Shown piece by piece: positions 1-64,000 of a stretch of DNA of 64,000 bases. The stretch lies in the IMG/VR virus record IMGVR_UViG_3300047560_001287, positions 1 to 64,000 of that record; one strand, 5' to 3'. The stretch comes from a virus. Lineage: Duplodnaviria; Heunggongvirae; Uroviricota; Caudoviricetes. A model generated the notes under the pieces. That model made no database searches and was not told the origin of the DNA. It saw only the letters and a list, made by a program, of their open reading frames with translations. Numbering within the stretch: the first letter of the stretch is position 1; every line of letters begins with the position of its first letter. The position numbers and the translations under genes are program-made.

Positions 1-214
1 AGCGTTGGCTAGAGAAGTTATATTCTCAAGGCACACTAGAGTTGGATTACAAAAGTTGTGAAATGTTGAGCGATGATTTATACAATCAAATCGCACAACG
101 ATATCCCGATCGTGACATTGAGATTACTGTCTCCGAAGATGGTGAGAACGGCGCTACGATTTATTACAATAGAACTAAACCTTATCAACAACTCGCTATT
201 TAAAGGAAAATAAA

Positions 215-421
215 ATGGCAAAACCGCAAATCAAACCCAACGCAAAAGTCAATCAAATCTTTGACGATTTAGACAAATATTTAGATTTTTGCCAAGAGTA
301 TGGTTATAAGTATGACGAAGCAGATTTATACAATCAGCGGAGTTATGTGTATCGTCAATTTACTAAGTTTGCTACTAGCAGACCAGTAAAAAATCAATGG
401 GTGGAACACGCACGTCCATGA
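215..421 (+). CDS. hypothetical small protein (68 aa)
   Basis: ORF with AAGGAAA RBS 7 nt upstream; ends with ATGA overlap into next gene. Confidence 0.45.
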   Translation: MAKPQIKPNAKVNQIFDDLDKYLDFCQEYGYKYDEADLYNQRSYVYRQFTKFATSRPVKNQWVEHARP

Positions 422-1173
422 AAATAGTTTTAGTCACTGGTGGATTTGATCCACTACATAGCGGTCATATTGAATATTTCAAAGCCGCAAAACAGTTAGG
501 CGACAAGTTAGTTGTTGGCGTAAACAGTGACGCATGGTTGGCTCGTAAAAAGGGCCAACCTTTTATGCCTATTGCTGAACGTATGTCAATCATTGAGAAT
601 TTAAAAATGGTAGATCATTGTGTTATCTATAACGATGACGATGGTTCTAGCATCGAAGCTATTCGTAATGTAAAAATGATGTATCCAAATGATGAAATCA
701 TTTTTGCTAACGGTGGCGATAGAAATAAAAACAACATTCCAGAAATGGTATTTGATGATGTTAATTTTGTTTTCGGCGTCGGTGGTGAAAACAAAATGAA
801 TTCCAGTTCTTGGATATTGCAAGAATGGAAGCAACCTAAAATAATGCGACCATGGGGATATTATCGTATACTACACGAAGTATCAGGATGCAAAGTTAAA
901 GAACTAACAATTGAACCTGGTCAACGTCTTAGTATGCAAAAACATTTTAAGCGTAATGAATATTGGCTAGTTACACATGGTATGTGTCATGTCAATAGCA
1001 TGATGCCAAATGGTTATGTTTTGCCAGTAACGTTATTAAATGAACATCATAGTAAACATATTCCTAAAGGTGATTGGCATCAGTTAATTAACCCATATGA
1101 AATTCCTTGTCGTATTGTAGAAATACAATACGGTGAAGAATGTGTAGAAGAAGATATTGAGAGAAAAGAATGA
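418..1173 (+). CDS. nucleotidyltransferase (HldE domain II / RfaE-II-like, HxGH motif) fused to type-II phosphomannose-isomerase cupin domain
   Basis: N-term TGGFDPLHSGHIEYF...LGDKLVVGVNSDAWLARKKG matches ADP-heptose synthase domain II. C-term RPWGYY...GQRLSMQKHFKRNEYWLVTHG...EIQYGEECVEEDIER matches ManC-type PMI cupin. Start chosen at ATG 418 (ATGA overlap). Confidence 0.7.
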   Translation: MKIVLVTGGFDPLHSGHIEYFKAAKQLGDKLVVGVNSDAWLARKKGQPFMPIAERMSIIENLKMVDHCVIYNDDDGSSIEAIRNVKMMYPNDEIIFANGGDRNKNNIPEMVFDDVNFVFGVGGENKMNSSSWILQEWKQPKIMRPWGYYRILHEVSGCKVKELTIEPGQRLSMQKHFKRNEYWLVTHGMCHVNSMMPNGYVLPVTLLNEHHSKHIPKGDWHQLINPYEIPCRIVEIQYGEECVEEDIERKE

Positions 1174-2357
1174 GAACACTATATTACATGGGTCTAGAAC
1201 CCTACAAAGCAAGATACACTCTACAACTCACAGAGTGGAATGAGCGTGTCTTTAAGCGTAGAGGTATTGACTATGTAGTAGTACCCGGTGAAACATTATC
1301 TACAGACCAACAAATCGTAACAGGTCAAGTATTAGATGCACATGGTCGTAGTTATTTTGGCATGAGTCAATTAATGACATTGGTCAAGTGGATGAAAGAA
1401 GGAATTGTTACAAGTGAAGATGTTATCTACTTTGAAGATATGTTTCAACCAGGCTTTGAGAGTTTGCCTTATATTCTTAATCAGGTCCCTCAGTCGCATC
1501 GTCCAAAGATTTTTGTTAGATGCTTGGCTCAGTCAATCGACCCTGATGACTTTGTGCATGTATGGGGGATGTCCAAGTGGATGGGGCTATATGAACAGAT
1601 GGTGTGTGAGGCTGTCAGTCAAAGTGGGGGTGCTATCCTTGCGTCTAACGAAGAAATGGTCATGAACATGAAGATTGCAGGTTGGGAAGTTCCAATCTAC
1701 AATATCAGTGGTCTAGCATTTGGTAAACAAGAAGTAATTGAACGAGTTGGTACAATCAAACCATTCAATGAACGCAAACATCGTGTCGTGTTCTCAGCAC
1801 GATGGGATCAAGAAAAACAACCAGACTTCTATATGGATTTAATTGATGCTTGGCACAAACGTCATCCTGGAAGTGGTGTAGAGTTTGCAATTTGTTCAGG
1901 TGCAAAATTAAAAAGTAACAACGATAGTTATATGCAACGCACCCGAAATATGCAGGCTGCAGGAACCTTAACTTTACATGAGGATTTAAACAAAAATGAT
2001 TACTATAATATTGTCAATGATAGTCGTGTTGTTTTTAACTGTGCTTTACAAGATTGGGTTAGTAACACAGTTTCCGAAGCGGACGCTCTTGGTTGCAATG
2101 TGTTGTATCCTGCTTATAGGAGTTTCCCAGAAACTTTTGCAAATGATTATACCAGACTTTACGTACCATGGTCTATTGATGATGCTTTGGACAAACTTGA
2201 AAAGTTATTGAAGAAGCCCAGTGATAACATGGGTAAAATCAGTGACTGGACTGACTTGACTATTGACCGTATCTGTGATATCATTGAGGGGAAGGGTGAA
2301 CAATACCTTCGTATGTCAACCGATTATCGTAAACATTCTAGAGAAAGCAAATACTAA
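1170..2357 (+). CDS. putative GT-B fold glycosyltransferase
   Basis: 395 aa. C-terminal region VVFNCALQDWVSNTVSEADALGCNVLYP resembles the E-x7-E/GT4 nucleotide-sugar binding segment. ATGA overlap with upstream gene. Confidence 0.5.
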   Translation: MRTLYYMGLEPYKARYTLQLTEWNERVFKRRGIDYVVVPGETLSTDQQIVTGQVLDAHGRSYFGMSQLMTLVKWMKEGIVTSEDVIYFEDMFQPGFESLPYILNQVPQSHRPKIFVRCLAQSIDPDDFVHVWGMSKWMGLYEQMVCEAVSQSGGAILASNEEMVMNMKIAGWEVPIYNISGLAFGKQEVIERVGTIKPFNERKHRVVFSARWDQEKQPDFYMDLIDAWHKRHPGSGVEFAICSGAKLKSNNDSYMQRTRNMQAAGTLTLHEDLNKNDYYNIVNDSRVVFNCALQDWVSNTVSEADALGCNVLYPAYRSFPETFANDYTRLYVPWSIDDALDKLEKLLKKPSDNMGKISDWTDLTIDRICDIIEGKGEQYLRMSTDYRKHSRESKY

Positions 2358-2358
2358 T

Positions 2359-3276
2359 ATGTCAACAGAAGTAGTTAAAAACCCTGAGCATGAAAAACTC
2401 ATTGAGATTTTAAAGTTCACTCCGTGTACTTACAAGATTCAATTGTGGGGATATGGTGGTGAATATGTGATGGGTACAGTAGACCGCAAAATATACGACT
2501 ATTTCAAAAGACGCCGTCTTGACATAAGTGACTATGCCTGGGATAGTGACTATGCTAATGACAATCAAATTCCTGAAGATATGCAACCATTCTATCCAGG
2601 TCAATGGCATGACTGTGATGATATGGGTCATCACTGGGGTGTTGACAGAGGCGCAGGCACGTTGCAAATCTTAGACGAAAACGACAATGTAGTTTATGAA
2701 GCCAGTACTGATAACATTGATGGTTACAGTGAAGATAGCCCTGAATGGCGTGGTGGTGACGAGATATGGATTGACATGAAAGATCCAGGCACTGTTGTAT
2801 TCTTAGGAGTAAGCAGTGAGAAAGGTACGTTCTATGAAGGTCACTTAGAACTAAAATCTCCTTTCGATATCACTAAACTTTCACTCGAATATTCAGAGAT
2901 TGATTGTAACGAAATCATCACCGGTGTGTACTATAACGATGAACAAATTGACAACTACGGTGGTGACACTAGTGGCAAGAGTTCAGACTTTGGTTTCTAC
3001 ATTGCAGGCTCTAACAAGCACGATGGTAAGGGATACGAGAAGTATTCAAACATGGATGACATTGTTTATCCATTGACTGACTGGTTCCCTAAAAAAATCA
3101 AACCAGTCCGTGAAGGTATATATAATGTAAAGACTGCTGGTAAGAATAGTTATACATATCAAGCAAAGTGGACTGGTGATAAGTGGATCAAGACATGGAA
3201 TGATGAAGAAGTGAAAATTAAAGAGTGGCAGGGAATTAGTATCGATCCAGATTTAGAGGAGACAACAAATGGCTGA
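2359..3276 (+). CDS. hypothetical protein (305 aa), acidic, Trp/Tyr-rich
   Basis: Long ORF. Start set to first ATG after upstream stop. Confidence 0.5.
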   Translation: MSTEVVKNPEHEKLIEILKFTPCTYKIQLWGYGGEYVMGTVDRKIYDYFKRRRLDISDYAWDSDYANDNQIPEDMQPFYPGQWHDCDDMGHHWGVDRGAGTLQILDENDNVVYEASTDNIDGYSEDSPEWRGGDEIWIDMKDPGTVVFLGVSSEKGTFYEGHLELKSPFDITKLSLEYSEIDCNEIITGVYYNDEQIDNYGGDTSGKSSDFGFYIAGSNKHDGKGYEKYSNMDDIVYPLTDWFPKKIKPVREGIYNVKTAGKNSYTYQAKWTGDKWIKTWNDEEVKIKEWQGISIDPDLEETTNG

Positions 3277-3775
3277 GTGGAGCGTAAAACCCCAGTGGAA
3301 GAAATCAATTATTGAGCGCCAAGAATGGACTAAAGATGGACAATCATTCATCTATGAAACAGGTTGGCGCGGTGGTGAGTTTACTGTATACACAGATGAT
3401 GACAATCCCCCAGACATTGAAGCAGGTGTAGATATCTATAACTGTGACTATGAAACTGAACTTGTAGAAACATTTGATGGATGCTGGGACGATTATGATT
3501 TCGACGGTTGTGATGAAGAAACACAAGCGTGGCTAGAAGAATTCCTAGAAGAAAATTCTGTATTTGATTTGGAAGAACACGGTTGGTATAGCAATGATAC
3601 TGAAATGATTATTGATTGCGACTTAATCATTGAACGCATCGACGGTGACGAAGAACAAATTATTCACACTGGTCAACCAGAAGAAGAAGTCTTACCTGAA
3701 CTTGCACCTATTGTAGAAGAAAGAGCAAAATGGCCCTTCACTAGACCACAAGAAGGCACTAAGGAGGAAGAATAA
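3269..3775 (+). CDS. hypothetical highly acidic protein (168 aa)
   Basis: ORF overlapping upstream by 8 nt. About 30 percent Asp+Glu. Confidence 0.5.
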   Translation: MAEWSVKPQWKKSIIERQEWTKDGQSFIYETGWRGGEFTVYTDDDNPPDIEAGVDIYNCDYETELVETFDGCWDDYDFDGCDEETQAWLEEFLEENSVFDLEEHGWYSNDTEMIIDCDLIIERIDGDEEQIIHTGQPEEEVLPELAPIVEERAKWPFTRPQEGTKEEE

Positions 3776-4002
3776 TGGCACGAAAGAAAAAAGAAGTATT
3801 GGCTAACGAACCATCAGGTGGTTGGCCCGTAATTAGTCAAGGTCAACACCTGACCGTAAAGACTTTTGAAGATGGTTCAACTGAACTTGTTTGGGACGAT
3901 GAAGCATTATTGGAAGCAGTAAGAGAAGCAATTGCCTCTGTAGAAACAGAAGAAGCGAAAGCAAAACCAAAACCAAAGCGTAAATCAAAGGAGAAAAAAT
4001 GA
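3775..4002 (+). CDS. hypothetical small protein with Lys-rich tail
   Basis: TAATG overlap start. C-term KAKPKPKRKSKEKK. Confidence 0.4.
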   Translation: MARKKKEVLANEPSGGWPVISQGQHLTVKTFEDGSTELVWDDEALLEAVREAIASVETEEAKAKPKPKRKSKEKK

Positions 4003-4190
4003 GCGCACATAACGATATCAACACACACTTGGAAGCATATTTAGCAGAGAGTGAAAAATTTGAAAAGGGCAACAATGCCGCAGGTACACGTGCCCGCAAA
4101 GCATTAGCAGAACTAGCGAAAGCAGTTAAGGCTCGCCGTAATGAAATTACTGCTGAAAAAACTGCACGTAAAGAAGCGAAGGCAAAATAA
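3999..4190 (+). CDS. histone H1-like / KA-rich small basic DNA-binding-type protein
   Basis: 63 aa. AAGTRARKALAELAKAVKARR...KTARKEAKAK low-complexity basic helix. Confidence 0.4.
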   Translation: MSAHNDINTHLEAYLAESEKFEKGNNAAGTRARKALAELAKAVKARRNEITAEKTARKEAKAK

Positions 4191-4191
4191 A

Positions 4192-4383
4192 ATGTCAAAA
4201 CTAAACAAACTCGCAAAAGTAAATGAATCTATCAGTGTCAATCGGTATGATAACGGTTTTATGGTAGAAATCGGAGGTCGTGATTCAGATTCAGATTGGA
4301 AGAATTGTAAAATTCTTTGCAACACGGAAGAAGAAATGATCGCCGTAATCAAAGAGTGGAATTCTAAAGAACTCGACAACTGA
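4192..4383 (+). CDS. hypothetical small protein (63 aa)
   Basis: Internal ATG immediately after upstream stop. Confidence 0.4.
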   Translation: MSKLNKLAKVNESISVNRYDNGFMVEIGGRDSDSDWKNCKILCNTEEEMIAVIKEWNSKELDN

Positions 4384-4450
4384 GTATAAATACATGTGCT
4401 ACACAACGGTAGCACATTTCAATTTTCATATCCGCGTAAGGAAGGATTCT

Positions 4451-5131
4451 ATGAGTTATAACAAAACAAAAACCGACCCTGAGTTGGGTCAACAAGTGCA
4501 TGAGCACTTAGTCAAAATGGGTGTAGAAACACCAATCAACAAACGCAACATCGACCGCAAGGATCAAATTGCAGGCATCGAAGGTCACTTCACTGAAATC
4601 ATGCGTATCTTAGGATTAGACTTAACTGATGATAGTTTAACTGAAACACCTAAGCGTGTTGCTAAAATGTATGTTAATGAAATTTTCTGGGGTCTAGATT
4701 ATGAAGCATTTCCAAAGTGTACTACAGTTGATAACAAAATGCACTACAACGAAATGGTCGTTGAACGAAACGTTTCAGTCCAAAGTAACTGCGAACATCA
4801 CTTTGTCGTTATTGATGGCTTGGCTACAGTTGCTTATGTTCCTAAGCAGAAAGTCCTTGGCTTATCGAAGATTAATCGAATTGTCGAGTATTTTAGTAAA
4901 CGACCTCAGATCCAAGAACGTCTTACCGAGCAAATCTTCCACACACTTCAGTTCATTCTTGAAACTGAAGATGTTGCAGTCCTCATTGACGCACAACACT
5001 ATTGTGTTAAATCAAGAGGTGTTGAAGATACGGGATCCAGCACAGTTACATGCCGATTGGGTGGCGGTTTCAAAACAGATCCATCTGCACGTGGTGAGTT
5101 CTTACAAATTGCTAACAAAGGATGCAAATGA
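4451..5131 (+). CDS. folE: GTP cyclohydrolase I
   Basis: AAGGAAGGA RBS. CEHHFV catalytic motif, VAKMY, C-terminal STVTCRLGGGFK. Full-length FolE-type alignment by eye. Confidence 0.9.
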   Translation: MSYNKTKTDPELGQQVHEHLVKMGVETPINKRNIDRKDQIAGIEGHFTEIMRILGLDLTDDSLTETPKRVAKMYVNEIFWGLDYEAFPKCTTVDNKMHYNEMVVERNVSVQSNCEHHFVVIDGLATVAYVPKQKVLGLSKINRIVEYFSKRPQIQERLTEQIFHTLQFILETEDVAVLIDAQHYCVKSRGVEDTGSSTVTCRLGGGFKTDPSARGEFLQIANKGCK

Positions 5132-5322
5132 TTGAATTTCTTTCAAACATGAGTTTATTACTTGGAATGATTATTGAACAAGCAGTTTACATATTTTTAT
5201 TTTGTGTGGCGGGCTTGTTCATGTTTTATACTATAAAGAACACACCAGATAGTGCTTGTACAGGTAACTGCAATCAAGGTCGTAACTGTAACTGCAAGGA
5301 GAAGAAAGATGGGATTTCGTAA
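5122..5322 (+). CDS. small membrane protein with Cys-rich tail
   Basis: One predicted TM helix then CTGNCNQGRNCNC. Confidence 0.3.
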   Translation: MQMIEFLSNMSLLLGMIIEQAVYIFLFCVAGLFMFYTIKNTPDSACTGNCNQGRNCNCKEKKDGIS

Positions 5323-5545
5323 ACCAATGGACTACAATCAAGTGCATCATCAAATCTATATGGCAGGTGTAGAAATGAGTAGCAAATACAATGACGGTTT
5401 CACTCAATGGGAAATCAAAAAAGATTTGTATAAACTCAAATGGATGTTGGATCAGATTATGAAAGATAGTCCTACATTCGCTGATGAAGAACAATTCTTA
5501 AAAGAGAATGAACAGCGTGTAATGTGGAAGACTTTAAAGTTATGA
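5309..5545 (+). CDS. hypothetical protein (78 aa)
   Basis: AGGAGA RBS before ATG 5309. Confidence 0.4.
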   Translation: MGFRKPMDYNQVHHQIYMAGVEMSSKYNDGFTQWEIKKDLYKLKWMLDQIMKDSPTFADEEQFLKENEQRVMWKTLKL

Positions 5546-5847
5546 CTAAAACAAGCGTTGAACTAATACAAGAGGCTGCTGAAAGAATCATAAATGATCC
5601 AGTAGAACTTAAAAAGTTCATGCGACATATTCTAGGTCCTAATCGTAGGAAAATCACAGGTCAAGAACATGACCACATGTTAACTGTATTTGCTTTAGTA
5701 GAACCAATTGAATCAAGTAACAATCAAAGATCATGGACAGATGTATATGAACATGCAGGTAAAACTTATCATGTTCATTACTTTGAAGATGAAACAGAAA
5801 TAGAAGAAATACTACCAGATGATATTCAACAAGATAAAACAACTTAA
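5542..5847 (+). CDS. hypothetical protein (101 aa)
   Basis: ATGA overlap start. Confidence 0.45.
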   Translation: MTKTSVELIQEAAERIINDPVELKKFMRHILGPNRRKITGQEHDHMLTVFALVEPIESSNNQRSWTDVYEHAGKTYHVHYFEDETEIEEILPDDIQQDKTT

Positions 5848-6280
5848 AGAAGCAGGCAAAAAGATTGGCATTACATTCTCAACTTTTGACTTACTTCACG
5901 CAGGGCACATTGCTATGTTGGCTGAGGCTAAAAATCATTGTGACTACCTTATTGCAGGACTCCAAACTGACCCCACTATCGACAGACCAGATACGAAGAA
6001 TAAACCTGTACAGTCAATTGTGGAGCGACAAATACAATTGGCATCGTGTCGTTTTGTTGATGAAGTTGTTGTATACTCAACCGAACAAGACCTCATCGAC
6101 CTTCTCCTCATCCTTCCAGTTGACGTTAGAATACTCGGTGTCGAATATCAAAGTCAGGACTTTACTGGTAGAAAAGAAGGGACCGAAAAAGGTATAGAAC
6201 ACGTGTTTAACTCTCGTGACCATAGTTTCTCAAGTTCTAGTTTGAGAAAAAGAGTAGCTGAATCTGAAAATGGTAAATAA
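5819..6280 (+). CDS. cytidylyltransferase, TagD-like (glycerol-3-phosphate cytidylyltransferase family)
   Basis: GITFSTFDLLHAGHIAMLAEAK...YLIAGLQTD...RFVDEVVV aligns motif-for-motif with TagD ITYGTFDLLHWGHIKLLERAK...RYVDEVI. Confidence 0.75.
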   Translation: MIFNKIKQLKEAGKKIGITFSTFDLLHAGHIAMLAEAKNHCDYLIAGLQTDPTIDRPDTKNKPVQSIVERQIQLASCRFVDEVVVYSTEQDLIDLLLILPVDVRILGVEYQSQDFTGRKEGTEKGIEHVFNSRDHSFSSSSLRKRVAESENGK

Positions 6281-6354
6281 CATAAACCGGTCTTATGGGC
6301 TCACCCCGGTATATAAATTCTGCGTCCTATGCTAAAATTAACATAGGAGAAAAT

Positions 6355-6858
6355 ATGCATAATCCAATTACATACAAATACACAAGCACAAAAGAATACC
6401 ACGATGCGTTTCCGTGTGCTTATCGTCAATGGCGTGCAGACAGCCATTGCAACACAATTCATGGTTACAGTTTCAGTATGAAATTCTATTTCGGTACAAA
6501 CGATTTAGATGCCCGTAACTGGGCTGCCGACTATGGTGGTCTAAAAGAATTGAAGAAGTTCTTGGAAGATCAATTCGACCACACACTTATCGTAGCACAA
6601 GATGATCCAGAAATGGAAACATTCAAACTATTACAAGAAAAGAAGATGGCTAAAATCATCGTCTTGCCTGCGTTAGGTTGTGAAGCACTAAGTGATATGC
6701 TATACAAGTATGTCAATGGTGTTTACATTCCTGAGATGTGGGGTGAGGGAGAAGCAAAAAGACTTTGGTGCTACCGTGTAGAAGTACGGGAGACTCAAAG
6801 CAATATGGCTTTCAGAGAAGGTCATAGAGAGTGGAATGAAGATTTATTTAAGGAGTAA
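6355..6858 (+). CDS. queD: QueD-like 6-carboxytetrahydropterin synthase (PTPS/T-fold family), atypical metal ligands
   Basis: AGGAGA RBS. SHCNTIHGYSF matches Cx3HGH motif but second His is Tyr. FDHTLIVAQDD matches the LDHHYLND region. Confidence 0.7.
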   Translation: MHNPITYKYTSTKEYHDAFPCAYRQWRADSHCNTIHGYSFSMKFYFGTNDLDARNWAADYGGLKELKKFLEDQFDHTLIVAQDDPEMETFKLLQEKKMAKIIVLPALGCEALSDMLYKYVNGVYIPEMWGEGEAKRLWCYRVEVRETQSNMAFREGHREWNEDLFKE

Positions 6859-6860
6859 AA

Positions 6861-7481
6861 ATGTTTTCATTATTTAAAGACGTAGATAAGAAAATGATGG
6901 CAATGCTTGCAGTATTGCACGTTATTGTTATTATAATTTCAAACGCATTGGTTTCAATCCCAGTTGAAATCTTAGGTGTTAAATTAACTTGGGCGGCATT
7001 TACCTTCCCATTAGTTATTTTGGCAACAGACTTGACAGTCCGTTTACTAGGTAAAGGTATTGCACGGGCAACTATTGCGGCAGCATATCCATTTGCTATC
7101 TTAGGTAGTATTGCAGTTGTATTGTTAGAGGGAGCACCTCAATCAGTAGCATTGCGTATTGGTTTTGCTAGTGCAACAGCATACTTAGTAGGTACACTAC
7201 TTGATGTATATGTATTCCAATATGTCCGTGAGAAGTTCACTAAGCAATGGTGGGCGGCTCCTGCATTATCAATGATTGCCGCAAACTTTATTGATAGTTA
7301 CACATTCTTCAGTGTTGCATTCTATCAAAGTGCAGACGAATACATGGCGGCTAACTGGAGTGAAATTGCATTGAGTCAAACTATCCTAAAGATTGCAGTA
7401 GGTATTATTGTGTTCTTACCAGCATATGGTGTTCTATTGAACTTCTTAAAGAAGCGTATACACGATACTGACCAAGGATAA
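6861..7481 (+). CDS. yhhQ: YhhQ/DUF165-family queuosine-precursor (preQ0/preQ1) transporter
   Basis: AGGAG RBS. About 6 TM helices. N-terminal LAVLHVIVIIISNALVSIPVEILG typical of the family. Confidence 0.75.
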   Translation: MFSLFKDVDKKMMAMLAVLHVIVIIISNALVSIPVEILGVKLTWAAFTFPLVILATDLTVRLLGKGIARATIAAAYPFAILGSIAVVLLEGAPQSVALRIGFASATAYLVGTLLDVYVFQYVREKFTKQWWAAPALSMIAANFIDSYTFFSVAFYQSADEYMAANWSEIALSQTILKIAVGIIVFLPAYGVLLNFLKKRIHDTDQG

Positions 7482-7639
7482 TGAAGAACATTTGGCGTTT
7501 ATGGGCGAAAGCCCTTGGCGAAAAATCAGGTGATACGGATCAGGAAGCTGACCGTATCGCTTTGATTAGAACCTGCATTGTGCTAACATATATAGTCACA
7601 AATATTTTTATTGTTGCAGGCGTTATAAGGCATTGGTAA
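7481..7639 (+). CDS. small hydrophobic protein (52 aa)
   Basis: Fills otherwise empty gap. TAATG start and TAAATG end couplings. Not in supplied ORF track (<60 aa). Confidence 0.3.
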   Translation: MKNIWRLWAKALGEKSGDTDQEADRIALIRTCIVLTYIVTNIFIVAGVIRHW

Positions 7640-8194
7640 ATGAATATAGTAATTACAGGGCATATGGGTGGTATTGGTTTAGAATTTGCCACTCAGTTAA
7701 GAAATGCAGGTCATGTGATACATGGTTATGATTTGCTAAATGGCTATAATGTAGTTGACAGTCACACGCAAGATTTAATACTTGAACAGTTAAAATCGTG
7801 CGATGTGTTTATTAATAATGTTTATGGTGAATCACAACTTGAATTATTAAAGAAGGCAACAGCATCTTGGTTGGGTTTTAAAAAGTTAATAGTAAACATG
7901 AATAGTAAAAAGGTGTTAAAGGATCCTTCATTGATTGTTCCGGGCACACAAGAATCAAAATATTATACGGAAAAAATGAATCAAATGGTTTTCGCTAGAC
8001 AACATGCTAACACCAAAAAGACACCATTGATAATGTCAGTTTTTCCAGGATGGATTGATACAAAAGCCGCAGATACGTCTGGCGAAAATCCAACTGATAG
8101 AATGAAAGTAAGTACACTGGTAAAAACAATAGTACCATATATTGAAGATTTTTCCGAGTTCTATTTACAAGAAATGGTTATTGATTTATCATAA
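7640..8194 (+). CDS. short-chain dehydrogenase/reductase-like (compact, 184 aa)
   Basis: N-terminal ITGHMGGIG Rossmann motif. YYTEK fits YxxxK. Confidence 0.55.
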   Translation: MNIVITGHMGGIGLEFATQLRNAGHVIHGYDLLNGYNVVDSHTQDLILEQLKSCDVFINNVYGESQLELLKKATASWLGFKKLIVNMNSKKVLKDPSLIVPGTQESKYYTEKMNQMVFARQHANTKKTPLIMSVFPGWIDTKAADTSGENPTDRMKVSTLVKTIVPYIEDFSEFYLQEMVIDLS

Positions 8195-8213
8195 AGAATT
8201 ATGAAAGAAAGAA

Positions 8214-9056
8214 ATGGCAGAGTTAAAAATAGCTGAATTATTTTATAGCATTCAAGGTGAAGGACGTTATATGGGCGTTCCTTCTGTGTTTTTGAGAACA
8301 TTTGGGTGCAACTTCAAATGTGAAGGCTTCGGTATGCCTAGAGGTCAAACTAGTAATGAAAGGTTTACAATTGATGCAGATAGTATTACAGAGTATAAAA
8401 ATTTACCGTTGGTGTCTACGGGCTGTGATTCATATGCTTCATGGGACCCTCGTTTCAAGCATCTTAGTCCTATGCTCAATGTTAATACTATTGCCGATAG
8501 CATTATTGATTTACTTCCTCATGGTCGTTGGATGGATGAACACTTGGTTATTACTGGGGGTGAGCCACTTCTTGGATGGCAAAGAAGCTATCCTGAATTA
8601 CTTTCGAACGAAAAAATGAGGGCTCTCAAAGAGTTAACATTTGAGACTAACGGAACACAACATTTGAGTGAAGAATTTAAAGAATTCTTGCAACTTTGGA
8701 AAAGAAATAGAGAAAAGAATGCACTAACTTTTAGTGTAAGTCCTAAATTATCAGTAAGTGGAGAAAAGTATAATGAAGCAATTTTGCCTAATGTTATACG
8801 TCAATACCAAGATGTGGGTTTTGTATACCTTAAGTTCGTGGTGGCTTCAGAAGAAGATGTATTGGAAGCTGAAAAAGCTACACAAGAATACAAAAACTGC
8901 GGATTCAAAGGTCCAGTCTACTTGATGCCCGTTGGTGGTGTTGAAAGTGTTTACGAAATGAACGCAAAGAATGTAGCATTGGCAGCAATGAAACGTGGCT
9001 GGCGTTATAGTGATAGATTGCAAGTGCCATTATTTAAAAATGAATGGGGAACATGA
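8214..9056 (+). CDS. queE: 7-carboxy-7-deazaguanine synthase (radical SAM)
   Basis: ELFYSIQGEGRYMGVPSVFLRTFGCNFKCEGF matches QueE N-terminus and Cx14CxC-type cluster motif. Confidence 0.85.
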   Translation: MAELKIAELFYSIQGEGRYMGVPSVFLRTFGCNFKCEGFGMPRGQTSNERFTIDADSITEYKNLPLVSTGCDSYASWDPRFKHLSPMLNVNTIADSIIDLLPHGRWMDEHLVITGGEPLLGWQRSYPELLSNEKMRALKELTFETNGTQHLSEEFKEFLQLWKRNREKNALTFSVSPKLSVSGEKYNEAILPNVIRQYQDVGFVYLKFVVASEEDVLEAEKATQEYKNCGFKGPVYLMPVGGVESVYEMNAKNVALAAMKRGWRYSDRLQVPLFKNEWGT

Positions 9057-9262
9057 TGGCAGAGACACACAAACGAACAGTAGTTAGAATGATTACCTAT
9101 CGCTTATCAGCGTGGTTACTCACAATACCAATAATGTATTGGCTTACTGGTAACTTAGAAGAATCAATCGGGAGTTCAGTTCTGATTCACATACTTCTAA
9201 GTATAGATTACTATATACACGAACGCATATGGCTCAAAGTTAAATGGGGTAAAATTGAATGA
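9053..9262 (+). CDS. small membrane protein
   Basis: ATGA overlap with queE. Two hydrophobic segments. Confidence 0.35.
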   Translation: MMAETHKRTVVRMITYRLSAWLLTIPIMYWLTGNLEESIGSSVLIHILLSIDYYIHERIWLKVKWGKIE

Positions 9263-9498
9263 TCGATGTTCCAGAATATCAAGAAATCGACCTTAATGAG
9301 TACGAACGCAAAACTCGTGCTTGGGAACTGAAGTTCTGTTGGTTACCACAACGTTGTATTGAAACAATGCAGGTTATGTGGCTACAGTTTGCTTATCGTG
9401 GTTATAAGGCTCGTAGATATGATACGCAAATTATCGATTCGTATAAATGGATGTGCAAAGAAGAATTTATTATTTTGAGATTAAAAGGTGAGGTATGA
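9259..9498 (+). CDS. hypothetical protein (79 aa)
   Basis: ATGA overlap couplings on both sides. Confidence 0.35.
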   Translation: MIDVPEYQEIDLNEYERKTRAWELKFCWLPQRCIETMQVMWLQFAYRGYKARRYDTQIIDSYKWMCKEEFIILRLKGEV

Positions 9499-10850
9499 AA
9501 ACATATAAGAAAAGAATTGCGTTTTTAATTAGTGACCAACATTTTATCCCGCATGGTGGCATTGGTAGTTTCTGTAAGAGTTTTACAGAAATGTGTGGTC
9601 GGATTGGTTGGAAAGTAGATATTCTTTTAGACAAGGCTCCTACAGGTGGGTTTGATAAAGTGATTGAGGCTGCTGGTGCCAACATTATTTGGCCACTAGA
9701 ACCACTACGTTATAGTGACCACACTGCTACATTTGCGTTTAGTGATACAATCAACTTTGAAAAGATTATTAATTTCCGTAACAGCATCTTAGAAGCATTT
9801 GAAGAAAATCTCTATGACATGATTTTGTGCAACACGCAGGAAGCAATGAGTGCGGCTTATGCGATGACTTTGAATAAAGATATCCCTGTGATTTTCTATA
9901 CTCATTTACACAGTATGATTTTCCGTTCAGGTCAAGGTAGTGATGTGTTCTTAGATAGTTATCACAACTTCTACAACAAACATATGGAATTTCCTGATAT
10001 CTTTATCGGCACTCAATCACTGAAAAACAAAATAGAATTAGAAAGTCATGGTTCAAAATATGTAAGTATTTTACAGATGCCATTGAGTGAGCGTGGGTTA
10101 CTAGAGCCTAGTTATAAGAAACGCAGGGGTGTATTGTTTATTGGTCGATGGGAAGAAGGTAAGAACCCAGAAGCATATATCAAAGCGATGAAAGAATCAG
10201 GATTACCCTGCAAAGTTATGACTAACAGTAACGGACAAAAGAAGTTCGAGAAGGCTTTTGCAGAGAATGGTATCACTGACTACGAAATCAAAGCAGGGAT
10301 TACTGGACAAGAGAAAGTAGACTTTATTAAAAGTTGTGCAGTATTTTTTATGCCTAGCTTGCGTGAAAACTTTCCGTTCGCATTCTATGAATGTTTAGGA
10401 CACATGCCTAGCGTAGTGTTAGACACACAAGATTGGTCTGAGAATTTCCTACACATCTACTATTATAGAACTAACATGGATGAAGTTTCTGACACGTTAA
10501 AAAGATTACACGACACATCTAATCCAGAAAAATATTACAAAACAGGAGCGTTAGAATATGTCAAGTCTATTGACACTGATACTGTTCAGTCTTGGATTGA
10601 TTTTATTGACGGGTATGAAGGTAGAAAAGCAAAATCTAATCAAGCTAAAATCAATGAATACGAAACAGTGAAATACGCTGACTATATCAAAGAGTTAAAT
10701 CGTAAACATTTAGCGAGAGAAGATTTTGAAAGTGTGTTAACCAATAGACATAAATTCAACGTCATTTATACGGACAATCACACTTATCTATCAAAAGATG
10801 CTACCTTTGTACCAGACGAAGAAGAAACTAACTTATTTGAGGGACTATGA
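9495..10850 (+). CDS. GT-B glycosyltransferase (GT4-like)
   Basis: GGTGAGG RBS. RGVLFIGRWEEGKN...SLRENFPFAFYECLGHMPSVVLD resembles GT1/GT4 donor-binding segment. Confidence 0.65.
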   Translation: MKTYKKRIAFLISDQHFIPHGGIGSFCKSFTEMCGRIGWKVDILLDKAPTGGFDKVIEAAGANIIWPLEPLRYSDHTATFAFSDTINFEKIINFRNSILEAFEENLYDMILCNTQEAMSAAYAMTLNKDIPVIFYTHLHSMIFRSGQGSDVFLDSYHNFYNKHMEFPDIFIGTQSLKNKIELESHGSKYVSILQMPLSERGLLEPSYKKRRGVLFIGRWEEGKNPEAYIKAMKESGLPCKVMTNSNGQKKFEKAFAENGITDYEIKAGITGQEKVDFIKSCAVFFMPSLRENFPFAFYECLGHMPSVVLDTQDWSENFLHIYYYRTNMDEVSDTLKRLHDTSNPEKYYKTGALEYVKSIDTDTVQSWIDFIDGYEGRKAKSNQAKINEYETVKYADYIKELNRKHLAREDFESVLTNRHKFNVIYTDNHTYLSKDATFVPDEEETNLFEGL

Positions 10851-11671
10851 AAAAGATTTTAATTACAGGCAACTCGGGATATATCGGTAGTCATCTGACT
10901 AAGATGTTACAAGATGAATATGAAGTTCATGGGCTTGACATTAATCCACCGCAACTACTCCCCAAGACGCATCACACGATTGACATTCGTAAATTGTTTA
11001 ATATTGAAGAAGAATATGATGCCGTTATTCACTTAGCCGCATTAGTTAATGTGGGTGAGAGCGAACAAATACCCATTCAGTATTACATCACAAACTTGAA
11101 TGGTACAATGAATGTGATTAACAAAATCAAGACAAAGAACTTTATCTTTGCTAGTACAGGTGCCGCAGTTGGATGTGAGAGTGCATACGGTATTAGCAAA
11201 AGAGCCGCAGAAGATGTAGTTGGAGAATATTGTACAACCCATCGCCCGACACCATATACAATCTTTAGATTTTATAATGTTATTGGAAGCACCGTCGTGG
11301 CTCCCACTAACCCCGATGGATTAATGTACAATTTAATGAAGGCCCGAGAAACAGGAGAATTCACTATTTTCGGTAAGGACTATGATGCAAGTCCTGATGG
11401 AACTTGTATTCGTGACTATGTACATGTCAATGAGATTTGTGATGCATTAAAGCAAGCAATAGAGAAACCAAGTAATAGTGTTGAATCATTGGGACATGGT
11501 GTTGGATATACTGTTCGTGAAATTGTCAATAAATTTATGGAAGTAAACGATTGTGACTTTGATGTAAAGTATGGACCTAGAAGAAAAGGTGATCTTGCTG
11601 TTTCTGTATTAGAAGATGTTTCACCTTATATGCGTAACTTGTATACGATGGAAGAGTTGTTAAAAGTTTAA
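10847..11671 (+). CDS. NAD-dependent nucleotide-sugar epimerase/dehydratase
   Basis: ILITGNSGYIGSHL Rossmann motif. YGISK catalytic YxxxK. Extended-SDR length. Confidence 0.8.
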   Translation: MKKILITGNSGYIGSHLTKMLQDEYEVHGLDINPPQLLPKTHHTIDIRKLFNIEEEYDAVIHLAALVNVGESEQIPIQYYITNLNGTMNVINKIKTKNFIFASTGAAVGCESAYGISKRAAEDVVGEYCTTHRPTPYTIFRFYNVIGSTVVAPTNPDGLMYNLMKARETGEFTIFGKDYDASPDGTCIRDYVHVNEICDALKQAIEKPSNSVESLGHGVGYTVREIVNKFMEVNDCDFDVKYGPRRKGDLAVSVLEDVSPYMRNLYTMEELLKV

Positions 11672-12360
11672 CGATAATATTGATTCATAACATTGCTGTT
11701 GAATCCCACATCAACTACAACTGGTTTACCTTGATACATGCCCCAATTAGCGGCTCTGTTAAAATCACCCAATTCAACATCAAACGAATTCTTCAAGTCA
11801 GCGAAGTCGTTAACATATTGCAGGAAGATTTCATTGTCATCTTCACTGTTACCATAGAACTGATTTTTTTCAAGAATGTCGTCCAGTACACTACGTGAAC
11901 GTTGTCCATATTCATTTAATTGAGCTTGTGCGGCCATAACTAAATCAACAAGACCATAACATTTCATTATGTTACACAATTGTTTCTCACTAGCTTTAGT
12001 GGCCATTTCAGTGTGAATCCAACTAGGTTCACGATTTTCTTCATCATAGTCAATGATTGGTATTAGTATACCTAACTGTTTTGCATATCCATCACTAAGA
12101 ATATCTGCCTCAACACTGTTCTGTGCTAGACCTTTTTGATTCTTAGCAATCTTTAATACAGTAGGACGACCTTCATACTCAATAACAGTAGCAACACGAC
12201 TTGATCCGGTGCCTAATTTTTTAGCACGTTCTAACGCATAGGCTAAACGACTTTTGAACGTAGTAGCTTGCTGACGCATTGATGCAGGATCCCAATCCGC
12301 AGGTAGCGGCATCTCATCGATAATTCTAGCTTCTTCTTTGATAAACTCACTTGCTCTCAT
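11668..12360 (-). CDS. protein-kinase-like fold protein (atypical)
   Basis: LGTGSSRVATV glycine loop, VLKIAK (VAIK-like), VVVDVGF (DFG-like). Catalytic loop not canonical. Confidence 0.4.
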   Translation of the reverse strand: MRASEFIKEEARIIDEMPLPADWDPASMRQQATTFKSRLAYALERAKKLGTGSSRVATVIEYEGRPTVLKIAKNQKGLAQNSVEADILSDGYAKQLGILIPIIDYDEENREPSWIHTEMATKASEKQLCNIMKCYGLVDLVMAAQAQLNEYGQRSRSVLDDILEKNQFYGNSEDDNEIFLQYVNDFADLKNSFDVELGDFNRAANWGMYQGKPVVVDVGFNSNVMNQYYR

Positions 12361-12367
12361 CTAGTAT

Positions 12368-13663
12368 TTATCTAAAAAACGTTTCAAAGTCCGAATATTC
12401 AGGAAAAATTTCAACGAAGGACTCGTTCCTATTCGCATCGAGCCATTTATCTACTTCCCAGTAACTAGTAAAATCTTCTGCATCAAGGTTCAATCTACCT
12501 AAAATACCATTAAATGACTGTATCGTAAAGTCCGGGTGTGTATTACTATTAAATTCAGGAAAATACCAATTAGTATTGGCACTGGGTAATGTACGTAAGT
12601 ATTCAATATGGTCTTTGTATATTTTAGACAAATTATCTTTATGATGTTTTGGTAGATTTTTAATATCGTAATGTTCAGGGTTAGACACAATAGAATATAT
12701 GAAAAAATCATAAGGTCCTATTAATTTTTTATCTATCCATTCACGATGGAAATCAACTATGTTATATGCGTTGAATATGTTTATAGTAGAATTTATTGAA
12801 AATTTTACATTAGGTAGTTTTTCAATCATAAGTTCTCTGTTTTTTACAATATCATTCCATACTAGATTTTTTCGTATGTATTCTCCTCGCTTGTAATTAG
12901 CATCTAAACTAGCACCCACACGTAAATTTGTAAATTTACTCCAATAATTTATTACTCTTTTGATATTTGTAAAATTTGTAGAATAGTTTATTTCTACATC
13001 AGTTTTTCCGTTGTCAATTAAATATTCCAAAATTTGATAATGAACGTCATTTACAAGCGGTTCACCACCTGCAAAGTATATTTTTTCAACAGTTCGTAAG
13101 TCGTTTTTGATTGATTCAATATTTTCTAAACCAGTTAACCTTTTCATATGAATAGGTCTACGCATTATTTTTTTAAAAACAGGTATTTCTTTGAATAGTG
13201 ATGCTGTCTCATTACTCCAACTAGAACTAAACACACTGCTACAGTATCTACATCTGAGATTACATGTATTATCAATCATTAAATCCAAATATAATATTTT
13301 TGGATTGTCTAAAGAATAATCAAGGTTGATATTATCTTTGGTATTTTTTATAAAATCTTTTTTGAATTGTTCTACCATACCTTGACGGTAAGACCTAATT
13401 CCAGTGCGTTCTGTTTCGTAGCATCTTTTGCACTCTACAGATGGTTTGATGTTAATTATATTTTCCCTCATCTGTTTTATCTGATTAGAATTATAAGAAT
13501 TCGGGTCTGAATAATGTAGTAGAGGTTGGGTTCTATTTATTACACAACATGGGCTAACAGTGCCATCTGTGTTTATGTGTTTATTTGAGAACGGGGCTGG
13601 GCAGAAATATTCGCTATTGGTTATTAAATTACAGTCATCTTCCGAAATTGATAATTTATTCAT
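12368..13663 (-). CDS. radical SAM enzyme with N-terminal SPASM-like cysteine domain
   Basis: Central CNLRCRYC (Cx3Cx2C) and GGEPLV. N-terminal CPAPFSNKHINTDGTVSPCC...CKRC matches SPASM CxxPW..DG.V.PC consensus. Confidence 0.75.
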   Translation of the reverse strand: MNKLSISEDDCNLITNSEYFCPAPFSNKHINTDGTVSPCCVINRTQPLLHYSDPNSYNSNQIKQMRENIINIKPSVECKRCYETERTGIRSYRQGMVEQFKKDFIKNTKDNINLDYSLDNPKILYLDLMIDNTCNLRCRYCSSVFSSSWSNETASLFKEIPVFKKIMRRPIHMKRLTGLENIESIKNDLRTVEKIYFAGGEPLVNDVHYQILEYLIDNGKTDVEINYSTNFTNIKRVINYWSKFTNLRVGASLDANYKRGEYIRKNLVWNDIVKNRELMIEKLPNVKFSINSTINIFNAYNIVDFHREWIDKKLIGPYDFFIYSIVSNPEHYDIKNLPKHHKDNLSKIYKDHIEYLRTLPSANTNWYFPEFNSNTHPDFTIQSFNGILGRLNLDAEDFTSYWEVDKWLDANRNESFVEIFPEYSDFETFFR

Positions 13664-13693
13664 AAAATTATTTATTGCGGATAAATTACTATT

Positions 13694-14248
13694 TTATAAA
13701 CTCTTACCCCATCGTGTGTTGACAACGTTCCAGTTAATAATCTTCCACTGTTCTTTCAGATACTTTTTCTTGTCTGAGCCATAATCAAGTATCCAAGCAT
13801 GTTCCCACCAATCAACTAAAAGTAGTATGTCGTTGCGAACTTCATGGTTTTTAATGGTCTTGATTGAACCGTCGTATGCTAAGTAGACCCAACCACTACC
13901 TTCAATTTTCATTGCTTCTTCTTCAAATTTGTCTTTGAAATCTTCCCATGAACCAAAATGTCTTTTAATAAATCCTTCGATAGGACCGTTTGGTTTGTTG
14001 TTGTTTCTTAACTCGCGGAATTGAGGGAACAATGTATTATGTAAGAATGCTCCTGCATAATTAAATTCTCTGTCGCCTTCTTTTTTGTTATATCGTTCAG
14101 CATAACCATGCGCTAACTTGCCATAGTGCAAATCAAGTGTGTCTTTAGACATAACCGGACTTACTTCTTTTGGCTCAAAGTTCAGAGCAATGATTTCTAT
14201 ATCTTGAGGTTTACTTTTATCCTCAAGTAACTGAATAATATCACGCAT
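13694..14248 (-). CDS. sod: Fe/Mn superoxide dismutase family protein (compact)
   Basis: LHYGKLAHGY, FLHNTLF, GSGWVYLAY, DWWEHAW. All four metal-ligand positions (H, H, D, H) present. Confidence 0.75.
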   Translation of the reverse strand: MRDIIQLLEDKSKPQDIEIIALNFEPKEVSPVMSKDTLDLHYGKLAHGYAERYNKKEGDREFNYAGAFLHNTLFPQFRELRNNNKPNGPIEGFIKRHFGSWEDFKDKFEEEAMKIEGSGWVYLAYDGSIKTIKNHEVRNDILLLVDWWEHAWILDYGSDKKKYLKEQWKIINWNVVNTRWGKSL

Positions 14249-15819
14249 TAGTGTTTCAATAATAGTGTCGCAATGATGTTAGGATCGTTAGCACTGATAT
14301 CACCTTCACCTGGTGCTACGATTACGTTGTATTTCATACCAGCAGGTATTGACTTACGTTTAGCCATGTACTCATCATAACTCAATATAGAGTTAGCACT
14401 CAATCCATACTGTTTAGCAAGACGTTGTTTTAGTTCAGGTAACTTGTCAGGTTGCACTTGCCATTGGCCTTCTGGCCCCTTAACCAAGTTCTTCTTTGCG
14501 TCCTTAACTAATAAATCTTGGAACAATTCATCTGGAACGATGCGACTGTTCTTTGTTGTATCTAATGATGGATCTTGTGCCTTAACTTGTTTCTCTTGTG
14601 AAGTGTGGGCACCTTCACTCCAGTTGATAATGAAGTTGGCTGGCTTCTTAGCTAATGCGGCACCGGCCATCTTTGTGTACGCATAGAACTTAGTATCAGG
14701 GTGCTTTGCGGCCATCTTTAATGCTAAGTCTAAATATTCTGGACTAAAGAAGTCACCGGCGTCATGCCAACGAATTGTTGTTTGCCAACCATTAGGAAAC
14801 TTTTTATCACCCTTTTTACCTGCGGCTTCTTCCGCGGAAATCTCATTACTTAATTGATTGAAGAAACCGTCTGGGTCATTCAATAGATATGTTAAGATAC
14901 GACCATCACTTAACCAAGCGGCTTTGAATTGAACTTTACCGCCCTTCATAGCGAAACAATCAACTTTACATGAACCAGCTCCAGGACATGTATTAACAAT
15001 GATTAGTTTGTTTGTATCTTCATCTAATGCAATACCTGTTAATGCCGCAAAGCCAACGTTGAAGAATTGTTCAAACTCTCCATTACTGTGCTTCATCTTT
15101 TCGTTTTGTTTTAGTAACTTCTTTGGACGTTCTGCTAATGCTTGTTTGATTTTATCTTCACTGTATGTCTTTCCATCTGGTCCTAAGTATTCAATTACGC
15201 TTGAACGATGGATATAAGGCATTTTATATCTGTCTGATTTTGTTTTACCAGATTTATATTTTTCAATGCCCTTCTTATCTACTTTAACGTTACCTTCTTT
15301 GTCAAGATCAGGTGTACCAACGATACGTTTCATGTAGTCTTGAAATTCATCACCACCAAATTCACGACTTTGTGCTGGTAGTTTAGTTGCTTCATCTAAG
15401 CCAGATAGTTCGCGGATTCTTAATAGATGTTGTTGACCTTCATCTAAATCTAATTCACTATGTCTAAATGCTATTGTATCTCTACCGTCATCGTCCCCAA
15501 TACGATATACATATACTCCGGCATCATCATCACCGGACTCATCAGGGCCAATTTCCCAACCCATTACTTCTAATGTTTTTTGGGCTTTATCCATTTGTTG
15601 TTCGGTACCGTTCCACCACTGTGCGGCTAATTTGCGTAATACTTCTTCCTCGTCAGGTTCACGGTCATCGCCACCAGGAGGTGCAAATTCGTCTATCTTT
15701 TCTTCTCCGGGCATATCACCAGCTTTAGCAACGAATTGCTGAGGTGTCATAATTTGGATGCCTTTTGGGGCTCCTGGCATGTTTGGCTCAGTGCCTTCCA
15801 TTAATTGTCTGATTTTCAT
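14248..15819 (-). CDS. large hypothetical protein (about 524 aa) with CPGAGSCKVDC segment
   Basis: Long ORF. Start set to internal ATG 15819 because the called start 15885 overlaps the divergent promoter. Function unrecognised. Confidence 0.5.
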   Translation of the reverse strand: MKIRQLMEGTEPNMPGAPKGIQIMTPQQFVAKAGDMPGEEKIDEFAPPGGDDREPDEEEVLRKLAAQWWNGTEQQMDKAQKTLEVMGWEIGPDESGDDDAGVYVYRIGDDDGRDTIAFRHSELDLDEGQQHLLRIRELSGLDEATKLPAQSREFGGDEFQDYMKRIVGTPDLDKEGNVKVDKKGIEKYKSGKTKSDRYKMPYIHRSSVIEYLGPDGKTYSEDKIKQALAERPKKLLKQNEKMKHSNGEFEQFFNVGFAALTGIALDEDTNKLIIVNTCPGAGSCKVDCFAMKGGKVQFKAAWLSDGRILTYLLNDPDGFFNQLSNEISAEEAAGKKGDKKFPNGWQTTIRWHDAGDFFSPEYLDLALKMAAKHPDTKFYAYTKMAGAALAKKPANFIINWSEGAHTSQEKQVKAQDPSLDTTKNSRIVPDELFQDLLVKDAKKNLVKGPEGQWQVQPDKLPELKQRLAKQYGLSANSILSYDEYMAKRKSIPAGMKYNVIVAPGEGDISANDPNIIATLLLKH

Positions 15820-15838
15820 ATCGTTAATCCGTAAATAG

Positions 15839-15867
15839 TTGACTTTATTGCGTAATTGTGATACACT
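15839..15867 (+). promoter_or_regulatory. sigma70-like promoter (TTGACT-17-TACACT) for uvdE
   Basis: Seen in divergent intergenic region 15820-15896. Confidence 0.4.
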
Positions 15868-15896
15868 ATATCTATTATTTATCATTCCATTATCTT

Positions 15897-16931
15897 ATGC
15901 ACTCTTTTGACATTGCACACAAACGTATTGGTTTCGCTTGCAAGTGGGCCGAAATCAACAAAAAGGGCGAAATCGCTAGTACTGAGGGTCTCAACACTGG
16001 CGGTACTACTATGGCATGGGCAAAGCGCAACAATCACAATGTAGTAGAAGAAAAAATTATCGATGTTGCTAAAACTAACATTGTCAACACACACAACTTA
16101 ATCAAAAAAGTTGCAACACTACCGACCGAACTACGCATGTTGCGTATCACTAGTGATATGCTTAGTTTTTACACACACGAAGATTACACTGACTTCTGGC
16201 AAAGTCAAAATACACAGGATATGCTAGCTCGTTGGTTTGCACCGCTAGGTGAGACTGCACGACAAAACAATGTGCGTTTGTCCTTTCACCCTGACCAATT
16301 TGTAGTTCTTGCAAGCGACCGTCCTGAGGTAGTAAATAAGAGTATTGAGGAGTTTGAGTACCATGTCGATATGGCTAAGTGGATGGGATACGGCAGAGAA
16401 TTTCAGGATATTAAAATCAATGTCCATATCTCAGGTCGTAAAGGCCCCCAAGGCATTAGAGATGTATTTGGACGTTTATCGCCTGAAGCACGAAACTCAT
16501 TGACACTAGAAAACGAGGAATATACATATGGTCTCGATGATTGCCTTAGCCTTTCTGACTTGGTCCCTACTGTGTTGGACATACATCACTTTTGGGTGCG
16601 TGAAGGGTCATACATACAATCATCTGATGACAGTGTTCAGCGTGTGGTGGATAGTTGGCGCGGTATTAGGCCTACTCTCCATTATAGTGTTAGTCGTGAA
16701 GATGTACTTGTCGGTCATGCCACTAACACTAGCCCAGTCATGGAGTCTTTGCTTCTAGAAGGTTTTAGCAAACAAAAACTACGTGCCCATAGTGATTACT
16801 ATTGGAACGACAGTGTTAACGATTGGGCTTTGACATTCTTAGATAACTTTGATATCATGTGCGAATCAAAGGCTAAGAACCTTGCAAGTTATAAAGTATA
16901 CGAAAGAGCAAAACAAAATGGGATTATTTGA
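15897..16931 (+). CDS. uvdE: UV damage endonuclease
   Basis: KRIGFACKW, LRITSDMLSF, LSFHPDQFVVLAS, LTLENEE, LDIHHFW match UvdE TIM-barrel motifs. Start moved to first ATG downstream of promoter (called start is GTG inside promoter). Confidence 0.8.
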   Translation: MHSFDIAHKRIGFACKWAEINKKGEIASTEGLNTGGTTMAWAKRNNHNVVEEKIIDVAKTNIVNTHNLIKKVATLPTELRMLRITSDMLSFYTHEDYTDFWQSQNTQDMLARWFAPLGETARQNNVRLSFHPDQFVVLASDRPEVVNKSIEEFEYHVDMAKWMGYGREFQDIKINVHISGRKGPQGIRDVFGRLSPEARNSLTLENEEYTYGLDDCLSLSDLVPTVLDIHHFWVREGSYIQSSDDSVQRVVDSWRGIRPTLHYSVSREDVLVGHATNTSPVMESLLLEGFSKQKLRAHSDYYWNDSVNDWALTFLDNFDIMCESKAKNLASYKVYERAKQNGII

Positions 16932-17328
16932 CAGACTATTTAAAAAGAAGGCATTACCTGATCCTCAGAAGACCCCACCAGCGCCCAAGAAAGAAAAGAA
17001 ACTTTCTCCTAAAGAGTTAGCGACACAAGCAGGTGAACCATACGTCACTGTAGTGAGTATGGATATTGATCCTAGTGATATTAACTCAGGAGCGTTTGAA
17101 CTTGACTTCAATGAAATTTTTGTAGCACGATTGGTTAAAGCAGGCTACATGATGAAAAAGGAAGATACGGATGCTGAGATAGTAGACCGCTGGTGGACTC
17201 AGGTATGTCGCAATGTTGCACTTGAAATGTATGAACAACAGCAAGCGGATCCAGAGAACCGTTATCGTGCTGAAATGAGAGTGGTTCAGACTAGAGACAT
17301 AGGCGATGGTAGGACGGAAGTGAGCTAA
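16918..17328 (+). CDS. hypothetical protein (136 aa)
   Basis: Internal ATG overlapping uvdE end. Confidence 0.4.
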   Translation: MGLFDRLFKKKALPDPQKTPPAPKKEKKLSPKELATQAGEPYVTVVSMDIDPSDINSGAFELDFNEIFVARLVKAGYMMKKEDTDAEIVDRWWTQVCRNVALEMYEQQQADPENRYRAEMRVVQTRDIGDGRTEVS

Positions 17329-17347
17329 TCTATTGCCCAAAAATCAT

Positions 17348-17376
17348 TTGACAATAAATCAAAATAGTAGTATACT
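17348..17376 (+). promoter_or_regulatory. sigma70-like promoter TTGACAATAAATC...TATACT (diverged copy of cassette family)
   Basis: -35 TTGACA 17348-17353, 17-bp spacer, -10 TATACT. Confidence 0.5.
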
Positions 17377-17382
17377 TAACGC

Positions 17383-18399
17383 ATGAAAAAATACGCTCTC
17401 ATTGATACTGCTAATACTTTCTTTCGTGCCCGTCACGTTGCATCACGTAACAGTGATACTTGGGAAAAGATTGGCATGGCACTACATCTAACGTTCGCAT
17501 CAGTTAACATGGCTGTGCGTAACTATGGAATCGATCACGTTGTATTCTGTCTTGAGGGTCGCTCATGGCGTAAGGATGTGTACGAACCTTACAAGAAAAA
17601 TCGTATCGTTGATGCTATGTCTGTTACCCAGGCTGAAAAAGAAGAAAATGAAATGTTCTGGGAAACATACGAGGCTTTTACTACCTTTCTCAAAGAAAAA
17701 ACCAACGTTTCTGTTCTTCGGCACGAACGTGCTGAGGCAGATGACTTGATTGCCCGTTTTATTCACTTACACCCAAATGACACGCATTACATTATTTCTA
17801 CTGATTCCGATTATGTTCAGCTTGTTAGTGATAAGGTGTTCCAATACAATGGAGTCACAAATGAACTTATCACGCTCAATGGATATTTCAAAGATAACGG
17901 CAAACCAGCATTAGACAAACAAAAGAATCCTAAACTATTAGAAGACAGTCCTGAATATCTCTTGTTTAAAAAGATTATTCGAGGCGACGGTGGCGACAAC
18001 GTATTCAGTGCATATCCAGGTGTGCGTGAGGTTGGTACTAAAAACAAAATTGGCATCAAAGAAGCATTTGAGGATCGTAACAAACAAGGTTTTAATTGGA
18101 ATAACTTCATGTTGCAAACTTGGGTTGACCACAATAATGTTCAACACAAGGTTCTTGATGATTACAAACGCAACAGAATGTTAATTGATTTGACTGCACA
18201 GCCTGATGACATTAAGGCTGAAGTTGACCAACGTATTCGTGATTCTGTTAGAACACAAAATACACCACAAGTAGGCATTCACTTTATGAAATTCTGCGGA
18301 AAATATGACCTTAATAAAATTGCTGAAAATGCTCAAACTTATAGTAAGTGGCTCAATTGCACATACGAAGGCGCATTACATGAATCACATACTACATAA
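17383..18399 (+). CDS. 5'-3' exonuclease / flap endonuclease (T4 RNase H / T5 D15-like)
   Basis: LIDTANTFFRA, EADDLIA, ISTDSDYVQL, RGDGGDNV acidic-cluster motifs of the PIN/FEN family. Confidence 0.85.
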   Translation: MKKYALIDTANTFFRARHVASRNSDTWEKIGMALHLTFASVNMAVRNYGIDHVVFCLEGRSWRKDVYEPYKKNRIVDAMSVTQAEKEENEMFWETYEAFTTFLKEKTNVSVLRHERAEADDLIARFIHLHPNDTHYIISTDSDYVQLVSDKVFQYNGVTNELITLNGYFKDNGKPALDKQKNPKLLEDSPEYLLFKKIIRGDGGDNVFSAYPGVREVGTKNKIGIKEAFEDRNKQGFNWNNFMLQTWVDHNNVQHKVLDDYKRNRMLIDLTAQPDDIKAEVDQRIRDSVRTQNTPQVGIHFMKFCGKYDLNKIAENAQTYSKWLNCTYEGALHESHTT

Positions 18400-18610
18400 A
18401 CAAATCTACGCAGGGCTATTTGAGATTATCAAAGACCGAGAAATGTACTATCACAGTGCTGTTGGTAGAGATTATAGCCACTTAACTGATAAAGGCAAAG
18501 AAGCATTAGCAAAATGGATGAACGTCATGGCATGGGAAATGCTTGACCTTGAGAAAAAAGAGTTAGATGCTCGTGCTAAAAAGTTAATGTGGGACGAATT
18601 AAAAAAATGA
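18380..18610 (+). CDS. hypothetical protein (76 aa)
   Basis: Internal ATG near FEN stop. Confidence 0.35.
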   Translation: MNHILHKQIYAGLFEIIKDREMYYHSAVGRDYSHLTDKGKEALAKWMNVMAWEMLDLEKKELDARAKKLMWDELKK

Positions 18611-18795
18611 AATCAATCACACTTAATCGCAAACAAGTTCAAGACTTAATTGATATTGTTCTACATTTTAAAGAAGTGGAAGAATTTACCATTGAGCAAG
18701 ATAACTCAAGTGGTATCGGCCCTATCATCAAAGTAAAATGTGAATTGCTTAATAAGCCCACAACTGTGGATATCACTGATGTGGAGAGTTGGTAA
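18607..18795 (+). CDS. hypothetical protein (62 aa)
   Basis: ATGA overlap start. Confidence 0.35.
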   Translation: MKSITLNRKQVQDLIDIVLHFKEVEEFTIEQDNSSGIGPIIKVKCELLNKPTTVDITDVESW

Positions 18796-19022
18796 TGACC
18801 TTTGTTGAAAACGACACTAAGATTAGAGCGATTCGTCAAGGTGATTATGACTTCTACATAACCGACGGTACTAAGTTGTCACCTCGTGCATACATTGAAA
18901 TCTCAGATGTGTGTCCTGCTAATCTTAAATTAGCTATTCAGAGAGCAATGACTGATGGTTACCTTAAAACAGTAGCGTGTGTCAAAGAAAAAGATTACGT
19001 TTGGGAAAAACTAAGCGGTTGA
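18789..19022 (+). CDS. hypothetical protein (77 aa)
   Basis: TAATG overlap start. Confidence 0.4.
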   Translation: MVMTFVENDTKIRAIRQGDYDFYITDGTKLSPRAYIEISDVCPANLKLAIQRAMTDGYLKTVACVKEKDYVWEKLSG

Positions 19023-19047
19023 CAAATGCCGCACCCCGTTGTATACT
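19019..19047 (+). promoter_or_regulatory. sigma70-like promoter TTGACA-17-TATACT
   Basis: -35 overlaps upstream stop GGTTGA. Upstream of SPFH gene. Confidence 0.45.
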
Positions 19048-19084
19048 GTAGTTTCTTTATTATCAACCTTTAAAAGGATTTTTC

Positions 19085-19936
19085 ATGTTTTTAATTTTTA
19101 TCAGCATTCTTGTATTGATTGCCGCAACAGTAGCAAGTAAATTGTTTTTACAAAAAGCGAGCCCTGGCTTTGCAGGTGGTCTTTTGTTTATGATTGTTGT
19201 AATTGCGTTTGAATCAATCACTGTTGTTCCAGCCGGTCATCGTGGTGTTCAAGTAACAATGGGTACTGTTAACCCAGTTGTTTTAGAAAGTGGTTGGCAG
19301 TTTGTTAACCCTATCTCAAGTGTTAAAAACGTGAACGTACAAATTCAACGTGCAACGTATGAAGGTGCGGCGGCAGGTACTAAAGACTTGCAACAAGTTC
19401 ACACTGATATCACAACCAACTATCACTTGAGTCCAGAGAAGGTAGCTGTTATCTATCGTGACTTTGGTCTTAACGTAGTTGACAAGGTTCTTGCACCTAG
19501 CTTGAACGAAGCATTCAAGTCTATCACTGGTCACTATACAAGTGAGGAATTGATTACAAAACGTGATGAAGTATCACAGAAAATCCTTGAACATGTTCGT
19601 GTGAAGGTTGCACAGTTTGACATTCAAATTGATAACGTAAGTCTAGTTAACTTTGGCTTTAGTAAGAGTTACCAAGAAGCTATTGAGCAAAAAGTTATTG
19701 CAACACAGCAAAAACAAAAGGCTGAACAAGACTTGGAACGTATTAAAGTTGAAGCCGCAAGTCGTATCGCACAAGCTGAAGGTGAAGCCAAAGCTATTGC
19801 AATTCAAGCAAGTGCTATTCAAAGTCAAGGTGGTCAACAATACGTGCAACTACAATGGATCGAAAAGTGGGACGGCAAAATGCCCAACACAGTGGTCAAT
19901 GGTAGTCAAGGTATGATGCTCAACGTAGGTAAGTAA
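19085..19936 (+). CDS. SPFH/band-7 (prohibitin/HflK-like) membrane protein
   Basis: N-terminal TM then ITVVPAGHRGVQVTMG and coiled-coil QQKQKAEQDLERIKVEAA. Confidence 0.8.
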   Translation: MFLIFISILVLIAATVASKLFLQKASPGFAGGLLFMIVVIAFESITVVPAGHRGVQVTMGTVNPVVLESGWQFVNPISSVKNVNVQIQRATYEGAAAGTKDLQQVHTDITTNYHLSPEKVAVIYRDFGLNVVDKVLAPSLNEAFKSITGHYTSEELITKRDEVSQKILEHVRVKVAQFDIQIDNVSLVNFGFSKSYQEAIEQKVIATQQKQKAEQDLERIKVEAASRIAQAEGEAKAIAIQASAIQSQGGQQYVQLQWIEKWDGKMPNTVVNGSQGMMLNVGK

Positions 19937-19937
19937 A

Positions 19938-20120
19938 ATGAGCGGACTAGGCATTATTCAAGAGGAATCCCCGCAACGTTGTGAAATGTGTGGGGTGATT
20001 GAAGAATGTCGTCCGTATGGCCCAAACAACGAAGAAATTTGTTTTGATTGCGCCATGAAGGACGAAGAAACAACAGAACGCAAAATGAAAGCGTATATTT
20101 TCGGAGAAAGTAATGATTGA
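19938..20120 (+). CDS. small zinc-ribbon protein
   Basis: CEMCG...CFDCAM CxxC pairs. Confidence 0.4.
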   Translation: MSGLGIIQEESPQRCEMCGVIEECRPYGPNNEEICFDCAMKDEETTERKMKAYIFGESND

Positions 20121-20487
20121 TTCAATCTTGTTTTTGCTAGCACTGCTTTTTATTAAACATTGGTATATTGACTTTGTGGATCAAACCAACGAAGAAGTAG
20201 CAAGCAAAGGCATTTATGGTGATCCTATCGGAATCGGACATTCAGCAAAACATGGTATTGCTACTGTTATGTGTATTCTCGCAATCACTGGTGGTTCTGC
20301 TTATAACTACTTTGCATACGCAATGGCTCTAGGATTCTTAGATTTCACTATTCATTATCATGTTGATTGGATCAAAATGAATTACGGTAATCGTGATATT
20401 AAGACCCCTGCTTTTTGGAATCATTTAGGTCTTGACCAACTTGCACATTACTTAACATATCTATTAATCGCACGGATGGTTGTATGA
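20113..20487 (+). CDS. membrane protein (124 aa)
   Basis: ATGA overlap. 3-4 hydrophobic helices. Confidence 0.4.
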   Translation: MIDSILFLLALLFIKHWYIDFVDQTNEEVASKGIYGDPIGIGHSAKHGIATVMCILAITGGSAYNYFAYAMALGFLDFTIHYHVDWIKMNYGNRDIKTPAFWNHLGLDQLAHYLTYLLIARMVV

Positions 20488-20771
20488 GTGGTGGACATTT
20501 TCAATACAAGCAATGGGAAATAGGTTACATTGCTGACGAAGTTGAACAGTTAATCATTGATAATGACAATGATGAAAAAGACCGTTACGGTGATATTAAG
20601 GGCTGTCATTTTTCTCCAGAAACAATAAAAGAATTCAAGCAAGGTTTACTTATCTTAAGACAAGCACATATCTATGCTCAACGCATTGACTGGCTTGTAT
20701 CAGGAGATGACGGAGAAGATTCTTTTCGCAACCGCTTAAAATCTGAACTAGAGAAATTAAATGTTGAATAA
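20484..20771 (+). CDS. hypothetical protein (95 aa)
   Basis: ATGA overlap. Confidence 0.4.
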   Translation: MSGGHFQYKQWEIGYIADEVEQLIIDNDNDEKDRYGDIKGCHFSPETIKEFKQGLLILRQAHIYAQRIDWLVSGDDGEDSFRNRLKSELEKLNVE

Positions 20772-21066
20772 ATTTAGACCACAAGATTTGTCAAAAACGT
20801 ATGTTATGAAGCAACGCCTTAAGACCGGGCGCTCAGAAAACTACAATTGGCAAACACGGGTAGAATGGTATCCGGCAATTTGGTCTACTCACCAGCAACA
20901 ACTTTCTAAACGTTTTACTAGATTGCATTATCTTGCATGCCATGCTCCTGCCCCAATAAGAAAACAATGGGCAAATGCCTATAAGATGTTTTACAAACGT
21001 CATTTTGGTACGGACAATGCAAGTATGAGATACCTTAACAAGTATACCTGCCACAACTGGATGTAA
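20761..21066 (+). CDS. hypothetical protein (101 aa)
   Basis: ORF in early-gene-like run. Confidence 0.35.
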   Translation: MLNKFRPQDLSKTYVMKQRLKTGRSENYNWQTRVEWYPAIWSTHQQQLSKRFTRLHYLACHAPAPIRKQWANAYKMFYKRHFGTDNASMRYLNKYTCHNWM

Positions 21067-21067
21067 C

Positions 21068-21403
21068 ATGACACTTACAGAATATTTTGCCCAAAATAGA
21101 TACCATGCTAAATATGAATTCGGTGAAAGAGTATTTGGTCATTGGAATAAAATTCCATTTATAGGTAGTGTTGGCAACGACACACTTGTAAGTGAATTGG
21201 AGGGTCCTAGACTCAGCATACATTTGGATTTACCAATCATGTATGAAAATGAAGTGCGTACAGTTATAATTGTAAAGCACAAAGACGTTAAAAAACTAAC
21301 GTCATACGACAAAGAGGAAATAGATGACAAACACACTAATAGCAAAACCAGTAGTAAAAAACCAGTTTTGGATAGTAACAAACGGAAAAGAAAAAGTAGG
21401 TAA
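21068..21403 (+). CDS. hypothetical protein (111 aa)
   Basis: ORF. Confidence 0.35.
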   Translation: MTLTEYFAQNRYHAKYEFGERVFGHWNKIPFIGSVGNDTLVSELEGPRLSIHLDLPIMYENEVRTVIIVKHKDVKKLTSYDKEEIDDKHTNSKTSSKKPVLDSNKRKRKSR

Positions 21404-21782
21404 TGTTATTGCTGATGGATCAGGTTTTGAAGTAAAACTGAACGGCAATAAGTCTCATTACAAGAACACATCCGCTATCCAAAAGCAAGTTCATATTGAA
21501 TTTCAAACAGCTAAGAAAGAAAAGGTAACTCCTGCCACGCCTTTCAGTGAATTTCCAACAACTAAGAAAGTTTATAACTCAGTGTTGGATATTAAACGCA
21601 AAATACATTTATTCACTAAAACACCCAAATCAAAATGTTATCATGCGGCAGGTTGGTATTCTTTACAACAAGGTACTGAACCTTCTGTAGTTTTTTGCCC
21701 AAAATACATTTTTATCCAGCGTTATCCATACGAGGGGCCTTTTAAAACCGAAAATGAAGCAAAAAATAGCATAAATAAGTAA
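21324..21782 (+). CDS. hypothetical protein (152 aa)
   Basis: AGAGGA RBS. Overlaps upstream ORF by 80 nt. Confidence 0.4.
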   Translation: MTNTLIAKPVVKNQFWIVTNGKEKVGNVIADGSGFEVKLNGNKSHYKNTSAIQKQVHIEFQTAKKEKVTPATPFSEFPTTKKVYNSVLDIKRKIHLFTKTPKSKCYHAAGWYSLQQGTEPSVVFCPKYIFIQRYPYEGPFKTENEAKNSINK

Positions 21783-21979
21783 TGATTCAAATAAAGAAGT
21801 TCATCGATAAAGTTAGCTATATTGAGACTAGACAAGGTAAGGATGTTGTGATACCTATGTCTGATGCCCGTGGCTTACGTGATGAACTGGCTAAGTTGTT
21901 AGCAGACCAGTTAGAATCAATGAAAGATGCCCCTGAGGAGGTAATACAAATATCAGTATCAGGGGGAACGTTTAAATGA
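21782..21979 (+). CDS. hypothetical protein (65 aa)
   Basis: TAATG overlap. Confidence 0.35.
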   Translation: MIQIKKFIDKVSYIETRQGKDVVIPMSDARGLRDELAKLLADQLESMKDAPEEVIQISVSGGTFK

Positions 21980-22269
21980 GTAGAACACAACCAAAAGTAT
22001 TACTAGAAATAGTAGATAAGCAAACATACAAATGTGACCAAATTGTTGAAGCGTCAGGTATTTGGGCAGTGTTCTATGACGGTCAACCAATCAATCTAAA
22101 AAGCCAACATTACTTAGATAGTGAAGCAACACCTAAGTATAAGAAAACAAGTTTCAGTAATCCAGGTCATGCTAGAAACCTCTGTAGAAAATTAAACAGA
22201 CAGTTTAAAACAGACAAGTTCACTGTTGTGTTTATGAATAATGGTACAGTCGTGTACCCAGATGAGTAA
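21976..22269 (+). CDS. hypothetical protein (97 aa)
   Basis: ATGA overlap. Confidence 0.4.
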   Translation: MSRTQPKVLLEIVDKQTYKCDQIVEASGIWAVFYDGQPINLKSQHYLDSEATPKYKKTSFSNPGHARNLCRKLNRQFKTDKFTVVFMNNGTVVYPDE

Positions 22270-22651
22270 AAAATCAGTCAAACAGACTATTACCGAGGCA
22301 GTATTAGCACAGCTAGTGCCTACAAACGAGCCTATTGAAAGAATAATAAACGAGTGGTGGTTCACTAAGTCAAGCGAAGGGCTTAGGTTAAGTCCATTGG
22401 GCGACTTGTGTTTTCGTCAAGCAGAGATAGAATACTTTGATTTACCAATCACAGTAACTCAATCAAACTGGCACAAGTTTATTATGGACTGTAGTAAGAA
22501 AATAAAATGTCCATATTATATAGGTGTGAACAAAGACGAACTAAAAAAGAGTAAAGCATACATTAGACTTTACGATAGTAAAATTGCAATGCTAATGCAA
22601 ATTTACGGAGACATTCACAGTTACTTAGAATCAGTAAAATCTAGGAATTAA
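22262..22651 (+). CDS. hypothetical protein (129 aa)
   Basis: ATGA overlap internal start. Confidence 0.4.
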   Translation: MSKKSVKQTITEAVLAQLVPTNEPIERIINEWWFTKSSEGLRLSPLGDLCFRQAEIEYFDLPITVTQSNWHKFIMDCSKKIKCPYYIGVNKDELKKSKAYIRLYDSKIAMLMQIYGDIHSYLESVKSRN

Positions 22652-23130
22652 TACCAGGCACCTTCATTACGCATACGTTTGATGAAATTCAAGTATGTAC
22701 TACAAACACCATAGCATCGTAAATGAACTGTACTTAGCATTCCACGGTCTTCAATTTCTGGTAATACTACAATACTTGATTCGTTAATTGCTACCGTACC
22801 TGGTGTCCATAACTGACCACTACTAACTGTAGTAGGTTCATTTGGTGTAGTGAACCAAAAGTAATGTGGATATAATTTTGCAGGTTGTGTAGATAACCAT
22901 TCTTGCATGTCAGTGTTTCTAGCGTTTAACCAAAATCTATTACCTTGAATGTAGTGTTCGGTAACCTCTATGGTTGGTTCATAAGAACCTAAGTACACTT
23001 TATTATCTACACGCCATACGTCAACCATGCAGGAATAACCCGAATTGAACGCTTTGCCGATTTGGTTTGGTGTGTTCGCATCTTCATAGTTTGTACCATC
23101 GAAAATACCTTGATAAGAAATGTATAACAT
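22648..23130 (-). CDS. hypothetical protein, weak GDPD-like (glycerophosphodiester phosphodiesterase) N-terminal resemblance
   Basis: ISYQGIFDG...DANTPNQIGKAFNSGYSCMVDVWRVDNKVYLG loosely parallels HRG...ENT..AF..G.D.E.DV..TKDG. Catalytic His/Arg not conserved. Confidence 0.35.
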   Translation of the reverse strand: MLYISYQGIFDGTNYEDANTPNQIGKAFNSGYSCMVDVWRVDNKVYLGSYEPTIEVTEHYIQGNRFWLNARNTDMQEWLSTQPAKLYPHYFWFTTPNEPTTVSSGQLWTPGTVAINESSIVVLPEIEDRGMLSTVHLRCYGVCSTYLNFIKRMRNEGAWY

Positions 23131-23214
23131 CTAGTATTTATGTCAACGCTAACGATACCTGTAGCGTTAAATATATACTACAGATAATTGTAGTATTTTT
23201 AAAAGGAAATTACC

Positions 23215-23472
23215 ATGAAATCAATCGTTACTCTAATCGCTTCTTTAGTTGCAGTATCAGCGTTCGCCGCAGAACCTGCTAAAAAGGAAGAAAAGAAAGT
23301 AGAAGCCAAACCTGCTGTTACTGCCCCTGCGGCCGCACCAGCAACTGCACCAGCACCCGCTAAAGCAGAAGCACCAAAGACAGAAATGAAATTGGCTAAG
23401 AAGAAAGAGGACAAGTCTGCCACTAAAGCAGACGCTACCAAAAGTCCCCAAGCCGAAACTCCTAAGAAGTAA
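23215..23472 (+). CDS. secreted Ala/Pro/Lys-rich low-complexity protein
   Basis: Signal peptide MKSIVTLIASLVAVSAFAA then AAPATAPAPAKAEAPK repeats. Confidence 0.45.
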   Translation: MKSIVTLIASLVAVSAFAAEPAKKEEKKVEAKPAVTAPAAAPATAPAPAKAEAPKTEMKLAKKKEDKSATKADATKSPQAETPKK

Positions 23473-23764
23473 TCCTCTTAGAAAATCTCTAATCATCAGT
23501 GGTGCTGACCCAAACAGCACTATTGATGACGAGGATCTAATAACGTTCTATCGCAGAGAACACCGATTCAATGAATTGGAAGATGAGATAGACGATATGG
23601 AACTCTCAGATGAGATTAAATTTCGACTATTTTTGGCTAGAGTCAAAGCTCTAAAAAAATATAAAGAAATATATTATAATAGAGTTACATAGGCACTAAA
23701 TACTATGTCAGTTACAGTTCTGTAAAAACTGATTTTTAAACACACATTAACACAGGAGAAAATT

Positions 23765-24049
23765 ATGTTTAATTCATTCGCATTCCAAGCCGTAGACGGC
23801 GTTCAATCTGCTAAAAAGCAATTCGTTTCCACTTTCGTTCCACAAGAGCAAATCAAAAGTGCTTTGAACAGTTTCGTTGACGCACAAACTCAATACACAA
23901 AAGACGCTATCACTGCTGGCTCTGTTGCTTTCACTAAAGTAACTGAAGTTTTCACAGACCGCACACCTTATGTAAAGTTTGCTGAGACATTGCAATCATA
24001 CTTCCCTACAGCCGCTTGCGCTAAGCCAACAAGTAAGAAGGCTAAGTAA
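23765..24049 (+). CDS. hypothetical protein (94 aa)
   Basis: AGGAGA RBS. Confidence 0.4.
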   Translation: MFNSFAFQAVDGVQSAKKQFVSTFVPQEQIKSALNSFVDAQTQYTKDAITAGSVAFTKVTEVFTDRTPYVKFAETLQSYFPTAACAKPTSKKAK

Positions 24050-24050
24050 T

Positions 24051-24236
24051 ATGTTCATCATCCTACTAATGCTAGTCTTAGCAGTAGCCGGGGTGTATGT
24101 GGCAAAGTCTGCTAAGGCTAGTTCTTATGGTTCTAGCCTTGAGCAATATATCGCAGATAACAATCCACAACATTCAGGTGATGTTGACCGTTTGACTGCT
24201 GAATACAACCTCAAAGTTTCTAGAGGTGAAATTTAA
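24051..24236 (+). CDS. small membrane protein (61 aa)
   Basis: MFIILLMLVLAVAGVYVA hydrophobic N-terminus. Confidence 0.35.
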   Translation: MFIILLMLVLAVAGVYVAKSAKASSYGSSLEQYIADNNPQHSGDVDRLTAEYNLKVSRGEI

Positions 24237-24815
24237 ATGATTACTGTTCAGCACGGCAACATCTATAAGATTAGTGACTATGCTAGACACTTGAAGAACC
24301 TTAGTGAAGAGGATCGTTATTCTCGCTTTGGTTATCACGCAAGTGACTATAACATAGACCAATTTATCTTACAGATGTGTTATCATCCTAAAGACCACGA
24401 ATTGTGGTTTGCTAGAAATGATGATAGTCGTGTTGGCTGGGGTCACATGGCAAAGAATCAAGATGGTTCATGGGAACTTGCAGTGTCAGTTGATGTTGAA
24501 TATCAACGTCAAGGCGTTGCAAACATGTTGATGAAAGAAATGCTTGTATGGTCTAAGTTTCATTCAATACCAGAAGTTTACATGCACTGTATTGAGAACA
24601 ACAGAGTTATTCAACACCTTGCTCAAAAGCATGAGTTGAAAACTAGAGACAAAGGTGATGGTGAAAGAACGGCAGCTATTGAAGTTCCAGAGCCTAACTT
24701 TGTAGAAGTGAACACACAGTTGTTCAAAGAGCAGGCTGAGATAGTAAGTGAGATTAATAGACTACGAGGTAAACTCGCAAGTTTGTGGATCAATCCTTCT
24801 CACCATTTCGATTGA
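24237..24815 (+). CDS. GNAT-family N-acetyltransferase
   Basis: VEYQRQGVANMLM matches GNAT motif A (Q/RxxGxG/A). Confidence 0.6.
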   Translation: MITVQHGNIYKISDYARHLKNLSEEDRYSRFGYHASDYNIDQFILQMCYHPKDHELWFARNDDSRVGWGHMAKNQDGSWELAVSVDVEYQRQGVANMLMKEMLVWSKFHSIPEVYMHCIENNRVIQHLAQKHELKTRDKGDGERTAAIEVPEPNFVEVNTQLFKEQAEIVSEINRLRGKLASLWINPSHHFD

Positions 24816-24858
24816 TTAAAAATCGTAAAACAGACATAATTACACACAGGAGAAAAAA

Positions 24859-25128
24859 ATGTCAGACTTAACACCAAAACTACCAGAAGTAAAATTCAAC
24901 AAAAACGGATATGAAATCCGCACAGACATTCTAGCAATGGCTAAAGACATGGTTCAATCAGAATACTCTATGAAGTATCAAGGTTGGGAAATGACTGCTA
25001 CACGTGACGAAAAGACAGGTCAAATTGTTAATACAGTTGCAATGCCAGAGTTTCCTGGTCTAGATAAGATCCTAGAAACTGCTGAAAAAATGTATACATT
25101 TGTAAACCAAGGACAAAGTAAAAAGTAA
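24859..25128 (+). CDS. hypothetical protein (89 aa)
   Basis: AGGAGA RBS. Confidence 0.4.
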   Translation: MSDLTPKLPEVKFNKNGYEIRTDILAMAKDMVQSEYSMKYQGWEMTATRDEKTGQIVNTVAMPEFPGLDKILETAEKMYTFVNQGQSKK

Positions 25129-25141
25129 TACTTTTTATTAT

Positions 25142-25171
25142 TTGACAATAAACCCCATAGTGTGTCATAAT
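25142..25171 (+). promoter_or_regulatory. sigma70-like promoter TTGACAATAAACC...CATAAT (diverged cassette copy)
   Basis: -35 TTGACA, 18-bp spacer. Confidence 0.4.
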
Positions 25172-25187
25172 GCAATACAGACACACT

Positions 25188-26435
25188 ATGGGTTTTCCTA
25201 TGCGTACATTATTTTTAATTGCTACTCTATTACTTTCAGCATGCGGTGGAGGCGGTGGTGGCACTTCAGGTGCAGTTGCAACATCAGTTGTAAGTTGCAC
25301 ACTTAAAACATATTCAACGACTTATCCCAATGACTACAATGGGTCAAATTTAATTCCCACACCCACCCAACGTTTTGCTAATAACGTGATGCGTAGCATA
25401 GGTGTGAAAGATTATTACCCTGGTGATAATAACGGATGTAATACAGTAGCAGAACATTCACGTTTACTTTACAAGAAAACACTAGACAAACTTCAAATTG
25501 ATAATGTCGATACTGTAGAGATTTACCAATATGGTCCGGTAACTAATTTCAATGACGCTGTTTGGACTAGCAATGAAGCTAGTTGGCAAATTCCCAAGAA
25601 TGAATTGATTTGGTTTATTCAAGAGGCTCACAGTAGAAATATTAAAGTAACATTAGTATGGCAGTTGTGGCCGAATGACAGTCTCGGTAATCAAATCAAT
25701 ACAACGAACCCGACCGAGGCTGAAATGCTCAGAGTATTACGTGGCTGGCATAATATCATTATGGACATGGCTAGATTCAGTAATACGAATAGTGTTGACA
25801 ATTTGTATATTCAATGGAGTGCGTTTCATTATCCTATCGTCACCACATATACTGAATCAGCTACATTAGAGTTTATCAGTATCATTGATGACATTCGCAC
25901 AGTATTCAACGGAAAACTATTCATGGGTACTCCTCGATTCTATGACAGACGCATCATTGAAAAAGTTGATGCTATTGTAATTCCATTGAGTCCTAGTAAT
26001 TGGAGTTTTGTTGACGATAGTAATATCTCAGTTAGTCTATTGAAAGATAGATACCGTGATGCGATTATCGGGAAGTATTTAGATTTTAGTTTGTACTCAA
26101 ATATGCTTCCTGCTAATATCCCTGTCATTTGGGACTTTAACATTCAAAGCCGAGATAAAGCATTAAGTCAAGGTTGGGTTGAAGATGGCTTTTGTGTTAA
26201 TAATTGTATTCAGAATACTTACGTAACTGATTTTAGTATTCAAGCATTAGCAGTTGAAGGTGCATTTCAAGCTATCAAAGAACAAACATATTTCAAAACG
26301 TATGGAGTTAATTTCAGTACAGGATATTGGCATACTGATACATTGACTGCTGGATCAGAGGGATTTCCTAATCTATCACAAAGCATTAGAGGAAAGCCTG
26401 CTGAGAATATTGTTAAATATTGGTTCGCTAAATAA
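25188..26435 (+). CDS. lipoprotein (about 415 aa), function unknown
   Basis: MRTLFLIATLLLSAC lipobox followed by GGGGG linker. Start placed downstream of the -10 element (called ATG 25170 lies inside the -10). Start is uncertain (25188 vs 25200). Confidence 0.5.
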   Translation: MGFPMRTLFLIATLLLSACGGGGGGTSGAVATSVVSCTLKTYSTTYPNDYNGSNLIPTPTQRFANNVMRSIGVKDYYPGDNNGCNTVAEHSRLLYKKTLDKLQIDNVDTVEIYQYGPVTNFNDAVWTSNEASWQIPKNELIWFIQEAHSRNIKVTLVWQLWPNDSLGNQINTTNPTEAEMLRVLRGWHNIIMDMARFSNTNSVDNLYIQWSAFHYPIVTTYTESATLEFISIIDDIRTVFNGKLFMGTPRFYDRRIIEKVDAIVIPLSPSNWSFVDDSNISVSLLKDRYRDAIIGKYLDFSLYSNMLPANIPVIWDFNIQSRDKALSQGWVEDGFCVNNCIQNTYVTDFSIQALAVEGAFQAIKEQTYFKTYGVNFSTGYWHTDTLTAGSEGFPNLSQSIRGKPAENIVKYWFAK

Positions 26436-26438
26436 TGC

Positions 26439-27065
26439 ATGGAACAGTACTCAATAATAGGTATCAGTGGTGCCGTCGATCCTTTTCTAGTTGAAACATT
26501 TCACAAGCTAGGAGTTTCAGCTACATACAACGTGAGCAAACCATTATCTGACCATCAAACTGCAATCATTGTTTCATATGGTCATGGAGGTTTTGCTTGG
26601 ACGATGACCTCACATTTTCTTTCACACGTTCGTAAATTAACACCCTCTAACTTCACTGATTGGAAAAGACATTGGGTCGGTGAAGGTGACATATCATGTA
26701 AAGAAGATATCACGCCCGAACGTTGGGCTAGACATGTTTTAGTCAGTCATAAACATATTGGTGCAAAAGAACCATTGAACGGGTTGTTTGTTGAATTAGA
26801 AAAACGAATCAACAATGATAATTGCCCTAGACATGAAATCAAACTTGAAGATATCGTAACAGACCCTGAGAAAGTTTTGTCACAGATTAGTCAAATTCTC
26901 AACAAAGAAATACCCGATGATGTACGTTCCTTCTTCCTGTCAGCGTTGAAAAACAAGAAGGAAATCATGGCTCCCTGGATGAATACTTTAGTACTACAAA
27001 ATAATAATTCCCGAAACTTGACAATAAATCACTTTGGCTATACAATTGACTTATTGATTGATTAA
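26439..27065 (+). CDS. divergent member (H) of the sulfotransferase-fold-like paralog family
   Basis: N-terminal IIGISGAVD Gly-rich strand. C-terminal DPEKVLSQISQILNKEI...FF..L....EIMAPW shares the family motif. Confidence 0.45.
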   Translation: MEQYSIIGISGAVDPFLVETFHKLGVSATYNVSKPLSDHQTAIIVSYGHGGFAWTMTSHFLSHVRKLTPSNFTDWKRHWVGEGDISCKEDITPERWARHVLVSHKHIGAKEPLNGLFVELEKRINNDNCPRHEIKLEDIVTDPEKVLSQISQILNKEIPDDVRSFFLSALKNKKEIMAPWMNTLVLQNNNSRNLTINHFGYTIDLLID

Positions 27066-27076
27066 AGGAGCATCAC

Positions 27077-27403
27077 ATGGTTGTAACTGAAACAGAACAC
27101 AAATCAGCTGGTCGTTTTGCATTCTTTGCCGCACGTGATGCAAGTATGAAAAGCGCAGTCAATGCAAGTCGTTTTACTGATAGTCAAAAACTAAAAGCCG
27201 AACGTGTCAAGCTAGCCCTTGAAATGGTCTATGCTTGCGAAGCCGTTACTATTGATAACTGTCAAAAATGGATTCGTGTGAAAGTTCACAAGCCAATGAT
27301 ACGTGACCGTAAGAATTTGCGTTTGCTTGAGCAAGATTGGCATTTGGAAGGTATTGAAAAAGTTCAAACCAAGCAAGATGCTATCATTTATCGTGTAAAA
27401 TAA
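27077..27403 (+). CDS. hypothetical protein (108 aa)
   Basis: AGGAG RBS. Confidence 0.45.
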   Translation: MVVTETEHKSAGRFAFFAARDASMKSAVNASRFTDSQKLKAERVKLALEMVYACEAVTIDNCQKWIRVKVHKPMIRDRKNLRLLEQDWHLEGIEKVQTKQDAIIYRVK

Positions 27404-27404
27404 T

Positions 27405-27433
27405 TTGACAAATAATCATTTTGGGCGTATAAT
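27405..27433 (+). promoter_or_regulatory. conserved promoter cassette TTGACAAATAATCATTTTGGGCGTATAAT
   Basis: Near-identical to cassettes at 46251, 46779, 47051. The conserved leader ATTGA..AAAAGGA follows. Confidence 0.6.
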
Positions 27434-27459
27434 ACTTGTATTGAATGAAAAGGAATTAT

Positions 27460-27660
27460 ATGTTGTTAAAAGGTCGTGTTGTTGTTGATGTTGAGATTGA
27501 CGGTGTTGATAGCCGTGATTACCCAGATTTTTGTGATGCATATTTTTCTCATGCTGTCTTTAAAGATACGCTAGAAGAATTGTCCGATGAAGAACTCGAA
27601 CAACTCACCGAAGACAATCCGGATGTAGTCAACGAAATGGCTTACGAACACTATCTGTAA
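27460..27660 (+). CDS. hypothetical acidic small protein (66 aa)
   Basis: Start at second ATG, which carries the AAAAGGAA RBS shared by cassette genes. Confidence 0.45.
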   Translation: MLLKGRVVVDVEIDGVDSRDYPDFCDAYFSHAVFKDTLEELSDEELEQLTEDNPDVVNEMAYEHYL

Positions 27661-27669
27661 GGAAATAAG

Positions 27670-28440
27670 ATGCCTGGTTTTATTGACGTATCAAACATGA
27701 CTAGCGAAGAAGTTCGCCGTCTTGGTCACGCCGATGACTATGACGAGGAAACTAATAAAAAGACTTACCTCTATCGTAACAAAAGTGCGTATCGTAGAGC
27801 CGCACCCAAGAAACCAGCTTTCAGCTATGATGCCGACCGAGTGTGGGGTGCGGCTGTTGTTGCGTTTCGTGCCAACAAAGGTTATGTAAAAGCAATTGCA
27901 CCAGGCACTAATCAAAGCACTAATAGGCAATTGATGGAACAACTGTTGCAAGACAATGTTCCACTACTTGAAGCTGACCTTGAAGAAGGTCGCAAGATGC
28001 GCTTATACTTCAAGGGCATTACTTTTAAACTACTTGAAGGTCAAACTCTCAGTCCCTTCTTGCGTAATACAATGGAAATTGCGGGTAATGAAACGATTAC
28101 CAACAATCTAGGCATCGGCACGATTGCAAGTTTACCTGCAACATACGCAAAGATGACCGAACGTGATAATGTTGAACGTAAAATCAAATGGGCACAAGGT
28201 GGACTAATCGGTGCAGAAGGTGACACGGTTAATGAAACCATCGAACTTGTTAAACGCATTTGGTCAGAGAAATGGAACACTTGGTACTACACTGGTTTGA
28301 CTAAAGAAGATCAGGTGTTGTTTTTTGCTCACAAAGGTGAGTTAAAAATCGGAGAGTATGTTACAATTGAGGGGAAGGTTAAATCTCACCGAGATAATGC
28401 AACTCAACTTAATCGTGTAAAGGTAATTGAAAATGTTTGA
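27670..28440 (+). CDS. hypothetical protein (256 aa)
   Basis: AGGAAA RBS. Long ORF. Confidence 0.5.
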   Translation: MPGFIDVSNMTSEEVRRLGHADDYDEETNKKTYLYRNKSAYRRAAPKKPAFSYDADRVWGAAVVAFRANKGYVKAIAPGTNQSTNRQLMEQLLQDNVPLLEADLEEGRKMRLYFKGITFKLLEGQTLSPFLRNTMEIAGNETITNNLGIGTIASLPATYAKMTERDNVERKIKWAQGGLIGAEGDTVNETIELVKRIWSEKWNTWYYTGLTKEDQVLFFAHKGELKIGEYVTIEGKVKSHRDNATQLNRVKVIENV

Positions 28441-28535
28441 AATCTATGATGGTGATTTATTCTTGTTCAATTGCTCTGACCGATACGAGGCAGACATTTT
28501 GGCTGAACAAGGCTTTACTGTAAAGGAGATCGAAA

Positions 28536-28664
28536 ATGCGTAATTTTATTCTTGGTACAATCTTTGGTATCGTTGTGTCTACTGTAGGCTTCTCAGGTAT
28601 TGCTAAAATGCTTGACAACGGCGTAGAGAAAACAAAAGCTATTGCAGTTGAAGGAGCAAAGTAA
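28536..28664 (+). CDS. small membrane protein (42 aa)
   Basis: AAGGAG RBS at 7 nt. MRNFILGTIFGIVVSTVGF TM. Confidence 0.35.
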   Translation: MRNFILGTIFGIVVSTVGFSGIAKMLDNGVEKTKAIAVEGAK

Positions 28665-28815
28665 TGGATAAGTGGGCAATGATTTTTCTCATGGTTCTTG
28701 TTGTAGGTATGTTCTCACCTGTCATAGTGTCCGAGAACGCAAAAGGTACATGTAAGACAGAAGCCATCAAAGCAAGTATGCCTGCTGATGACATTATCAA
28801 ATTGTGCGGCAAGTG
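28664..28815 (+). CDS. small membrane/secreted protein (50 aa)
   Basis: AAGGAG RBS. MDKWAMIFLMVLVVGMF hydrophobic N-terminus, two Cys. Confidence 0.35.
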
Positions 28816-28845
28816 AAGTTCAAACGAAAGCAATTGGAGGATAAA

Positions 28846-29274
28846 ATGGGTTTAGATATGTACGCTTATGTTGGTCGTCCGGGTCAACGTGATGAATTTT
28901 ATGACCAAGATGGTCTTCAGTATGATTCAAAGACAGGTGATTGGATTATACCTGCAGGTGGTGTAAGTAAGCCTATTGAAATCGCATACTGGCGTAAGCA
29001 TCCTAGTTTACATGGTTGGATGGAACAACTTTGGCTAGATCGTGATAACACACGCACTGACAAAGTGTTCAATGGTGTTGAACTTGAATTGACTTGGGAA
29101 GATATTGATAACTTAGAACGTGCTGTACGTTCAGGTAACTTGCCCTTCACTGAAGGTTTTTTCTTTGGTAAGCCTGCTGATAATGTTTATTTTGAAGAAG
29201 ATTTGAAATTCTGTGCTGATGCTAAGGCAGAAATCTTTTTAGGACTCAAAGTATTTTATAACTCAAGTTGGTAA
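28846..29274 (+). CDS. hypothetical protein (142 aa)
   Basis: GGAGGA RBS before MGLDMYAYVGRPG. Confidence 0.5.
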   Translation: MGLDMYAYVGRPGQRDEFYDQDGLQYDSKTGDWIIPAGGVSKPIEIAYWRKHPSLHGWMEQLWLDRDNTRTDKVFNGVELELTWEDIDNLERAVRSGNLPFTEGFFFGKPADNVYFEEDLKFCADAKAEIFLGLKVFYNSSW

Positions 29275-29275
29275 T

Positions 29276-29797
29276 ATGGCATCTAAATTCTCAGTCGATT
29301 CATTCAAGGCAGATGAGATTCTATTGAATCATATCTATAGCCACGCTGGCTACACTAAGCATGAACTACCTATTCTTCTTAAGGCTGTACGGCGTGGTGA
29401 CCTTGCTATGGAAAGTCTTGTAGAAAATGCTATTGCACGTGTAGGTAAAATTAAACGTGTTGATATCACTGGCATGGATTTTGAAGATGGTAGTGACAGT
29501 AAAAAGGTCACTGTCGTTAATCAAGGTACTAAACTTAAACCTAATCGAGGGGCAGGGTTTAGTACAAAAAACAAAAAAGGTGTATTACGTGTAGTCGTAG
29601 TTGAACCCATGACCAGTGAAGTTTTTTACTTCCGTATTCCGCCCGAATTTTACATAGGCGTTTCTCAAAAGCGCCGTGAAACTGCATTACGTATTCGTTT
29701 TAGTAAGCACGGGGGAAAGCCTCAATTGCATCGTAGCACAACGACCGCAGAAGTTTGGGGTTATGAAGTAAAAACATTTAAGAAGTTATGTACATGA
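29276..29797 (+). CDS. hypothetical protein (173 aa)
   Basis: ORF. Confidence 0.45.
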   Translation: MASKFSVDSFKADEILLNHIYSHAGYTKHELPILLKAVRRGDLAMESLVENAIARVGKIKRVDITGMDFEDGSDSKKVTVVNQGTKLKPNRGAGFSTKNKKGVLRVVVVEPMTSEVFYFRIPPEFYIGVSQKRRETALRIRFSKHGGKPQLHRSTTTAEVWGYEVKTFKKLCT

Positions 29798-30006
29798 ATA
29801 TGTTTAAAAATATTATTATTACTATTCTCACTTTGGGAATTATTGTTTTTTGGTTACAAGGTGATGAAGAAGATTTTGACCCTGATAGTGTTACCATCGA
29901 ATATCGTTGTTCTATCCTAGATGCATACGACAACGTGCCGCCTGAAGTGTCCGAGGAATGCAAAAGTCGCAACAAAGATGAACCACAGGAAAACGTTGAC
30001 AAATAA
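29794..30006 (+). CDS. small membrane protein
   Basis: ATGA overlap. NIIITILTLGIIVFWL TM. Confidence 0.35.
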   Translation: MNMFKNIIITILTLGIIVFWLQGDEEDFDPDSVTIEYRCSILDAYDNVPPEVSEECKSRNKDEPQENVDK

Positions 30007-30049
30007 TTTTCAACGTGATATACTATAGGCTAAATTAACAGGAGTAAAA

Positions 30050-31399
30050 ATGTCGGCATCGTGGATTCGTAAGTTGAATGAAAGTGACAGTCGCCTTCAT
30101 AAAGAAGATGTGCTCAAACAAGCACTTGAGGCAACTGTTCTTGGCTCTATCAATGCTAAGATTTTCTTGGGCTTTCTCAAAGCCTGCTACAATCCCTACG
30201 TGACATTTGGTGTTAAGCAAATCCCTGAATCAATTGGAATCACTGGTGCAGAGAATCCTTGGGATCAATTCAATGAGTTAATGTTAGACTTGTCACAACG
30301 TAAGTTGACAGGTCACGCCGCACGTGATGCTATTCAAGCAACAATGGAATTGTTTGATAGTGAAGAATGGAACACATTCTTAGCCCCTGTACTACGCCGT
30401 GACATGCGATGCGGTATTAGTTCTACTACAATCAATAAAATCTGTAAAAAGACTGACTATGAGATTCCAGTCTTTGGTTGTCAACTAGCAACTAACAGTG
30501 AAGGGCGCCCCGAAATGAAGGGCACTAAACGACTTGAGCCTAAGTTGGATGGTGTTCGTGCGTTGTTCATGGTCATCCCTGCTGATGACGGTGAAGTGAC
30601 TGTAATTTGTTTCAGTCGCAATGGTAAAGTGTTTGATAACTTTACTCACATTGAAGAACAACTCCAGAAAAGTTATGTGAAGATTGTTCGTGCTTGCAAC
30701 GGTGTGGATCAAGGTCGCAGTCTCGTTAACGGTTTCGTACTTGACGGTGAAGTGATCGGCAACAGCTTCCAAGAGTTGATGCGACAAGCACGCCGCAAAA
30801 CTGCTGTTCAAGCTGAGGATTCTGTTCTCAATGTGTTTGACATTGTTCCTCTTGATGACTTCCGTCGTGGTCATTGGAATGCTCAGTTGCGTAAGCGTAT
30901 TGCATTGCTTGATGCTATGCGACCAGTCGTTGACAATCTAACCAACGTTGAATTGTTGCCACATATCATGGTTGACTTAGACACTGCCGCAGGTCGTGAC
31001 CAACTTGAACGTTATGCACAAGATAATGTCAAAGCAGGCTTTGAAGGCATTATGATTAAAGAAATGGAAGCACCATATCAGTGCAAACGTTCGACAGACT
31101 GGATGAAGTGGAAGCCTGTTATCACTGTAGATTTGGAGGTGATCGGTGTTGAAGAAGGTACTGGACGTAATGAGGGACGCTTGGGAGCACTTGTTTGTGC
31201 TGGTGTGGATGACGGAAAGGAGATTAGTGTCAATGTTGGTAGTGGTTTTTCTGATGCTGACAGAGATACTTATTGGCGTGATAGCCGTTATGTCATTGGT
31301 CGTACTGCTGAAATCTTGTGCGATGTGATTACACAGAATCAAGACGGTACTTACAGTTTGCGATTCCCTCGCTTTGTAAGATTTAGGGACGATAAATGA
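30050..31399 (+). CDS. lig: ATP-dependent DNA ligase
   Basis: AGGAG RBS. KLDGVRAL (KxDG adenylation motif), EGIMIK, LDGE. Confidence 0.85.
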   Translation: MSASWIRKLNESDSRLHKEDVLKQALEATVLGSINAKIFLGFLKACYNPYVTFGVKQIPESIGITGAENPWDQFNELMLDLSQRKLTGHAARDAIQATMELFDSEEWNTFLAPVLRRDMRCGISSTTINKICKKTDYEIPVFGCQLATNSEGRPEMKGTKRLEPKLDGVRALFMVIPADDGEVTVICFSRNGKVFDNFTHIEEQLQKSYVKIVRACNGVDQGRSLVNGFVLDGEVIGNSFQELMRQARRKTAVQAEDSVLNVFDIVPLDDFRRGHWNAQLRKRIALLDAMRPVVDNLTNVELLPHIMVDLDTAAGRDQLERYAQDNVKAGFEGIMIKEMEAPYQCKRSTDWMKWKPVITVDLEVIGVEEGTGRNEGRLGALVCAGVDDGKEISVNVGSGFSDADRDTYWRDSRYVIGRTAEILCDVITQNQDGTYSLRFPRFVRFRDDK

Positions 31400-31489
31400 T
31401 TCTATTCTATGTGATTATGACATGTTATGCCATATTAAATATTTTGATATTATCAGTATTTACCTTAGAAACTTATTTGGATTTAAAAA

Positions 31490-31720
31490 ATGAATGAACG
31501 AATCCAAGAACTTTCAGACAAGGCAAAGAAAAGTGTGCCACACGGTATTAGTGTAGACAAGTGGATCGAAACCTATAATGAAAAGTTCGCCGAATTGATT
31601 GTTAGGGAATGTGCTAGGGTTTTGACTCAACATGGAACTTATTTTTCCGGTGAAGGTGAACCATATCATTATGCGGCAAGTTTGATTGAAGAACATTTCG
31701 GAGTTAAAAATGAAAACTAA
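31490..31720 (+). CDS. hypothetical protein (76 aa)
   Basis: ORF. Confidence 0.4.
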   Translation: MNERIQELSDKAKKSVPHGISVDKWIETYNEKFAELIVRECARVLTQHGTYFSGEGEPYHYAASLIEEHFGVKNEN

Positions 31721-32144
31721 AACAGTTGAAGCATTTGATTGGCAACAAGATGTTGAGCCTGTTCTCCGTGCCAATTTGAATGAATTACTTGTCGCTAAAG
31801 GTATTGAACCACTTGACCAACTTCACGGCGGTTCATTCTTAGATGGCAAGTGGGTAGGTGTATTAGAATCAAACGACTATCGAAACTATTGGCATGCTTA
31901 CATCGAATTGTGGGGTGAGAAGTTACACAACGATAGTTATCAAACAGTGTGGTTCAATGACCCGACTGATGACACGGAATGGGATTGGTATAAAGGACAT
32001 TTGCGTGAATGGGCTAATCATATCTATCGCAATTACAATCACACTGATCCTAACTGGACAGATGATTTGGTTGATGCTATGCGTAAAGTTGTAGCGGAAC
32101 ATTTTAACCATGATGAACCTGTTGTATTTTGGTGGTGCTGGTAA
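31710..32144 (+). CDS. hypothetical Trp-rich protein (144 aa)
   Basis: GGAG RBS. ATGA-type overlap. Confidence 0.4.
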   Translation: MKTKTVEAFDWQQDVEPVLRANLNELLVAKGIEPLDQLHGGSFLDGKWVGVLESNDYRNYWHAYIELWGEKLHNDSYQTVWFNDPTDDTEWDWYKGHLREWANHIYRNYNHTDPNWTDDLVDAMRKVVAEHFNHDEPVVFWWCW

Positions 32145-32153
32145 GGAGTTAAA

Positions 32154-32261
32154 ATGACAAATGATCCTATTATAAATTATATGTGTGCGGCAATTATCGC
32201 AGTTGGCTTTGGTTATGTTTTGTGGTTCCTACACAAATATTGCGTAATAAGAGATAAATGA
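32154..32261 (+). CDS. small membrane protein (35 aa)
   Basis: TAAGGAG RBS. Single TM. ATGA overlap into next gene. Confidence 0.3.
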   Translation: MTNDPIINYMCAAIIAVGFGYVLWFLHKYCVIRDK

Positions 32262-33031
32262 ATCATAACGGATTTACTATATCGTTTCCAGCGGGTGCTA
32301 GGGGAAGATTGATTGCTAACGTATTAAATGGCATGGTCAATAAAATTGATGATCCAATAGAATACACTGAGTACGGTTCCGCACACGTTCACCAAGAAAA
32401 ATCATATATTAGAAAAATAGATGATCCACTGATATTTAAACCTCAATCTGATATGGTGTATGAATGTGTACCTATATTTATAACACATGACTTTCCTGAC
32501 ATTCCTGTTTGGGATAAAAATATTTATTTTCAGAATAACAAAGTTATTGTTATTAACGTAGATGATGAAGATATCAATGAAATTTTACTGAATCAAATTA
32601 TAAAAAACATTTTTCCAAGAATTGATTCATTCGTAAATGATAAGCCACTTGAGAGCGAGGAACTACAATTATTATATGCATATCGTAGAGTTTTTTCAGT
32701 TCATGGTATAGTTTTTGATAAACAACTATTATCTGATTCTGAACGAATCACATACCTGCTCAAAACAGGATTAACCAATAGGTATTTAAGGGCTAAAATT
32801 AATGCACAATTTTATGGCACTGCGCTACAAGACAGTGAACGTATTTTAAATTTAAAATACAAGCATTTGTTTTCTAAAGAAAACGGTAAATACCGTACAT
32901 TGGAAAAGATGGCTAAATGGTTAAAAATTGAGTATAACGATACAGTTGAAAAATCTTTTGAACATTATGACAATATCAAATACGACATTTTTCAAAAGTA
33001 TTGTCCTTGGTTTTTACAAGAAAACCCATAA
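32258..33031 (+). CDS. sulfotransferase-fold-like paralog A
   Basis: N-terminal ISFPAGARGRLIANVL P-loop-like. GSAHVH. C-terminal family motif. Confidence 0.5.
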   Translation: MNHNGFTISFPAGARGRLIANVLNGMVNKIDDPIEYTEYGSAHVHQEKSYIRKIDDPLIFKPQSDMVYECVPIFITHDFPDIPVWDKNIYFQNNKVIVINVDDEDINEILLNQIIKNIFPRIDSFVNDKPLESEELQLLYAYRRVFSVHGIVFDKQLLSDSERITYLLKTGLTNRYLRAKINAQFYGTALQDSERILNLKYKHLFSKENGKYRTLEKMAKWLKIEYNDTVEKSFEHYDNIKYDIFQKYCPWFLQENP

Positions 33032-33034
33032 ACA

Positions 33035-33062
33035 TTGCTATTAGAATTAATACTGTTACAAT
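33035..33062 (+). promoter_or_regulatory. possible promoter TTGCTA-16-TACAAT
   Basis: In 58-bp gap before 33090. Confidence 0.3.
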
Positions 33063-33089
33063 TTATTAAATATACAGAGGGCTTAAACT

Positions 33090-33653
33090 ATGGTTACAAT
33101 CGTTAAACATGAATGGCATCAACATGATCGCCAATACGCTATTGAACTTGATGAAGCATTGTTGAGTGAGATTTATCCTGATTTGGATGAAGATGAAATT
33201 GCAACCATGCTTAAACAAATCGAAGATGGTGAAGTAGACTTTGAGGAAGTCATCAATGACGCATACGACAATGATGTTGACCTTGAGTGGGACTTTCAAT
33301 ATGATGATTGCTGGACTGACCGCAAGGGCGGTTATGATGTTACTTATGAGTTGGGTGATGAAGATAGTTGGGTAGAACCTGAAAAGGAACCAGAACCAAC
33401 ACATAAATGTACGAAGTGTCGTTGGCAGGGCGGTAAATATGAAACACTTACACAGTATTACCGAGAAGATGGTACAGTGATTGAAGATTATTACAGCAGT
33501 GACGAAGAATCTCACCATGACAAAGAAGTTTGTCCAATGTGTGACAGTGATGTTGAAATGACAGAACACGGCAAAGAAGAAAAAGCACGATATAACAAAT
33601 TGATGGCTGAGTTTGATGCTGAGTTAGAGGCGGCTGGCGAGGATGAGGATTAA
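33090..33653 (+). CDS. highly acidic protein with C-terminal zinc ribbon
   Basis: AGAGGG RBS. CTKCRW...CPMCDSD. Confidence 0.45.
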   Translation: MVTIVKHEWHQHDRQYAIELDEALLSEIYPDLDEDEIATMLKQIEDGEVDFEEVINDAYDNDVDLEWDFQYDDCWTDRKGGYDVTYELGDEDSWVEPEKEPEPTHKCTKCRWQGGKYETLTQYYREDGTVIEDYYSSDEESHHDKEVCPMCDSDVEMTEHGKEEKARYNKLMAEFDAELEAAGEDED

Positions 33654-34368
33654 TAAGTATACGTTAAGATTTTACTTTTTTGCAATTGCTAGTGTTATCG
33701 GATTACTGATGTATGACGGTACACTAGCAAAAGCCATTTCATATTTCATTTTCTTTTTATTCATAGGTAGATTATCGGGTTTAGGATACCATCGATGGTT
33801 ATCTCATAAACAACTAGAACCCAACATATTTGGTCGTATTGTATTATTGTGGTCCATGGTCTTTGTGGGAACAGCAAAGCCAGTTGATTATGTTGTGATG
33901 CATCGTTCACACCACAAATATTCTGACACAGACAAAGACCCCCATCCACGCTCTATCGGACTGTGGAGATTGCTAACATCGCAATATAATGAAATTTCAC
34001 TTACTGTACCCATCAAAGATATCATACGCAAACCAGATGTTATGTTTGTTAACAAATATTATTGGTTGTTATACTTTGTCAATCTAGGGATATTGTTTAT
34101 CATTGATTATCAAGTTGCGTTATTAAGTTTTGCATTGTTTAACTTGTCTGATATAGTATTTTCATCATTTTTTAATTACTATGCACATGACGATAATGGA
34201 CCTGTAAACATGCCACTATGGACTAACTATGCAATTTTTGCAGGTGAGAACTTACACTTAAATCATCACATTGATCCTAGTAATCCCAACTTTGGTTCTG
34301 CATCAAAATACAATATTGATTTGTTGTATTACTTTACTAAAGTATTTTTCAACCCGATTAGTAGATGA
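33643..34368 (+). CDS. membrane fatty-acid desaturase (delta-9 / DesC-like)
   Basis: Three histidine boxes: HRWLSH, HRSHHKYSDTDKDPH, HLNHH. Several TM helices. Confidence 0.75.
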   Translation: MRINKYTLRFYFFAIASVIGLLMYDGTLAKAISYFIFFLFIGRLSGLGYHRWLSHKQLEPNIFGRIVLLWSMVFVGTAKPVDYVVMHRSHHKYSDTDKDPHPRSIGLWRLLTSQYNEISLTVPIKDIIRKPDVMFVNKYYWLLYFVNLGILFIIDYQVALLSFALFNLSDIVFSSFFNYYAHDDNGPVNMPLWTNYAIFAGENLHLNHHIDPSNPNFGSASKYNIDLLYYFTKVFFNPISR

Positions 34369-35114
34369 TTTATATTGTTAACTACCAAGAAGGGTCACGT
34401 GGATCATTCATATCAGATTTATTGGGATTACTGCTCAATGACGATGCAACAGCTATTCTAGAAATTGATCCTATATATGGTACTGCTGGTCGAGTGTTTT
34501 TAGATATCACCGAAATTGCAAATGAAGAATATCCAAACAATTATTTAAAGTTACAATTTGATAACAATTTTGGATTAGTCTCGGGTGTTCCATTAGATTT
34601 GATCGGGTTTGAAAAATTTACAAATGTATATCCTGATTGGGAAGCACTATATATTGTATATGAACCAGAAGAAAAGTTAACAGTGGATGTGTTAAACATC
34701 TACAAAAACTTTTACAAAGACGAGCCAATCATTGCAAATTACTATTGGGCTTTTTATCTAAAAAATAAAAATATTTTAAGTAGAGAAATTGCTAATTTAA
34801 AAGAATTAGATTCCCAAGAACTAAAAAAGTTTATTGAATTATATTGGGAAACGGATAATGGAATTAACAAGTTCAATAAGAAATTTTCAGCAGACTATTG
34901 GGATAGTTTTGTAAGTTCAATCCCAGAACAATATCAAAACAGAATTCATAGAATAAATTTTTCAGATATAACAAACAACAAAGAAAAAATCTTAAATATA
35001 TTAAGTGAGATTACTGGTAAAACCATCACAGCAAATGTAGTTGCTAGTTATGACCGTTATTTGCAGTATCAAAATCTACCCAAAAAATTAATGGATATAA
35101 CATGCACGACTTAG
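34365..35114 (+). CDS. sulfotransferase-fold-like paralog B
   Basis: NYQEGSRGSFISDLL N-terminus. C-terminal FSDITNNKEKILNILSEITG...YDRYLQYQ. Confidence 0.5.
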   Translation: MIYIVNYQEGSRGSFISDLLGLLLNDDATAILEIDPIYGTAGRVFLDITEIANEEYPNNYLKLQFDNNFGLVSGVPLDLIGFEKFTNVYPDWEALYIVYEPEEKLTVDVLNIYKNFYKDEPIIANYYWAFYLKNKNILSREIANLKELDSQELKKFIELYWETDNGINKFNKKFSADYWDSFVSSIPEQYQNRIHRINFSDITNNKEKILNILSEITGKTITANVVASYDRYLQYQNLPKKLMDITCTT

Positions 35115-35311
35115 TAGGCAAATCATACACATTTGATGATGGCAGTAAAATTGAAATCATACAGATAAAACTCACAGATGAAAACCGAGGTAAGTTTCTC
35201 GTTACATATTTAATATCACAGGGTCCTAATTTACCTCGTAAATTGGTAATGGGCATAGATGAGTTTGTAAACTCGTTCGGGCATTTATTTGGAATCATAG
35301 AGAATGAGTAG
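35102..35311 (+). CDS. hypothetical protein (69 aa)
   Basis: ORF between paralogs. Confidence 0.3.
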   Translation: MHDLVGKSYTFDDGSKIEIIQIKLTDENRGKFLVTYLISQGPNLPRKLVMGIDEFVNSFGHLFGIIENE

Positions 35312-35957
35312 AGCCATTATTTTTCCAGGTGGTGCTGGTGGTAATCATTTGCGTTGGTTGTTGTACTTAGATAAGTCAATCGATAGCGATTTATCCATGG
35401 ATAAAAAAATAGATTTTGTATTGAATAAAATCTATTCAGATCAGCGTTCCTTTTATAATTGGTTGCCGTATGAAGCTACATGGAGATTTGATGATAAGTT
35501 TGAATCATTCATTAAAATACTACACGAACCTAAAGACGATAAACCCGAATATAAGTCAGTGTTCTTGTCATATGATGATTGGAATATCCCATTTGAACAC
35601 TATAGTTGCCTAACTTCTTGCTTTTCTTCTAAAAGAAGCTATGATCTATACTATAATTTTCTCAAAGATTTTGACCGCAAGGTTTCAAAACTCATTGTCA
35701 TTGATGAAAATAAATTAGTGATTAAATCAGATGTGTTTTTTAATGAGGTGTTAGACAAGCAATTTTATACACAAATAGTTGATTTTTTTGATTTTGAAAA
35801 TCATTATGATGAAGCCGCAATCTTACACAAGAAATGGTATGATACGAGAAATAGGGCTAAAAAAGAATTCTATGAGTTTTACAGCAGTAAATTCTGGCAA
35901 GATTTTATGGCCCGAATGCGTGGAGATGTACAGAGAAATAAGGGACTACTACCCTAA
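35304..35957 (+). CDS. sulfotransferase-fold-like paralog C (divergent)
   Basis: IIFPGGAGGNHLRWLL N-terminus. ATGA overlap. Confidence 0.45.
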   Translation: MSRAIIFPGGAGGNHLRWLLYLDKSIDSDLSMDKKIDFVLNKIYSDQRSFYNWLPYEATWRFDDKFESFIKILHEPKDDKPEYKSVFLSYDDWNIPFEHYSCLTSCFSSKRSYDLYYNFLKDFDRKVSKLIVIDENKLVIKSDVFFNEVLDKQFYTQIVDFFDFENHYDEAAILHKKWYDTRNRAKKEFYEFYSSKFWQDFMARMRGDVQRNKGLLP

Positions 35958-35969
35958 TAAATATATGTT

Positions 35970-37535
35970 ATGCTTAAAAAAATTATAAATCTTTCCAATC
36001 TTACCTTATTGGTAGCACTGTCATTGAGTACAGTAGCTGCCTATTATAGTATCATAGGCTTAACTGCTATCTTTGCAGGAGCTGTTATCCCTATTATCGT
36101 CATGGGTTCTATCCTCGAAGTAGGCAAAATCACCACGACAGTTTGGTTACGTAAATACTGGCATCGTTGTGGCTGGGTACTAAAGATGTACTTGGTACCC
36201 GCTGTTGTATTGCTTGCGTTATTGACAAGCATGGGTATCTTTGGTTTCCTATCAAAAGCACACATGGATCAAGGTATTGTTTCGGGTGATAGTCAAGCCA
36301 AACTTGCATTGTATGACGAAAAGATTAAGACACAAAAAGATAACATTGAGACTGCACGTAAAGCATTAACACAAATGGATGCACAAGTTGACCAGATGTT
36401 GGGTCGAACTGACAATGATAAAGGTGCAGAACGTGCTGTTGCTATTCGTAGACAACAAGCAAAAGAACGTACTCTATTACAAAATGATATTGCAAACGCA
36501 CAAAAAGAAATCAGTAAACTAAACGAAGAACGTGCTCCTATTGCGGCTGAGAATCGTAAAGTAGAAGCAGAAGTAGGTCCTATCAAATATATTGCGGCTC
36601 TTATATATGGAGACAATGCTGACCAAAACATGCTTGAAGCCGCTGTTCGTTGGGTTATTATCTTGTTAGTTGTGGTGTTCGATCCACTTGCGATTGCGTT
36701 AGTTCTTGCGGCTAACCAAAGTAAGGATTGGGACGATAACGATGATGTTGAAGAAGAAAACAAACTACGTGAAAAAGTTCAACATGAAAAAGAAGTTCAA
36801 ACTATATTAGAAGATGAACCTAAATATGAACCAGATGATGGTCCACTAACAACTGACCAATTAGAGCAAATACAAGAAAGCGCAAAAGAAGAATCTATAT
36901 TAGATAAGCATCCGTATTTGACTAAACCATTCACACATTTTAAAAACACAACACCAATGGTTTATCAACCAGAACCCACACCAATTGATGATGTAGTTGA
37001 AACCCCCGTAGAAGAACCAGAGCCAGAGCCAGAAGTAGTAGCTGATGATGGCAAAAAAATACTTGCCGCAGGTATCGATGATATTGAACGTCCCGGTGAT
37101 TATCTAACTGCTCCAACTGAAATACAAACTGAAGGTGTTACAAAAGAAAAACCATTTAAAGAACTAGAAGGCGGCTATGTAGTCTATGATGGTAAGCACA
37201 TGGCTAAAGATGTATTGCAAGGAATGCATCCTGAGTTATTCAAATTAACTGCGGATTCTAGCAGATCAGTTAACACTAATTTTGGAACAGCATTTCCTGC
37301 TGTTGCACAAAAAGGTGATACTTTCGTTCGTGTTGACGTATTACCAAACCGTGTTTACAAGTTTGACAGCAAACGCTGGATTGAAGTGAACAAACAGGTT
37401 TCGGACACATATTTACACGATGAGGAATATATCAAATATCTTATCGAAATGATAGAAAATGGGCAGTACGACATAGACCTATTATCCGACAAGGAACGTT
37501 CGGAAATAGAACAGCATCTTACCCAAAAGCGTTGA
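35970..37535 (+). CDS. membrane-anchored coiled-coil protein (521 aa)
   Basis: Three N-terminal TM helices. Long coiled-coil. Fourth TM near residue 220. Acidic Pro/Glu-rich linker. Confidence 0.5.
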   Translation: MLKKIINLSNLTLLVALSLSTVAAYYSIIGLTAIFAGAVIPIIVMGSILEVGKITTTVWLRKYWHRCGWVLKMYLVPAVVLLALLTSMGIFGFLSKAHMDQGIVSGDSQAKLALYDEKIKTQKDNIETARKALTQMDAQVDQMLGRTDNDKGAERAVAIRRQQAKERTLLQNDIANAQKEISKLNEERAPIAAENRKVEAEVGPIKYIAALIYGDNADQNMLEAAVRWVIILLVVVFDPLAIALVLAANQSKDWDDNDDVEEENKLREKVQHEKEVQTILEDEPKYEPDDGPLTTDQLEQIQESAKEESILDKHPYLTKPFTHFKNTTPMVYQPEPTPIDDVVETPVEEPEPEPEVVADDGKKILAAGIDDIERPGDYLTAPTEIQTEGVTKEKPFKELEGGYVVYDGKHMAKDVLQGMHPELFKLTADSSRSVNTNFGTAFPAVAQKGDTFVRVDVLPNRVYKFDSKRWIEVNKQVSDTYLHDEEYIKYLIEMIENGQYDIDLLSDKERSEIEQHLTQKR

Positions 37536-37589
37536 TCTTTTTTCCGTTTTGCTTTACACTCTATAAACATTAACTCAACGGAGAAATAA

Positions 37590-38216
37590 ATGAAATCCCT
37601 TATCGCATGTATTGCTACGGTAATGCTTGTTGGTTGCGGCACTGTCAAAACCAACGACAACGAGCCTATTCGCAATCAGAAACTTTCTACCTCATTTGTG
37701 GCAGAAGGAATTAAAATTGAATCTGATTGTGCGTGGTATACAATCGACAAATCAAATTGCAATATTGTTTCCATTGAATCAGTAGGTACTGCTCCTACAA
37801 ATGGTAACACTATCAATAACCGTCAAACTGCATTCACACGTGCAGATTTGCGGGCACGTGCTAACATTCGTCACTTCTTACAAGAAGAAATCACTAGTTC
37901 ACGTGTTACAAACACCATTGCAAAGAACGTAGAGAAAGCTAACGACCGCATTAAGACTAAAATTAATGAAGGCGACAGTGTTTCTATGAGCGATGACGAA
38001 GCTAAAAAGGATACTAACTACGCTATCCGTGAAAATAGTAATGACACTGCCCATCAAGTAACAGAAACTATCCGCGCAAACGCTGTGGGTATCTTGCGTG
38101 GCTTTAGAGTCATTAAGCAGGAAGTAACAGGTCCACAAGAAGTTTCAGTGACTATTCGCTGGGACTTGGATAGCGACCGCACTGCTAGTCAATTACGTAA
38201 ACGTTTCGGTAATTAA
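37590..38216 (+). CDS. lipoprotein (208 aa)
   Basis: GGAGAAATAA RBS. MKSLIACIATVMLVGC lipobox. Confidence 0.55.
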   Translation: MKSLIACIATVMLVGCGTVKTNDNEPIRNQKLSTSFVAEGIKIESDCAWYTIDKSNCNIVSIESVGTAPTNGNTINNRQTAFTRADLRARANIRHFLQEEITSSRVTNTIAKNVEKANDRIKTKINEGDSVSMSDDEAKKDTNYAIRENSNDTAHQVTETIRANAVGILRGFRVIKQEVTGPQEVSVTIRWDLDSDRTASQLRKRFGN

Positions 38217-38218
38217 AC

Positions 38219-39196
38219 ATGCTACGGCTACTAGCAATAGTGGCATGTTTAATCTTGACTTCTTGTGCAAGCACACAAACCGATAGTTATATTCGTGTAA
38301 CCGGTGAAGGTGCAACACAAGAACAAGCAAAACAAAATGCCTTCCGTGAAGCTGTACAGATACGTGTAGGTTCTGTAGTTCTTAGTGAACGTGAGAGTTC
38401 ATTGCGTAAGTTAGAACGTGATGACATTAATGTTTATAGTGCAGGCTATGTTGACGATTACAAAGTTGTTTCGGTAGAACGAACAAATGGAAAAGTCAAA
38501 ATAACACTTGATGTTTTGGTTGCAGACAGTAAATTGGTCAACAACCGTCTAGTCTCAGGTAAAGTTACTAATCAAATCGAAGGTGACCGAGCCAACACAA
38601 ACTATCGCACGTTCATGGATCAAAAACAACGTGGCGATAAATTACTAAATTCAGTACTCAAGACATATCCTGAGTCTGCCTATATAGTTCAACAGAAAAA
38701 CTATAGCGTGAGCGTTAATGCCTATCGCAATATTGTGTTACAAGTTCCATATAAACTAACTTGGAACTATGATTACATCGTTGCATTTAACGAGGCACTT
38801 AACTTAATCCAAGACAATAAATTTGGCTATTTGCAACCAGCACCTAGTAATGTTATCGTCATGGCAAAAGACCCCAAAGATTTTGTATTAGGGGAACGCA
38901 AACATTTTAAATTCAACGATGTGCCATTACTTGACTACATGAAAAGTATGATGACAGACAATCGTGAAATTAGATTGATGATGACATTGCGAGACAGTGA
39001 CAACCGAGTTATGTACAAGGGTTGCTGGCCGATACAATCAACATTTTATGTTATGGGTGAGCCTAGAAATTTATTGATTTACGGTAACACAAAAGAAGAG
39101 GGGATATTGCAATTAGTTATCAATTCAGAGTATAATCAAGTATTAGAGAAATCTAGAAACATAGAGGTGTCAGTTGTTCCACGCATCAAGTGCTAA
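38219..39196 (+). CDS. lipoprotein (325 aa)
   Basis: MLRLLAIVACLILTSC lipobox. Confidence 0.55.
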   Translation: MLRLLAIVACLILTSCASTQTDSYIRVTGEGATQEQAKQNAFREAVQIRVGSVVLSERESSLRKLERDDINVYSAGYVDDYKVVSVERTNGKVKITLDVLVADSKLVNNRLVSGKVTNQIEGDRANTNYRTFMDQKQRGDKLLNSVLKTYPESAYIVQQKNYSVSVNAYRNIVLQVPYKLTWNYDYIVAFNEALNLIQDNKFGYLQPAPSNVIVMAKDPKDFVLGERKHFKFNDVPLLDYMKSMMTDNREIRLMMTLRDSDNRVMYKGCWPIQSTFYVMGEPRNLLIYGNTKEEGILQLVINSEYNQVLEKSRNIEVSVVPRIKC

Positions 39197-39234
39197 AAAT
39201 AACTGACAAAAAATAAAAACGATAAATTAATAAT

Positions 39235-40437
39235 ATGTCACTTGAATCACTAAACCATTGCTCATTTTGCGGAAATCATAAAGATAAAGTTAAAAAACTT
39301 ATAGTAGGTGAGGACGTTGCTATTTGTAGCGACTGTATCGATTTATGCACACAATTAATCGAAGATGACGCTACCGTTGCCGATCCTGACCAAAAGAAAG
39401 AAGAAGTCAAGTATGACCCTATCGCTATCAAGGCGTACTTAGACCAGCATGTTATCGGACAAGATAGTGCTAAAACTGTATTGAGCGTTGCTATCGCTAA
39501 CCACTATAAGCGAATCACACACCCGCCCAAAGACTTAGAAATAGCTAAGGGTAATGTTCTTATTGTGGGGCCCACTGGTAGTGGTAAAACATTACTTGCT
39601 AAGACAGTTGCCAAGTATCTCAAGGTGCCCTTTGTCGTAGCAGACGCAACAAGTTTAACCGAAGCTGGTTATGTAGGTGATGACGTTGAATCAATGATTA
39701 GTATGCTAGTCAATGCCGCAGGTGGTGATGCTAAATTAGCAGAACGTGGAATTGTGTTTGTTGACGAGATTGACAAAATTGCACGTAAGGGCGAATCAAC
39801 TAGCGTTACCCGTGACGTGTCGGGTGAGGGCGTTCAGCAAGCATTACTCAAGTTAGTTGAGGGCACAGTCTGTCGTATTCCTGCAAGCGGTGGTCGCAAA
39901 CACCCAGGTGGTGAAATGCTAGAAATCAACACAAAGAATATTCTGTTCATTGCTGGTGGCGCATTCGTTGGATTGAAGGAAATCATCACAAATAGACAAC
40001 ATGGAACTAGTATTGGCTTTGGGGCAAATATCAGAGATAAGCGCAAAGAGGGTGAGTTAGCACAAGTAAGCCCCGACGACCTAACTAAATTTGGAATGAT
40101 TCCTGAATTTATCGGTAGATTCACGACTACTGTAAGTATTAAAGAACTGTCCAAAGACGAGTTAAAACATGTCCTGACCAATGTGAAAAACAACTACATT
40201 GAGCAATACAAGTACCTGTTCAGCATTGATGAAATTGAGTTGGAGTTTGCTGATGACGGACTTGGCCAGATTGTTGACAATTGCTTGAAACTGAAAACGG
40301 GTGCCCGTGGTCTACACACTGAAATCGAGAGGGTCCTAATGCCCCATATGTTCAATTTGCAGAAATATCGTGAAAGTAAAATCAAAAAGATAAATATTAA
40401 TCAGGAGCAAGTTTTAGAACCAAAAGCATTGATATGA
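39235..40437 (+). CDS. clpX: ATP-dependent Clp protease ATP-binding subunit ClpX
   Basis: Zinc-binding CSFCG...CSDC. Walker A GPTGSGKT. Pore-1 GYVG. ClpP-docking IGFGA loop. Sensor GARGL. Collinear with E. coli ClpX. Confidence 0.95.
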   Translation: MSLESLNHCSFCGNHKDKVKKLIVGEDVAICSDCIDLCTQLIEDDATVADPDQKKEEVKYDPIAIKAYLDQHVIGQDSAKTVLSVAIANHYKRITHPPKDLEIAKGNVLIVGPTGSGKTLLAKTVAKYLKVPFVVADATSLTEAGYVGDDVESMISMLVNAAGGDAKLAERGIVFVDEIDKIARKGESTSVTRDVSGEGVQQALLKLVEGTVCRIPASGGRKHPGGEMLEINTKNILFIAGGAFVGLKEIITNRQHGTSIGFGANIRDKRKEGELAQVSPDDLTKFGMIPEFIGRFTTTVSIKELSKDELKHVLTNVKNNYIEQYKYLFSIDEIELEFADDGLGQIVDNCLKLKTGARGLHTEIERVLMPHMFNLQKYRESKIKKININQEQVLEPKALI

Positions 40438-40655
40438 GTATAAAGGGTAGACGAGTAATAGTACAAGACGGGAATGTTGAAAAAGCATTACGCAAATTCA
40501 AAAAGAAGATTACTGAACAAGGATTGATTCAGGAAGTCCGCGACCGTCAAGAATTCGTCAAACCCACTGTCAAGCGAAAACTTGCTAAAGGACAAGCCAA
40601 GCGTAGATGGCAAAAATACTTGCGTGACCAGAGCTTGCCCAAGAAACTATATTGA
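40434..40655 (+). CDS. rpsU: 30S ribosomal protein S21
   Basis: ALRKFKKKITEQGLIQEVRDRQEFVKPTVKRKLAKGQAKRR matches bS21. ATGA overlap with clpX. Confidence 0.85.
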   Translation: MSIKGRRVIVQDGNVEKALRKFKKKITEQGLIQEVRDRQEFVKPTVKRKLAKGQAKRRWQKYLRDQSLPKKLY

Positions 40656-40762
40656 CCTAAATATTAGATTTTTTTGCGTATTTTTTATAAAATAAATACG
40701 TATTCAGATGCCGATGGTCGGGTCTGAAACATGTCATACTTGCTTATTAAAGGAGAAAACAA

Positions 40763-41200
40763 ATGACAAAAACACTATCCCTTCGTTCCCTCGACATTCC
40801 GTCAATTCACAAATTTGGTATCGGTTTCGATAACATGTTTGACGATTTGATGCGATTAAACAGTCAACAATCACTAAACTATCCCCCATACAACATCGTC
40901 AAAAATACCGAAGACTCCTTCGATATTGAGATTGCTGTATCTGGCTTCAGTGAAGGTGAAGTTGAGGTCAATCTTGACAACCGAGTATTGACTGTTAAGG
41001 GTCAGAAGAAGGAAGACTTGGTAGCCGAATACCTACACAAGGGTATTAGCACACGTGATTTCGTGCGTGAGTTTACGCTAGCAGAGCACGTTGAAGTTAT
41101 CAATGCTTCACAAAAAGACGGCATTCTAACTATTCAACTAGAACGTGTTGTTCCAGAAGAAAAGAAGCCAAAAGCAATTGCTATTAATTACACTAAATAA
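40763..41200 (+). CDS. ibpA: small heat-shock protein (Hsp20/IbpA family)
   Basis: GGAGAAAACAA RBS. Alpha-crystallin domain: PPYNIVK..FDIEIAVSGF..EVEV..LTVKG, GISTRDFVREF, ILTIQL. Confidence 0.85.
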   Translation: MTKTLSLRSLDIPSIHKFGIGFDNMFDDLMRLNSQQSLNYPPYNIVKNTEDSFDIEIAVSGFSEGEVEVNLDNRVLTVKGQKKEDLVAEYLHKGISTRDFVREFTLAEHVEVINASQKDGILTIQLERVVPEEKKPKAIAINYTK

Positions 41201-41210
41201 TATAATAGCT

Positions 41211-41239
41211 GTGAGTAGTCGTTAGGCTACTCACTTTTT
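41211..41239 (+). terminator. rho-independent terminator after ibpA
   Basis: GTGAGTAGTC-GTTA-GGCTACTCAC stem then TTTTTC. Confidence 0.6.
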
Positions 41240-41264
41240 CAACTATTAGATAAGTGATATTAAA

Positions 41265-41576
41265 ATGTCTAAAACGCAAACAGAAACAAAAATCAAAATT
41301 AAACCCAATCTAGCGTTACAAGAACCACCGTTGTACAAAATCATTTATATGAATGACGATGTGACTAGTATGGAATTTGTAGTGGGTAGCTTAATCGATT
41401 ATTTCAACTACACCGAAGACACAGCCTCGAATATCACTGTAAATATTCACGAGCAGGGTTCTGCGGTCGTTGCAGTACTACCATACGAAATTGCCGAACA
41501 AAAGGGAATTGAAGTTACGTTAGATGCACGTAGCCAGGGATATCCGTTACAAGTCAAAATCGAAGCAGAAGGTTAA
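41265..41576 (+). CDS. clpS: ATP-dependent Clp protease adaptor ClpS
   Basis: PPLYKIIYMNDDVTSMEFVVGSL...VNIHEQGSAVVAV matches ClpS core. Confidence 0.8.
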   Translation: MSKTQTETKIKIKPNLALQEPPLYKIIYMNDDVTSMEFVVGSLIDYFNYTEDTASNITVNIHEQGSAVVAVLPYEIAEQKGIEVTLDARSQGYPLQVKIEAEG

Positions 41577-42265
41577 ACTTCTATTCGTTTCGCCCAATAA
41601 GGCTTTCTTCCAAAATAAGAGTTATTGATATAGTTGATACCGTTGATATGTGTATCAACTATTTTTCTATACGTCCCGTAAACCCAATGTGTTACTTTCT
41701 TTTCAGTATCAACTGGTAACACCATGTCTAGGGAAAGTTGAGTTACTGTTGTTTCAGGCTCTTCACCGAAATACAGAACTGGACCTGGAACACTATTAGA
41801 AACTAGGATAACGCTTTTTACGTCCAAGTGTTTCTGTAATCTTTCTAGTGTTGATTTGAGGTAAGATAAATCCTCATGTCTTGCGTTTTCAATTGCTTGT
41901 TCAGAATCAAAATCTGTAGGTACTGTATTTCCGTACCAGCCGTTTGCCCCTGCAATTGCTATACCATCTATGATTACAACGTGATGGTGTAGATACGCTG
42001 TATTCTTTACTCCTCTACATATCTTCTGTAATTCACTAGTTCTTTTATCTATGTCAATTACATTATTATATTCCAGAGATCCAGAGATATAAAATACCCC
42101 TTGATAAAATTTTGACAAATGAAGTAGGGTTTGTCTAATCGTTCTTAATTCGTCACTAATGTTTCCTGCAATTATGCAGTATAGACTAGTAGCTTTACCC
42201 TCCCAATTGAAACTATCCTCAGGGGATAGATTCAAATCGCTGATTACATCAAACCCTATTTTCAT
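41573..42265 (-). CDS. hypothetical protein (230 aa); possibly degenerate metallophosphoesterase fold
   Basis: ISDLNL / AGNISDE / ISGSLEYN loosely echo calcineurin-like motifs but metal ligands are not conserved. Confidence 0.3.
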   Translation of the reverse strand: MKIGFDVISDLNLSPEDSFNWEGKATSLYCIIAGNISDELRTIRQTLLHLSKFYQGVFYISGSLEYNNVIDIDKRTSELQKICRGVKNTAYLHHHVVIIDGIAIAGANGWYGNTVPTDFDSEQAIENARHEDLSYLKSTLERLQKHLDVKSVILVSNSVPGPVLYFGEEPETTVTQLSLDMVLPVDTEKKVTHWVYGTYRKIVDTHINGINYINNSYFGRKPYWAKRIEV

Positions 42266-42585
42266 TACTTTGCGACGGTCATTTTTGGCTTTTTAGGCGC
42301 CTTTGGTTTTGCTGTCTTTTCTGCTTTTGGCTTAGCAGGTGCTTTAGCTTTCTTTGGCTTAGCTGTCATTGCGGCCGCAGGTGCTTTAGTAGCGTTTGGA
42401 TTATCTGCGTGTACAGCCCATTCTTCTGGGGTCAACTTGTGTAGACCTACACAGTTTCCTGTCTGACTGCGACCACACCCACATTTAGCAGGACCAGCTT
42501 GAACCGGCGTTTCTACTTTATATGGTGCTTCAGGTGCAGTTTCAGATGTACCGAAACCAAACAACTTCTTTAGATAGTTTAACAT
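42265..42585 (-). CDS. small Cys-cluster protein with AKPK-repeat basic tail
   Basis: CGCGRSQTGNCVGLH then KPKKAKAPAKPKAEKTAKPKAPKKPK. Confidence 0.45.
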   Translation of the reverse strand: MLNYLKKLFGFGTSETAPEAPYKVETPVQAGPAKCGCGRSQTGNCVGLHKLTPEEWAVHADNPNATKAPAAAMTAKPKKAKAPAKPKAEKTAKPKAPKKPKMTVAK

Positions 42586-42652
42586 GTTATTCTCCTTACA
42601 GTTTATTTATCTACTCATACATTACGTCACTTTAATCTTTAAATAAAATATT

Positions 42653-43144
42653 ATGCTCAGAAAAAACGTGCTTTTAGATTTGATGCAGGAAGAACCCCCT
42701 AGCATTAGTTATCAAAAACGCCTTGGATATCGAACTGATATCTATGAGGTCATATACCTATACCGACTGATAAACAAAGCTGTTTTCAAAAATGCACTAG
42801 AAATGCCAGAAATCGAGGTAGTTCCTAGATGTAGGAAATACTGGGGTATGTGCTATGCATCATGGGAAAGATTACCCGGTCGTAGAAGTTATTGCAAAAT
42901 ACGATTGATGGACAAGTGGTATTCGCATCATTGGTTAATATCAACATTAGCACATGAAATGTGCCACCAGTATCAGTGGGATATACAGGGTGCTCAAAGA
43001 CGTAGTAAGGGCAAAGAGCCTATTATGAGTCATGGTCCCAGTTTCTTTGTTTTCCGAGAAAAATTAAAGAAGCATGGCATTCCACTAAAAAGCGCACACA
43101 GTAAACGCAAATGGTTCAAGACACAAGATTTGTTTAAAACATAA
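42653..43144 (+). CDS. SprT-like zinc metallopeptidase domain protein
   Basis: LAHEMCHQY HExxH motif in SprT-like context. Confidence 0.55.
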   Translation: MLRKNVLLDLMQEEPPSISYQKRLGYRTDIYEVIYLYRLINKAVFKNALEMPEIEVVPRCRKYWGMCYASWERLPGRRSYCKIRLMDKWYSHHWLISTLAHEMCHQYQWDIQGAQRRSKGKEPIMSHGPSFFVFREKLKKHGIPLKSAHSKRKWFKTQDLFKT

Positions 43145-43163
43145 AATCGCATAAATACACATT

Positions 43164-44690
43164 ATGCGTGATATTTTAAACAACCTAGAACTATTAACAG
43201 AAAGTACCGGTTTAGCAGGACGTAAACCAGGTGACTTATTCCGTAACTCACACGGTGATGAAATTGTATTCCAGAGTATTCAATTTTTCCCCGAAGGTGG
43301 TGGCAAATATACGCCTGAACAATTAGACCAAGCAATTGCAGACGTTGAACAACAAGTAGGCGACATTGATTGGCAGAATCAAAAAACTGCACGAGCAGGT
43401 GGATTCGGTATAGCAACATTCACCGGCGCACAAGGTAATATGGTTATAGGTCGTTATTTGCAAGAAATTAATCCAAACATAAAGGATAATTACATTGCAA
43501 ATAAAGTAGGTGATTTCAAGTACGCAGGCAAAGCCGCAGAAAAAATTCAATCAGGTTTAAGCCCGCAAGATTTATTAGGTGATAGAATTGATTTAACTAT
43601 CGCTGATGTTATGAACCAATTAGCAATGAGCTTGGGTACTGATAACCCTCTATACGCTGTAGCACATAGATTAGCGACAGGTAGTCCATTACCAGTAACG
43701 TTCCCGACACCAGAAGGATATAGCTTTACTGCTTTCCGTGATTACTTCTGTGAAATTTTACAACCAATCGCATTACAAAAAGGTCAATACACAGGTAACG
43801 CAGGTGAAGCCGCTGAGAAATTTATGGGTGGTTCATTTGAGAACACATTAATTTCTTTTGACGAAAGCAAAACAGCAGGTTTAAGCGATAGTATATTGAC
43901 TAATGATAGCGGACAATTTATTAAAATTAGTACCAAAGGTGGCAAGGGTGCAACAGCTAGTGCTAAAAATTTGTTAGATACAATTGAAGAATTGAAACTA
44001 ACAAAAGAGGGCAAGAAACTGTTAAGCAAATACAAAGACGTTATTGATATGTTGCAACAAATCAAAGATGCAGGTCAAGCAGGATCACCTTTATTATTAG
44101 GTTTGCGTTATGGCATCATTGATGAGAAAGATGCAAAATCAATTGAAGAATTAAAAGGTGTGGGTCCAGTTAATTTAACACACATTGCTACTATGGGTCT
44201 AAGCAAGAACTTACAAAAACTTGCTAACCAGCGTGGTACAGATAACCCAGATAGTGTTAATTTATTCTATCACTTGATTGCCGCTGTAGCACACAAAGCC
44301 GCAGACGAAGTGAACAAGCATACAAACTTTAGTAAGGCAGCTGCCGAAATTTTAAACAACGGTGCGTTGGTACAAGTTTACACTTCGGCAAAAGAAAATA
44401 AAGATTCATGGACACTAGGTGAATTCGACACAGTTTACCCAGGTGACTCAATCAAAGGTGTTTACCTATCAGCAGGTAAAACATATTACAGTACAGGTAT
44501 CAAAGGAAACTTTACATTCAAAATTGATAAAGGTAAGGGAGTTCCGAAAGATGAAGATGAAGGTGAGAAGGGTGAAGCTACAAAATCAAGTGGCAGATCA
44601 ACTCGCCGTGGATTAGAAAAAGCCGCACAACAAATCACTAATCCACAAAATAAACCCACTGAACGTGGCATGCGTAGCACACGTAAATAA
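43164..44690 (+). CDS. hypothetical protein (508 aa), basic C-terminal tail
   Basis: Long ORF. Function unrecognised. Confidence 0.5.
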   Translation: MRDILNNLELLTESTGLAGRKPGDLFRNSHGDEIVFQSIQFFPEGGGKYTPEQLDQAIADVEQQVGDIDWQNQKTARAGGFGIATFTGAQGNMVIGRYLQEINPNIKDNYIANKVGDFKYAGKAAEKIQSGLSPQDLLGDRIDLTIADVMNQLAMSLGTDNPLYAVAHRLATGSPLPVTFPTPEGYSFTAFRDYFCEILQPIALQKGQYTGNAGEAAEKFMGGSFENTLISFDESKTAGLSDSILTNDSGQFIKISTKGGKGATASAKNLLDTIEELKLTKEGKKLLSKYKDVIDMLQQIKDAGQAGSPLLLGLRYGIIDEKDAKSIEELKGVGPVNLTHIATMGLSKNLQKLANQRGTDNPDSVNLFYHLIAAVAHKAADEVNKHTNFSKAAAEILNNGALVQVYTSAKENKDSWTLGEFDTVYPGDSIKGVYLSAGKTYYSTGIKGNFTFKIDKGKGVPKDEDEGEKGEATKSSGRSTRRGLEKAAQQITNPQNKPTERGMRSTRK

Positions 44691-44703
44691 TTAACCAAAT
44701 CTA

Positions 44704-44732
44704 TTGTAGTTATAAAAACTCTCTGTTATACT
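44704..44732 (+). promoter_or_regulatory. possible promoter TTGTAG-17-TATACT upstream of clpP
   Basis: In 68-bp gap. Followed by TAAGGAGAG RBS. Confidence 0.4.
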
Positions 44733-44758
44733 ATAGGTATCACTAATTAAGGAGAGTT

Positions 44759-45352
44759 ATGAGTTTAGTTCCAATCGTTGTTGAATCAACAAGTAAAGGC
44801 GAGCGTAGTTATGACATTTATAGTCGCCTTCTAAAAGACCGTGTCATTCTCCTAGAGGGTGAAGTTCATGACCACATGGCAAACTTAATTGTTGCCCAAC
44901 TATTGTTCTTGGAAAGTGAAGATGCGACAAAAGACATTTCTATGTACATTAACTCGCCCGGTGGTAGTGTTACCGCAGGCATGGCGATCTACGATTGTAT
45001 TCAGTTTATTAGTCCCGATGTACAGACGATTGTTATGGGTCAGGCATGTAGTATGGGTTCTCTCCTCGCACAAGCGGGAGCGCCAGGCAAAAGGTTTATG
45101 CTCCCCAATGCACGACACATGATTCATCAGCCATCGGGTGGTGCTCGTGGTATGCAAAGTGATATTGAAATCAGTTACAAGGAAATCACTTACTTGAAAA
45201 AGCGACTAACTGAAATCTATGTTAGCCACAATTCAAAGGGCAAAACATACGAGGACTTTGAACGTGACATGGATCGTGATAAGTTCATGTCAGCACAAGA
45301 GGCGTTAGAGTACGGATTGATTGATGAAATCGTAACAAAACGCAATGCTTAA
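44759..45352 (+). CDS. clpP: ATP-dependent Clp protease proteolytic subunit ClpP
   Basis: Ser-His-Asp triad contexts: [45 protein letters not shown]. Confidence 0.95.
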
Positions 45353-46016
45353 ATTCACACCAGTGCCCATCACTGACCATGATTCTATTCTCGGTAAAGA
45401 CTTCAACAAAAACTTTGCCGTAGAAATGCAATCGTATTATGCTCCTTTTCTGTCAAAGAATAGAGATATACAGGTAGCTAAAGAAACTTGGGAATATGCT
45501 GTTACTGATAGCATCACTAATGCAGAGTGGATGGGTGCTGGAAAGAATGTGATTGATGTTAAAGCCCCGATTGCCGATCTTGATGTTAAGGGTCTTAGTA
45601 TAGGGAAGATTACTGATAAGCAATCTACTGAGGCTAGCTTTTTACAAAACAATAAAGAAGAAAATGATGGCTTTAGCAAACTGTTTGAGAGCAAACAATT
45701 CGTTGCGTTGAAGGAAATGTTTGTTGACCCTATGATTGAAAAAACTAAGGGGACAAACAATTTACACTTGCTAGCAATCATTAGAGAGAAAACAACGAAA
45801 AAAGTTTACTACTGTTTGTTGAAGGTTGAACAAAGCACGTTGTCTGATGCTGAATTTGTTTCTCAAATGACAGTAGAAGGTAAGCGTAGCATTTCAATAC
45901 CCATGATTGATGCTGAGTACGGCAAAACATATATCTATATCGCAAAGCGTAGACTTGAGATTCGTTTAAATGGTCTGGGATTGACCCCGTTTTTAGTTTA
46001 TTCACACACATATTAA
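45345..46016 (+). CDS. hypothetical protein (223 aa)
   Basis: Overlaps clpP end by 8 nt. Confidence 0.5.
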
Positions 46017-46017
46017 T

Positions 46018-46254
46018 ATGAACGCAGACCACAATGATTTACTAGGACGTGAGGTCAAAATTGATGACTATGTTGCATTTTGTCATCACAATAGCCTATA
46101 TGTTGGGAAAGTTATTAAAGTGACACCTAAGCAGGTTCGTGTCATTCCCATTGGTGCAGGGCGCTGGCGTGAAGAAGGTATGCTAAAGTATACAACACAA
46201 TGCTGTCTTGTAGGTGGACCTGAACTCACGTTCCATATCTTAAAAAACGGTTGA
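46018..46254 (+). CDS. hypothetical protein (78 aa)
   Basis: Stop TGA lies inside the next -35 TTGACA. Confidence 0.4.
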   Translation: MNADHNDLLGREVKIDDYVAFCHHNSLYVGKVIKVTPKQVRVIPIGAGRWREEGMLKYTTQCCLVGGPELTFHILKNG

Positions 46255-46279
46255 CAATAAATCGTTTTGGGCATATAAT
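46251..46279 (+). promoter_or_regulatory. conserved promoter cassette TTGACAATAAATCGTTTTGGGCATATAAT
   Basis: Perfect -35/-10 consensus with 17-bp spacer. First of three tandem copies. Confidence 0.65.
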
Positions 46280-46306
46280 TCTTCTATTGAGTCAAAAGGA
46301 GTTTGT

Positions 46307-46567
46307 ATGTCTATCAAGCGTTTCAAGCAATCCCAAAATTTTCGTGTTATCATCGGTGGTGGTGTTATCACTAGCGGTGTCTCATTCTACGCAACTGCTA
46401 AACAGATTCGTAGCGGTGTCGGTGACTTTATGACCTGTAACGCCGCAATACAAAAGGCTCTTGACGCCCTCGAATTCACCCGTTCGGGCAAAGGTGCCGC
46501 AGACCAGTGTGCTATGGGTCTCGTAGGTACTTGGGAAGGTCTTCAAGTTCAACTCAACATTGCTTAA
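46307..46567 (+). CDS. hypothetical protein (86 aa)
   Basis: AAAAGGAG RBS in conserved leader. Confidence 0.5.
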   Translation: MSIKRFKQSQNFRVIIGGGVITSGVSFYATAKQIRSGVGDFMTCNAAIQKALDALEFTRSGKGAADQCAMGLVGTWEGLQVQLNIA

Positions 46568-46578
46568 AGGTAATACTT

Positions 46579-46782
46579 ATGAGTTACATTAGTTTCATTC
46601 CAAAACATGACTACAAACCCCGCAAAGGTCTTGAGGGCCCGTTCGCATACCCCTCGGGTAAAGTTTTGTATTACGATCCTAAGGAAGGAAAGTACTACGA
46701 TCCTACTACCGACTTCTATTTGGAGCATGACGAAGCATCCATCTATTTGAATGAGGTGTTTGATATCCTCAGAAAAGGTTGA
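46579..46782 (+). CDS. hypothetical protein (67 aa)
   Basis: Internal ATG after upstream stop. Stop TGA lies inside the next -35. Confidence 0.4.
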   Translation: MSYISFIPKHDYKPRKGLEGPFAYPSGKVLYYDPKEGKYYDPTTDFYLEHDEASIYLNEVFDILRKG

Positions 46783-46807
46783 CAATAAATCATTTTGGGC
46801 ATATAAT
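46779..46807 (+). promoter_or_regulatory. conserved promoter cassette TTGACAATAAATCATTTTGGGCATATAAT
   Basis: Second tandem copy. Confidence 0.65.
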
Positions 46808-46835
46808 ATAGTCTTATTCAGTTGAAAGGGTTCGT

Positions 46836-47054
46836 ATGAGTTTCACACAATACATGCTTGAATTTTATGGTCCAAATGGTATCTATCCTGAGTATGGGTT
46901 TACTGCAACCCAAATCAGTCTCGCTACCCAACTTTATAAATGCCGCTTGCCTGAAGGCGAAGAATTTTGCGGTGATAGTATAGACCGTGAACGTGTCCGT
47001 GACATAATCTTGTCCGCACGTGAATCTGTGGTTCCCGAGTACGCCAAAATTTGA
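46836..47054 (+). CDS. hypothetical protein (72 aa)
   Basis: GAAAGGG RBS in conserved leader. Stop inside next -35. Confidence 0.45.
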   Translation: MSFTQYMLEFYGPNGIYPEYGFTATQISLATQLYKCRLPEGEEFCGDSIDRERVRDIILSARESVVPEYAKI

Positions 47055-47079
47055 CAATAAATCGTTTCGGGTATATAAT
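47051..47079 (+). promoter_or_regulatory. conserved promoter cassette TTGACAATAAATCGTTTCGGGTATATAAT
   Basis: Third tandem copy. Confidence 0.65.
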
Positions 47080-47113
47080 AGAATCTTAAACAGTCAAACA
47101 ACAGGAGTTAAAA

Positions 47114-47638
47114 ATGGGTACTCGTTCAGTTATCGGCGTGATGCATGGCAACAAAGCAAAAACTGTCTACTGTCATTGGGACGGCTATCTTGACCACAAC
47201 GGTCGCATCCTGTTGGAGCACTATAATTCTAGCAAAGCAAATCATCTGGTTGCGATGGGCGGCTTGTCTAGTCTTGGTAAAGAACTCGGTGAAAAGCACC
47301 CCTTCAGCCCGCACGAATGTGACAGCAAAGATCCTCTGGAACAAAAGCGTGTCCAAGACGAATACAATGCCGCTAAAGATAAAGGCTGGTGTACATTCTA
47401 TAAGCGTGACCGTGACGAGGAAGGTAATGAATTCCAAGTGTGTCAATCTGACAAAGAAATGTACGAACAGTATCCTTGGTGCGAATACTTTTACTTGATG
47501 CAAGACGGTGTCTGGTATGTATCACAAGGTGCGGACACTGAGTGGAAAGTTTTGAGTGATGCTATTCGTGAAGAAGACGAGCCCGGCTATAAGGCACCTA
47601 GCGTTACTCGTTTCATTGGCATGTTGGAGTCAGCATGA
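47114..47638 (+). CDS. hypothetical protein (174 aa)
   Basis: ACAGGAG RBS. Confidence 0.5.
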   Translation: MGTRSVIGVMHGNKAKTVYCHWDGYLDHNGRILLEHYNSSKANHLVAMGGLSSLGKELGEKHPFSPHECDSKDPLEQKRVQDEYNAAKDKGWCTFYKRDRDEEGNEFQVCQSDKEMYEQYPWCEYFYLMQDGVWYVSQGADTEWKVLSDAIREEDEPGYKAPSVTRFIGMLESA

Positions 47639-47796
47639 AAGGTGCTATAATCTGTTCATTGACGATGATACTGGCTTGCTTCTTAGTTGAATCATGGCAT
47701 GATATTCCGAATTATGAGAAAGCGTTGGAAACAGGTTGGAATCAAACTGTTGCTATTCTAATTTACAGCTGGTTTTGGGTTAAGGAAGAACGATGA
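47635..47796 (+). CDS. small membrane protein (53 aa)
   Basis: ATGA overlaps at both ends. Hydrophobic N-terminus. Confidence 0.3.
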   Translation: MKGAIICSLTMILACFLVESWHDIPNYEKALETGWNQTVAILIYSWFWVKEER

Positions 47797-48155
47797 AATA
47801 CTATCAAGAGGTAACTAATTGGGGTAGTGATACTGCACCTAATCACATTTATTACCTCAATGATGAAAAGTCCTTCATGGTTGGGTACATCAAGCAAGGT
47901 ACTAAAGAGCTATTCAAGTTTAAAAATCCTATCCGCATCGACATGCGCGGTCGGAAGTTTGAATTATTGAAAACTAAAGGCGAACCCGATAGTGTTTATT
48001 TCGGTAAGAAAGAAGAACCGAATAACGCTATCGAGGTTCAGGGTTCAAATGGAAAGAAGTATTACCTAACTAAAGTAGGCAATAAGTATACATGTACGTG
48101 TCCTGGTTTTACATTTCGTCACACATGTAAACACATTAATGAAGTAAAGATATGA
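47793..48155 (+). CDS. hypothetical protein (120 aa) with C-terminal CTCPG..CKH
   Basis: ORF. Confidence 0.45.
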   Translation: MKYYQEVTNWGSDTAPNHIYYLNDEKSFMVGYIKQGTKELFKFKNPIRIDMRGRKFELLKTKGEPDSVYFGKKEEPNNAIEVQGSNGKKYYLTKVGNKYTCTCPGFTFRHTCKHINEVKI

Positions 48156-48370
48156 GACAAATCATAATTATAGTTTTAGGTTTGACTATTGGGTATTCTT
48201 TTTCCTATGTTACACTTCCCCGTAAGGATGAAATAGTGTATAATTGTGAATTAGTAGAAATTTCCCCTGACTTTCCTATTGAAGTAAAACAGGGTTGTAG
48301 AAAATTAAGAATGGAAAAAATCAATGAAAAGAGAAATATTCAAGGAGATAGCACTACAAGCGGGCGGTAG
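48152..48370 (+). CDS. small membrane protein (72 aa)
   Basis: ATGA overlap. N-terminal TM. Confidence 0.35.
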   Translation: MRQIIIIVLGLTIGYSFSYVTLPRKDEIVYNCELVEISPDFPIEVKQGCRKLRMEKINEKRNIQGDSTTSGR

Positions 48371-48554
48371 TCATTATCCAGAAGTGGGCGGAGAACTTTT
48401 GCAAAAGTATTCCGATCTATTGTTAGCAGAAGTAATCAACACTATCAAGACCACACCAATTCATTGTGCATTTACTACACACGATTTGGGTGTTGTAGAG
48501 TGTACGATTAGCAAAACAATAGAACATGTAAAAAATCATTTTGACGTAAAGTAA
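48324..48554 (+). CDS. hypothetical protein (76 aa)
   Basis: ORF. Confidence 0.35.
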   Translation: MKREIFKEIALQAGGSHYPEVGGELLQKYSDLLLAEVINTIKTTPIHCAFTTHDLGVVECTISKTIEHVKNHFDVK

Positions 48555-48557
48555 TTT

Positions 48558-49409
48558 ATGAAAGTCGCAGTTTGTTCAGACCTACACTTAGAATTTCAAG
48601 ACCTTGACCTTCACAATACAGAAGGTGCAGAGGTATTGATCCTTAGTGGAGACATTATGATTGCTGAGGACTTGCACCAGCATCCAAATGATCCACCAAC
48701 TGTTACTAATCCGTACGCACCTTATATCAATTTAGGTGCCCGTCAACAAGCGGCTATGAGATTTCGTGGCTTCCTACAACGTTGCAGTGAACGATTCCCG
48801 CATGTTGTTTACGTTGCGGGTAATCACGAATTCTATCACGGTAAGTGGAAGGCAAGTCTGCAAGACCTACGTGACACTTGTGCCCAATTCAATAACGTTT
48901 ACTTTTTAGAACGTGATGTAAAGGTCATCAATGATGTAACGTTCATCGGTGCTACATTGTGGACTGATATGAATAAGGGTGACCCTCTTACTCTACATGC
49001 CATCAATGACATGATGAATGATTTCCGTATCATCAAAAATGATGAACATGGATACACTAAGTTGCGTCCTGCTCATGCAATGTATCGTCACCAGCAAACT
49101 ATCGGTTATCTAAACGCAATACTTCCTGATATGAAGGATCGTAAAATTGTTTTCGTAGGACACCATGCTCCTAGTAAAGAATCTACGCATCCAAAATACA
49201 AGAGTGATTACCTGATGAACGGTGGTTATAGTAGTGACTTGAGTGAATTCATTATGGATCACCCTGAGATTGTGTTATGGACACACGGTCATACACATGA
49301 TCCGTTTGACTACATGATCGGTGAAACTCGCATTGTGTGCAATCCTCGTGGTTACGCAGGATGGGATCCTCACGCTGATTTGTTTCAGTTAAAGTATTTG
49401 GACATCTAA
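48558..49409 (+). CDS. calcineurin-like metallophosphoesterase
   Basis: CSDLHLE (DxH), LSGDIM (GDxxD), AGNHEF (GNHE), GHHAP, THGHTHD motifs in order. Confidence 0.8.
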   Translation: MKVAVCSDLHLEFQDLDLHNTEGAEVLILSGDIMIAEDLHQHPNDPPTVTNPYAPYINLGARQQAAMRFRGFLQRCSERFPHVVYVAGNHEFYHGKWKASLQDLRDTCAQFNNVYFLERDVKVINDVTFIGATLWTDMNKGDPLTLHAINDMMNDFRIIKNDEHGYTKLRPAHAMYRHQQTIGYLNAILPDMKDRKIVFVGHHAPSKESTHPKYKSDYLMNGGYSSDLSEFIMDHPEIVLWTHGHTHDPFDYMIGETRIVCNPRGYAGWDPHADLFQLKYLDI

Positions 49410-49508
49410 GTGAAACAAGGTGTCCAATACGTGTTGTATAGTAGAAAATACTATCGTATAATCTATATACGTTGTGAGAGCAACGAATTAACCAAAAGGA
49501 AATCAAAA

Positions 49509-49760
49509 ATGATGACAAAGAGCGAACGCCTAGTTGAGGCACTAAAGAGCGGTGAGAAGCTAACCGCTAAACAAATTGCTTCACGTTTTGGCATTGCTAA
49601 CCCAACTGCCACTGTCAGTGACTTGCGCTTGCGCGGTGGCCATGCAGTTTATGCTAATGAGCATAAAGATGCAAAAGGTAACATCACTGTTAAGTACGAA
49701 TTGGGTCGTCCAAGCCGTAAAGTTGTAGCCGCAGGCTACCGTGCATTGGCACAAGTCTAA
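49509..49760 (+). CDS. small putative DNA-binding (HTH-like) protein
   Basis: AAAGGAAA RBS. LTAKQIASRFGIANPTATVSDLR helix-turn-helix-like segment. Confidence 0.4.
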   Translation: MMTKSERLVEALKSGEKLTAKQIASRFGIANPTATVSDLRLRGGHAVYANEHKDAKGNITVKYELGRPSRKVVAAGYRALAQV

Positions 49761-49775
49761 TCTCGGGAGAGATGA

Positions 49776-49807
49776 GCAAAAAGGGCAATGAGTTGCCCTT
49801 TTCCTAC
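49776..49807 (+). terminator. rho-independent terminator (potentially bidirectional)
   Basis: AAAAA-GGGCAA-TGAG-TTGCCC-TTTTCC. Confidence 0.65.
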
Positions 49808-49825
49808 ATGTACAAATAAATTTTG

Positions 49826-49834
49826 TGTTATAAT
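49826..49834 (+). promoter_or_regulatory. extended -10 promoter element TGTTATAAT
   Basis: TGnTATAAT immediately after terminator. No good -35. Confidence 0.35.
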
Positions 49835-49865
49835 AGTTCTATCAAAAATTTTTTAGGAGTAATGA

Positions 49866-50345
49866 ATGGGTTTCTTTCACAATCTCATGGTCAAGCTAGG
49901 TAGATATAAACTTGTACCCGATCGCACTACAGGCGAAGATTATTTGCATCGTTACTATCTATTGTTTAAGGATCGCAAAGTAGCACCCTTCAACGTGACA
50001 CTTCACAAGATTGTAAAGAGTGACGAACCTATTCTACACGATCACCCTTGGCCTTATTTGACAATCGTTCTCAGGGGTGGTTACTGGGAACATACTCCTG
50101 TTTTTAATAGACAAGGAAAAAAGATTGCTGAATTTCAAGAATGGCGTGGCCCAGGCTCTATCATCAAGCGTAGTGCTAATGAGTTTCACTGGCTTGAACT
50201 TGAAGAAGGCAAGAGTGCTACTACCCTTTTCTTCATGGGACCACAACAACGTGATTGGGGTTTCTTGAAGGGCAACACATGGATGCAATGGCAAGAATAC
50301 TTGTCAGGCAAGACAAAAAAACAACAAGAAAAGAAAGCCGCATGA
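49866..50345 (+). CDS. hypothetical protein (159 aa)
   Basis: AGGAG RBS. Confidence 0.5.
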   Translation: MGFFHNLMVKLGRYKLVPDRTTGEDYLHRYYLLFKDRKVAPFNVTLHKIVKSDEPILHDHPWPYLTIVLRGGYWEHTPVFNRQGKKIAEFQEWRGPGSIIKRSANEFHWLELEEGKSATTLFFMGPQQRDWGFLKGNTWMQWQEYLSGKTKKQQEKKAA

Positions 50346-50464
50346 CTGAACAATTACCAGTAATTGTGACACTACTATCAGTAGTGATTGGCATGTATAT
50401 TGCATTAATAATTGGTTACAGACTAGGTTACAATGACGCAGAAAGAAAGTACAACAATGAATGA
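50342..50464 (+). CDS. small membrane protein (40 aa)
   Basis: ATGA overlap. LPVIVTLLSVVIGMYIALIIGY TM. Confidence 0.3.
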   Translation: MTEQLPVIVTLLSVVIGMYIALIIGYRLGYNDAERKYNNE

Positions 50465-50738
50465 AGACCTCCGAGAAACTCTCATCATATTACAAGAGGA
50501 GCTTATTGAAGCCGCACAAGTTATTTCCAAGTGTTTTAGATTCGGTCCTGACCAGCTTGTTCCAAACACCGACACAACGAACTTACATCGCCTTACGCAA
50601 GAGCTTGGAGATGTTCAAGCGATGATTGAATTGCTTGTTGACTTGAAAGTTGGTATCAACGATCAGGCTTTGTTTGAAGCCAAAATGAAGAAGTTTGAAA
50701 AACTCAAACAATGGTCTAACTTAACTATCGATAAATAA
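50457..50738 (+). CDS. possible MazG-like nucleotide pyrophosphohydrolase domain protein
   Basis: LQEELIEAAQ...LTQELGDVQAMIELL resembles MazG EExxE/helical motifs. Weak. Confidence 0.35.
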   Translation: MNEDLRETLIILQEELIEAAQVISKCFRFGPDQLVPNTDTTNLHRLTQELGDVQAMIELLVDLKVGINDQALFEAKMKKFEKLKQWSNLTIDK

Positions 50739-50742
50739 TTCT

Positions 50743-51123
50743 ATGGATATTATTATTATTTGCAGTATTGCCCTATTAGTGGGTTTTCACTTAGGTGAAT
50801 CAGTTGCTATTTGGCGTGTGAGGAAGAATATACGACAAATTGCAAAAAGTTTGGGTATGGATTTAGACAAAGACCTAGCAGAGTTACAAGAACAGAGAGA
50901 AACAAAGATACTTAAAGTTCGCAGACTTGAAATTGAAAAAGTAAATGATATGTTATATCTATATGACAAAGAAACTAGAGATTTCATTTGTCAAGGTTCA
51001 TCAATGCAAGAACTTGCTAAGTTAGCCAAAGAATATAAAAACATCATCGGTGCAGTTGTGATTGACGGTGACCGCGTGTTTACTTTTACTGACGGGCAAT
51101 CAGAAGAATACAAAGTTCAATGA
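50743..51123 (+). CDS. hypothetical protein with N-terminal TM (126 aa)
   Basis: ORF. Confidence 0.4.
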   Translation: MDIIIICSIALLVGFHLGESVAIWRVRKNIRQIAKSLGMDLDKDLAELQEQRETKILKVRRLEIEKVNDMLYLYDKETRDFICQGSSMQELAKLAKEYKNIIGAVVIDGDRVFTFTDGQSEEYKVQ

Positions 51124-51653
51124 AAGCAAAAATAGGAAAATTTCCTAAACATTCTCGTAGAAAAATTGACGTTCAGATCGACGGGTTTGATACTTGGAGT
51201 TTGGATCACACCCTTGCACTAATAATTTACCCAGCACTATTACAGTTAAAAGAAACTAAGCACGGTGTGCCGAGTGAATTAACCAATGTTGGTGGAGAAG
51301 ATTATGAGGCACAGGATTCATTTGATTTTTACAAAGACACACGCAATGAAGCATTTGATGTTGCATGTGGACGTTGGGACGAAATTTTAGATAAAATGAT
51401 TTGGTCTTTTGAACAAATATTAAAAGATGATTATGACCAGTTATATCATCATGGAAAAAGTGATTACGACTTTGTAGAGTCTGACAAAATGTATCCGAAC
51501 CCTATCACAGGTGTTATGGAAAAAACTTATCAAATGGTTGACAAAGACCCCGATGCACATTGGTATGACCATGAAGGTCACTTGCTACACGAAGCACGTA
51601 TTCAAGAAGGTCTTGAGTTGTTCGGCAAGTATTACAGGAACTTGTGGGATTAA
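51120..51653 (+). CDS. hypothetical protein (177 aa)
   Basis: ATGA overlap. Confidence 0.45.
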   Translation: MKAKIGKFPKHSRRKIDVQIDGFDTWSLDHTLALIIYPALLQLKETKHGVPSELTNVGGEDYEAQDSFDFYKDTRNEAFDVACGRWDEILDKMIWSFEQILKDDYDQLYHHGKSDYDFVESDKMYPNPITGVMEKTYQMVDKDPDAHWYDHEGHLLHEARIQEGLELFGKYYRNLWD

Positions 51654-51654
51654 C

Positions 51655-51882
51655 ATGTTTGAAAATTTAGTATATGATTCCACGTTGAATAAACAGAAAA
51701 AGACTATAGCCAAAAGTGAATACGAAGTCTTTTGTAAAGAATTTATTTTTGATTCATTGTCCGGAGAAACATTTGGTCAATCATTCTGTAGGAAATTTAA
51801 AATTACAGACAACCTTCTTAATTTAGTTTCAAGCGACAGTGAAGCTAAATATCTAATTGAAACACTCGGATATATTAAATGA
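51655..51882 (+). CDS. hypothetical protein (75 aa)
   Basis: Internal ATG after upstream stop. Confidence 0.35.
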
Positions 51883-52205
51883 CACACTTGGTTACAAACA
51901 ATTGCATCAATTGCAAATACACAGATTGTGTTATCGTGTGCCCAGTTGATTGCTTCTACGAAGGTCCTAATTTTCTCACCATCAACCCAGATGAATGCAT
52001 TGATTGCGGTGTGTGTATACCTGAATGCCCAGTAAAGGCTATTGTACACGAAGATGATATTTCACCAGAAGAACAAAAATATTGGTTTGACATAAACACT
52101 GAACTAAGCAAGAAATGGCCCAACATAACTAAAAAGAAACCAGAACTTCCTAGTGCAGATGAATGGGCTAAGAATCCTGATAAAAAAATATTCCTAGAAA
52201 AATGA
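51879..52205 (+). CDS. fdxA: 7Fe ferredoxin ([3Fe-4S][4Fe-4S], Azotobacter FdxA type)
   Basis: [44 protein letters not shown] nearly collinear with FdI/FdxA. Confidence 0.85.
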
Positions 52206-52741
52206 AGCAAAAATATATAGACTATTACATGGACGTTGCAGAACGTACAGGTAAACTCAGCCATGCGATTCGCAGACAAGTTGGTGCTGTCATCGTTAAA
52301 GACAATCGCATTTTGTCATACGGCTATAATGGTATGCCCACTGGTTGGGATAACGAATGTGAGTACAAAGAATACATGAGTATTGACGCAGGTGGTTGGT
52401 TAGCCCCTGAAGAAATACATGAACGTTGGCCGCTCACTGAGGAACAAATCAGACATACAGAAGCAGGTGAGCCTTGGGAATATACTGCTAGATATAAGCT
52501 AGTCACTAAAGACGAGGTGTTACATGCTGAAAGTAACGCAATTGCTAAAGTGTCCGGTTCAACTGAATCCAGTGAAAACGCAACATTGTTTGTAACTACA
52601 GCACCGTGTATTCATTGTGCGAAAATGATATTCCAATCGGGTATCAAAAATGTGTTCTACCGAGATTCATACCGTGATGAATCTGGGATAGAGTTCTTAA
52701 CTAAAGGTGGAGTAAGTGTCACCAAATACGAGAAAAGTTGA
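52202..52741 (+). CDS. deoxycytidylate (dCMP) deaminase
   Basis: HAESNAI and [11 protein letters not shown] zinc-binding motifs (HxE, PCxxC). Confidence 0.8.
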
Positions 52742-52913
52742 TATCGCATTACTGTACGGAGATTTAACACCCATCATAAGCTGGTGCGAAAGAAATTGCA
52801 CAGGTGAGTGGGGTTGGAATCAATTAGAACCAGCGGGGGCTGGTGCTGGCGTTTATGAATTTTTCTTTGACGAGGAGCGTGATGCAGTAGCATTCACGTT
52901 ATGGAAAACATGA
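52716..52913 (+). CDS. hypothetical protein (65 aa)
   Basis: ORF. Confidence 0.3.
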   Translation: MSPNTRKVDIALLYGDLTPIISWCERNCTGEWGWNQLEPAGAGAGVYEFFFDEERDAVAFTLWKT

Positions 52914-53182
52914 AGTACTATACATTTTACCGCGAATCTAATAACTTTGATGATATCCTAAAGGATCCTATTGTTAAACAAATCGTTGATATAAAAATTA
53001 AATGGTTTCGACATTTAATGGTTGGTATTGAATCAGAAAAGAATGAACAGAATTTTAGTTTAATCACGTTAAAGTACGGTGATGACATGATTAATCCCGT
53101 AGCTAAAGACTACACACCCATTGCAGGTGTTGATTATACTCCCAAGAAAGATAAAAATAAGTACGTGAAGAAACAAGTTTAA
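52910..53182 (+). CDS. hypothetical protein (90 aa)
   Basis: ATGA overlap. Confidence 0.35.
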   Translation: MKYYTFYRESNNFDDILKDPIVKQIVDIKIKWFRHLMVGIESEKNEQNFSLITLKYGDDMINPVAKDYTPIAGVDYTPKKDKNKYVKKQV

Positions 53183-53916
53183 TGTAAACTTGCAATCATC
53201 TTTGCTTCAGGAATACGTGTCTTTGTATTCTTGCTTCCCAATAAAACAACTGTTCTAACACCGTTGTTTGTTTTTAACATCATTACAATACATCCGCCAC
53301 TCTTGCGAATAAAGCCTGTCTTGCTCACTATAAAATCAAAGTCATGACCTACAAGTGAATTAGTATTGTTAAACGTTGCGACCTTTTTAGAAGTGATAGG
53401 ATATGTCAATCTCATAGTGTTGCTAGCCTTTGTAATAACATTATACGCACTTGCGGCTGATACTAACTTAATTAAATCCTCTGCTGTACTTACGTTTGTG
53501 TCGTATAATCCAGTTGGATCAGTGAATTCACTGCGAAACATTCCCAATGCCATTGCTTTGTCATTCATTGCCCTTACACAACTTTTATATCCACCTGGAT
53601 AAAAATCGCACAATATCTTTGCCGCACTGTTGTCTGATTTAACAATCGATAGTTCTAGCAATTCTAACCGTGTAAATTTTTTGTTGTGTAATTTTTTTGG
53701 AATTGTTTCTAATAATGATTGACCGCTATCTAACACAACTATAGCAGACATTAATTTAGTTATGCTACCAATCGCACGTACTTCTGCTATGTTTGACCCC
53801 TCAAGAATGTTCCCCGCTTCATCAGCTAGCAACCATGCTTGTGCAGTCAATGGAGTTGCAGTTGCAGATAAAACAACCAAAAAGGAACATATAAATGTTA
53901 CCAATTTTCTAATCAT
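53179..53916 (-). CDS. secreted S11-family D-alanyl-D-alanine carboxypeptidase/endopeptidase (PBP, PbpG/DacA-like)
   Basis: Signal peptide. SITKLM (SxxK), SDN, KTG motifs in order. AGAGGA RBS. Confidence 0.75.
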   Translation of the reverse strand: MIRKLVTFICSFLVVLSATATPLTAQAWLLADEAGNILEGSNIAEVRAIGSITKLMSAIVVLDSGQSLLETIPKKLHNKKFTRLELLELSIVKSDNSAAKILCDFYPGGYKSCVRAMNDKAMALGMFRSEFTDPTGLYDTNVSTAEDLIKLVSAASAYNVITKASNTMRLTYPITSKKVATFNNTNSLVGHDFDFIVSKTGFIRKSGGCIVMMLKTNNGVRTVVLLGSKNTKTRIPEAKMIASLH

Positions 53917-54242
53917 AGAGATTTTCCTCTTGGGTAGGGAACTACATTAAACTCCTTTCCATACCCAATTACACATGATAATGAATTTTTAGTTGCAATA
54001 ATAGACCACGTACTTAAAGTCGGGTGTATCCAAATACTCATTATAGATTCGGCTTCATCATCAGCCTTACCAGTAGCTAACGGTACTTCTCTGTAGCTAC
54101 GGCGTAGTTCTCCGAATAGAACATCAGTGTCAAAACACTGAGCCTCAAACGTGATGGCTTCGGGTTCAATCGGAGGTAATTTTTTAGCGTCTTGTGCATA
54201 AACTGAACTTATACACAATACAAGTAAGAGTTTTTTAAACAT
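53913..54242 (-). CDS. secreted hypothetical protein (109 aa)
   Basis: Signal peptide MFKKLLLVLCISSVYAQ. Confidence 0.45.
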   Translation of the reverse strand: MFKKLLLVLCISSVYAQDAKKLPPIEPEAITFEAQCFDTDVLFGELRRSYREVPLATGKADDEAESIMSIWIHPTLSTWSIIATKNSLSCVIGYGKEFNVVPYPRGKSL

Positions 54243-54245
54243 TAG

Positions 54246-54383
54246 TTATTTAGTCTTTTTAGGTTTAGTCGGTTGTGTTTCTTCCTTCATTTTTTTCATA
54301 ACCTTAACAGACATTGGACTCTGGTGATGAGGTGTTTGTTTTGGTTGCTCTTTTAATCTAGGTCTTCTCATAAACCAACTCAT
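54246..54383 (-). CDS. small basic protein (45 aa)
   Basis: AGGAG RBS 7 nt upstream. Lys/Pro-rich. Not in supplied track. Confidence 0.3.
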   Translation of the reverse strand: MSWFMRRPRLKEQPKQTPHHQSPMSVKVMKKMKEETQPTKPKKTK

Positions 54384-54398
54384 AGTCATTCTCCTATG

Positions 54399-54418
54399 AA
54401 AAAGCCCCTTTCGGGGCT
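54399..54418 (-). terminator. rho-independent terminator (minus strand)
   Basis: AGCCCC-TTTC-GGGGCT stem, with T-run on minus strand. Confidence 0.5.
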
Positions 54419-54421
54419 GAA

Positions 54422-54613
54422 TTATTTGTAAAAGTATTCAAATACTTTTTCTTCTGCCTCTTCATAAGTCAATGCTAATAATCGTACTGTAACAGTTTTG
54501 TTATTAAATTGCATGTCATATGGGACGATTCCCGCAAATGTGAAATCATCAGGCAAAACTAAAGAAACCTCATATTCTTTGAGGTTTCCGTCTGATGGTC
54601 GGGTTATACCCAC
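54422..54613 (-). CDS. hypothetical protein (63 aa)
   Basis: ORF immediately upstream of terminator. Confidence 0.35.
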   Translation of the reverse strand: MGITRPSDGNLKEYEVSLVLPDDFTFAGIVPYDMQFNNKTVTVRLLALTYEEAEEKVFEYFYK

Positions 54614-55149
54614 AACCAGATACCTTGAACTAGCATTAGTACTCCAACGCCCGCAACGTATAAACTGGTCTTATACATTTTATTGTTGACTGCTAAAATA
54701 CTAGCAGACAATAAAACAATCGCTAATTGGAATATCATACTAGCAAACGTTAACCACGGACCATGTTTAGCCGCATCATCTCTTGCTTCTTCAAATGCTC
54801 TAGCCTTTGCAAGCAATTCTTTCTTACCTTCACCTGACTTTGGATCAGATTCGTAGCGGTCGATCTTAGCTTGTAGTTTCTCTATCTTTGCTGTGTCTTT
54901 GCGTTGCATCGCATCGTCTAATTGACCTTCAGCAATTGCTTGCTTGATACTCTTAGATTGATAGAAAGCGTATGTGTCTGTAGCCTTTAACATGTTCTTC
55001 ATTACAGCACCTGAGTGCTTGTTTCCAAAGTACGTAGTTAATGCCATAAACAATGCCATGATAACGATAACTAATCCTGCTTTGTCTTTGATTAATGCTT
55101 CACGCTCTGAACGTGATAATGGTTTAACTTCTTTTTGTTCTTCTGCCAT
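54604..55149 (-). CDS. membrane protein (181 aa)
   Basis: AGGAG RBS before ATG 55149. Two TM helices. Coiled-coil middle. Confidence 0.45.
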   Translation of the reverse strand: MAEEQKEVKPLSRSEREALIKDKAGLVIVIMALFMALTTYFGNKHSGAVMKNMLKATDTYAFYQSKSIKQAIAEGQLDDAMQRKDTAKIEKLQAKIDRYESDPKSGEGKKELLAKARAFEEARDDAAKHGPWLTFASMIFQLAIVLLSASILAVNNKMYKTSLYVAGVGVLMLVQGIWLWV

Positions 55150-55169
55150 GATTTTCTCCTTTAATTTAT

Positions 55170-55325
55170 TTAGTGTTTGTCCCACCATCTAATGAATACG
55201 ATTAATATTGCTATACTAATCGCAAATATAGTTGCTAGCACAAAATTTACAATAATTGATGCTATAAGTATTCCCCTGTTCAACAACCAGTTCCAAAGTG
55301 TGTGGTATTCTCTTATTAAACTCAT
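55170..55325 (-). CDS. small membrane protein (51 aa)
   Basis: TM ILIASIIVNFVLATIFAISIAILIVFI. Confidence 0.3.
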   Translation of the reverse strand: MSLIREYHTLWNWLLNRGILIASIIVNFVLATIFAISIAILIVFIRWWDKH

Positions 55326-55326
55326 A

Positions 55327-56109
55327 TTATCTTCCAGTATACACCTTTGGTTGGGCATCTTTGATGCGTTGTGCTTCTGTCTTTGGAATCCAGTCTTCTC
55401 CCAAATGAGGGTATTTCTTTATTCTATCTTCAACGACTAGAGCTAATCCTAGTCCTATCCCGGCAGCAATAACAACTGCACCCATACCCCAAGCGGCTTC
55501 AAGCCAAAGTTTTTCAATTCTCTTTTTTCTTTTAACTGAGGCAGCGTGGTCTTCACGCATCTTTTTAGAAATTAACACTTGTTGTTCTTTGCCCATCTGT
55601 TCCATCATATCAGAAACTTCAGTGTACAAAGCACCCAACTCAGGTGGCGATTGGTAAATCATAACTTCACGTAATTCTTTACCCATCTCCTCTAATTGTT
55701 TACGCATCAAAATACGTTGCAATGCACGTTTGCCTAAACTAGCATCTCCTGTGTATACTTCTGTTTTGGCACGTTTTTCTTCTTCATCAAAGATAGCAAC
55801 GCACTTGTAATAATTGTCGTAGTATGCGCCTAGTTGTTCACCTATGTCTTTATAGATATCAGTGTGTTGACCGGCATTTGCTTTTTTGTTTAGGTCTACA
55901 ATTTTGTTGCGTTCTTGAACATACTGATTGCGTTGTTCTACTGTAGCAGGCTTTTCTGGGGGATGGAGTTTATGAAACTGGTCGTCAAGGTCTTTGAGGA
56001 CTTCTTTCACTTCCCCAGCGGCACCCTTGATATCTTTATACAGTTTACAACCTGCCTTAACTGCGGATACAGCTCCGTTGGCAAGTGCAAACAGCGTCAA
56101 TGGATCCAT
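55327..56109 (-). CDS. coiled-coil protein with C-terminal TM anchor (260 aa)
   Basis: Start at ATG 56109 (called start 56172 is TTG). TM AAWGMGAVVIAAGIGLGLALVV. Confidence 0.45.
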   Translation of the reverse strand: MDPLTLFALANGAVSAVKAGCKLYKDIKGAAGEVKEVLKDLDDQFHKLHPPEKPATVEQRNQYVQERNKIVDLNKKANAGQHTDIYKDIGEQLGAYYDNYYKCVAIFDEEEKRAKTEVYTGDASLGKRALQRILMRKQLEEMGKELREVMIYQSPPELGALYTEVSDMMEQMGKEQQVLISKKMREDHAASVKRKKRIEKLWLEAAWGMGAVVIAAGIGLGLALVVEDRIKKYPHLGEDWIPKTEAQRIKDAQPKVYTGR

Positions 56110-56203
56110 CCCAAATTGTTCTTTCTTCTTATTATTATTGTATAAATATTTAGCTGTTTTCGGTGAAAACAATCACGCAATATAATGGCCTACTAAATAT
56201 AAC

Positions 56204-56971
56204 ATGAACGACCTGTATATAGTCAGCTTTATTCCAGGAACGTCCGGTAGATTTGTTTCTAGTATCATTTGGAGTCTGATTAACAATCTTGACGTTAACA
56301 TTGAATACACTAAACACAATTCAGCACACACAACATCACATTGGGCTTTAAGTTGGGCCAATCAACCAGTTTTTACCACTGATGTTTATAAAAAAATTGA
56401 GTTTTCTGACAGCCCCAGCCCACTAAATCCATATGGTAACAAACTATTAAACACTCATGTGTTTCCTGATTGGGATACAATTCGTCAACGATTCCCGAAT
56501 GCCAAGATTGTTGTTTTGAGCTATACAGAAAATGATTTTTTAGAAATTACGGGAAATGCATTACTTAAGAATGGGTTTGACGGGCTAGAAAAAACACCAC
56601 CGCACGATACGCTTTATACTCGCTTTATACTCAATTGTCATAGGAAACTATACGGGCGTGAGTACGATTATACCAAAATTACTACCAACGAGATTCGAGA
56701 AATAAGTTTGGAATACTACATATACGAGAAACAATTCTTGCCAACCAGACCTTTTAGAAACCCAGTAATTCCACCTGATTTTGTTGACACTACACTAGTA
56801 CTGAGTTATAATGATTTGTTTACTATGGAATCTGAACAGTACAAAGGGTTGTCAAGTTTAGCCAATTTTACTGACACAATCGTTTCCGATAGTGTGCAAA
56901 AGATGTATGAAAAATACGTTGATGGTAGAGACAAATTAATCAAAGAAAAAATGCCTTGGATATTATTATGA
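56204..56971 (+). CDS. sulfotransferase-fold-like paralog D
   Basis: IVSFIPGTSGRFVSSII P-loop-like. NSAHTT. C-terminal YEKYVDGRDKLIKEKMPW. Confidence 0.5.
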   Translation: MNDLYIVSFIPGTSGRFVSSIIWSLINNLDVNIEYTKHNSAHTTSHWALSWANQPVFTTDVYKKIEFSDSPSPLNPYGNKLLNTHVFPDWDTIRQRFPNAKIVVLSYTENDFLEITGNALLKNGFDGLEKTPPHDTLYTRFILNCHRKLYGREYDYTKITTNEIREISLEYYIYEKQFLPTRPFRNPVIPPDFVDTTLVLSYNDLFTMESEQYKGLSSLANFTDTIVSDSVQKMYEKYVDGRDKLIKEKMPWILL

Positions 56972-57498
56972 ATACAAATAGAGAAAAAATGCCCCACTTA
57001 TATCTAGATATGGACGGAGTCCAAGCTGACTTATTCCATGCTATAGCAAAACGTGAAAATGTACCTCACTGGGACGATATACCGGATCAAAATGAAGCAA
57101 TCACTAGATTGAGTCTAAAAGGCCCGTACGAAGTTTATCAACTATTCCGTGAACTTGATCCATTGCCCGGTGGTCAAGAAATCATCAAATGGTTACATAA
57201 AAACAAGATTCCGTTTACTGTACTTAGTGCTCCTCTTAGGAACGAACCACAAGCTAGTATCGAAGCAAAACGTGATTGGTTAGACCAATATAATCCGGGC
57301 ACCAGCGAAAATGCTATCTTTACAAAGAGAAAATTTAGGTATGCAACGACTGATGGACGACCCAATGTTTTAGTTGATGACTTTAACTATTATCTACAAT
57401 CCTGGGCTGAAGCGGGTGGAATTGCAGTAAAACACAGTGATGCTACCACTGAATATACGATAAAACAGCTAAATAAGATATACGAAAGGTATTTATAA
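56968..57498 (+). CDS. HAD-family 5'(3')-deoxyribonucleotidase (NT5C-like)
   Basis: LYLDMDGVQADLFHA matches DxDG(V/T) HAD motif I of NT5C family. Confidence 0.6.
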   Translation: MNTNREKMPHLYLDMDGVQADLFHAIAKRENVPHWDDIPDQNEAITRLSLKGPYEVYQLFRELDPLPGGQEIIKWLHKNKIPFTVLSAPLRNEPQASIEAKRDWLDQYNPGTSENAIFTKRKFRYATTDGRPNVLVDDFNYYLQSWAEAGGIAVKHSDATTEYTIKQLNKIYERYL

Positions 57499-57499
57499 A

Positions 57500-58261
57500 A
57501 TGAACTATGTAGTTTCTTCCGCACCTGGCACATTTGGGCCCTCATTAGCAATGATTTTATTTAATCTAGCAAATGACTTTGAATATCCAACTGACATTTC
57601 AGTTAATAATCCATCCTACATTCTTGACTCCGGTGTTAATTCATATGATTCAGATGTATTCTCTCATCTGAGTTTTCCACCTAATGCAAATGGAGTATTT
57701 GCAACTAGAACGTTGGTGAACCTAGAAGAAGTAGCAACTAATAGCAATTTGACAAATACCAAGTTTGTGATTATTAAACTATCAGATGCTAATCGTGTAG
57801 AAATCACTAAAAATACTTATTGTAAAGTTATTGAACCTTTGTCAAAACAGTATTTTACACTATCCCAGCAGGAAAAGGACTTACTAAATCCGGAAGCTAT
57901 TGAAAAAATAGAATACACTTTTAACAAGGTCAAAGAAAAGTTTGATGTTACTGTTTCCGCAGAAAACGTGAATAGCACAGACGTTCAGCAAAAATTATTC
58001 GATGTGACAAATAATAAAAACAATGAATTATTATTAGTCAGATATTCCAAGAATGTTTCTATTCCAGCAGGTATGGAAGATAGAGTTTGTGTGATTAACT
58101 ACGATGATATCATCACGCCTTCAACGAACAATTCATACGTTGCATTGGATCAACTGGTTGAATTTACTGGTGGACAACTAAAACCTGAAATTTTACAAGT
58201 ATACACAGACTTAGTTGAAGAACACGAAACAATGCGTTCTACGGTGTATCCAGCACTATAA
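57500..58261 (+). CDS. sulfotransferase-fold-like paralog E
   Basis: VVSSAPGTFGPSLAMIL N-terminus. C-terminal YDDIITPSTNNSYVALDQLVEFTG. Confidence 0.5.
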   Translation: MNYVVSSAPGTFGPSLAMILFNLANDFEYPTDISVNNPSYILDSGVNSYDSDVFSHLSFPPNANGVFATRTLVNLEEVATNSNLTNTKFVIIKLSDANRVEITKNTYCKVIEPLSKQYFTLSQQEKDLLNPEAIEKIEYTFNKVKEKFDVTVSAENVNSTDVQQKLFDVTNNKNNELLLVRYSKNVSIPAGMEDRVCVINYDDIITPSTNNSYVALDQLVEFTGGQLKPEILQVYTDLVEEHETMRSTVYPAL

Positions 58262-58273
58262 AGTGAGGAAATA

Positions 58274-59047
58274 TTGTCAGTAACTTTTCCTAATACAGAT
58301 ACCTATCTGGTAAATTGGACTGGTGGTGCTAGCGGGGCATTTATTTTATCTTTGCTTTATAGTTTTCTATATAATAAAGTTAATGAAGAACATATATCAG
58401 ATAGCGGCAATGCACACGAAGTCGCATTTGAAATAGTTACTAATAATTGGAAAAATCCAGCATTTAGGCGTACCAACTTCAGATTAAATCAAATCAAAAT
58501 TTATGATGTTATAGATCCATTGGACGAAACAAAACCGTTGATTCTATACAATCATGTTCCACCCAATCTAGAAAAATTATTTGCAAAATATCCTAAATGC
58601 AAGCACATTAGAATATCAGTGTGTGATAAAATGTTACCTAGGATTCAAGGTAATTTGTTTTACAAAACAACTTATGAACACTACGATGTTAGCCAATTGC
58701 GCTGGGATCGAATGGTGTTCCAACACTCGTATTTAAATGGGTACACTCCACAAAATTGTCCACAAGAATTAATTAGACGTTACATCGAAGATACATGTAA
58801 GATTTGGCCCGCAATGGCATCTGATAATTATTACACTGAATATTACGAAATTCCATCAGAGTTCCGTGATAGAGTAATCACAGTACCATACTATGACATA
58901 ATTTATAAACGTGACAAAATCTTAGATTTGCTATCTACATTAACAGAAAAACCAATACGACAAGATATTGTTGATTTTTATGATATTTATTTGGCAAAAC
59001 AAAAATGGTTGATGCAAGAAAAGATGCCATGGATCAACGACCAATAA
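58274..59047 (+). CDS. sulfotransferase-fold-like paralog F (TTG start)
   Basis: GTGAGGA RBS before TTG. WTGGASGAFILSLL. GNAHEV. YYDIIYKRDKILDLLSTLTE...YLAKQKWLMQEKMPW. Confidence 0.5.
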   Translation: MSVTFPNTDTYLVNWTGGASGAFILSLLYSFLYNKVNEEHISDSGNAHEVAFEIVTNNWKNPAFRRTNFRLNQIKIYDVIDPLDETKPLILYNHVPPNLEKLFAKYPKCKHIRISVCDKMLPRIQGNLFYKTTYEHYDVSQLRWDRMVFQHSYLNGYTPQNCPQELIRRYIEDTCKIWPAMASDNYYTEYYEIPSEFRDRVITVPYYDIIYKRDKILDLLSTLTEKPIRQDIVDFYDIYLAKQKWLMQEKMPWINDQ

Positions 59048-59802
59048 GTTTCCCCGACACACCTACATATGCAATTACATGGATGGGAGGTTCATGTGGG
59101 GCATTCATTACGTCACTTGTATATCAATTTGTAGAGGTTTCAGTAAACAAGTACAAATTTTCTCAGTATGGGAACGCACATGATGTTGCCCTCAAACAGT
59201 GTGAGAAAAATTGGACTAGCATCAGTGACAAACGTTATGAAGATAACGAACCAATTTATAAAACTATTAATCCATTGTTTAAAAATAGACCATTAATATT
59301 GTTTGGTCATTTGATACCTGATTTTGATGGTTTATTTTACAAGTACCCTCTCTGCAAGCAAATAATAGTGACAGTAGATGAAAACATGGTTCAGAGGATG
59401 AATGGAAACTTCTTCTTTAAAACTATATGTGACACGTTTCCTGGATCAGACATACAATGGAAAAACATTAAAAACACACATCAGTACCTACAAGAATATG
59501 CAGACCCAAGAATATTACCTGTTGATGTTGCACAAGAATACATTATAAACTGTAGCCATAGCTGGCCGTTACAGGGCGCAGAATTCTTTACTGATGATTT
59601 TTCGATTCCAGACAAATATGTTGATAATGTTACTAAAATCAAAATGCATGATTTGATACACGACCCTGATAAAGTTTTGCAAACACTGAGTTCTGTGACT
59701 GGTTCTGAAATCAGACCTGATATTGTAGAATACTACCAAAATTATTTGGATAAACAATCAGAGCTTGTAAAAACAAAAATGCCCTGGTTAGACGATAAAT
59801 AA
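59029..59802 (+). CDS. sulfotransferase-fold-like paralog G
   Basis: WMGGSCGAFITSLV. GNAHDV. MHDLIHDPDKVLQTLSSVTG...YLDKQSELVKTKMPW. Start is uncertain (59005 or 59029). Confidence 0.5.
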   Translation: MDQRPISFPDTPTYAITWMGGSCGAFITSLVYQFVEVSVNKYKFSQYGNAHDVALKQCEKNWTSISDKRYEDNEPIYKTINPLFKNRPLILFGHLIPDFDGLFYKYPLCKQIIVTVDENMVQRMNGNFFFKTICDTFPGSDIQWKNIKNTHQYLQEYADPRILPVDVAQEYIINCSHSWPLQGAEFFTDDFSIPDKYVDNVTKIKMHDLIHDPDKVLQTLSSVTGSEIRPDIVEYYQNYLDKQSELVKTKMPWLDDK

Positions 59803-59816
59803 TCTTACCAAACAGT

Positions 59817-59845
59817 TTGACTAATAGTTAATAAGAAAGTATTAT
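59817..59845 (+). promoter_or_regulatory. possible promoter TTGACT-17-TATTAT
   Basis: In 48-bp gap. Very short leader. Confidence 0.35.
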
Positions 59846-59850
59846 AGAGT

Positions 59851-60036
59851 ATGGCTAACCCCGGACAACACTACACACGTTATGAAGTAATCACACAGGA
59901 AGATCCTGAAACCGGTGATTTAATTGTTCCGATTCCACAAGTATTACTTGACCAACTAGGATGGGTTGAAGGGGACACGATTGATTTTAGTCTCGATGAA
60001 AATGGTCACTACATTATTAGAAAGTTAAACAAATGA
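59851..60036 (+). CDS. small SpoVT/AbrB-like (looped-hinge helix) domain protein
   Basis: LIVPIPQVLLDQLGWVEGDTIDF resembles AbrB/MazE swapped-hairpin motif. Confidence 0.4.
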   Translation: MANPGQHYTRYEVITQEDPETGDLIVPIPQVLLDQLGWVEGDTIDFSLDENGHYIIRKLNK

Positions 60037-60464
60037 ACGATGACATTTCCATAGACACAATCACACTAAATTTAAGTGAAGAAGATGATATGGCATATAT
60101 TATAAATTCACCCACGAGCACATCAGCGGCATCATGGGTTAGTACAGCAGGGACAAGTAGTGTTTGGTTAACAGCTAACAGTGCTGGTTCTGCTTCATGG
60201 GTTGATTCTATATCTGGTTCAACAGTAATAGACAGCAAAGCCCTCACAGTTAAGGGGGACGCAGAATTTGAAGGTGATGTTAAGATACAAGGCAAAAGCC
60301 TTTCCGACACATTAGAGAATATTGAAAAACGTTTGGCTATTCTTCACCCAAACAAAGAACTAGAAGAAAAATGGGAACGTCTAAAGTCTTTGGGTGACAT
60401 GTACCGTGAACTTGAAGCTGAAATTATCGAAAAAGAACAAATCTGGGCTACCCTAAAAAAGTAA
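60033..60464 (+). CDS. hypothetical protein, Ser/Thr-rich N-terminus and C-terminal coiled coil (143 aa)
   Basis: ATGA overlap. Confidence 0.45.
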   Translation: MNDDISIDTITLNLSEEDDMAYIINSPTSTSAASWVSTAGTSSVWLTANSAGSASWVDSISGSTVIDSKALTVKGDAEFEGDVKIQGKSLSDTLENIEKRLAILHPNKELEEKWERLKSLGDMYRELEAEIIEKEQIWATLKK

Positions 60465-60478
60465 TACTTTTTATGTAC

Positions 60479-60506
60479 TTGACAATTTACCACTTTTCCG
60501 TATAAT
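60479..60506 (+). promoter_or_regulatory. sigma70-like promoter TTGACA-16-TATAAT
   Basis: Consensus hexamers. Confidence 0.5.
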
Positions 60507-60538
60507 AGATACTGTATGAACTACATGGATTCAACAGT

Positions 60539-60937
60539 ATGACTATGCACCTCGCACATCCTGCCCTTTCTATGGGCGGCAAACGCAAAGGCAAGCAAAA
60601 GTTTCGCAATGCAGACGAGGCACGTAAAGCACGTGAGCTTGACACCTCTTGGAAAGAATTACAGAAAAAGTGGGGCGTTGAACAACAAGAAAAAAAGCGT
60701 AAGTCCGCATTAGCGGCACCGCCCCTAACATATCGGCTAACTGCTCCTGCTGGACGTGAATCCACACATAAGGCACGTAGTCTGCCTGACACACATTTAG
60801 GTGCAGTCAGTAGCAAGCCCACTCAACAATATACTGGTACTAAGATGTTAGGTATCGGTACACTGCACAAGTCTAATGCTGTGCCTGTGTTCAGTGATGA
60901 CGAAGCTAAAGATATCTCTAGGATGCGCCGTGGCTAA
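60539..60937 (+). CDS. hypothetical basic protein (132 aa)
   Basis: No SD. Locally GC-richer. Antisense ORFs also open. Coding status uncertain. Confidence 0.35.
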   Translation: MTMHLAHPALSMGGKRKGKQKFRNADEARKARELDTSWKELQKKWGVEQQEKKRKSALAAPPLTYRLTAPAGRESTHKARSLPDTHLGAVSSKPTQQYTGTKMLGIGTLHKSNAVPVFSDDEAKDISRMRRG

Positions 60938-61187
60938 TTACTACTGTGAAGTCATTGTGGATCATAGTGTCTACAAGCCGGGTGTTTACACATTTCAGGA
61001 AGATGCCTTCAATCTCGGGTGGGGGAAACGTGCTAAACTAGTTCAAATGTCACATTACGTAATTAAAGAATATGAAGGTGGAAGAACGGTTTGGATAAAG
61101 AATCGTTCCAGAGCTACCCCTGATTTATTAACCCAGGATGAATTGAAACAGTTCATGTGGACAAAACTTAAAGCACAAAATATTTAA
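60897..61187 (+). CDS. hypothetical protein (about 96 aa)
   Basis: Overlaps previous ORF. Start is uncertain (ATG 60897 or GTG 60930). Confidence 0.3.
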
Positions 61188-61206
61188 AGGAGAAAGTAAA
61201 ACCAAA

Positions 61207-61422
61207 ATGGCAAAAGAAGAAGGCATTAAGATGGATGGCAAAGTAGTTGAAGTGTTACCCAACGCCACCTTCAGAGTAACACTAAATGCAGGTCAAACTG
61301 TAATGGGTTATATCTCAGGAAAAATGCGTCAACATGATATTAAAATTCTATTAGGTGACACAGTAGAAGTCGAATTTAGTCCATACGACCTGACAAAAGG
61401 ACGAATTGTAAGGCGTAGATAA
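61207..61422 (+). CDS. infA: translation initiation factor IF-1
   Basis: [60 protein letters not shown] is collinear with bacterial InfA S1-like fold. Confidence 0.85.
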
Positions 61423-62046
61423 ATGCAATTCTGTAATGGATTGCTAGGACACGACCCTAGTGAATATTTCAATACTAGCGGTCATAGGTGTAAAGAACTA
61501 AAAGATGTAGACTTACACAAATACATTTTATTTGTGGGTGACAACGTGGGTGTAGATTTATCTAAACCAGTTGAAGAAACCTACCCTTATTTAATCAGTC
61601 AACGTTTAAAGATGGATTATTATAATCTATGCGTCTTTAACGGTGGGCTGGATGCCATCAAGTTTAACTTGATATCTTGGTTTCAACTAGTCCCCCAGAA
61701 ACCCAAAATGATAATCGTCAGTACAGAGTTTTTAAACTCTATCATAACATCCGATCATAATCATTCGTTTTTTACCCCTGCTGATTATAACAATCAGGTG
61801 ACAAAAGATTTCACTGATGCAGGAAACTTCAATGGATTTTTCACTACACGGAAGCTACTATTTGAAAAGTTAATTAGCAATTTAATCAATATACCTATCT
61901 ACCAAATAGAGTTCAAAGATAAATTACCCGCGTTCACTACAAACGTGATTAACATCAAGTACGACGGGGGCATGTTTGACCATCATTCAATTTCAAAAGA
62001 AGTAATAAACAAAATAAATGAATTAACAGTGAGGATCAAACCATGA
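61423..62046 (+). CDS. SGNH/GDSL-hydrolase-like paralog 1 (nucleophile Ser apparently replaced: GDN)
   Basis: YILFVGDNVG (block I-like), DHHS near C-terminus. Paralogous to next gene: GHRCKELKDVDL / TYPYLISQ / DYYNL. Confidence 0.45.
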   Translation: MQFCNGLLGHDPSEYFNTSGHRCKELKDVDLHKYILFVGDNVGVDLSKPVEETYPYLISQRLKMDYYNLCVFNGGLDAIKFNLISWFQLVPQKPKMIIVSTEFLNSIITSDHNHSFFTPADYNNQVTKDFTDAGNFNGFFTTRKLLFEKLISNLINIPIYQIEFKDKLPAFTTNVINIKYDGGMFDHHSISKEVINKINELTVRIKP

Positions 62047-62780
62047 AATTTTATGAAGATTTCCTAGGAGAAGATTTCGCCAATATTCAAATGATGTTTG
62101 CAGGTGAGGATAGTGAAGAACAGTTTGAAAAAAACAAAAAATCACAGCCACCGGATTGGTATTATATTAACAAACCAATTGAATATGCTTATAACAGCTA
62201 CGGTCATAGGTCAAAAGATTTGCAGGATATAGATTTAGACAATTATGTATTATTCACTGGATGTAGTCATACATCTGGTGTTGGAATAGAATTAGAAAAA
62301 ACATACCCTTACTTAGTAAGTCAGCAATTAAATTGTGATTATTACAATTTAGCAATGCCCGCTACGGGTATAGATGTACTAGAATATAACTTATTAACCT
62401 GGTTCGCTAAAGTAAAAAAGAAACCTAAAATTGTATTCATACAATGGCCCGATTGCAGTAGATATATAACATACAATGATGAATTTAAACACGGTATAAC
62501 TAGCGGGTCTTGGGAAAAAGATCCAGATAAAATGAAATTTATTGCAAGCGGCGATTTATCCGGATTTTTTAATGCTCGGGTAAAATTTACAGTTGATTTA
62601 ATACGTACTGTAGTAGAATCACAAACTAGACTTATAACATGTAATATCAGCGGGCAAGTCCCATACGATATGGAAAATTTTACAATGCGAACGATAGATA
62701 AAGCGAGAGATTTGAGTCATGCAGGAATCAATTCCAATTCTACTTTTGCAAAAGCAATCTTAGAACGACTACAGCAATAA
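62043..62780 (+). CDS. SGNH/GDSL-hydrolase-like paralog 2
   Basis: VLFTGCSHTSG (GxSxT block I-like). DLSHAG (DxxH block V). ATGA overlap. Confidence 0.5.
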   Translation: MKFYEDFLGEDFANIQMMFAGEDSEEQFEKNKKSQPPDWYYINKPIEYAYNSYGHRSKDLQDIDLDNYVLFTGCSHTSGVGIELEKTYPYLVSQQLNCDYYNLAMPATGIDVLEYNLLTWFAKVKKKPKIVFIQWPDCSRYITYNDEFKHGITSGSWEKDPDKMKFIASGDLSGFFNARVKFTVDLIRTVVESQTRLITCNISGQVPYDMENFTMRTIDKARDLSHAGINSNSTFAKAILERLQQ

Positions 62781-62802
62781 ATATCAAATATAGGAAAACA
62801 TT

Positions 62803-63129
62803 ATGAATCTAACAATAACCGAATCAGCACAACAAAAAATAGCCGACGTATTAGCGGAAGAAAACAACCCAAATCTACGACTACGAATGTTCATTCAAGG
62901 TGGCGGATGCGCTGGCTTTAGTTATGGATTTACACTAGACGAAGAACAAAATGAAGATGATTTTGAGGTCTCCGCAGGATCCACAAGTGTACTAGTTGAT
63001 AGTATGTCAGCACAGTATGTAAACGGTGCTGAAATTGATTTTATAGACGATTTGAGTGGGTCGAGATTCAGTATCAAAAACCCACAAGCATCAAGTACCT
63101 GCGGTTGCGGGAGTAGTTTCAGCGTGTAA
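62803..63129 (+). CDS. erpA: A-type iron-sulfur cluster carrier/insertion protein (ErpA/IscA family)
   Basis: LRMFIQGGGCAGFSYGF and C-terminal CGCGSSF. The three conserved Cys are present. Confidence 0.85.
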   Translation: MNLTITESAQQKIADVLAEENNPNLRLRMFIQGGGCAGFSYGFTLDEEQNEDDFEVSAGSTSVLVDSMSAQYVNGAEIDFIDDLSGSRFSIKNPQASSTCGCGSSFSV

Positions 63130-63147
63130 CAGCCCAGACCATTTAGT

Positions 63148-63172
63148 CCTTATTGATAAATACTCAATAAGG
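63148..63172 (+). promoter_or_regulatory. perfect 9-bp hairpin CCTTATTGA-N7-TCAATAAGG overlapping the tail-fibre RBS
   Basis: Inverted repeat seen directly. 3' arm contains AAGGA 9 nt before ATG 63181. Confidence 0.4.
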
Positions 63173-63180
63173 ATTAAATT

Positions 63181-64000
63181 ATGGCAATTTCTGGGCAAGA
63201 ATTAATTAGAATTGGCTTACCAAACGAATCCGCAAACAGTGATTCGTTGTATGTAGCATTTGCTAAGACAAAAAACAACTTTTCAACGCTTTTCAGCACA
63301 GCCAGTCCATTCGTTACATTTACTGGTAATACTGGTATTTCAACATCATCAAATGCTGTAGCGGGAACAGTTGATATAACAAACACCGGTGTAACTAGCA
63401 TCATAGCTGGTACTGGTATCATTGTTGACCAAGCTAACGGAAACGTTACAATTTCAAGTACAGGTGGTGGTAATGGTAGCGGTGGCACAGTTACTAGTGT
63501 AGGCGTGTTATCAGGTACATTAACAGTATCTGGATCTCCTATTGTTAGTGCAGGGAATATAACACTCAACTTACCAGCAATTGCTAACGTACAGGGTTCA
63601 TATTCATACCCAAGCATCACTGTTGATGGATATGGTAGAATCACTAATATTGCAAATGGTGCAACATTAGGTACAGTCACTAGCGTGGGCGTGACTACTA
63701 GTGGCCCTGGACTACAGATTTCAGGAAGCCCTATCACTGGCAACGGTAATATTAATATTATTAACACTGGTGTTACTAGATTGAATGCTGGATCTGGTAT
63801 CAGTTTAAGTTCAAGTAACGGTAACATCACTGTTTCTACAGTTACGTTAGGTGGAACCGTAACTAGTATCGGAATATCTAGTTCAACATTAAACGTCACA
63901 AATAGCCCAATCACAACAACTGGTACAATCAGTGTTGAAATCCCAACAAACCCAACGTTGCCTGGCAACGTTACAATAGGTAATTTAACTGTTACTGGTA
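63181..64000 (+). CDS. tail fibre protein, 5' part (continues beyond window)
   Basis: Open + frame with no stop to the window end. Repeated GTVTSVGV...SGSPI...GNI modules and ITVDGYGRIT typical of phage fibres. The - strand ORF 63174-63968 is its antisense artefact. Confidence 0.7.
   Translation, partial: MAISGQELIRIGLPNESANSDSLYVAFAKTKNNFSTLFSTASPFVTFTGNTGISTSSNAVAGTVDITNTGVTSIIAGTGIIVDQANGNVTISSTGGGNGSGGTVTSVGVLSGTLTVSGSPIVSAGNITLNLPAIANVQGSYSYPSITVDGYGRITNIANGATLGTVTSVGVTTSGPGLQISGSPITGNGNINIINTGVTRLNAGSGISLSSSNGNITVSTVTLGGTVTSIGISSSTLNVTNSPITTTGTISVEIPTNPTLPGNVTIGNLTVTG

Follow-up and report, generated by a model that had tools for sequence, protein, structure and literature searches.

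A DpdL-type 7-deazaguanine DNA-modification island with a possible glycosylation branch in a PA5oct-like jumbo phage

Why should genes for 7-deazaguanine synthesis be interleaved with genes for the activation and transfer of sugars in one phage locus? The question arises from a 64,000-nucleotide stretch of phage DNA (the window), in which an earlier note had placed FolE, a QueD-like protein, YhhQ and QueE among sugar-pathway genes. HMM searches confirmed this same-strand order and the families concerned, and profile searches upheld the assignments of FolE, QueD, QueE, the nucleotidyltransferase (NT)-cupin fusion, both GT-B glycosyltransferases, the cytidylyltransferase and the epimerase. The note had also stated that known deazaguanine clusters are not normally described with dedicated sugar-activating enzymes, and in the literature searched we found no description of sugar enzymes in DpdL-type deazaguanine clusters. 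The genome is that of a PA5oct-like jumbo phage, and the locus very probably represents most of its DpdL-type (QueC-independent) 7-deazaguanine DNA-modification module. The best explanation of the whole, which we regard as finely balanced, is a DpdL-type 7-deazaguanine DNA-modification island with a built-in glycosylation branch.

Deazaguanine synthesis and the DpdL branch

The genes related to deazaguanine, together with a short SDR-like gene lying among them, are the following.

3..203, + strand: C-terminal 66 aa of DpdL, a QueD-paralog T-fold protein and proposed decarboxylase of 7-carboxy-7-deazaguanine (CDG); 76% identity to the C-terminus of L011:2010-2465
4394..5131, + strand: FolE, GTP cyclohydrolase I, first step from GTP to H2NTP; NF006824, 5e-98, 327 bits (cut-off 202)
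6295..6858, + strand: QueD-type 6-carboxytetrahydropterin synthase, phage CxxxHGY variant; phrog_2389, 7e-37; PF01242, 2.4e-16
6861..7481, + strand: YhhQ/Vut_1 7-deazaguanine precursor transporter; TIGR00697, 113.8 bits (cut-off 51); NF008406, 2.8e-58
7640..8194, + strand: short Rossmann/SDR-like protein, 184 aa; HMM E of only about 2e-3; TGxxxGIG, NNxxG and YxxxK motifs
8214..9056, + strand: QueE, radical-SAM CDG synthase; phrog_2076, 1.7e-52; FxSIQGEG motif

The conversion of GTP to CDG by the FolE, QueD and QueE families is established enzymology, and by homology the three enzymes encoded here would carry it out, while YhhQ would salvage deazapurine bases. Among two sets of related loci folE is present in 64/80 and 75/80, and yhhQ is a rare accessory (only about 4 of 160 loci). 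The QueD-type protein matches the CPH4 synthase 7v0f in the PDB (5e-5). Residues C52, H56, G57, D95, H96, E130 and E166 do not vary between it, phiST gp036 and E. coli QueD, and it falls within the phage QueD class of phiST, where dDG was shown. QueE shares 49% identity with its counterpart in BUCT-ZZ01 and 33% with that of PA5oct, and scores under the cut-off of the NCBIfam QueE models (8e-17). The SDR proposed between yhhQ and queE keeps its motifs, with marginal HMM support, and is a rare accessory found in 1/80 loci.

Because the 5' edge of the window cuts through dpdL, the N-terminal part of the protein, which bears the LxxxHRHxF motif, falls outside it; the full-length ortholog L011:2010-2465 has 'LATPHRHIF', and the DpdL HMM matches ACP17 gp125, BUDD, PA5oct 0318 and phiST gp040. 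This motif is the DpdL signature (PMC10516641), and DpdL is the proposed decarboxylase of a QueC-independent dDG pathway. Consistent with this, DpdL and QueC/QueF were mutually exclusive over 80 QueE-anchored loci. Neither QueC nor Tgt/DpdA had been recognised in the window, and when all ORFs of 85 aa or more from 16.8 to 64 kb were scanned against Pfam, neither these nor a PRT came up. The absence of QueC is the signature of the DpdL branch and not a gap (PMC10516641), and with the 3' end of dpdL in the window the 'preQ0 branch' of the earlier note is corrected to the DpdL (dDG) branch. DpdL, of whose gene only the 3' end is in the window, would convert CDG to 7-deazaguanine, as proposed in the literature.

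The lack of DpdA, in turn, is an artefact of the point at which the window starts, given that the gene immediately upstream of dpdL in relatives is of the dpdA family: a divergent member (c44) occupies this position in 73/80 close relatives. The c44 protein has a DSGGFQ motif and aligns with a DpdA2-like family that takes in relatives of the experimentally active DpdA2 proteins of VH7D and nt-1 (hhalign probability 94.4%, E 8e-8, 219 columns); in Pfam no TGT match was obtained for the c44 family, which reaches only E = 0.52 against a solved TGT. A DpdA-family gene and the DpdL motif both lie outside the window itself and are thus read from relatives. Such a transglycosylase would replace guanine by the deazapurine in phage DNA. 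PA5oct shares the synteny of these relatives (polymerase, clamp, c44, GT, DpdL, PRT, QueE, RNaseH), and its DNA contains a chemically unidentified modified G and withstands five G-containing restriction enzymes (PMC12191111).

Sugar genes and the linkage of GT-A1 to DpdL

Five genes of the locus are related to sugar activation and transfer.

397..1173, + strand: NT-cupin fusion, a cytidylyltransferase-family NT (HSGH motif) with a PMI-type cupin; CTP_transf_like, 1e-14; MannoseP_isomer, 1.8e-25
1170..2357, + strand: GT-A1, retaining GT4-like GT-B glycosyltransferase; Glycos_transf_1-type, Pfam E 8e-5
5819..6280, + strand: stand-alone cytidylyltransferase-family NT (HAGH motif); Pfam 1.6e-10; rfaE_dom_II 1.6e-23 and TagD 1e-14, both sub-cut-off
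9495..10850, + strand: GT-B2, GT4-like GT-B glycosyltransferase, distant paralog of GT-A1; Glycos_transf_1-type, Pfam E 2.6e-6
10847..11671, + strand: short (274 aa) GalE-like NAD-dependent nucleotide-sugar epimerase; TIGR01179 1.3e-46 (sub-cut-off); PF01370 7.9e-32

The earlier note had listed all five, with the fusion near 418 and the epimerase at 10847. The fusion is borne out by both of its domain matches, and the epimerase by TIGR01179 and its GxxGxxG and YxxxK motifs. The TagD-like enzyme proposed between folE and queD proved cytidylyltransferase-like in both Pfam and the PDB, its best solved relatives being ethanolamine-phosphate (4e-18) and glycerol-3-phosphate cytidylyltransferase (TagD 1.5e-11). 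The fusion presumably makes a sugar phosphate and activates it as an NDP-sugar, and the presumed substrate of the stand-alone NT is a sugar-1-phosphate or a phospho-alcohol, which it would activate. Both glycosyltransferases score below or only at the Pfam gathering thresholds, and their AlphaFold models match GT4 enzymes. For GT-A1 (AF2 pLDDT 74.7) the best Foldseek matches were BshA, LmbT, OtsA, GlgM, PimA and MshA, and for GT-B2 (pLDDT 82.8) HepE, WbnH, PimA and MshA. The two share an RW[DE]xxKxP motif, and the D/E-x7-E and R-x3-EK-x-P motifs of GT-A1 are invariant in 8 homologs; the retention of D/E-x7-E suggests catalytic competence.

GT-A1 is a core partner of DpdL and DpdA2-type or c44-type transglycosylases. 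DpdL is present in 78/80 GT-A1-anchored jumbo-phage loci and in all 18 phage records whose match to the GT query has a coverage of 84% or more, and the order DpdL, GT-A1, QueD is found in 72/80 DpdA2-anchored T4-like loci. Two metagenomic phage groups unrelated to each other and six lineages of isolates (PA5oct, ACP17, BUDD/X1, BCSR5, Phosso and BUCT-ZZ01) have the gene inside or adjoining dpdA/dpdL, with the compact order QueD-FolE-x-DpdA2-GT-DpdL-QueE in ACP17. No GT-A1 was found in DpdL lineages with a DpdA3-like gene (phiST, Ahp1, RHph_I1_18) or in T4-like DpdA3 loci.

The remaining sugar genes are more variable. The NT-cupin fusion is found in 28/80 lineage loci, its halves being separate genes (33% identity for the cupin, 56% for the NT) inside T4-like DpdA2-DpdL-GT-A1-QueD operons; the stand-alone NT is found in 46/80, with 62% identical homologs a few kb from T4-like DpdL operons; the epimerase follows GT-B2 or GT-A1 in 39/80; and GT-B2, which likewise has homologs within T4-like DpdA2-DpdL operons, lies within the DpdA2-DpdL operon in BUCT-ZZ01, L040, L179, L180 and L216. 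That the fusion, the stand-alone NT, GT-B2 and the epimerase come and go among close relatives would suit an independent glycan pathway, acting on a virion protein, the host envelope or another small molecule and co-transcribed in a shared early/middle accessory region with no common substrate. Source databases give the name 'glycosyltransferase involved in cell wall biosynthesis' to homologs of GT-B2, the top structural matches are GT4 enzymes for polysaccharides, thiols or lipids, and the polymerase-RNaseH region also holds unrelated SOD, UvdE and radical-SAM genes. We nevertheless consider this pathway rather unlikely: GT-A1 keeps its adjacency to dpdL/dpdA in the jumbo and T4-like phages, Busanvirus ACP17, BUDD/X1, BCSR5 and Phosso even though identity is only 21-64% and gene orders differ, it stands between dpdL and queD in T4-like operons, DpdL accompanies it throughout the records with high query coverage, and in ACP17 the surroundings consist of replication genes, with no further glycan genes close by. 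It is thus likely that the sugar genes act in the same pathway as the deazaguanine genes; of the earlier interpretation, this tie stands, as GT-A1 adjoins dpdA/dpdL across lineages.

Further genes lie within or beside the island.

215..421, + strand: conserved 68-aa protein between dpdL and GT-A1; same position in 76/80 GT-A1-anchored loci
2380..3276, + strand: accessory protein (cluster c72), unmatched in Pfam, PHROG and the PDB; neighbour of GT-A1 in L060, L070 and a small number of further loci
3269..3775, + strand: accessory protein (cluster c27) between GT-A1 and folE, in 21/80 lineage loci; no family match in profile searches
9044..9498, + strand: two small ORFs, a DUF2061 membrane protein at 9044-9262 (PF09834, 1.5e-5) and a 79-aa protein at 9259-9498
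12368-13663, minus strand: N-terminal-twitch radical SAM protein; NF033640, 7.5e-93

The listed c72 ORF begins at TTG 2263, its true start probably lying after 2357. Both small ORFs recur between queE and GT-B2. The convergent radical-SAM gene was correctly identified in the earlier note, but it is not conserved with the module and we rejected it as a member, since it and its neighbours form a variable minus-strand cassette. More generally, the polymerase-RNaseH interval also gathers cargo such as SOD, UvdE and this type of protein.

Possible acceptors of the sugar

In the proposed pathway GT-A1 would move a sugar onto deazaguanine, either still free or already inserted into DNA, GT-B2 would extend or diversify that sugar, and the donor would come from the epimerase, the NT-cupin fusion and the second enzyme of the cytidylyltransferase family; these roles are suggested by gene neighbourhood. 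In logic this resembles the glucosylation of hydroxymethylcytosine in T-even phages. Neither GT model had a T4 alpha- or beta-glucosyltransferase among its top 50 structural matches, and the best matches of both are enzymes with small-molecule acceptors. At C7 of 7-deazaguanine there is no evident position to accept a sugar, which would therefore have to be attached as an N2-, O6- or C-glycoside. phiST has plain dDG and no GT-A1 homolog, so the glycosyltransferase is not required for dDG itself.

Alternatively, GT-A1 might be required for making or inserting plain 7-deazaguanine with DpdA2/c44, through a transient glycosyl intermediate or as an obligate partner, leaving only dDG in mature DNA. 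GT-A1 indeed goes with DpdL and DpdA2/c44 and is missing where DpdA3-like genes occur, and ACP17 dpdL and dpdA co-expressed in E. coli without gp124 yielded no dDG (PMC10516641), a failure compatible with missing partner genes. Yet the catalytic motif of GT-A1 is kept, and the recurrence of a cupin isomerase, nucleotidyltransferases, an epimerase, a second GT and, beside the GT of BCSR5, an LmbE/PIG-L-type deacetylase, a pair that parallels BshA/BshB logic, favours a stable sugar product. We therefore judge a role confined to plain dDG to be unlikely.

The product could also be soluble. CDG is the substrate of a PRT in tubercidin biosynthesis, and glycosylated 7-deazaguanines include huimycin and dapiramicin. 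A glycosylated or ribosylated deazapurine of the tubercidin, toyocamycin or huimycin kind, or a nucleotide pool analogue, in place of post-replicative DNA decoration, would agree with the small-molecule acceptors of the GT4 matches, with HIT and kinase-like genes in some relatives, and with the PRT common in DpdL modules (53/80 T4-like loci, PA5oct, BUCT-ZZ01 and the L060-L080 group). The window has no PRT, however, essentially all DpdL modules encode a DNA transglycosylase of the DpdA family, the modules are placed among replication genes, and it is PA5oct DNA itself that resists restriction, all of which makes a soluble product quite improbable.

Least probable, to the point of being remote, is a pterin glycoside comparable to cyanobacterial biopterin glucoside, with FolE, a PTPS-type enzyme and an SDR making a tetrahydropterin for glycosylation. 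All the enzyme types are there, including the short SDR and the GT4 enzymes, Synechococcus PCC 7942 hosts one GT-bearing phage, and the pterin glucosyltransferase PsBGluT appears at rank 49 of the GT-B2 structural matches. This match is not above those of generic GT4 enzymes, however; the near-universal partners are QueE, DpdL and DpdA, the SDR being found in 1/80 loci, and the PTPS-family protein belongs with the QueD class of phiST.

Our preferred reading is a 7-deazaguanine decorated with sugar, and we infer, tentatively and with a little less than even confidence, that the sugar is carried by deazaguanine in mature DNA. The occurrence of glycosyltransferases and sugar-activating enzymes inside the deazaguanine islands of several unrelated phage families predicts an undescribed, sugar-carrying purine modification. 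If this is true, these phages would be expected to have restriction-resistant DNA whose sugar decoration varies between lineages.

Gene content of the locus and its surroundings

An ORF map and HMM searches upheld nearly all of the gene calls of the earlier note, which had described the 5' end of the window as a hybrid of 7-deazaguanine and sugar genes. All genes between 215 and 11671 are on the plus strand, with stop/start overlaps at 1170/1173, 3269/3276 and 10847/10850, and those that could be assigned are listed here.

Table. Assigned genes of the locus (coordinates, strand, assignment, support)
397-1173, +, NT-cupin, fusion of a cytidylyltransferase-family domain and a mannose-6-phosphate-isomerase-type cupin; HSGH; PF01467 55.3 bits vs 21
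1170-2357, +, GT-A1, glycosyltransferase
4394-5131, +, FolE (GTP cyclohydrolase I); NF006824 326.9 bits vs cut-off 202, TIGR00063 238.6 vs 181.6
5819-6280, +, CT-like, stand-alone cytidylyltransferase-family protein; HAGH; PF01467 41.8 bits vs 21
6295-6858, +, QueD-like; phrog_2389 7e-37, PF01242 60.3 bits vs cut-off 22.4
6861-7481, +, YhhQ (preQ0/preQ1 transporter); TIGR00697 113.8 bits vs 50.95
7640-8194, +, short SDR, assigned mainly from motifs
8214-9056, +, QueE; phrog_2076 1.7e-52; FYSIQGEG, CNFKC then a distal Cys
9495-10850, +, GT-B2, glycosyltransferase
10847-11671, +, GalE-like short SDR (epimerase); GxxGxxG and YxxxK intact

The QueD-like protein scored under the TIGR03367 cut-off and keeps the catalytic Cys, His and Gly in a motif that reads CxxxHGY instead of CxxxHGH, a form common to all aligned phage QueDs, including gp036 of phage phiST, which makes the plain 7-deazaguanine deoxynucleoside (dDG). 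QueE was under the cut-off of every NCBIfam QueE model, YhhQ reached 197 bits against NF008406 (cut-off 252), and both nucleotidyltransferases were under the cut-off of every equivalog model, the best solved relatives of CT-like being ethanolamine-phosphate and glycerol-3-phosphate cytidylyltransferases. Among relatives, YhhQ and the short SDR occur only rarely, as accessory genes. PDB, Pfam and PHROG searches gave nothing informative for this SDR, hyp337 and hyp168, and the SDR was rejected as an orthologue of EST35_0320 of phage PA5oct, with which it has only the N-terminal Rossmann motif in common. Megablast of 4-12 kb against phages returned as its sole match 240 bp of folE, a promoter and terminator scan performed no better than on shuffled sequence, and no tRNAs were found.

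The block that follows on the minus strand (11668-15885) encodes a phrog_4301 protein, a radical-SAM protein, an Fe/Mn superoxide dismutase and a 545-aa GP88 (PF17338) protein; it occurs in few relatives and never in-module, so that the radical-SAM gene, previously counted as part of the hybrid locus, has to be removed from it. For the same lack of conservation with the module, the radical-SAM/phrog_4301 pair was rejected as a second deazapurine tailoring step. Elsewhere the window encodes ClpX, ClpP, ClpS, Hsp20, an ATP-dependent ligase, a dCMP deaminase and a flap nuclease, among others, a set that indicates a large phage; the flap-nuclease/RNaseH protein is most similar to that of PA5oct-like jumbo phages of Pseudomonas (48.5%) and next to that of the Rak2/GAP32-like ones.

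Table. Radical-SAM gene and full Clp set of the window
12368-13663, -, radical-SAM protein with N-terminal twitch, convergent; NF033640 7.5e-93
39235-40437, ClpX
40763-41200, Hsp20
41265-41576, ClpS
42653-43144, SprT-like protease, near the Clp genes
44759-45352, ClpP

Other observations in the window include six putative paralogs of about 250 aa (32258-33031, 34365-35114, 56204-56971, 57500-58261, 58274-59047 and 59005-59802) that gave no Pfam match and that, from translations read by eye only, have N-terminal G-rich motifs in common and in many cases a C-terminal '...KMPW...'. A fatty-acid-desaturase-like membrane protein is encoded at 33643-34368 (PF00487, 1e-8), and ferredoxin-like and IscA/ErpA-like Fe-S assembly proteins at 51879-52205 and 62803-63129, which may support phage radical-SAM enzymes including QueE.

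DpdL, the absence of QueC and a DpdA-like family

Neither QueC nor a Tgt/DpdA homologue had been recognised in the window, and a Pfam scan of all other ORFs 85 aa or longer, joined into pseudo-proteins, bears this out, with no QueC, TGT or phosphoribosyltransferase (PRT) recognisable; QueF was likewise not found among the window ORFs. Bases 3-203, however, encode the last 66 residues of a member of ORF cluster c8, 76% identical to full-length orthologues. These orthologues (in L011, L004, ACP17 gp125, BUDD and phiST) contain L-x3-H-R-H-x-F, at a position that is off-window here. The motif LxxxHRHxF, replacing CxxxHGH of QueD, defines DpdL, a paralog of QueD for which decarboxylation of 7-carboxy-7-deazaguanine (CDG) to 7-deazaguanine has been proposed (Hutinet et al. 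2023, PMC10516641). By this motif full-length c8 is DpdL, to which the window gene is assigned by homology, and a DpdL HMM built in this analysis matches phiST gp040 at 9e-40.

A QueE-based IMG/VR scan gave 79 loci, the largest of their contigs measuring 524 kb, and the ORFs of 80 loci were clustered. DpdL is accompanied by FolE, QueD, QueE and DpdA, not by QueC, and in the gene-content matrix of 80 loci c8 and QueC/QueF are mutually exclusive; among 80 loci anchored on DpdA2, QueC is found in a single one, which has neither DpdL nor GT-A1. QueC is thus absent from the window because the genes belong to the dDG (DpdL) branch, whose hallmark is the absence of QueC, and DpdA is most probably absent because of the point at which the window starts, since in relatives the DpdA-like ORF cluster c44 lies directly upstream of dpdL. 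The gp176 protein of Vibrio phage Bakedbeans (L169, 8254-9405) combines DpdL with an additional domain of about 250 aa at its N-terminus, for which Pfam gave no match.

The c44 proteins (490-535 aa) contain DSGGFQ and align with the DpdA2-like family with an hhalign probability of 94.4% (E 8.4e-8), D103, S104, G105, G106 and Q108 being invariant. The DpdA2-like members in BUCT-ZZ01, ACP17 and BUDD are in turn 33-36% identical to the experimentally active DpdA2 of VH7D and nt-1. Pfam and PDB sequence searches recognised neither c44 nor the DpdA2-like proteins as TGT (c44 has no match to Pfam TGT, PF01702, and its best match to a solved TGT has E = 0.52), and profile-profile comparison alone connects them; on this comparison, c44 is a divergent DpdA-family protein. 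At least 6,900 homologues of c44 occur in metagenomes, with no Pfam domain on record and all named 'hypothetical' (for example L004:3431-4897), and full-text literature searches found no mention of the family. Its gene immediately precedes dpdL in 73 of the 80 loci anchored on GT-A1 (78 of the 80 encode DpdL), the exceptions being truncated contigs, and PA5oct also has a c44 gene upstream. The GP88-domain protein of the window (14248-15885, minus strand) was considered as a hidden DpdA and rejected, given that it showed no PDB/TGT signal, had only unrelated phage matches and varies among relatives.

Other deazaguanine branches were also seen in the loci compared. Several T4-like loci (L021, L026, L029-L035, L039, L058 and L076) have QueC, QueF, a DpdN-like formyltransferase and a DpdA3-like gene, a combination that matches the published fdPreQ1 pathway. 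A PAPS-reductase/CysD-like ATP-pyrophosphatase adjoins the deazaguanine genes in BCSR5 (L171, 10267-10914) and BUDD (L085, 7380-7874) and could be a QueC-like carboxylate-activating enzyme.

Association of glycosyltransferases and sugar genes with DpdL clusters

Against Pfam Glycos_transf_1 (gathering threshold 26.4) GT-A1 scored 22.7 bits, below the threshold, and GT-B2 27.5 bits, just above it. AlphaFold models of both (pLDDT 74.7 for GT-A1 and 82.8 for GT-B2) are GT-B folds, closest in Foldseek (probability 1.00) to the retaining GT4 enzymes BshA, MshA, LmbT, OtsA and PimA for GT-A1 and to HepE, WbnH and PimA for GT-B2, with target-normalised TM-scores of about 0.65 at most for GT-A1 (BshA, PimA) and about 0.70 for GT-B2 (HepE, PimA). 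T4 AGT and BGT were absent from the top 50 PDB matches of both models, and a solved pterin glucosyltransferase ranked 49th for GT-B2, not better than generic GT4 enzymes. Across GT-A1 homologues of 21-64% identity D/E-x7-E (D295-x7-E303 in GT-A1, E-x7-E in ACP17 and BUDD, E303 being invariant) and R-x3-EK-x-P are kept, the latter motif also occurring in GT-B2. A scan of bacterial genomes for GT-A1 gave only MAG-binned contigs with homologues 58-73% identical, probably phage-derived, and no clearly cellular context was seen. The bins (L172-L178: Haliscomenobacter, Chitinophagales, Bacteroidetes, Phycisphaerae, Rickettsiales and Syntrophomonadaceae) carry no consistent host signal, and the contigs are probably mis-binned phage contigs.

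In the lineage of the window the gene order is fixed as polymerase, clamp-like protein, c65, c44, c8, orf68, (NT-cupin), GT-A1, ..., FolE, ..., CT-like, QueD, QueE, ..., GT-B2, epimerase, ..., UvdE, c4, RNaseH. The linkage extends well beyond this lineage: T4-like cyanophage BUCT-ZZ01 encodes a GT-A1 homologue 63% identical in the order FolE, GT-B2, DpdA2, DpdL, GT-A1; ACP17 has QueD, FolE, x, DpdA2, GT, DpdL, QueE; and in BUDD/X1, BCSR5 and Phosso DpdL is followed by a gene named 'glycosyltransferase'. DpdL is encoded in all 18 phage records whose match spans at least 84% of the glycosyltransferase query. The DpdA2-anchored scan extended this picture to a different phage group, with 80 loci of BUCT-ZZ01-like gene order at 39-53% identity, 72 of which have the operon QueE, PRT, FolE, DEDDh exonuclease, DpdA2, DpdL, GT-A1, QueD. 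Clusters with a DpdA3-like transglycosylase (phiST, Ahp1, RHph_I1_18 and the T4-like loci L018-L025) lack GT-A1. The comparison shows that a GT4 glycosyltransferase is near-constant in clusters in which DpdL occurs together with a transglycosylase of the DpdA2 or c44 type. A glycosyltransferase with a non-decorating role in making or inserting dDG would also fit this correlation of GT-A1 with the type of DpdA, as well as the failed reconstitution of the ACP17 system (PMC10516641).

The other sugar genes recur in or near the T4-like operons as well: DpdL and GT-A1 are separated there by a PMI-type cupin encoded on its own, a stand-alone homologue of the nucleotidyltransferase half of NT-cupin (56% identical) lies between GT-A1 and QueD, a GT-B2 homologue between FolE or DpdA2 and DpdL, and CT-like homologues (62% identical) a few kb away. 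In Burkholderia phage BCSR5 (L171, 10927-11634, QRE00065) an LmbE/PIG-L-like deacetylase with the motifs AHxDDE (APHVDDE) and HxDH (HDDH) is encoded within the deazaguanine cluster and two genes ahead of the GT-A1 homologue, a hint that GlcNAc may be transferred and then de-N-acetylated. This comparative evidence indicates that the sugar genes belong to the deazaguanine module. The statement that deazaguanine clusters are not normally described with sugar-activating enzymes was borne out in full-text literature searches, in which no paper came up that systematically links DpdL/DpdA2-type clusters to a GT4 glycosyltransferase and to sugar-nucleotide enzymes; the DpdL pathway and the DpdA subfamilies (PMC10516641) and the modified G of PA5oct (PMC12191111) are already published.

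Among the T4-like DpdA2 loci (L179-L258; e.g. L199, 7266-9001), 53 of 80 encode the PRT and 65 of 80 the DEDDh 3'-5' exonuclease. The PRT co-varies with DpdL, was never seen with QueC, and may serve in recycling of released guanine or in ribosylation of the deazapurine.

Known systems resemble the locus in part. Phage phiST, whose DNA has been demonstrated to contain plain dDG (PMC10516641), has, like the window lineage, FolE, a QueD of the CxxxHGY class, QueE and DpdL, no QueC, and a DpdA-family transglycosylase gene beside replication genes, but this is DpdA3, and there is no GT-A1, second glycosyltransferase or sugar-nucleotide gene; the window lineage, in contrast, has the divergent, un-annotated c44, and GT-A1 is always present. 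PA5oct (Wroclawvirus; EST35_0316-0322) has the same order of polymerase, clamp-like protein, c44, GT-A1 family (EST35_0317, by hhalign at 99.8%), DpdL, then QueE and RNaseH, with a PRT gene placed between DpdL (0318) and QueE, and its c44, DpdL and RNaseH are 32.5%, 54% and 48.5% identical to those of the window lineage. Unlike the window, PA5oct has this PRT and, in the region of about 21 kb that was compared, has no FolE, QueD-class protein, NT-cupin, CT-like, GT-B2 or GalE-like gene; a PTPS-like gene is reported from elsewhere in its genome. The DNA of PA5oct contains a modified G, as concluded from its resistance to restriction (PMC12191111), and the chemical nature of this base was not found in the literature searched. 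Vibrio phages VH7D and nt-1 (KVP40-like) have a DpdA2 related to c44 at profile level, but differ in that QueC and QueF are present, together with ArcS or DpdM, and that the bases made are of the preQ0, preQ1 or G+ type, and neither DpdL nor GT-A1 was detected in KVP40-like records. The pairing in the BCSR5 cluster of a GT-A1 homologue with an LmbE/PIG-L-like protein parallels BshA/BshB and MshA/MshB, in which a GT4 GlcNAc transferase is followed by an LmbE-type deacetylase. These enzymes, however, serve in the synthesis of low-molecular-weight thiols, with malate or inositol as the acceptor, and the window has no deacetylase.

A possible sugar-decorated deazapurine in phage DNA

From homology, GTP would be converted to H2NTP by FolE, to CPH4 by QueD and to CDG by QueE; DpdL would then yield 7-deazaguanine and DpdA exchange the base into DNA, as the literature proposes for both steps. 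GT-A1 would put a sugar on the deazapurine and GT-B2 extend or vary it, with donors supplied by NT-cupin, CT-like and the epimerase, and YhhQ may salvage bases. It is quite possible, if somewhat short of probable, that 7-deazaguanine is glycosylated in the DNA of phages that combine DpdL with a transglycosylase of the DpdA2 or c44 type, which would be a new base chemistry. The deazapurine would bear, in N-, O- or C-glycosidic linkage, a mono- or disaccharide, which in some lineages might be a hexosamine. GT-A1 would act as the committed enzyme, and diversity of the sugar would come from the genes that vary, those for GT-B2, the nucleotidyltransferases, the cupin and the epimerase.

The proposed logic is that of the alpha- and beta-glucosyltransferases of T-even phages acting on 5-hmC, in which a GT-B enzyme moves a sugar from an NDP-sugar onto a non-canonical base, patterns differ by lineage and a second glycosyltransferase can extend the sugar. 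The T-even enzymes, however, act on a pyrimidine, which offers a hydroxymethyl group as handle, and not on a deazapurine, and the glycosyltransferases of the window have no sequence similarity to them. That dDG has no obvious handle for a sugar is the main weakness of the glycosylated-base reading. Sugars do occur on 7-deazaguanine derivatives via dedicated glycosyltransferases, as in mannosyl- and galactosyl-queuosine of tRNA, huimycin and dapiramicin, the sugar being attached to the cyclopentenediol of tRNA queuosine or to the 2-amino group of a free base; to our knowledge, none of these is found in DNA or made via DpdL or DpdA.

The accessory sugar genes vary in presence among close relatives. 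This variability resembles the sugar diversification of T-even phages, but is also what an unrelated glycan cassette would look like, and for this reason the latter explanation is kept, although we consider it unlikely.

Modifications of DNA with 7-deazaguanines are a major counter-defence of phages, with eight derivatives known; we know of none that carries a sugar, nor of a glycosylated purine in any DNA. A large un-annotated DpdA-like family (c44) has been identified here, and the class combining DpdL with DpdA2 or c44 comprises thousands of metagenomic homologues and several cultured phages, including PA5oct. The association with GT-A1 may explain why dpdL and dpdA alone failed in heterologous reconstitution, and the prediction of a sugar-decorated base is testable in phages already cultured. 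If true, it would cover an abundant environmental jumbo-phage lineage, PA5oct, ACP17, BCSR5, Phosso and cyanophage BUCT-ZZ01, and, if confirmed, it would represent a new chemical class of DNA hypermodification, with a bearing on restriction evasion, modification-dependent defence, sequencing artefacts and enzymatic tools for DNA labelling.

Follow-up and report, generated by a model that had tools for sequence, protein, structure and literature searches.

Proteins of the ManC/CpsB/AlgA/XanB type (TIGR01479, type-II phosphomannose isomerase (PMI)/GDP-mannose pyrophosphorylase) are about 470-480 aa long and consist of a ~350-aa GlmU/RmlA-type nucleotidyltransferase (NTase; PF00483) and a PMI cupin (PF01050). 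The genes gmd and fcl are found among their genomic partners, and Gmd and Fcl require GDP-mannose. A different NTase fold, bearing the HIGH motif, is found in HldE domain II and HldC (the HENases; TIGR02199; PDB 5x9q), as well as in the cytidylyltransferases TagD, ECT, and CCT. The motif (F/L)xxGxSTT, in the STTR5 region, defines the HENases (PMC11573728, PMC11461863), and viral examples of these enzymes exist (PMC11573728).

A gene joining a HIGH-motif NTase to a ManC-type cupin lies near the start of the window, the 64,000-nucleotide stretch of IMG/VR record IMGVR_UViG_3300047560_001287 that was analyzed here. Its features are as follows.

418..1173, + strand: NTase-PMI cupin fusion gene, 251 aa, a single uninterrupted ORF
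418..828, + strand: N-terminal HIGH-motif (cytidylyltransferase-fold) NTase domain, residues 1-137 (PF01467, PDB sequence matches, AF2)
457..468, + strand: HxGH motif (H14-S-G-H17), the NTP-binding signature of the fold (family alignments)
799..813, + strand: N128-S-S-S-W132, at the site of the RTxGISTT/GxSTT motif of relatives (family alignments)
835..1170, + strand: C-terminal type-II PMI cupin domain, residues 140-251 (PF01050, TIGR01479 positions 356-461, Foldseek 7zvm)
931..966, + strand: PMI/cupin motif 1, S172-M-Q174-K-H176-F-K-R179-N-E181-Y-W183 (family alignments; PMC9602691)
1063..1092, + strand: cupin motif 2, P216-K-G-D-W-H221-Q-L-I-N225 (PxGxxHxxxN; family alignments)

The ORF extends from the ATG at 418 to the TGA at 1171-1173 with no frameshift or internal stop. 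Position 418 was taken as the start, in preference to an upstream ATG at 397, because homologues begin at the identical MKIV. The start codon shares bases with the upstream ORF's stop, and the stop codon with a possible ATG of a downstream glycosyltransferase (GT), in both cases as ATGA. A sequencing artefact that merged two genes was ruled out, since the ORF stays in one frame and thousands of independent assemblies have both halves joined in the same gene; the two halves thus lie on one polypeptide, as the original prediction had proposed. In Pfam, the N-terminal half matches PF01467 (CTP_transf_like; residues 6-87, 55.5 bits, cutoff 21, E 9e-15) and the C-terminal half PF01050 (MannoseP_isomer; residues 140-250, 89.9 bits, cutoff 23.6, E 1.7e-25, model positions 10-114 of 116), which identifies the latter as the ManC-type PMI cupin anticipated from its motif and not a cupin of an unrelated family. 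NCBIfam yields the identical split (rfaE_dom_II at residues 2-110, the C-terminus of GMP_PMI at residues 139-250), with a further match of the N-terminal half to TIGR00125 (55.9 bits, cutoff 27.7). The AF2 model (mean pLDDT 86.5) comprises a Rossmann-like alpha/beta domain followed by a beta-barrel. By sequence, the NTase half matches ECT (3elb), 3glv, HldC (5x9q), and TagD (1coz) in the PDB; the cupin half alone gave only chance-level sequence matches there, and its best single-domain structural match is the PMI of T. barophilus (7zvm; TM 0.87, rmsd 1.7; Foldseek). The contrast originally drawn with ManC, a HIGH-motif NTase in place of a GlmU-type one, therefore holds, and the domain composition supports the predicted placement of isomerization and nucleotide activation on a single polypeptide.

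All catalytic motifs of both domains are intact in the window protein, including those cited in the original prediction, TGGFDPLHSGH...LGDKLVVGVNSD and GQRLSMQKHFKRNEYW. Within the family alignments H14 is invariant and H17 at least 90% conserved; S130 is likewise invariant, with S129 and S131 at least 90% conserved and all three serines invariant in alignment A5. Cupin motif 1 supplies the predicted metal ligands Q174, H176, and E181 along with the catalytic Arg (residue roles per PMC9602691). Q174, H176, R179, E181, and W183 stay unchanged in members as distant as 35% identity, while S172 is at least 90% conserved and replaced by Lys in one divergent member. The predicted fourth metal ligand, H221 of motif 2, does not vary in the family alignments. 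Both motifs, SxQxHxxRxExW and PxGxxHxxxN, are set at the exact cupin spacing, kept down to 35% identity, and divergent fusion members retain the ManC tail EDDI(V)RFEDxYGR. These features bear on whether the cupin might act not as a sugar-phosphate isomerase but as an epimerase or keto-isomerase on an NDP-sugar product, in the manner of CapF, RmlC, or FdtA. CapF, a Rossmann-plus-cupin bifunctional NDP-sugar enzyme, does provide the top Foldseek matches to the whole model; however, these alignments have an rmsd of ~16 Å and reflect domain order alone, and with PF01050 matched at 90 bits, the PMI catalytic motif and ManC tail in place, and a PMI as the closest single-domain structure, such a role is highly improbable.

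The fusion had been called unusual, a description that did not survive a wider search: at least 8000 near-full-length homologues were found, and the same architecture occurs in over 100 separate clusters at 50% identity. It lies on the chromosome in SAR86, SAR11, Patescibacteria, Dadabacteria, and others, and is very common among marine and freshwater phages. A diverse alignment was required to detect it, as a genome-contig search with the single protein returned no matches. The fused form is present in none of 50,697 deposited phage records, and searches of databases and the literature found no curated family, solved structure, or publication for it.

The N-terminal half was originally assigned as an HldE-domain-II-type adenylyltransferase. 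The HIGH-motif fold and the quoted motifs stand, but the family assignment is less secure: rfaE_dom_II (TIGR02199) scores 80.6 bits against an equivalog cutoff of 181.5, only model positions 12-114 of 144 align, and where HENases have (F/L)xxGxSTT the protein reads G-E-N-K-M-N-S-S-S-W. If the fusion served an NDP-heptose route, its cupin would isomerize sedoheptulose-7-P to D-glycero-D-manno-heptose-7-P as a stand-in for GmhA, and the NTase would make ADP-, CDP-, or UDP-heptose from heptose-1-P. The top family matches of the NTase (rfaE_dom_II, HldE, PHROG 7878, HldC 5x9q) favor such a route, as do the NSDxxxxxKG and GGD motifs common to the fusion family and HldE, the ketose to manno-aldose chemistry that it shares with PMI, and the viral HENases mentioned above. 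Against it, beyond the score and the altered hallmark, neither GmhA, HldA, or GmhB nor any kinase, phosphatase, or SIS isomerase was seen among the module ORFs in a Pfam/NCBIfam scan confined to the larger ORFs of 418-16000, and a cupin occurs in none of the known HENase architectures (PMC11573728, PMC11461863). Together with the Gmd and Fcl genes that neighbor the fusion elsewhere, one of them fused to it (see below), these points make a heptose substrate doubtful; the heptose reading is weak, and we consider the route quite unlikely. The label NDP-heptose is also the one given by PHROG.

Bacterial loci provide the clearest link to a nucleotide sugar. Of 80 bacterial loci, 14, spread over at least four phyla, have a true Gmd within ~2.5 kb of the fusion; counts of Gmd and Fcl were restricted to proteins sharing 45% identity or more with verified ones. 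Neighboring Gmd proteins score 452, 575, 585, and 596 against TIGR01472 (cutoff 415) and neighboring Fcl proteins 505 and 495 (cutoff 500), and one locus has the order gmd-fcl-fusion, like colanic-acid clusters. In Patescibacteria the NTase, cupin, and Gmd form a single protein of 614-665 aa followed by Fcl (seven distinct clusters, independent assemblies); its Gmd part scores 528 bits to solved GDP-mannose dehydratases versus 118 bits to GDP-heptose dehydratase. NTase-only relatives likewise adjoin Gmd/Fcl. Canonical ManC is absent from the flanks of all 80 loci, including the 14 linked to Gmd, and the GlmU/RmlA-type NTase signature appears in the flanks of one, within a 297-aa RmlA-like ORF without the PMI motif. 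Several SDR neighbors are GalE-like and not Gmd, and a neighboring 'UDP-Glc/GDP-Man dehydrogenase' cluster was set aside as evidence for GDP-mannose, being UDP-glucose-dehydrogenase-like. The association with gmd and fcl is a property of the fusion family; the window itself has neither gene. Overall, the gene partners suggest GDP-mannose rather than ADP-heptose as the product.

The fusion is thus probably, though by no means certainly, a compact functional analogue of ManC/CpsB/AlgA in which a ~135-aa HIGH-motif NTase replaces the ~350-aa guanylyltransferase of the GlmU/RmlA type. This two-activity mannose-pathway reading is favored because the cupin belongs to the ManC PMI family, the NTase motifs are intact, Gmd and Fcl are adjacent or, for Gmd, fused, the flanks of the 80 bacterial loci hold no canonical ManC, every invariant residue is common to the phage protein and the Gmd-linked members, and the gene has an ATGA overlap with the downstream GT. 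The NTP and sugar specificities are inferred from genomic context. Counting against GDP-mannose, the nearest characterized NTases by sequence use ATP and β-heptose-1-P (HldE/HldC) or CTP (TagD, ECT). To our knowledge no GTP-using member of the HIGH-motif NTase fold has been described. At just 38-46% identity to the Gmd-linked members, the phage clade may have diverged in specificity. The same fold and pathway logic might serve a different product, either CDP- or ADP-mannose or a GDP-aminosugar for a legionaminic-acid-type pathway, with the phage GT using a non-canonical donor. The use of ATP or CTP by HIGH-fold relatives is consistent with this, as are the extra NTase and GalE-like SDR of the phage module and some SAR86 loci, where a LegC-family aminotransferase (528 bits) and LegB-like SDRs adjoin the fusion. 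That LegC-type and UDP-Glc-DH-type genes are its neighbors in some SAR86 loci also counts against GDP-mannose. In SAR86 and SAR11 the fusion occupies housekeeping contexts (MetK-x-AhcY, PolA-x-MFS) that are silent on substrate. The fusion with, or adjacency to, the GDP-mannose-requiring Gmd and Fcl in several phyla, and full conservation of the PMI motif, which argues for a Man-6-P intermediate, leave a different product unlikely, if not negligibly so.

If the fusion acts as a ManC analogue, its cupin would bind a divalent metal through Q174, H176, E181, and H221 and interconvert fructose-6-P and mannose-6-P. Mannose-1-P would then come from the phosphomannomutase (PMM) of the host, as no PMM was found within the window. 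The N-terminal domain (H14xGH17, K44/K45, R55, G99-G-D-R102, S129-131) would join mannose-1-P to an NTP, most likely GTP, yielding GDP-mannose, which the translationally coupled GT would spend on an acceptor. Such a cassette could free the GT module from the donor-sugar supply of the host. The module surrounding the fusion is arranged as follows.

215..421, + strand: small upstream ORF, 68 aa, coupled straight to the GT in fusion-less relatives
1170..2357, + strand: GT-B-like glycosyltransferase, 395 aa (389 aa if the start is M7, nt 1188; weak PF00534/PF13524 matches)
4451..11671, + strand: remainder of the conserved module (Pfam/NCBIfam, related loci), made up of the next seven genes
4451-5131, + strand: FolE
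5819-6280, + strand: second NTase
6295-6858, + strand: QueD/PTPS
6861-7481, + strand: Vut_1/YhhQ
8214-9056, + strand: QueE-like
9495-10850, + strand: GT1
10847-11671, + strand: GalE-like SDR

The fusion is an accessory, optional cassette in this uncultured marine jumbo myophage: it abuts the downstream GT in 26 of 75 related IMG/VR loci, and the 68-aa ORF marks its insertion slot, since fusion-less relatives couple that ORF directly to the GT. The GT itself, presumably the consumer of the NDP-sugar, has at least 8000 homologues. Its AF2 model is poor (pLDDT 56.7), a profile search of the PDB gave no matches, and there is no detectable similarity to T4-type DNA glucosyltransferase or QTMAN. GT genes also follow the fusion in other phage lineages, and a 711-aa fusion-GT-GT protein was found as well. 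Stand-alone phage MPI cupins, such as that of cyanophage S-SCSM1, have been read as auxiliary metabolic genes (PMC9602691), and the fusion could similarly redirect host fructose-6-P/mannose flux through its PMI, unlinked to the GT. Its presence in only about a third of GT-module loci fits this reading, which nevertheless leaves unexplained why the fusion to a conserved NTase is obligate, why ATGA couples the gene to the GT, and why GTs lie downstream in other lineages or within the same protein, and is very unlikely.

Among 50 related loci, FolE comes after the 395-aa GT in 48 and QueD in 46, with QueE, a second GT, and the SDR in most; cultured Synechococcus phage BUCT-ZZ01 also has a GT395-GT451-FolE-QueD-QueE set. 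Because this gene set recurs, the fusion might feed GDP-mannose to a GT module whose target is a 7-deazaguanine base, either within phage DNA or as a nucleobase of the preQ0/CDG type, although we regard this as a long shot. The QueC PP-loop motif (SGGxDS) is absent from the window. A DSGGFQ motif resembling TGT/DpdA occurs in a 488-aa protein that lies upstream in relatives; the identification of this protein as DpdA is unsupported by any PDB or annotated relative. Glycosylated deazapurine hypermodification would be new to viruses; analogues are mannosyl-queuosine in eukaryotic tRNA and the natural products huimycin and dapiramicin.

Should the ManC-analogue reading hold, the fusion would supply the guanylyltransferase function of ManC by a second, non-homologous route, in a 250-aa enzyme of SAR11 and SAR86 (highly abundant streamlined ocean bacteria), CPR bacteria, and many phages. 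It would also set right the widespread annotation of these genes as 'ADP-heptose synthase/heptose kinase-adenylyltransferase' or 'cytidyltransferase-like', explain some of the 'mannose-6-phosphate isomerase' signal long known from marine viromes, and offer a minimal scaffold for GDP-mannose synthesis. In phage it would be an accessory donor-sugar supply for the conserved GT and 7-deazaguanine module.

Among known systems, ManC shares with the fusion the PF01050 cupin, the SxQxHxxRxExW motif, the EDDIxR tail, and the partners gmd and fcl, and both would join the same two non-consecutive pathway steps, leaving out PMM. The fusion differs in its ~135-aa PF01467 NTase and its total of 251 aa; it lacks the GxGTRxxP signature and aligns only with positions 356-461 of TIGR01479 (84.9 bits, full-length equivalog cutoff 372.95). 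HldE domain II and HldC, the best-scoring characterized NTase family, resemble it in fold and in the HxGH, NSD...KG, and GGD motifs, whereas the sub-cutoff score, KxNSSSW for (F/L)xxGxSTT, the lack of a visible kinase or SIS partner, the links to GDP-mannose enzymes, and a PMI cupin outside the three described HENase architectures (PMC11573728) set the fusion apart. TagD, ECT, and CCT share the HIGH-motif fold (PDB matches over residues 1-76, E 4e-12 to 5e-5) but act on small phospho-alcohols, carry RTxGISTT, and have no cupin. CapF of S. aureus also places a nucleotide-binding alpha/beta domain before a cupin, but its N-domain is an SDR, not an NTase, and at 11-12% identity there is no sequence relationship. 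The closest phage counterparts are the NTase-only cyanophage genes annotated 'heptose kinase/adenylyltransferase' in P-TIM68 (gp149) and S-SSM7, the former 51% identical to fusion residues 3-143 and located in the same PolB-UvsX region, and the single-domain MPI cupin ORF118 of S-SCSM1, 31-41% identical to residues 138-251. In the deposited phages the NTase and MPI cupin are separate genes at different loci, whereas in the window phage the two domains are fused.

The gene at 418-1173 on the plus strand, which joins a HIGH-motif NTase to a ManC-type PMI cupin, is a single unbroken ORF of 251 aa. Its start at 418 lies in an ATGA overlap with the stop codon (TGA) of the 68-aa ORF before it, and its stop at 1171-1173 overlaps the ATG at 1170 of the downstream gene (ATGA); because conservation of the downstream gene begins at M7 (nt 1188), its true start may sit 15 nt downstream. 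Pfam places PF01467 CTP_transf_like on residues 6-87 (55.5 bits, E 9e-15) and the ManC-type PMI cupin PF01050 on residues 140-250 (89.9 bits, E 1.7e-25). NCBIfam divides the protein in the same way, with rfaE_dom_II on residues 2-110 (80.6 bits vs a cutoff of 181.5) and the C-terminus of GMP_PMI on residues 139-250 (84.9 bits), and PHROGs recognises the N-half alone (phrog_7878). In the AF2 model (pLDDT 86.5) an alpha/beta domain precedes a beta-barrel, whose best match at single-domain level is the Thermococcus barophilus PMI 7zvm (TM 0.87, rmsd 1.7 A). Whole-model matches to CapF reflect domain order only (rmsd about 16 A). The original prediction of an NTase and a PMI cupin on one polypeptide is therefore correct and reflects neither chance nor a frameshift between two genes; compared with ManC, the domains have truly been shuffled.

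In an alignment that sets the phage protein against bacterial and Gmd-linked homologues (37-63% identity; Gmd is GDP-mannose 4,6-dehydratase), the invariant residues are, within the NTase, G8, G9, F10, D11, P12, H14, G16, H17, N36, D38, K44, K45, G46, R55, N98, G99, G100, D101, R102, E109, G122, K126 and S129-131, and within the cupin W146, G147, K161, S172, Q174, H176, R179, E181, W183, G188, H221, E235, G239, E244, D246 and R249. Most of these are likewise invariant in a wider alignment (35-73% identity), in which F10, G16, H17, D38, G46, F49, N98, E109, S129, S131, W146, S172, G239 and R249 reach 90% conservation or more but are not invariant. Cupin motifs 1 (Q-x-H-x4-E-x6-G) and 2 (P-x-G-x2-H-x3-N) are canonically spaced, and Q174, H176, E181 and H221 are for this reason predicted to be the metal ligands. 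S172 and R179 are counterparts of residues whose importance has been reported for type I/II PMIs (PMC9602691). The ManC tail EDDIVRFEDxYGR is retained in divergent members and, together with the PMI-type motifs, identifies the cupin at the sequence level as a descendant of the ManC PMI domain.

The architecture had been called unusual, a description that did not hold. A search of 5.8 billion proteins returned at least 8000 homologues, the best 120 of which are all 247-261 aa long, 70-100% identical and alike in their two-domain Pfam composition. When 1.84 billion cluster representatives were searched exhaustively by HMM, 402 had E <= 1e-30, and among the best 150 more than 100 were matched over the full length. 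Confirmed copies number at least 587 in IMG/VR and at least 514 (full-length identity 37-56%) in a species-representative genome collection, including the complete SAR86 chromosome CP097968.1, many SAR86 and Pelagibacteraceae SAGs/MAGs, and Legionellales, Flavobacteriales, Dadabacteria, Thermodesulfobacteriota, Chloroflexota, Woeseia and several Patescibacteria. The fused form is absent from all 50,697 deposited phage genomes, where the halves are separate genes; P-TIM68 gp149, located between PolB and UvsX, is 51% identical to fusion residues 3-143, and stand-alone MPI cupins occur, e.g., in S-SCSM1.

The phage itself belongs with contigs of up to 195-466 kb, and the PolB of syntenic contigs has its closest relatives (42-49% identity) in the jumbo myophages Phosso, Atu_ph07, Vibrio 2.275.O, RaK2 and 121Q. 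Directly after the fusion lies a 395-aa GT-B-like glycosyltransferase (GT395) with weak GT4-family matches only and at least 8000 homologues, followed in order by an Hc1-like protein, FolE, a second NTase (RfaE-II-like, 33% identical to that of the fusion), QueD, a YhhQ/Vut_1 transporter, a QueE-like protein, a 451-aa GT1 (GT451) and a GalE-like SDR:

1170-11671, plus strand: conserved module of GT395, FolE, second NTase, QueD, (YhhQ), QueE, GT451 and GalE-like SDR
3999-4190, plus strand: conserved small lysine-rich ORF between GT395 and FolE, whose counterpart in syntenic contigs matches PF07432 (Hc1, chlamydial histone H1-like)
6861-7481, plus strand: Vut_1/YhhQ-family membrane protein (queuosine-precursor transporter family; E 1e-22), inside the deazaguanine cluster

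IMG/VR was searched for the GT395 family and partner genes were then scored. Within 5 kb of the GT, 48 of 50 loci have FolE and 46 have QueD; where the flank sufficed (n=39), 33 loci had QueE, 34 the SDR, 26 the second GT and 29 the second NTase. The Vut_1/YhhQ gene occurs in only 3 of 80 related GT loci, and the fusion adjoins the GT in just 26 of 75. At L171, a locus without the fusion whose GT is 89% identical, the small upstream ORF is coupled straight to the GT. This makes the fusion a cassette that is cleanly present or absent within a conserved GT and 7-deazaguanine module. Among cultured phages, the GT occurs only in Synechococcus phage BUCT-ZZ01 (63% identity), whose locus lacks the fusion and has a similar module with QueE, QueD, FolE and a GT451 homologue. 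Modules of the same kind are seen at 1233-8167 of the BUCT-ZZ01 locus (L167) and at L168-L246. The module suggests sugar decoration tied to 7-deazaguanine chemistry. A glycosylated 7-deazaguanine is a possible product, with chemical precedent in glycosylated preQ0 natural products; a search of the window for a QueC motif was negative. Related loci encode, shortly before the position at which the window starts, a 488-517-aa protein without a Pfam match; its GDSGGFQ motif is reminiscent of the transglycosylase signature of TGT/DpdA:

L171 7669-9135: the 488-aa protein
L002 5515-7068 and L005 5572-7116: homologues

Its relatives in annotated phages (PA5oct-like jumbo Pseudomonas phages, Phosso, Vibrio 2.275.O) are hypothetical proteins only, and assignment as a TGT, based on the DSGGFQ motif with no PDB match, was not substantiated.

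Elsewhere the window encodes ClpX/ClpP, SOD, UvdE, DNA ligase and others, including an unusual accessory-gene run at 12368-16931:

within 12368-16931, minus strand: twitch-domain radical SAM protein (NF033640, 312 bits)
within 12368-16931, minus strand: Fe/Mn superoxide dismutase
within 12368-16931: GP88-domain protein and UvdE UV endonuclease
19085-19936, plus strand: SPFH/Band-7 protein
33643-34368, plus strand: fatty-acid desaturase-family protein
39235-40437, plus strand: ClpX (zinc finger + AAA_2)
44759-45352, plus strand: ClpP (270 bits)
52202-52741, plus strand: candidate dCMP/CMP deaminase, from a HAE...PCxxC signature seen by eye only
56204-59802, plus strand: three or more paralogous ORFs in tandem, each about 255-265 aa, from 56204, 58274 and 59005
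61423-62046 and 62043-62780: second paralogous pair

The tandem paralogues have a common C-terminal ending, K(E/T)KMPW(I/L), and a fourth ORF at 57500 has a similar N-terminus. The deaminase, if true, speaks against a hydroxymethyl-cytosine genome.

Different GT-like genes (GT8-like clusters) come after the fusion in other phage lineages. One 64.5-kb IMG/VR contig extends the fusion further:

L147 4047-6182: NTase-cupin joined in frame to about 460 further residues (711 aa in total)

By eye these additional residues resemble a GT8-like domain with a DxD motif plus a second GT domain of GT25-like type. Across lineages, a consistent theme would be the supply of donor sugar for a phage glycosyltransferase.

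When all ORFs within 5 kb of the gene were clustered across 165 loci, the family most often common to viral and bacterial loci was an SDR cluster containing true Gmd. With the count restricted to ORFs that share 45% identity or more with an equivalog-verified Gmd or Fcl (GDP-fucose synthase), Gmd lies within about 2.5 kb of the gene, frequently abutting it, in 14 of 80 bacterial loci (Dadabacteria/Thermodesulfobacteriota, Gamma- and Alphaproteobacteria, Patescibacteria), one of which has the order gmd-fcl-fusion. Against the NCBIfam gmd model (cutoff 415), the Gmd of Dadabacteria scores 452 and that of Saccharibacteria 585, with 575 for a gammaproteobacterial MAG and 596 for a gut alphaproteobacterium; the Fcl neighbours score 505 and 495 (cutoff 500). 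The NTase occurs without the cupin in 5 of the 14, and the association with Gmd thus belongs to the NTase too. In Patescibacteria the domains are themselves fused:

L068 3413-5410 (Patescibacteria UBA918): NTase-PMI cupin-Gmd tri-domain ORF, 665 aa, followed by Fcl

The Gmd part of this ORF scores 528 bits (E 3e-157) against solved GDP-mannose dehydratases vs just 118 bits against the GDP-heptose 4,6-dehydratase 7us5. Such tri-domain proteins (614-665 aa; P0416-P0423) fall into seven distinct clusters at 90%, drawn from NCBI, JGI, ENA and Logan assemblies, and Nomurabacteria encode a 571-aa NTase-Gmd protein. No canonical ManC was found in the flanks of the 80 bacterial loci, making the fusion the sole visible GDP-mannose source in these gmd/fcl clusters; a GlmU/RmlA-type NTase signature appears in one locus (the Gmd-linked L085), in a 297-aa RmlA-like ORF without a PMI motif. 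SAR86 and SAR11 hold the gene at conserved housekeeping positions (MetK-x-AhcY-CysD-CysNC and PolA-x-MFS-PEPCK, respectively), which fits a housekeeping enzyme and is uninformative on substrate.

The best-supported reading, drawn solely from comparative genomics, is that the fusion acts as a ManC analogue. The cupin would interconvert Fru-6-P and Man-6-P, host phosphomannomutase would provide Man-1-P, and the HIGH-fold NTase would produce an NDP-mannose, most likely GDP-mannose. Characterised relatives of this fold use ATP or CTP, and nucleotide specificity is consequently the weakest link. The original prediction, right as to the domain shuffle and wrong as to rarity, had also pointed to a heptose enzyme. 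Action in the heptose pathway is improbable: its sole basis is sub-threshold similarity (rfaE_dom_II, 80.6 vs 181.5), no heptose-pathway partner (GmhA, HldA or GmhB) was detected among the ORFs of 418-16000 scanned with Pfam/NCBIfam, and the partners of the family in bacteria are GDP-mannose-specific.

Judged by its sequence, the fusion represents a ManC-like enzyme, uncharacterised and very widespread, whose NTase has a different fold. It matters for the annotation of abundant marine microbes and phages and also flags an unexplained GT/deazaguanine module. No curated NCBIfam model, solved structure or literature description of the architecture was found. Published forms of the heptose-1-phosphate NTase family (HENases, including HldE domain II) are mono-, di- (kinase/NTase) and tri-domain (SIS/kinase/NTase) only (PMC11573728, PMC11461863). 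HldE domain II and the fusion NTase have HxGH, NSD...KG and GGD in common; HENases, however, carry (F/L)xxGxSTT, and the fusion, lacking the STT motif, has K-x-N-S-S-S-W instead, which argues further against a heptose substrate.

What the first reader, a model, noticed from the sequence alone, without database searches (positions are those of the whole stretch)
5819..6280. TagD-like (CDP-glycerol synthase family) cytidylyltransferase inside the deazaguanine operon of a phage that appears to infect a Gram-negative host
The motif match to glycerol-3-phosphate cytidylyltransferase is strong (FDLLHxGH, RYVDEV, Ser-rich C-terminal motif). CDP-glycerol is a teichoic-acid-type precursor. Its presence here, between folE and queD and with a possible degenerate GDPD-like gene at 22648-23130 (-), hints at glycerophosphate chemistry, such as glycerol-phosphate decoration of a glycan or nucleobase. 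The host appears Gram-negative, judged from the lipoboxes and the ClpS/ErpA repertoire.
Basis: partly seen in the sequence, partly recalled or inferred. Interest (0 to 1): 0.6.

Follow-up and report, generated by a model that had tools for sequence, protein, structure and literature searches.

The report
Phage TagD/HldC-like nucleotidyltransferase, backbone gene
The gene is a real small enzyme that joins a nucleotide to a phosphorylated alcohol or sugar. It is a conserved backbone gene of an abundant group of large uncultured phages, more likely makes an activated sugar than CDP-glycerol, and is not a dedicated part of the neighbouring deazaguanine genes.

Summary
ORF 5819-6280 (+), 153 aa, is a genuine HxGH nucleotidylyltransferase: Pfam CTP_transf_like 1.6e-10, PHROG 7878 4e-31, AF2 pLDDT 92. 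It sits between FolE and QueD as described.

The assignment to TagD (CDP-glycerol synthase) is not established. The protein falls far below the curated cut-offs of both TagD (54.6 vs 165 bits) and HldC/RfaE-II (83 vs 181 bits). Profiles favour HldC, solved structures slightly favour TagD, and in a tree the family forms its own clade.

Context favours a sugar phosphate as substrate. Relatives at 44-56% identity lie three times in SIS isomerase + GHMP kinase + epimerase clusters. Others are fused to SIS, HAD, cupin, UDP-sugar dehydrogenase or GT2 domains. One lies near a T4-type DNA glucosyltransferase homologue. The window itself holds a second copy fused to a mannose-6-P-isomerase cupin, two GT-B glycosyltransferases and a GalE-like epimerase. 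No CDP-glycerol-using enzyme was found, and the proposed "GDPD-like" gene has no profile support.

The link to deazaguanine is positional. Ten of 22 fully flanked related loci lack FolE/QueD/QueE, and three syntenic loci keep this gene but lack the whole island.

Verdict: new member of a known kind, of modest interest. An unexcluded long shot is a sugar-decorated deazaguanine product.

The parts
5819..6280 (+). The 153-aa HxGH nucleotidylyltransferase (TagD/HldC-like, PHROG 7878). This is the finding.
   Evidence: ORF. Pfam PF01467 1.6e-10. NCBIfam rfaE_dom_II 83.1 bits, TagD 54.6 bits. PHROG 7878 4.3e-31. AF2 pLDDT 92.3. Foldseek best matches TarD/TagD/HldC/CCT.
5885..5908 (+). FDLLHAGH motif (residues 23-30). 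H27 and H30 correspond to the catalytic HxGH histidines.
   Evidence: Read from the sequence. H27 is invariant, and G29 and H30 are conserved in at least 90% of 53 family members. Aligned to TagD H14/H17.
5984..6028 (+). Conserved basic loop R56-x3-K60-N-K-P63 ... E69-R70. It aligns with the Lys-rich phosphate-binding loop and R55 of TagD and with the KG(D)xRP loop of HldC.
   Evidence: Invariant columns R56, K60, P63 and R70. Alignments. The exact residue equivalence is uncertain by one position.
6050..6067 (+). RFVDEV motif (residues 78-83), the counterpart of RYVDEV in TagD/CCT/ECT.
6215..6247 (+). C-terminal R133-D-H135-S-F-S138-S-S-S-L-R143 motif, the counterpart of RTEGISTT (TagD/CCT) and xSTT (HldC).
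   Evidence: R133, H135, S138 and R143 are conserved in at least 90% of members. Alignments.
397..1173 (+). Paralogue. The N-terminal HxGH nucleotidyltransferase domain (about 34% identical to the 153-aa protein) is fused to a mannose-6-phosphate-isomerase-type cupin. It is a likely sugar-phosphate isomerase/nucleotidyltransferase (inferred).
   Evidence: Pfam MannoseP_isomer 1.8e-25 plus CTP_transf_like 1e-14. rfaE_dom_II 82 bits. The N-domain groups with HldC and 3glv in the tree.
1170..2357 (+). GT-B (GT4-like) glycosyltransferase 'GTa'. Candidate user of an NDP-sugar (inferred). Acceptor unknown.
   Evidence: Weak Pfam Glycos_transf_1 and Glyco_trans_1_2 hits. AF2 pLDDT 74. Foldseek best matches MshA, GlgM, WaaG, PimA and BshA.
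9495..10850 (+). Second GT-B glycosyltransferase 'GTb'. Candidate user of an NDP-sugar (inferred).
   Evidence: Pfam Glycos_transf_1 2.6e-6. Co-travels with the epimerase in window-type loci.
10847..11671 (+). GalE-like NDP-sugar 4-epimerase (SDR).
   Evidence: Pfam Epimerase 7.9e-32. TIGR01179 galE 1.3e-46, below cut-off. PHROG 540 nucleotide-sugar epimerase 1.5e-40.
4394..5131 (+). FolE (GTP cyclohydrolase I). A neighbour in the accessory island, not shown to need the nucleotidyltransferase.
   Evidence: NF006824 326.9 bits, above its cut-off of 202.
6295..6858 (+). QueD-like 6-carboxytetrahydropterin/PTPS synthase. A neighbour in the accessory island.
   Evidence: Pfam PTPS 2.4e-16. PHROG 2389 6.9e-37.
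6861..7481 (+). YhhQ-type queuosine-precursor transporter. A neighbour, rare among related loci (3 of 80).
   Evidence: TIGR00697 113.8 bits, above its cut-off of 50.95. tblastn counts.
8214..9056 (+). QueE-like radical SAM enzyme. A neighbour in the accessory island.
   Evidence: PHROG 2076 1.7e-52. Partial QueE NCBIfam hits below cut-off.

Best explanation
ORF 5819-6280 encodes a stand-alone class-I-type (HxGH) nucleotidylyltransferase. It belongs to a virus-rich subfamily that sits between HldC (heptose-1-phosphate adenylyltransferase) and TagD/ECT.

Shown:
- The fold is predicted with high confidence.
- The catalytic motif set for NTP alpha-phosphate attack and pyrophosphate release is intact.
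- The gene is a slowly evolving backbone gene (about 80-93% identity) of a very abundant group of large uncultured aquatic phages. It occupies at least five different neighbourhoods in these phages.

Inferred:
- The enzyme condenses an NTP with a phosphorylated sugar to give an NDP-sugar. The most plausible substrate is a heptose- or hexose-1-phosphate, supplied by the host or by the neighbouring nucleotidyltransferase-cupin enzyme.
- Phage glycosyltransferases then use that NDP-sugar. In this window the candidates are 1170-2357 and 9495-10850, with the epimerase 10847-11671.
- The acceptor is unknown. It could be phage DNA, a small molecule or the host envelope.
- The FolE/QueD/QueE genes around it belong to an accessory island inserted on both sides of this backbone gene. 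They do not depend on it.
For: Enzyme class:
- Pfam, NCBIfam and PHROG hits.
- AF2 pLDDT 92.3 and Foldseek best matches TarD/TagD/HldC/CCT/Fom1.
- Invariant H27, R56, K60, P63, R70 and E89.

Sugar-phosphate substrate:
- HldC is the best curated profile for the protein and for 43 of 53 family members.
- P0122 (56% identical) lies in Epimerase-MT-MT-GHMP kinase-SIS-CT.
- P0218 (about 45%) lies in GT2-GT2-MT-MT-x-CT-GHMP kinase-SIS-Epimerase-x-UDPG dehydrogenase-GT2 on a phage contig.
- P0257 is a SIS-CT fusion beside an Epimerase+GHMP-kinase fusion and glycosyltransferases.
- Other fusions: CT+HAD, CT+cupin, UDPG dehydrogenase+CT, GT2+CT.
- P0130 (48%) lies in kinase-CT-methyltransferase-..-AGT (T4 DNA alpha-glucosyltransferase family) on a 314-kb phage contig.
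- The window has a CT-cupin paralogue, two GT-B enzymes and an epimerase.
- Precedent: phages encode their own sugar-1-P nucleotidyltransferases for DNA glycosylation (PMC13326640, PMC12838424).

Independence from deazaguanine:
- Arrangement types across 80 IMG/VR loci.
- Ten of 22 loci with at least 8 kb on both sides have no FolE/QueD/QueE.
- L025, L028 and L069 share the window's backbone order (polB-c15-c21-c12-CT-UvdE-c1-Exo53). They lack GTa, FolE, QueD, QueE, GTb and the epimerase.
- Cultured phages with copies at 57-69% identity show no such neighbours.
Against: - No SIS isomerase, sugar kinase or HAD phosphatase was found near the gene in this window. The sugar-phosphate source is therefore assumed.
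- Profile-versus-PDB scores, the Foldseek ranking and the distance bootstrap lean slightly to TagD rather than HldC.
- The protein is below the curated cut-off of every equivalog model.
- In two independent arrangements the gene lies within 1-5 kb of QueE. A functional tie to that pathway is weakened, not excluded.
- Many related loci show the gene with no glycosyltransferase within 10 kb.
- The 80 loci were selected by similarity to this protein, which inflates its apparent relative conservation.
- No biochemical data exist for any member of this subfamily.
Confidence: 0.5

Rival explanations
1. First reader's reading. The protein is a true TagD-type CTP:glycerol-3-phosphate cytidylyltransferase. 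It makes CDP-glycerol for glycerophosphate decoration of a glycan, a virion component or a nucleobase.
For: TagD/TarD are the top solved-structure matches by profile (75.5 and 72.1 bits, against 61.6 for HldC) and by Foldseek (E about 1e-8, 30% identity). TagD was the nearest reference group in 128 of 200 bootstrap resamplings. The RFVDEV motif and an R-containing C-terminal motif resemble TagD/CCT more than E. coli HldE. JGI and UniProt automatic names say TagD. Viromics papers report the gene as tagD (PMC11515562, PMC7678222).
Against: TIGR01518 scores 54.6 bits against a cut-off of 165.4, below the HldC model. Only 15 of 53 family members reach 1e-15 on TagD, against 43 on HldC. The family is its own clade, not nested in TagD/TarD. 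No CDP-glycerol-consuming enzyme (TagB/TagF type) is among about 60 ORFs scanned, and the 'GDPD-like' ORF has no support. Relatives sit with sugar isomerases, kinases, epimerases and glycosyltransferases, not glycerophosphotransferases. Hosts of cultured carriers are mostly Gram-negative.
Confidence: 0.13
2. The enzyme is a component of the deazaguanine/pterin pathway. For example, it could adenylate the carboxylate of 7-carboxy-7-deazaguanine as PanC-type relatives do, substituting for the missing QueC. Or it could nucleotidylate a pathway intermediate.
For: The gene lies between FolE and QueD here. In a second, differently ordered arrangement it lies one gene downstream of QueE. QueE is within 10 kb in 46 of 80 loci. 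No QueC was detected in the window. There is a weak N-terminal hit to pantoate-beta-alanine ligase (E 6e-4), and PanC structures appear among the Foldseek matches.
Against: Ten of 22 fully flanked loci lack FolE/QueD/QueE. Three syntenic loci retain the gene without the island. More distant relatives and cultured phages carry it without any deazaguanine genes nearby. The PanC hit covers only the HxGH region. The published inventories of phage deazaguanine genes, as far as I searched them, name no such enzyme, and a full-text search found no relevant paper (PMC10516641). Phages lacking QueC have another described route: DpdL decarboxylase to dDG (PMC10516641).
Confidence: 0.08
3. The enzyme is a cofactor adenylyltransferase acting on a ubiquitous host metabolite. 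Candidates are a RibL-like FMN adenylyltransferase, NMNAT or PPAT, serving to boost or restore FAD, NAD or CoA during infection.
For: The gene occurs alone, without sugar genes within 10 kb, in many related phages. This fits a substrate every host supplies. There is a full-length match to the archaeal 3glv-type protein (54.6 bits), whose relatives include the archaeal FAD synthetase RibL (this relation is from my own knowledge, not tested). The S-S-S-x-L-R C-terminal motif resembles the ISSTxIR motif of adenylyltransferases (sequence reading, not tested).
Against: NMNAT, PPAT and FAD-synthetase models score only 16-30 bits and cover only the N-terminal motif. These enzymes are absent from the top 50 structural matches. 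No Nampt or Nudix partner was seen in the window. Fusion and context data of relatives point to sugars.
Confidence: 0.1

Closest known systems
HldC / RfaE domain II, D-glycero-beta-D-manno-heptose-1-phosphate adenylyltransferase (TIGR02199; PDB 5X9Q; E. coli HldE C-terminal domain)
   Same: Same fold and size (about 150 aa). It has the FD(I/L)LHAGH motif, a K-x-x-(R/K)-P loop followed by E-x-R, a G-x-(D/E)-Y motif before the C-terminal part, and an S-(S/T)-(S/T) motif. It is the best curated profile (83 bits) and the best for 43 of 53 family members. Relatives sit with a SIS isomerase, a kinase and an SDR epimerase, as in heptose-nucleotide pathways.
   Different: The score is far below the cut-off of 181.5 bits. 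Identity to solved HldC is about 25%. The family forms a separate clade. The kinase partner in relatives is GHMP-type, not the PfkB-type of HldE. No isomerase, kinase or phosphatase lies next to the gene in this window. Nucleotide and sugar specificity are untested.
TagD/TarD, CTP:glycerol-3-phosphate cytidylyltransferase (TIGR01518; PDB 1COZ, 1N1D, 2B7L)
   Same: Closest solved structures by profile and Foldseek (30% identity, TM about 0.8). It shares HxGH, R(Y/F)VDEV and an R-containing C-terminal motif.
   Different: 54.6 bits against a cut-off of 165.4. GDDW is replaced by G-x-E-Y, and the conserved DPT-x-DR-P insertion is absent from TagD. No teichoic-acid-type partner genes are present. 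Carriers are mostly phages of Gram-negative hosts.
PHROG 7878 and the 'tagD' auxiliary metabolic genes reported in aquatic viromes
   Same: The protein is a member of this phage protein family (4.3e-31). Genes carrying the same automatic 'tagD' name are reported as AMGs in Arctic and Lake Baikal viromes (PMC11515562, PMC7678222). I did not compare those sequences with this family. BFVD holds a 60%-identical 'TagD' from an uncultured Caudovirales phage and a 49%-identical Yasminevirus protein.
   Different: The published functional labels (teichoic acid, cryoprotection, heptose kinase/adenylyltransferase) come from automatic annotation and have not been tested. The present analysis adds the backbone-gene behaviour and the sugar-pathway contexts.
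Phage-encoded sugar-1-phosphate nucleotidyltransferases that feed DNA glycosylation (UDP-arabinose and UDP-xylose pyrophosphorylases of RB69-like phages and Shewanella phage Thanatos)
   Same: The same proposed logic applies: the phage makes its own NDP-sugar for phage glycosyltransferases (PMC13326640, PMC12838424). One relative lies near an AGT-family DNA glucosyltransferase homologue.
   Different: Those enzymes resemble MurU- and LicC-type sugar nucleotidyltransferases (PMC13326640). From my own knowledge that is a different fold from this HxGH Rossmann-like protein. No DNA glycosylation is demonstrated for this phage group.

Membership tests
Cytidylyltransferase-like superfamily (Pfam PF01467; HxGH nucleotidylyltransferases) | Profile match above the curated gathering score | tested here: met
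   41.8 bits against 21. TIGR00125 cyt_tran_rel 48.6 bits against 27.7.
Cytidylyltransferase-like superfamily (Pfam PF01467; HxGH nucleotidylyltransferases) | HxGH motif and C-terminal (R)xxxxS-S/T-S/T motif | tested here: met
   H27-A-G-H30 and R133...S138-S-S-S141.
Cytidylyltransferase-like superfamily (Pfam PF01467; HxGH nucleotidylyltransferases) | Rossmann-like alpha/beta fold with a five-stranded parallel sheet | tested here: met
   The AF2 model has pLDDT 92.3 and strands at 16-21, 43-49, 82-86, 103-107 and 127-131. Foldseek probability is 1.0 to TarD, TagD, HldC and CCT.
TagD/TarD glycerol-3-phosphate cytidylyltransferase (TIGR01518, EC 2.7.7.39) | Score at or above the equivalog cut-off (165.4 bits) | tested here: not met
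   54.6 bits. Only 15 of 53 family members reach E<=1e-15.
TagD/TarD glycerol-3-phosphate cytidylyltransferase (TIGR01518, EC 2.7.7.39) | Phylogenetic placement inside the TagD/TarD clade | tested here: inconclusive
   The NJ tree on 139 columns, with only six reference sequences (two TagD/TarD, two HldC, one ECT, one 3glv), shows the family as its own clade. TagD is the nearest group in 128 of 200 resamplings and HldC in 47.
TagD/TarD glycerol-3-phosphate cytidylyltransferase (TIGR01518, EC 2.7.7.39) | Genomic association with CDP-glycerol-consuming enzymes (TagB/TagF-type glycerophosphotransferases) | tested here: not met
   None among about 60 window ORFs scanned against Pfam, including all ORFs of 300 aa or more. 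None in the contexts of relatives.
TagD/TarD glycerol-3-phosphate cytidylyltransferase (TIGR01518, EC 2.7.7.39) | CTP and sn-glycerol-3-phosphate specificity | not testable with these tools
   Needs an enzyme assay.
HldC / RfaE domain II heptose-1-phosphate adenylyltransferase (TIGR02199) | Score at or above the equivalog-domain cut-off (181.5 bits) | tested here: not met
   83.1 bits, although this is the best-scoring curated family. 43 of 53 members reach E<=1e-15.
HldC / RfaE domain II heptose-1-phosphate adenylyltransferase (TIGR02199) | Association with a sedoheptulose-7-P isomerase (SIS), a heptose kinase, a phosphatase and an epimerase | tested here: inconclusive
   Not present next to the gene in this window. 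Present around relatives P0122, P0218 and P0257, and in SIS and HAD fusions.
HldC / RfaE domain II heptose-1-phosphate adenylyltransferase (TIGR02199) | ATP and heptose-1-phosphate specificity | not testable with these tools
   Needs an enzyme assay.
Phage 7-deazaguanine DNA-modification gene set (FolE, QueD, QueE, QueC and variants, DpdA) | Consistent co-occurrence of the gene with the pathway genes | tested here: not met
   Ten of 22 loci with at least 8 kb on both sides have none of FolE/QueD/QueE. Syntenic loci L025, L028 and L069 keep the gene without the island.
Phage 7-deazaguanine DNA-modification gene set (FolE, QueD, QueE, QueC and variants, DpdA) | Listed as a component in the published pathway inventories | tested here: not met
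   It is not named among the enzymes in the passages of PMC10516641 that I searched. The full-text search for 7-deazaguanine + phage + cytidylyltransferase found nothing relevant.
PHROG 7878 (phage 'heptose 1-phosphate adenylyltransferase' family) | Full-length profile match | tested here: met
   4.3e-31, residues 15-148 on profile positions 2-130 of 131.

The most novel reading that the evidence does not exclude
The accessory island around this gene may make a sugar-decorated 7-deazaguanine (or pterin-derived) product, possibly in phage DNA. NDP-sugars made by the two HxGH nucleotidyltransferases would be the donors.

The island consists of FolE, QueD and QueE without QueC, a nucleotidyltransferase-cupin fusion, two GT-B glycosyltransferases and an epimerase. 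In syntenic relatives, just upstream of the window, there is also a 517-aa protein with a GDSGGFQ motif.

Two differently organised islands (window type and the 'QueE-c1-CT' type) both combine FolE/QueD/QueE with sugar-nucleotide genes: glycosyltransferase-like proteins, an epimerase and a UDP-sugar dehydrogenase. No glycosylated 7-deazaguanine has been described in the phage DNA modification papers I read.
Probability: 0.1. Interest if true: 0.8.

Novelty: new member of a known kind. Interest (0 to 1): 0.3.

Why it matters
Genes automatically named tagD have been read in virome papers as teichoic-acid or cryoprotection genes. If those genes belong to the same family as this one, which I did not check, that reading is poorly founded: members of this family in phages of Gram-negative hosts more likely activate sugars. 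A nucleotide-sugar supply encoded by the phage would bear on how very abundant uncultured aquatic phages glycosylate DNA or surfaces to escape host defences. It also separates a backbone gene from the mobile deazaguanine island, which sharpens the search for that island's real components. By itself the gene is an ordinary enzyme of a well-known superfamily.

Tried and rejected
1. 'GDPD-like' ORF 22648-23130(-): no Pfam hit at E<=0.01 and only PHROG 34507 of unknown function. Rejected as support for glycerophosphate chemistry.

2. Search for QueC, DpdA/TGT and TagF-type enzymes among about 60 window ORFs: none found.

3. The 517-aa protein c29, just upstream of the window in syntenic loci, has a GDSGGFQ motif reminiscent of TGT/DpdA. 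It has no Pfam, PHROG or PDB sequence hit. There is only a weak tblastn hit (3e-4) to a 'TGT domain-containing protein' of a Vibrio phage, and 35% identity to PA5oct-like hypothetical proteins. It remains a lead only.

4. Attempt to resolve TagD versus HldC by profiles, PDB profile search, Foldseek and an NJ tree: the methods disagree and the question stays unresolved.

5. Test of whether GTa resembles T4 DNA glucosyltransferases: it has only generic GT-B/GT4 neighbours and no PDB sequence hits for either glycosyltransferase.

6. Promoter and terminator scan of 1-12500: no more sites than in shuffled sequence, so uninformative.

7. Megablast of the region against cultured phages: only a 241-nt FolE match, so there is no close cultured relative.

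8. Look-up of the exact protein's contig failed.

9. The glycosyltransferases of Acinetobacter phage Ab1-TPeters are not detectably homologous to those of the window.
Full report
**Observation**

The window contains an ATG-initiated ORF at 5819-6280 on the + strand that encodes 153 aa. It carries three motifs:
- FDLLHAGH at residues 23-30.
- RFVDEV at residues 78-83.
- R-D-H-S-F-S-S-S-S-L-R at residues 133-143.

It matches Pfam CTP_transf_like above the gathering score (41.8 vs 21 bits) and PHROG 7878 over its full length (4.3e-31). Homologues are very numerous. More than 8000 were scored in the word-indexed metagenome search, and the best 120 are at 84% identity or more. In the library of representatives at 50% identity, 9127 clusters match at E<=1e-3. 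Downstream come YhhQ (6861-7481), an SDR-like ORF and a QueE-like radical SAM enzyme (8214-9056). All genes from 42 to 11671 are co-directional and tightly packed. A promoter and terminator scan gave no more sites than shuffled sequence.

**Genomic setting**

The window comes from a large uncultured phage. It encodes ClpX, ClpP, an ATP-dependent DNA ligase, Fe/Mn superoxide dismutase, UvdE, a fatty-acid desaturase and a D-Ala-D-Ala carboxypeptidase. No cultured phage is close at the DNA level. In syntenic metagenomic loci the adjacent family-B DNA polymerase is 45-48% identical to those of jumbo phages of Gram-negative hosts: Atu_ph07, Phosso, RaK2, GAP32 and Vibrio 2.275.O. Copies of the gene at about 80% identity occur in the species-representative genome collection only on MAG contigs binned as Haliscomenobacter and Polynucleobacter. 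These are most likely mis-binned phage contigs. A Gram-negative aquatic host is therefore plausible.

**Which family?**

The protein belongs to the TagD/CCT/ECT/HldC branch of the superfamily. It does not belong to the NMNAT/PPAT/FAD-synthetase branches. Models of those branches score 16-30 bits on the N-terminal motif only, and their structures are absent from the top 50 Foldseek matches.

Within the branch the assignment is unresolved:
- Curated NCBIfam models favour HldC/RfaE domain II over TagD (83.1 vs 54.6 bits). Both are far below their cut-offs of 181.5 and 165.4 bits.
- Across 53 diverse family members, 43 reach E<=1e-15 on HldC and 15 on TagD.
- A family profile searched against PDB sequences scores TagD 75.5, TarD 72.1, Burkholderia HldC 61.6, the ECT N-domain 61.2 and 3glv 54.6 bits.
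- The AF2 model (pLDDT 92.3) matches TarD/TagD best by E-value (30% identity, TM about 0.8). It matches HldC best by query coverage (TMq 0.72).
- In a neighbour-joining tree on 139 columns the family is a clade of its own. It is separate from HldC (which groups with 3glv and the cupin-fused paralogue) and from TagD/TarD plus ECT. The nearest reference group was TagD in 128, HldC in 47, ECT in 19 and 3glv in 6 of 200 resamplings.

The family has features of both sides. It has G-x-E-Y like HldC's GGDY, and an R-containing C-terminal motif like TagD/CCT. It also has its own conserved DPT-x-DR-P-x-x-KNKP loop.

**Evidence on the substrate from relatives**

Domain fusions among relatives at 43-53% identity are:
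- SIS+CT.
- CT+HAD (Hydrolase_3).
- CT+cupin.
- UDP-glucose/GDP-mannose dehydrogenase+CT.
- GT2+CT.

Gene neighbourhoods of relatives:
- P0122 (56%) lies in Epimerase-methyltransferase-methyltransferase-GHMP kinase-SIS-CT.
- P0218 (about 45%) lies in GT2-GT2-MT-MT-x-CT-GHMP kinase-SIS-Epimerase-x-UDPG dehydrogenase-GT2. The contig also carries a Tad2-like gene, so it is a phage.
- The SIS-CT fusion P0257 sits beside an Epimerase+GHMP-kinase fusion and large glycosyltransferases.
- P0130 (48%), on a 314-kb phage contig, is preceded by an overlapping APH/choline-kinase-fold kinase. It is followed by a methyltransferase and, two genes on, a homologue of the T4 DNA alpha-glucosyltransferase family.

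The combination of isomerase, kinase, nucleotidyltransferase and epimerase is the logic of heptose-nucleotide synthesis (established knowledge of the GmhA/HldE/GmhB/HldD and HddA/HddC pathways). It recurs three times independently. None of these contexts contains a CDP-glycerol glycerophosphotransferase or deazaguanine genes.

In the window itself there is a paralogue (397-1173). Its HxGH domain is fused to a mannose-6-phosphate-isomerase-type cupin. Two glycosyltransferases are also present, at 1170-2357 and 9495-10850, and the first has a predicted GT-B fold. A GalE-like epimerase lies at 10847-11671. No SIS isomerase, sugar kinase or HAD phosphatase was found near the gene here.

**Is it part of the deazaguanine operon?**

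Eighty IMG/VR loci carrying a copy at 78-93% identity were fetched. Their ORFs were clustered. The gene occupies at least five arrangements:
- (A) The window type: polB-c15-c21-c29-...-c12-[CT-cupin]-GTa-...-FolE-c16-c26-CT-QueD-...-QueE-c19-GTb-Epimerase-...-UvdE-c1-Exo.
- (B) FolE-HIT-QueD-GT-like-[B12 radical SAM]-[UDPG dehydrogenase, epimerase]-QueE-c1-CT-c3-Exo.
- (C) ...Hsp20-ClpS-CT-exoribonuclease..., with no deazaguanine genes within 10 kb.
- (D) A jumbo-phage context, including a 360-kb contig, also with none.
- (E) L025, L028 and L069: polB-c15-c21-c12-CT-UvdE-c1-Exo.

Type E is the window's backbone order without c29, GTa, FolE, QueD, QueE, GTb and the epimerase. Among 22 loci with at least 8 kb on both sides, 12 contain at least one of FolE/QueD/QueE and 10 contain none. 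Cultured phages with copies at 57-69% identity (Acinetobacter phage Ab1-TPeters, Vibrio phage pv27) show no such neighbours.

The simplest reading is that the nucleotidyltransferase is a backbone gene. The deazaguanine and glycosyltransferase genes are then an accessory island inserted around it (type A) or beside it (type B). The repeated proximity to QueE in two arrangements keeps a functional link from being excluded.

The gene is also unusually conserved. Its identity exceeded the median of the other shared proteins in 74 of 74 loci (about 80% vs about 45-60%). The loci were chosen by similarity to this protein, so this contrast is inflated by selection.

The proposed degenerate GDPD-like gene (22648-23130, - strand) has no Pfam match and only a PHROG of unknown function. 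No TagB/TagF-type enzyme was found among about 60 ORFs scanned, which include every ORF of 300 aa or more. No QueC or recognisable DpdA lies in the window.

In syntenic type-A loci, a 517-aa protein with a GDSGGFQ motif lies just upstream of the window start. It has no profile or PDB hit, and only a 3e-4 tblastn hit to a 'TGT domain-containing protein'. It is a lead for the transglycosylase, not a result. Published work shows that phages lacking QueC can make dDG through DpdL and DpdA3, and that DpdA3 was found only by remote-homology tools (PMC10516641).

**Mechanism proposed**

Shown: an intact HxGH nucleotidylyltransferase with a confidently predicted fold.

Inferred: it catalyses NTP + sugar-phosphate -> NDP-sugar + PPi. 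The product is used by phage glycosyltransferases, optionally after epimerisation. The phosphosugar would come from the host (Gram-negative hosts make heptose-1-phosphate and hexose-1-phosphates) or from the cupin-fused paralogue. The acceptor is unknown. Phage-encoded sugar-1-phosphate nucleotidyltransferases that feed DNA glycosylation are an established precedent, but their structural matches are to MurU- and LicC-type enzymes rather than HxGH enzymes (PMC13326640, PMC12838424).

My confidence estimates are:
- about 0.9 for the enzyme class;
- about 0.5 for a sugar-phosphate substrate;
- about 0.13 for true TagD activity;
- about 0.1 for a cofactor adenylyltransferase;
- about 0.08 for a role in the deazaguanine pathway.

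**Comparison with the literature and novelty**

Genes automatically named tagD have been reported as auxiliary metabolic genes in Arctic and Lake Baikal viromes. They were read there as teichoic-acid genes (PMC11515562, PMC7678222). I did not compare those sequences with this family. Pharokka-annotated phage genomes label members of this family 'bifunctional heptose 7-phosphate kinase/heptose 1-phosphate adenylyltransferase'. BFVD contains a 60%-identical 'TagD' from an uncultured Caudovirales phage and a 49%-identical protein from the giant virus Yasminevirus.

None of these labels has been tested. This gene is therefore a new member of a known, uncharacterised viral subfamily of a well-known enzyme superfamily. 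The more interesting open possibility concerns the island. FolE/QueD/QueE travel with sugar-nucleotide genes in two differently organised islands, so the island may make a sugar-decorated deazaguanine or pterin product. That is speculative, and I rate it at about 0.1.

Noticed in passing
window 397-1173 (+): A second HxGH nucleotidyltransferase is fused to a mannose-6-phosphate-isomerase-type cupin. This architecture replaces the usual GT-A-fold guanylyltransferase of PMI-GMP enzymes. It is present in only 8 of the related loci, always next to glycosyltransferase GTa.
   Followed up: partly
L040:2266-3819 and equivalents in L005, L007, L008, L033 etc., just upstream of window position 1 in syntenic loci: A 517-aa protein (cluster c29) carries a GDSGGFQ motif like tRNA-guanine transglycosylases/DpdA. 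It has no Pfam, PHROG or PDB hit. It is 35% identical to hypothetical proteins of PA5oct-like Pseudomonas jumbo phages. It is absent from the syntenic loci that lack FolE/QueD/QueE, so it is a candidate divergent DpdA.
   Followed up: partly
L031, L034, L054, L063, L070 and other 'type B' loci: A second, differently ordered island combines FolE, a HIT-family protein, QueD, a glycosyltransferase-like protein, a B12-binding radical SAM enzyme, a methyltransferase, a UDP-sugar dehydrogenase, an epimerase and QueE. As in the window, deazaguanine/pterin genes travel with sugar-nucleotide genes and without QueC.
   Followed up: partly
window 5819-6280 compared with loci L003-L084: The nucleotidyltransferase is 78-93% identical across phages whose other shared proteins are about 45-60% identical (ClpS 58%, Hsp20 52%, c30 44%). 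This points either to very strong constraint or to recent exchange between phages. The comparison is biased because the loci were selected by this protein.
   Followed up: partly
window 3999-4190 (+): A 63-aa ORF matches the chlamydial histone H1-like protein Hc1 (Pfam PF07432, 4.6e-14). It is a small basic DNA-binding protein inside the accessory region.
   Followed up: no
window 4394-4417: A perfect 9-bp-stem palindrome (ATGTGCTAC-ACAACG-GTAGCACAT) overlaps the first ATG of the FolE ORF. The conserved FolE domain starts about 60 residues later, so the true start is probably downstream and the hairpin may be a regulatory or terminator element.
   Followed up: no
window 6861-7481 (+): A phage-encoded YhhQ-type preQ0/preQ1 transporter passes the TIGR00697 cut-off. 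It is rare among relatives (3 of 80 loci). It suggests salvage of deazaguanine precursors in addition to synthesis.
   Followed up: no
window 12368-13663 (-), 13694-14248 (-), 33643-34368 (+), 53179-53916 (-): Other auxiliary genes are present: a 431-aa radical SAM protein with a possible SPASM-like segment, a Fe/Mn superoxide dismutase, a fatty-acid desaturase and a D-Ala-D-Ala carboxypeptidase. ClpX, ClpP, ClpS and Hsp20 lie at 39235-45352.
   Followed up: no
L099 (Acinetobacter phage Ab1-TPeters, PP763253.1) 13327-15593: This cultured phage has the closest cultured copy of the gene (69% identity). It also has two adjacent glycosyltransferases next to topoisomerase II, plus thymidylate and dNMP kinases and a dCTP deaminase. 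It is a tractable system for testing whether the enzyme feeds DNA glycosylation.
   Followed up: partly
P0257 context and BFVD hit A0A5K0UAQ6: Members of the same subfamily occur in giant viruses or eukaryote-associated contigs: Yasminevirus at 49% identity, and a SIS-CT fusion next to an ion-channel gene and a PQ-loop gene. The family therefore spans phages and nucleocytoplasmic large DNA viruses.
   Followed up: no
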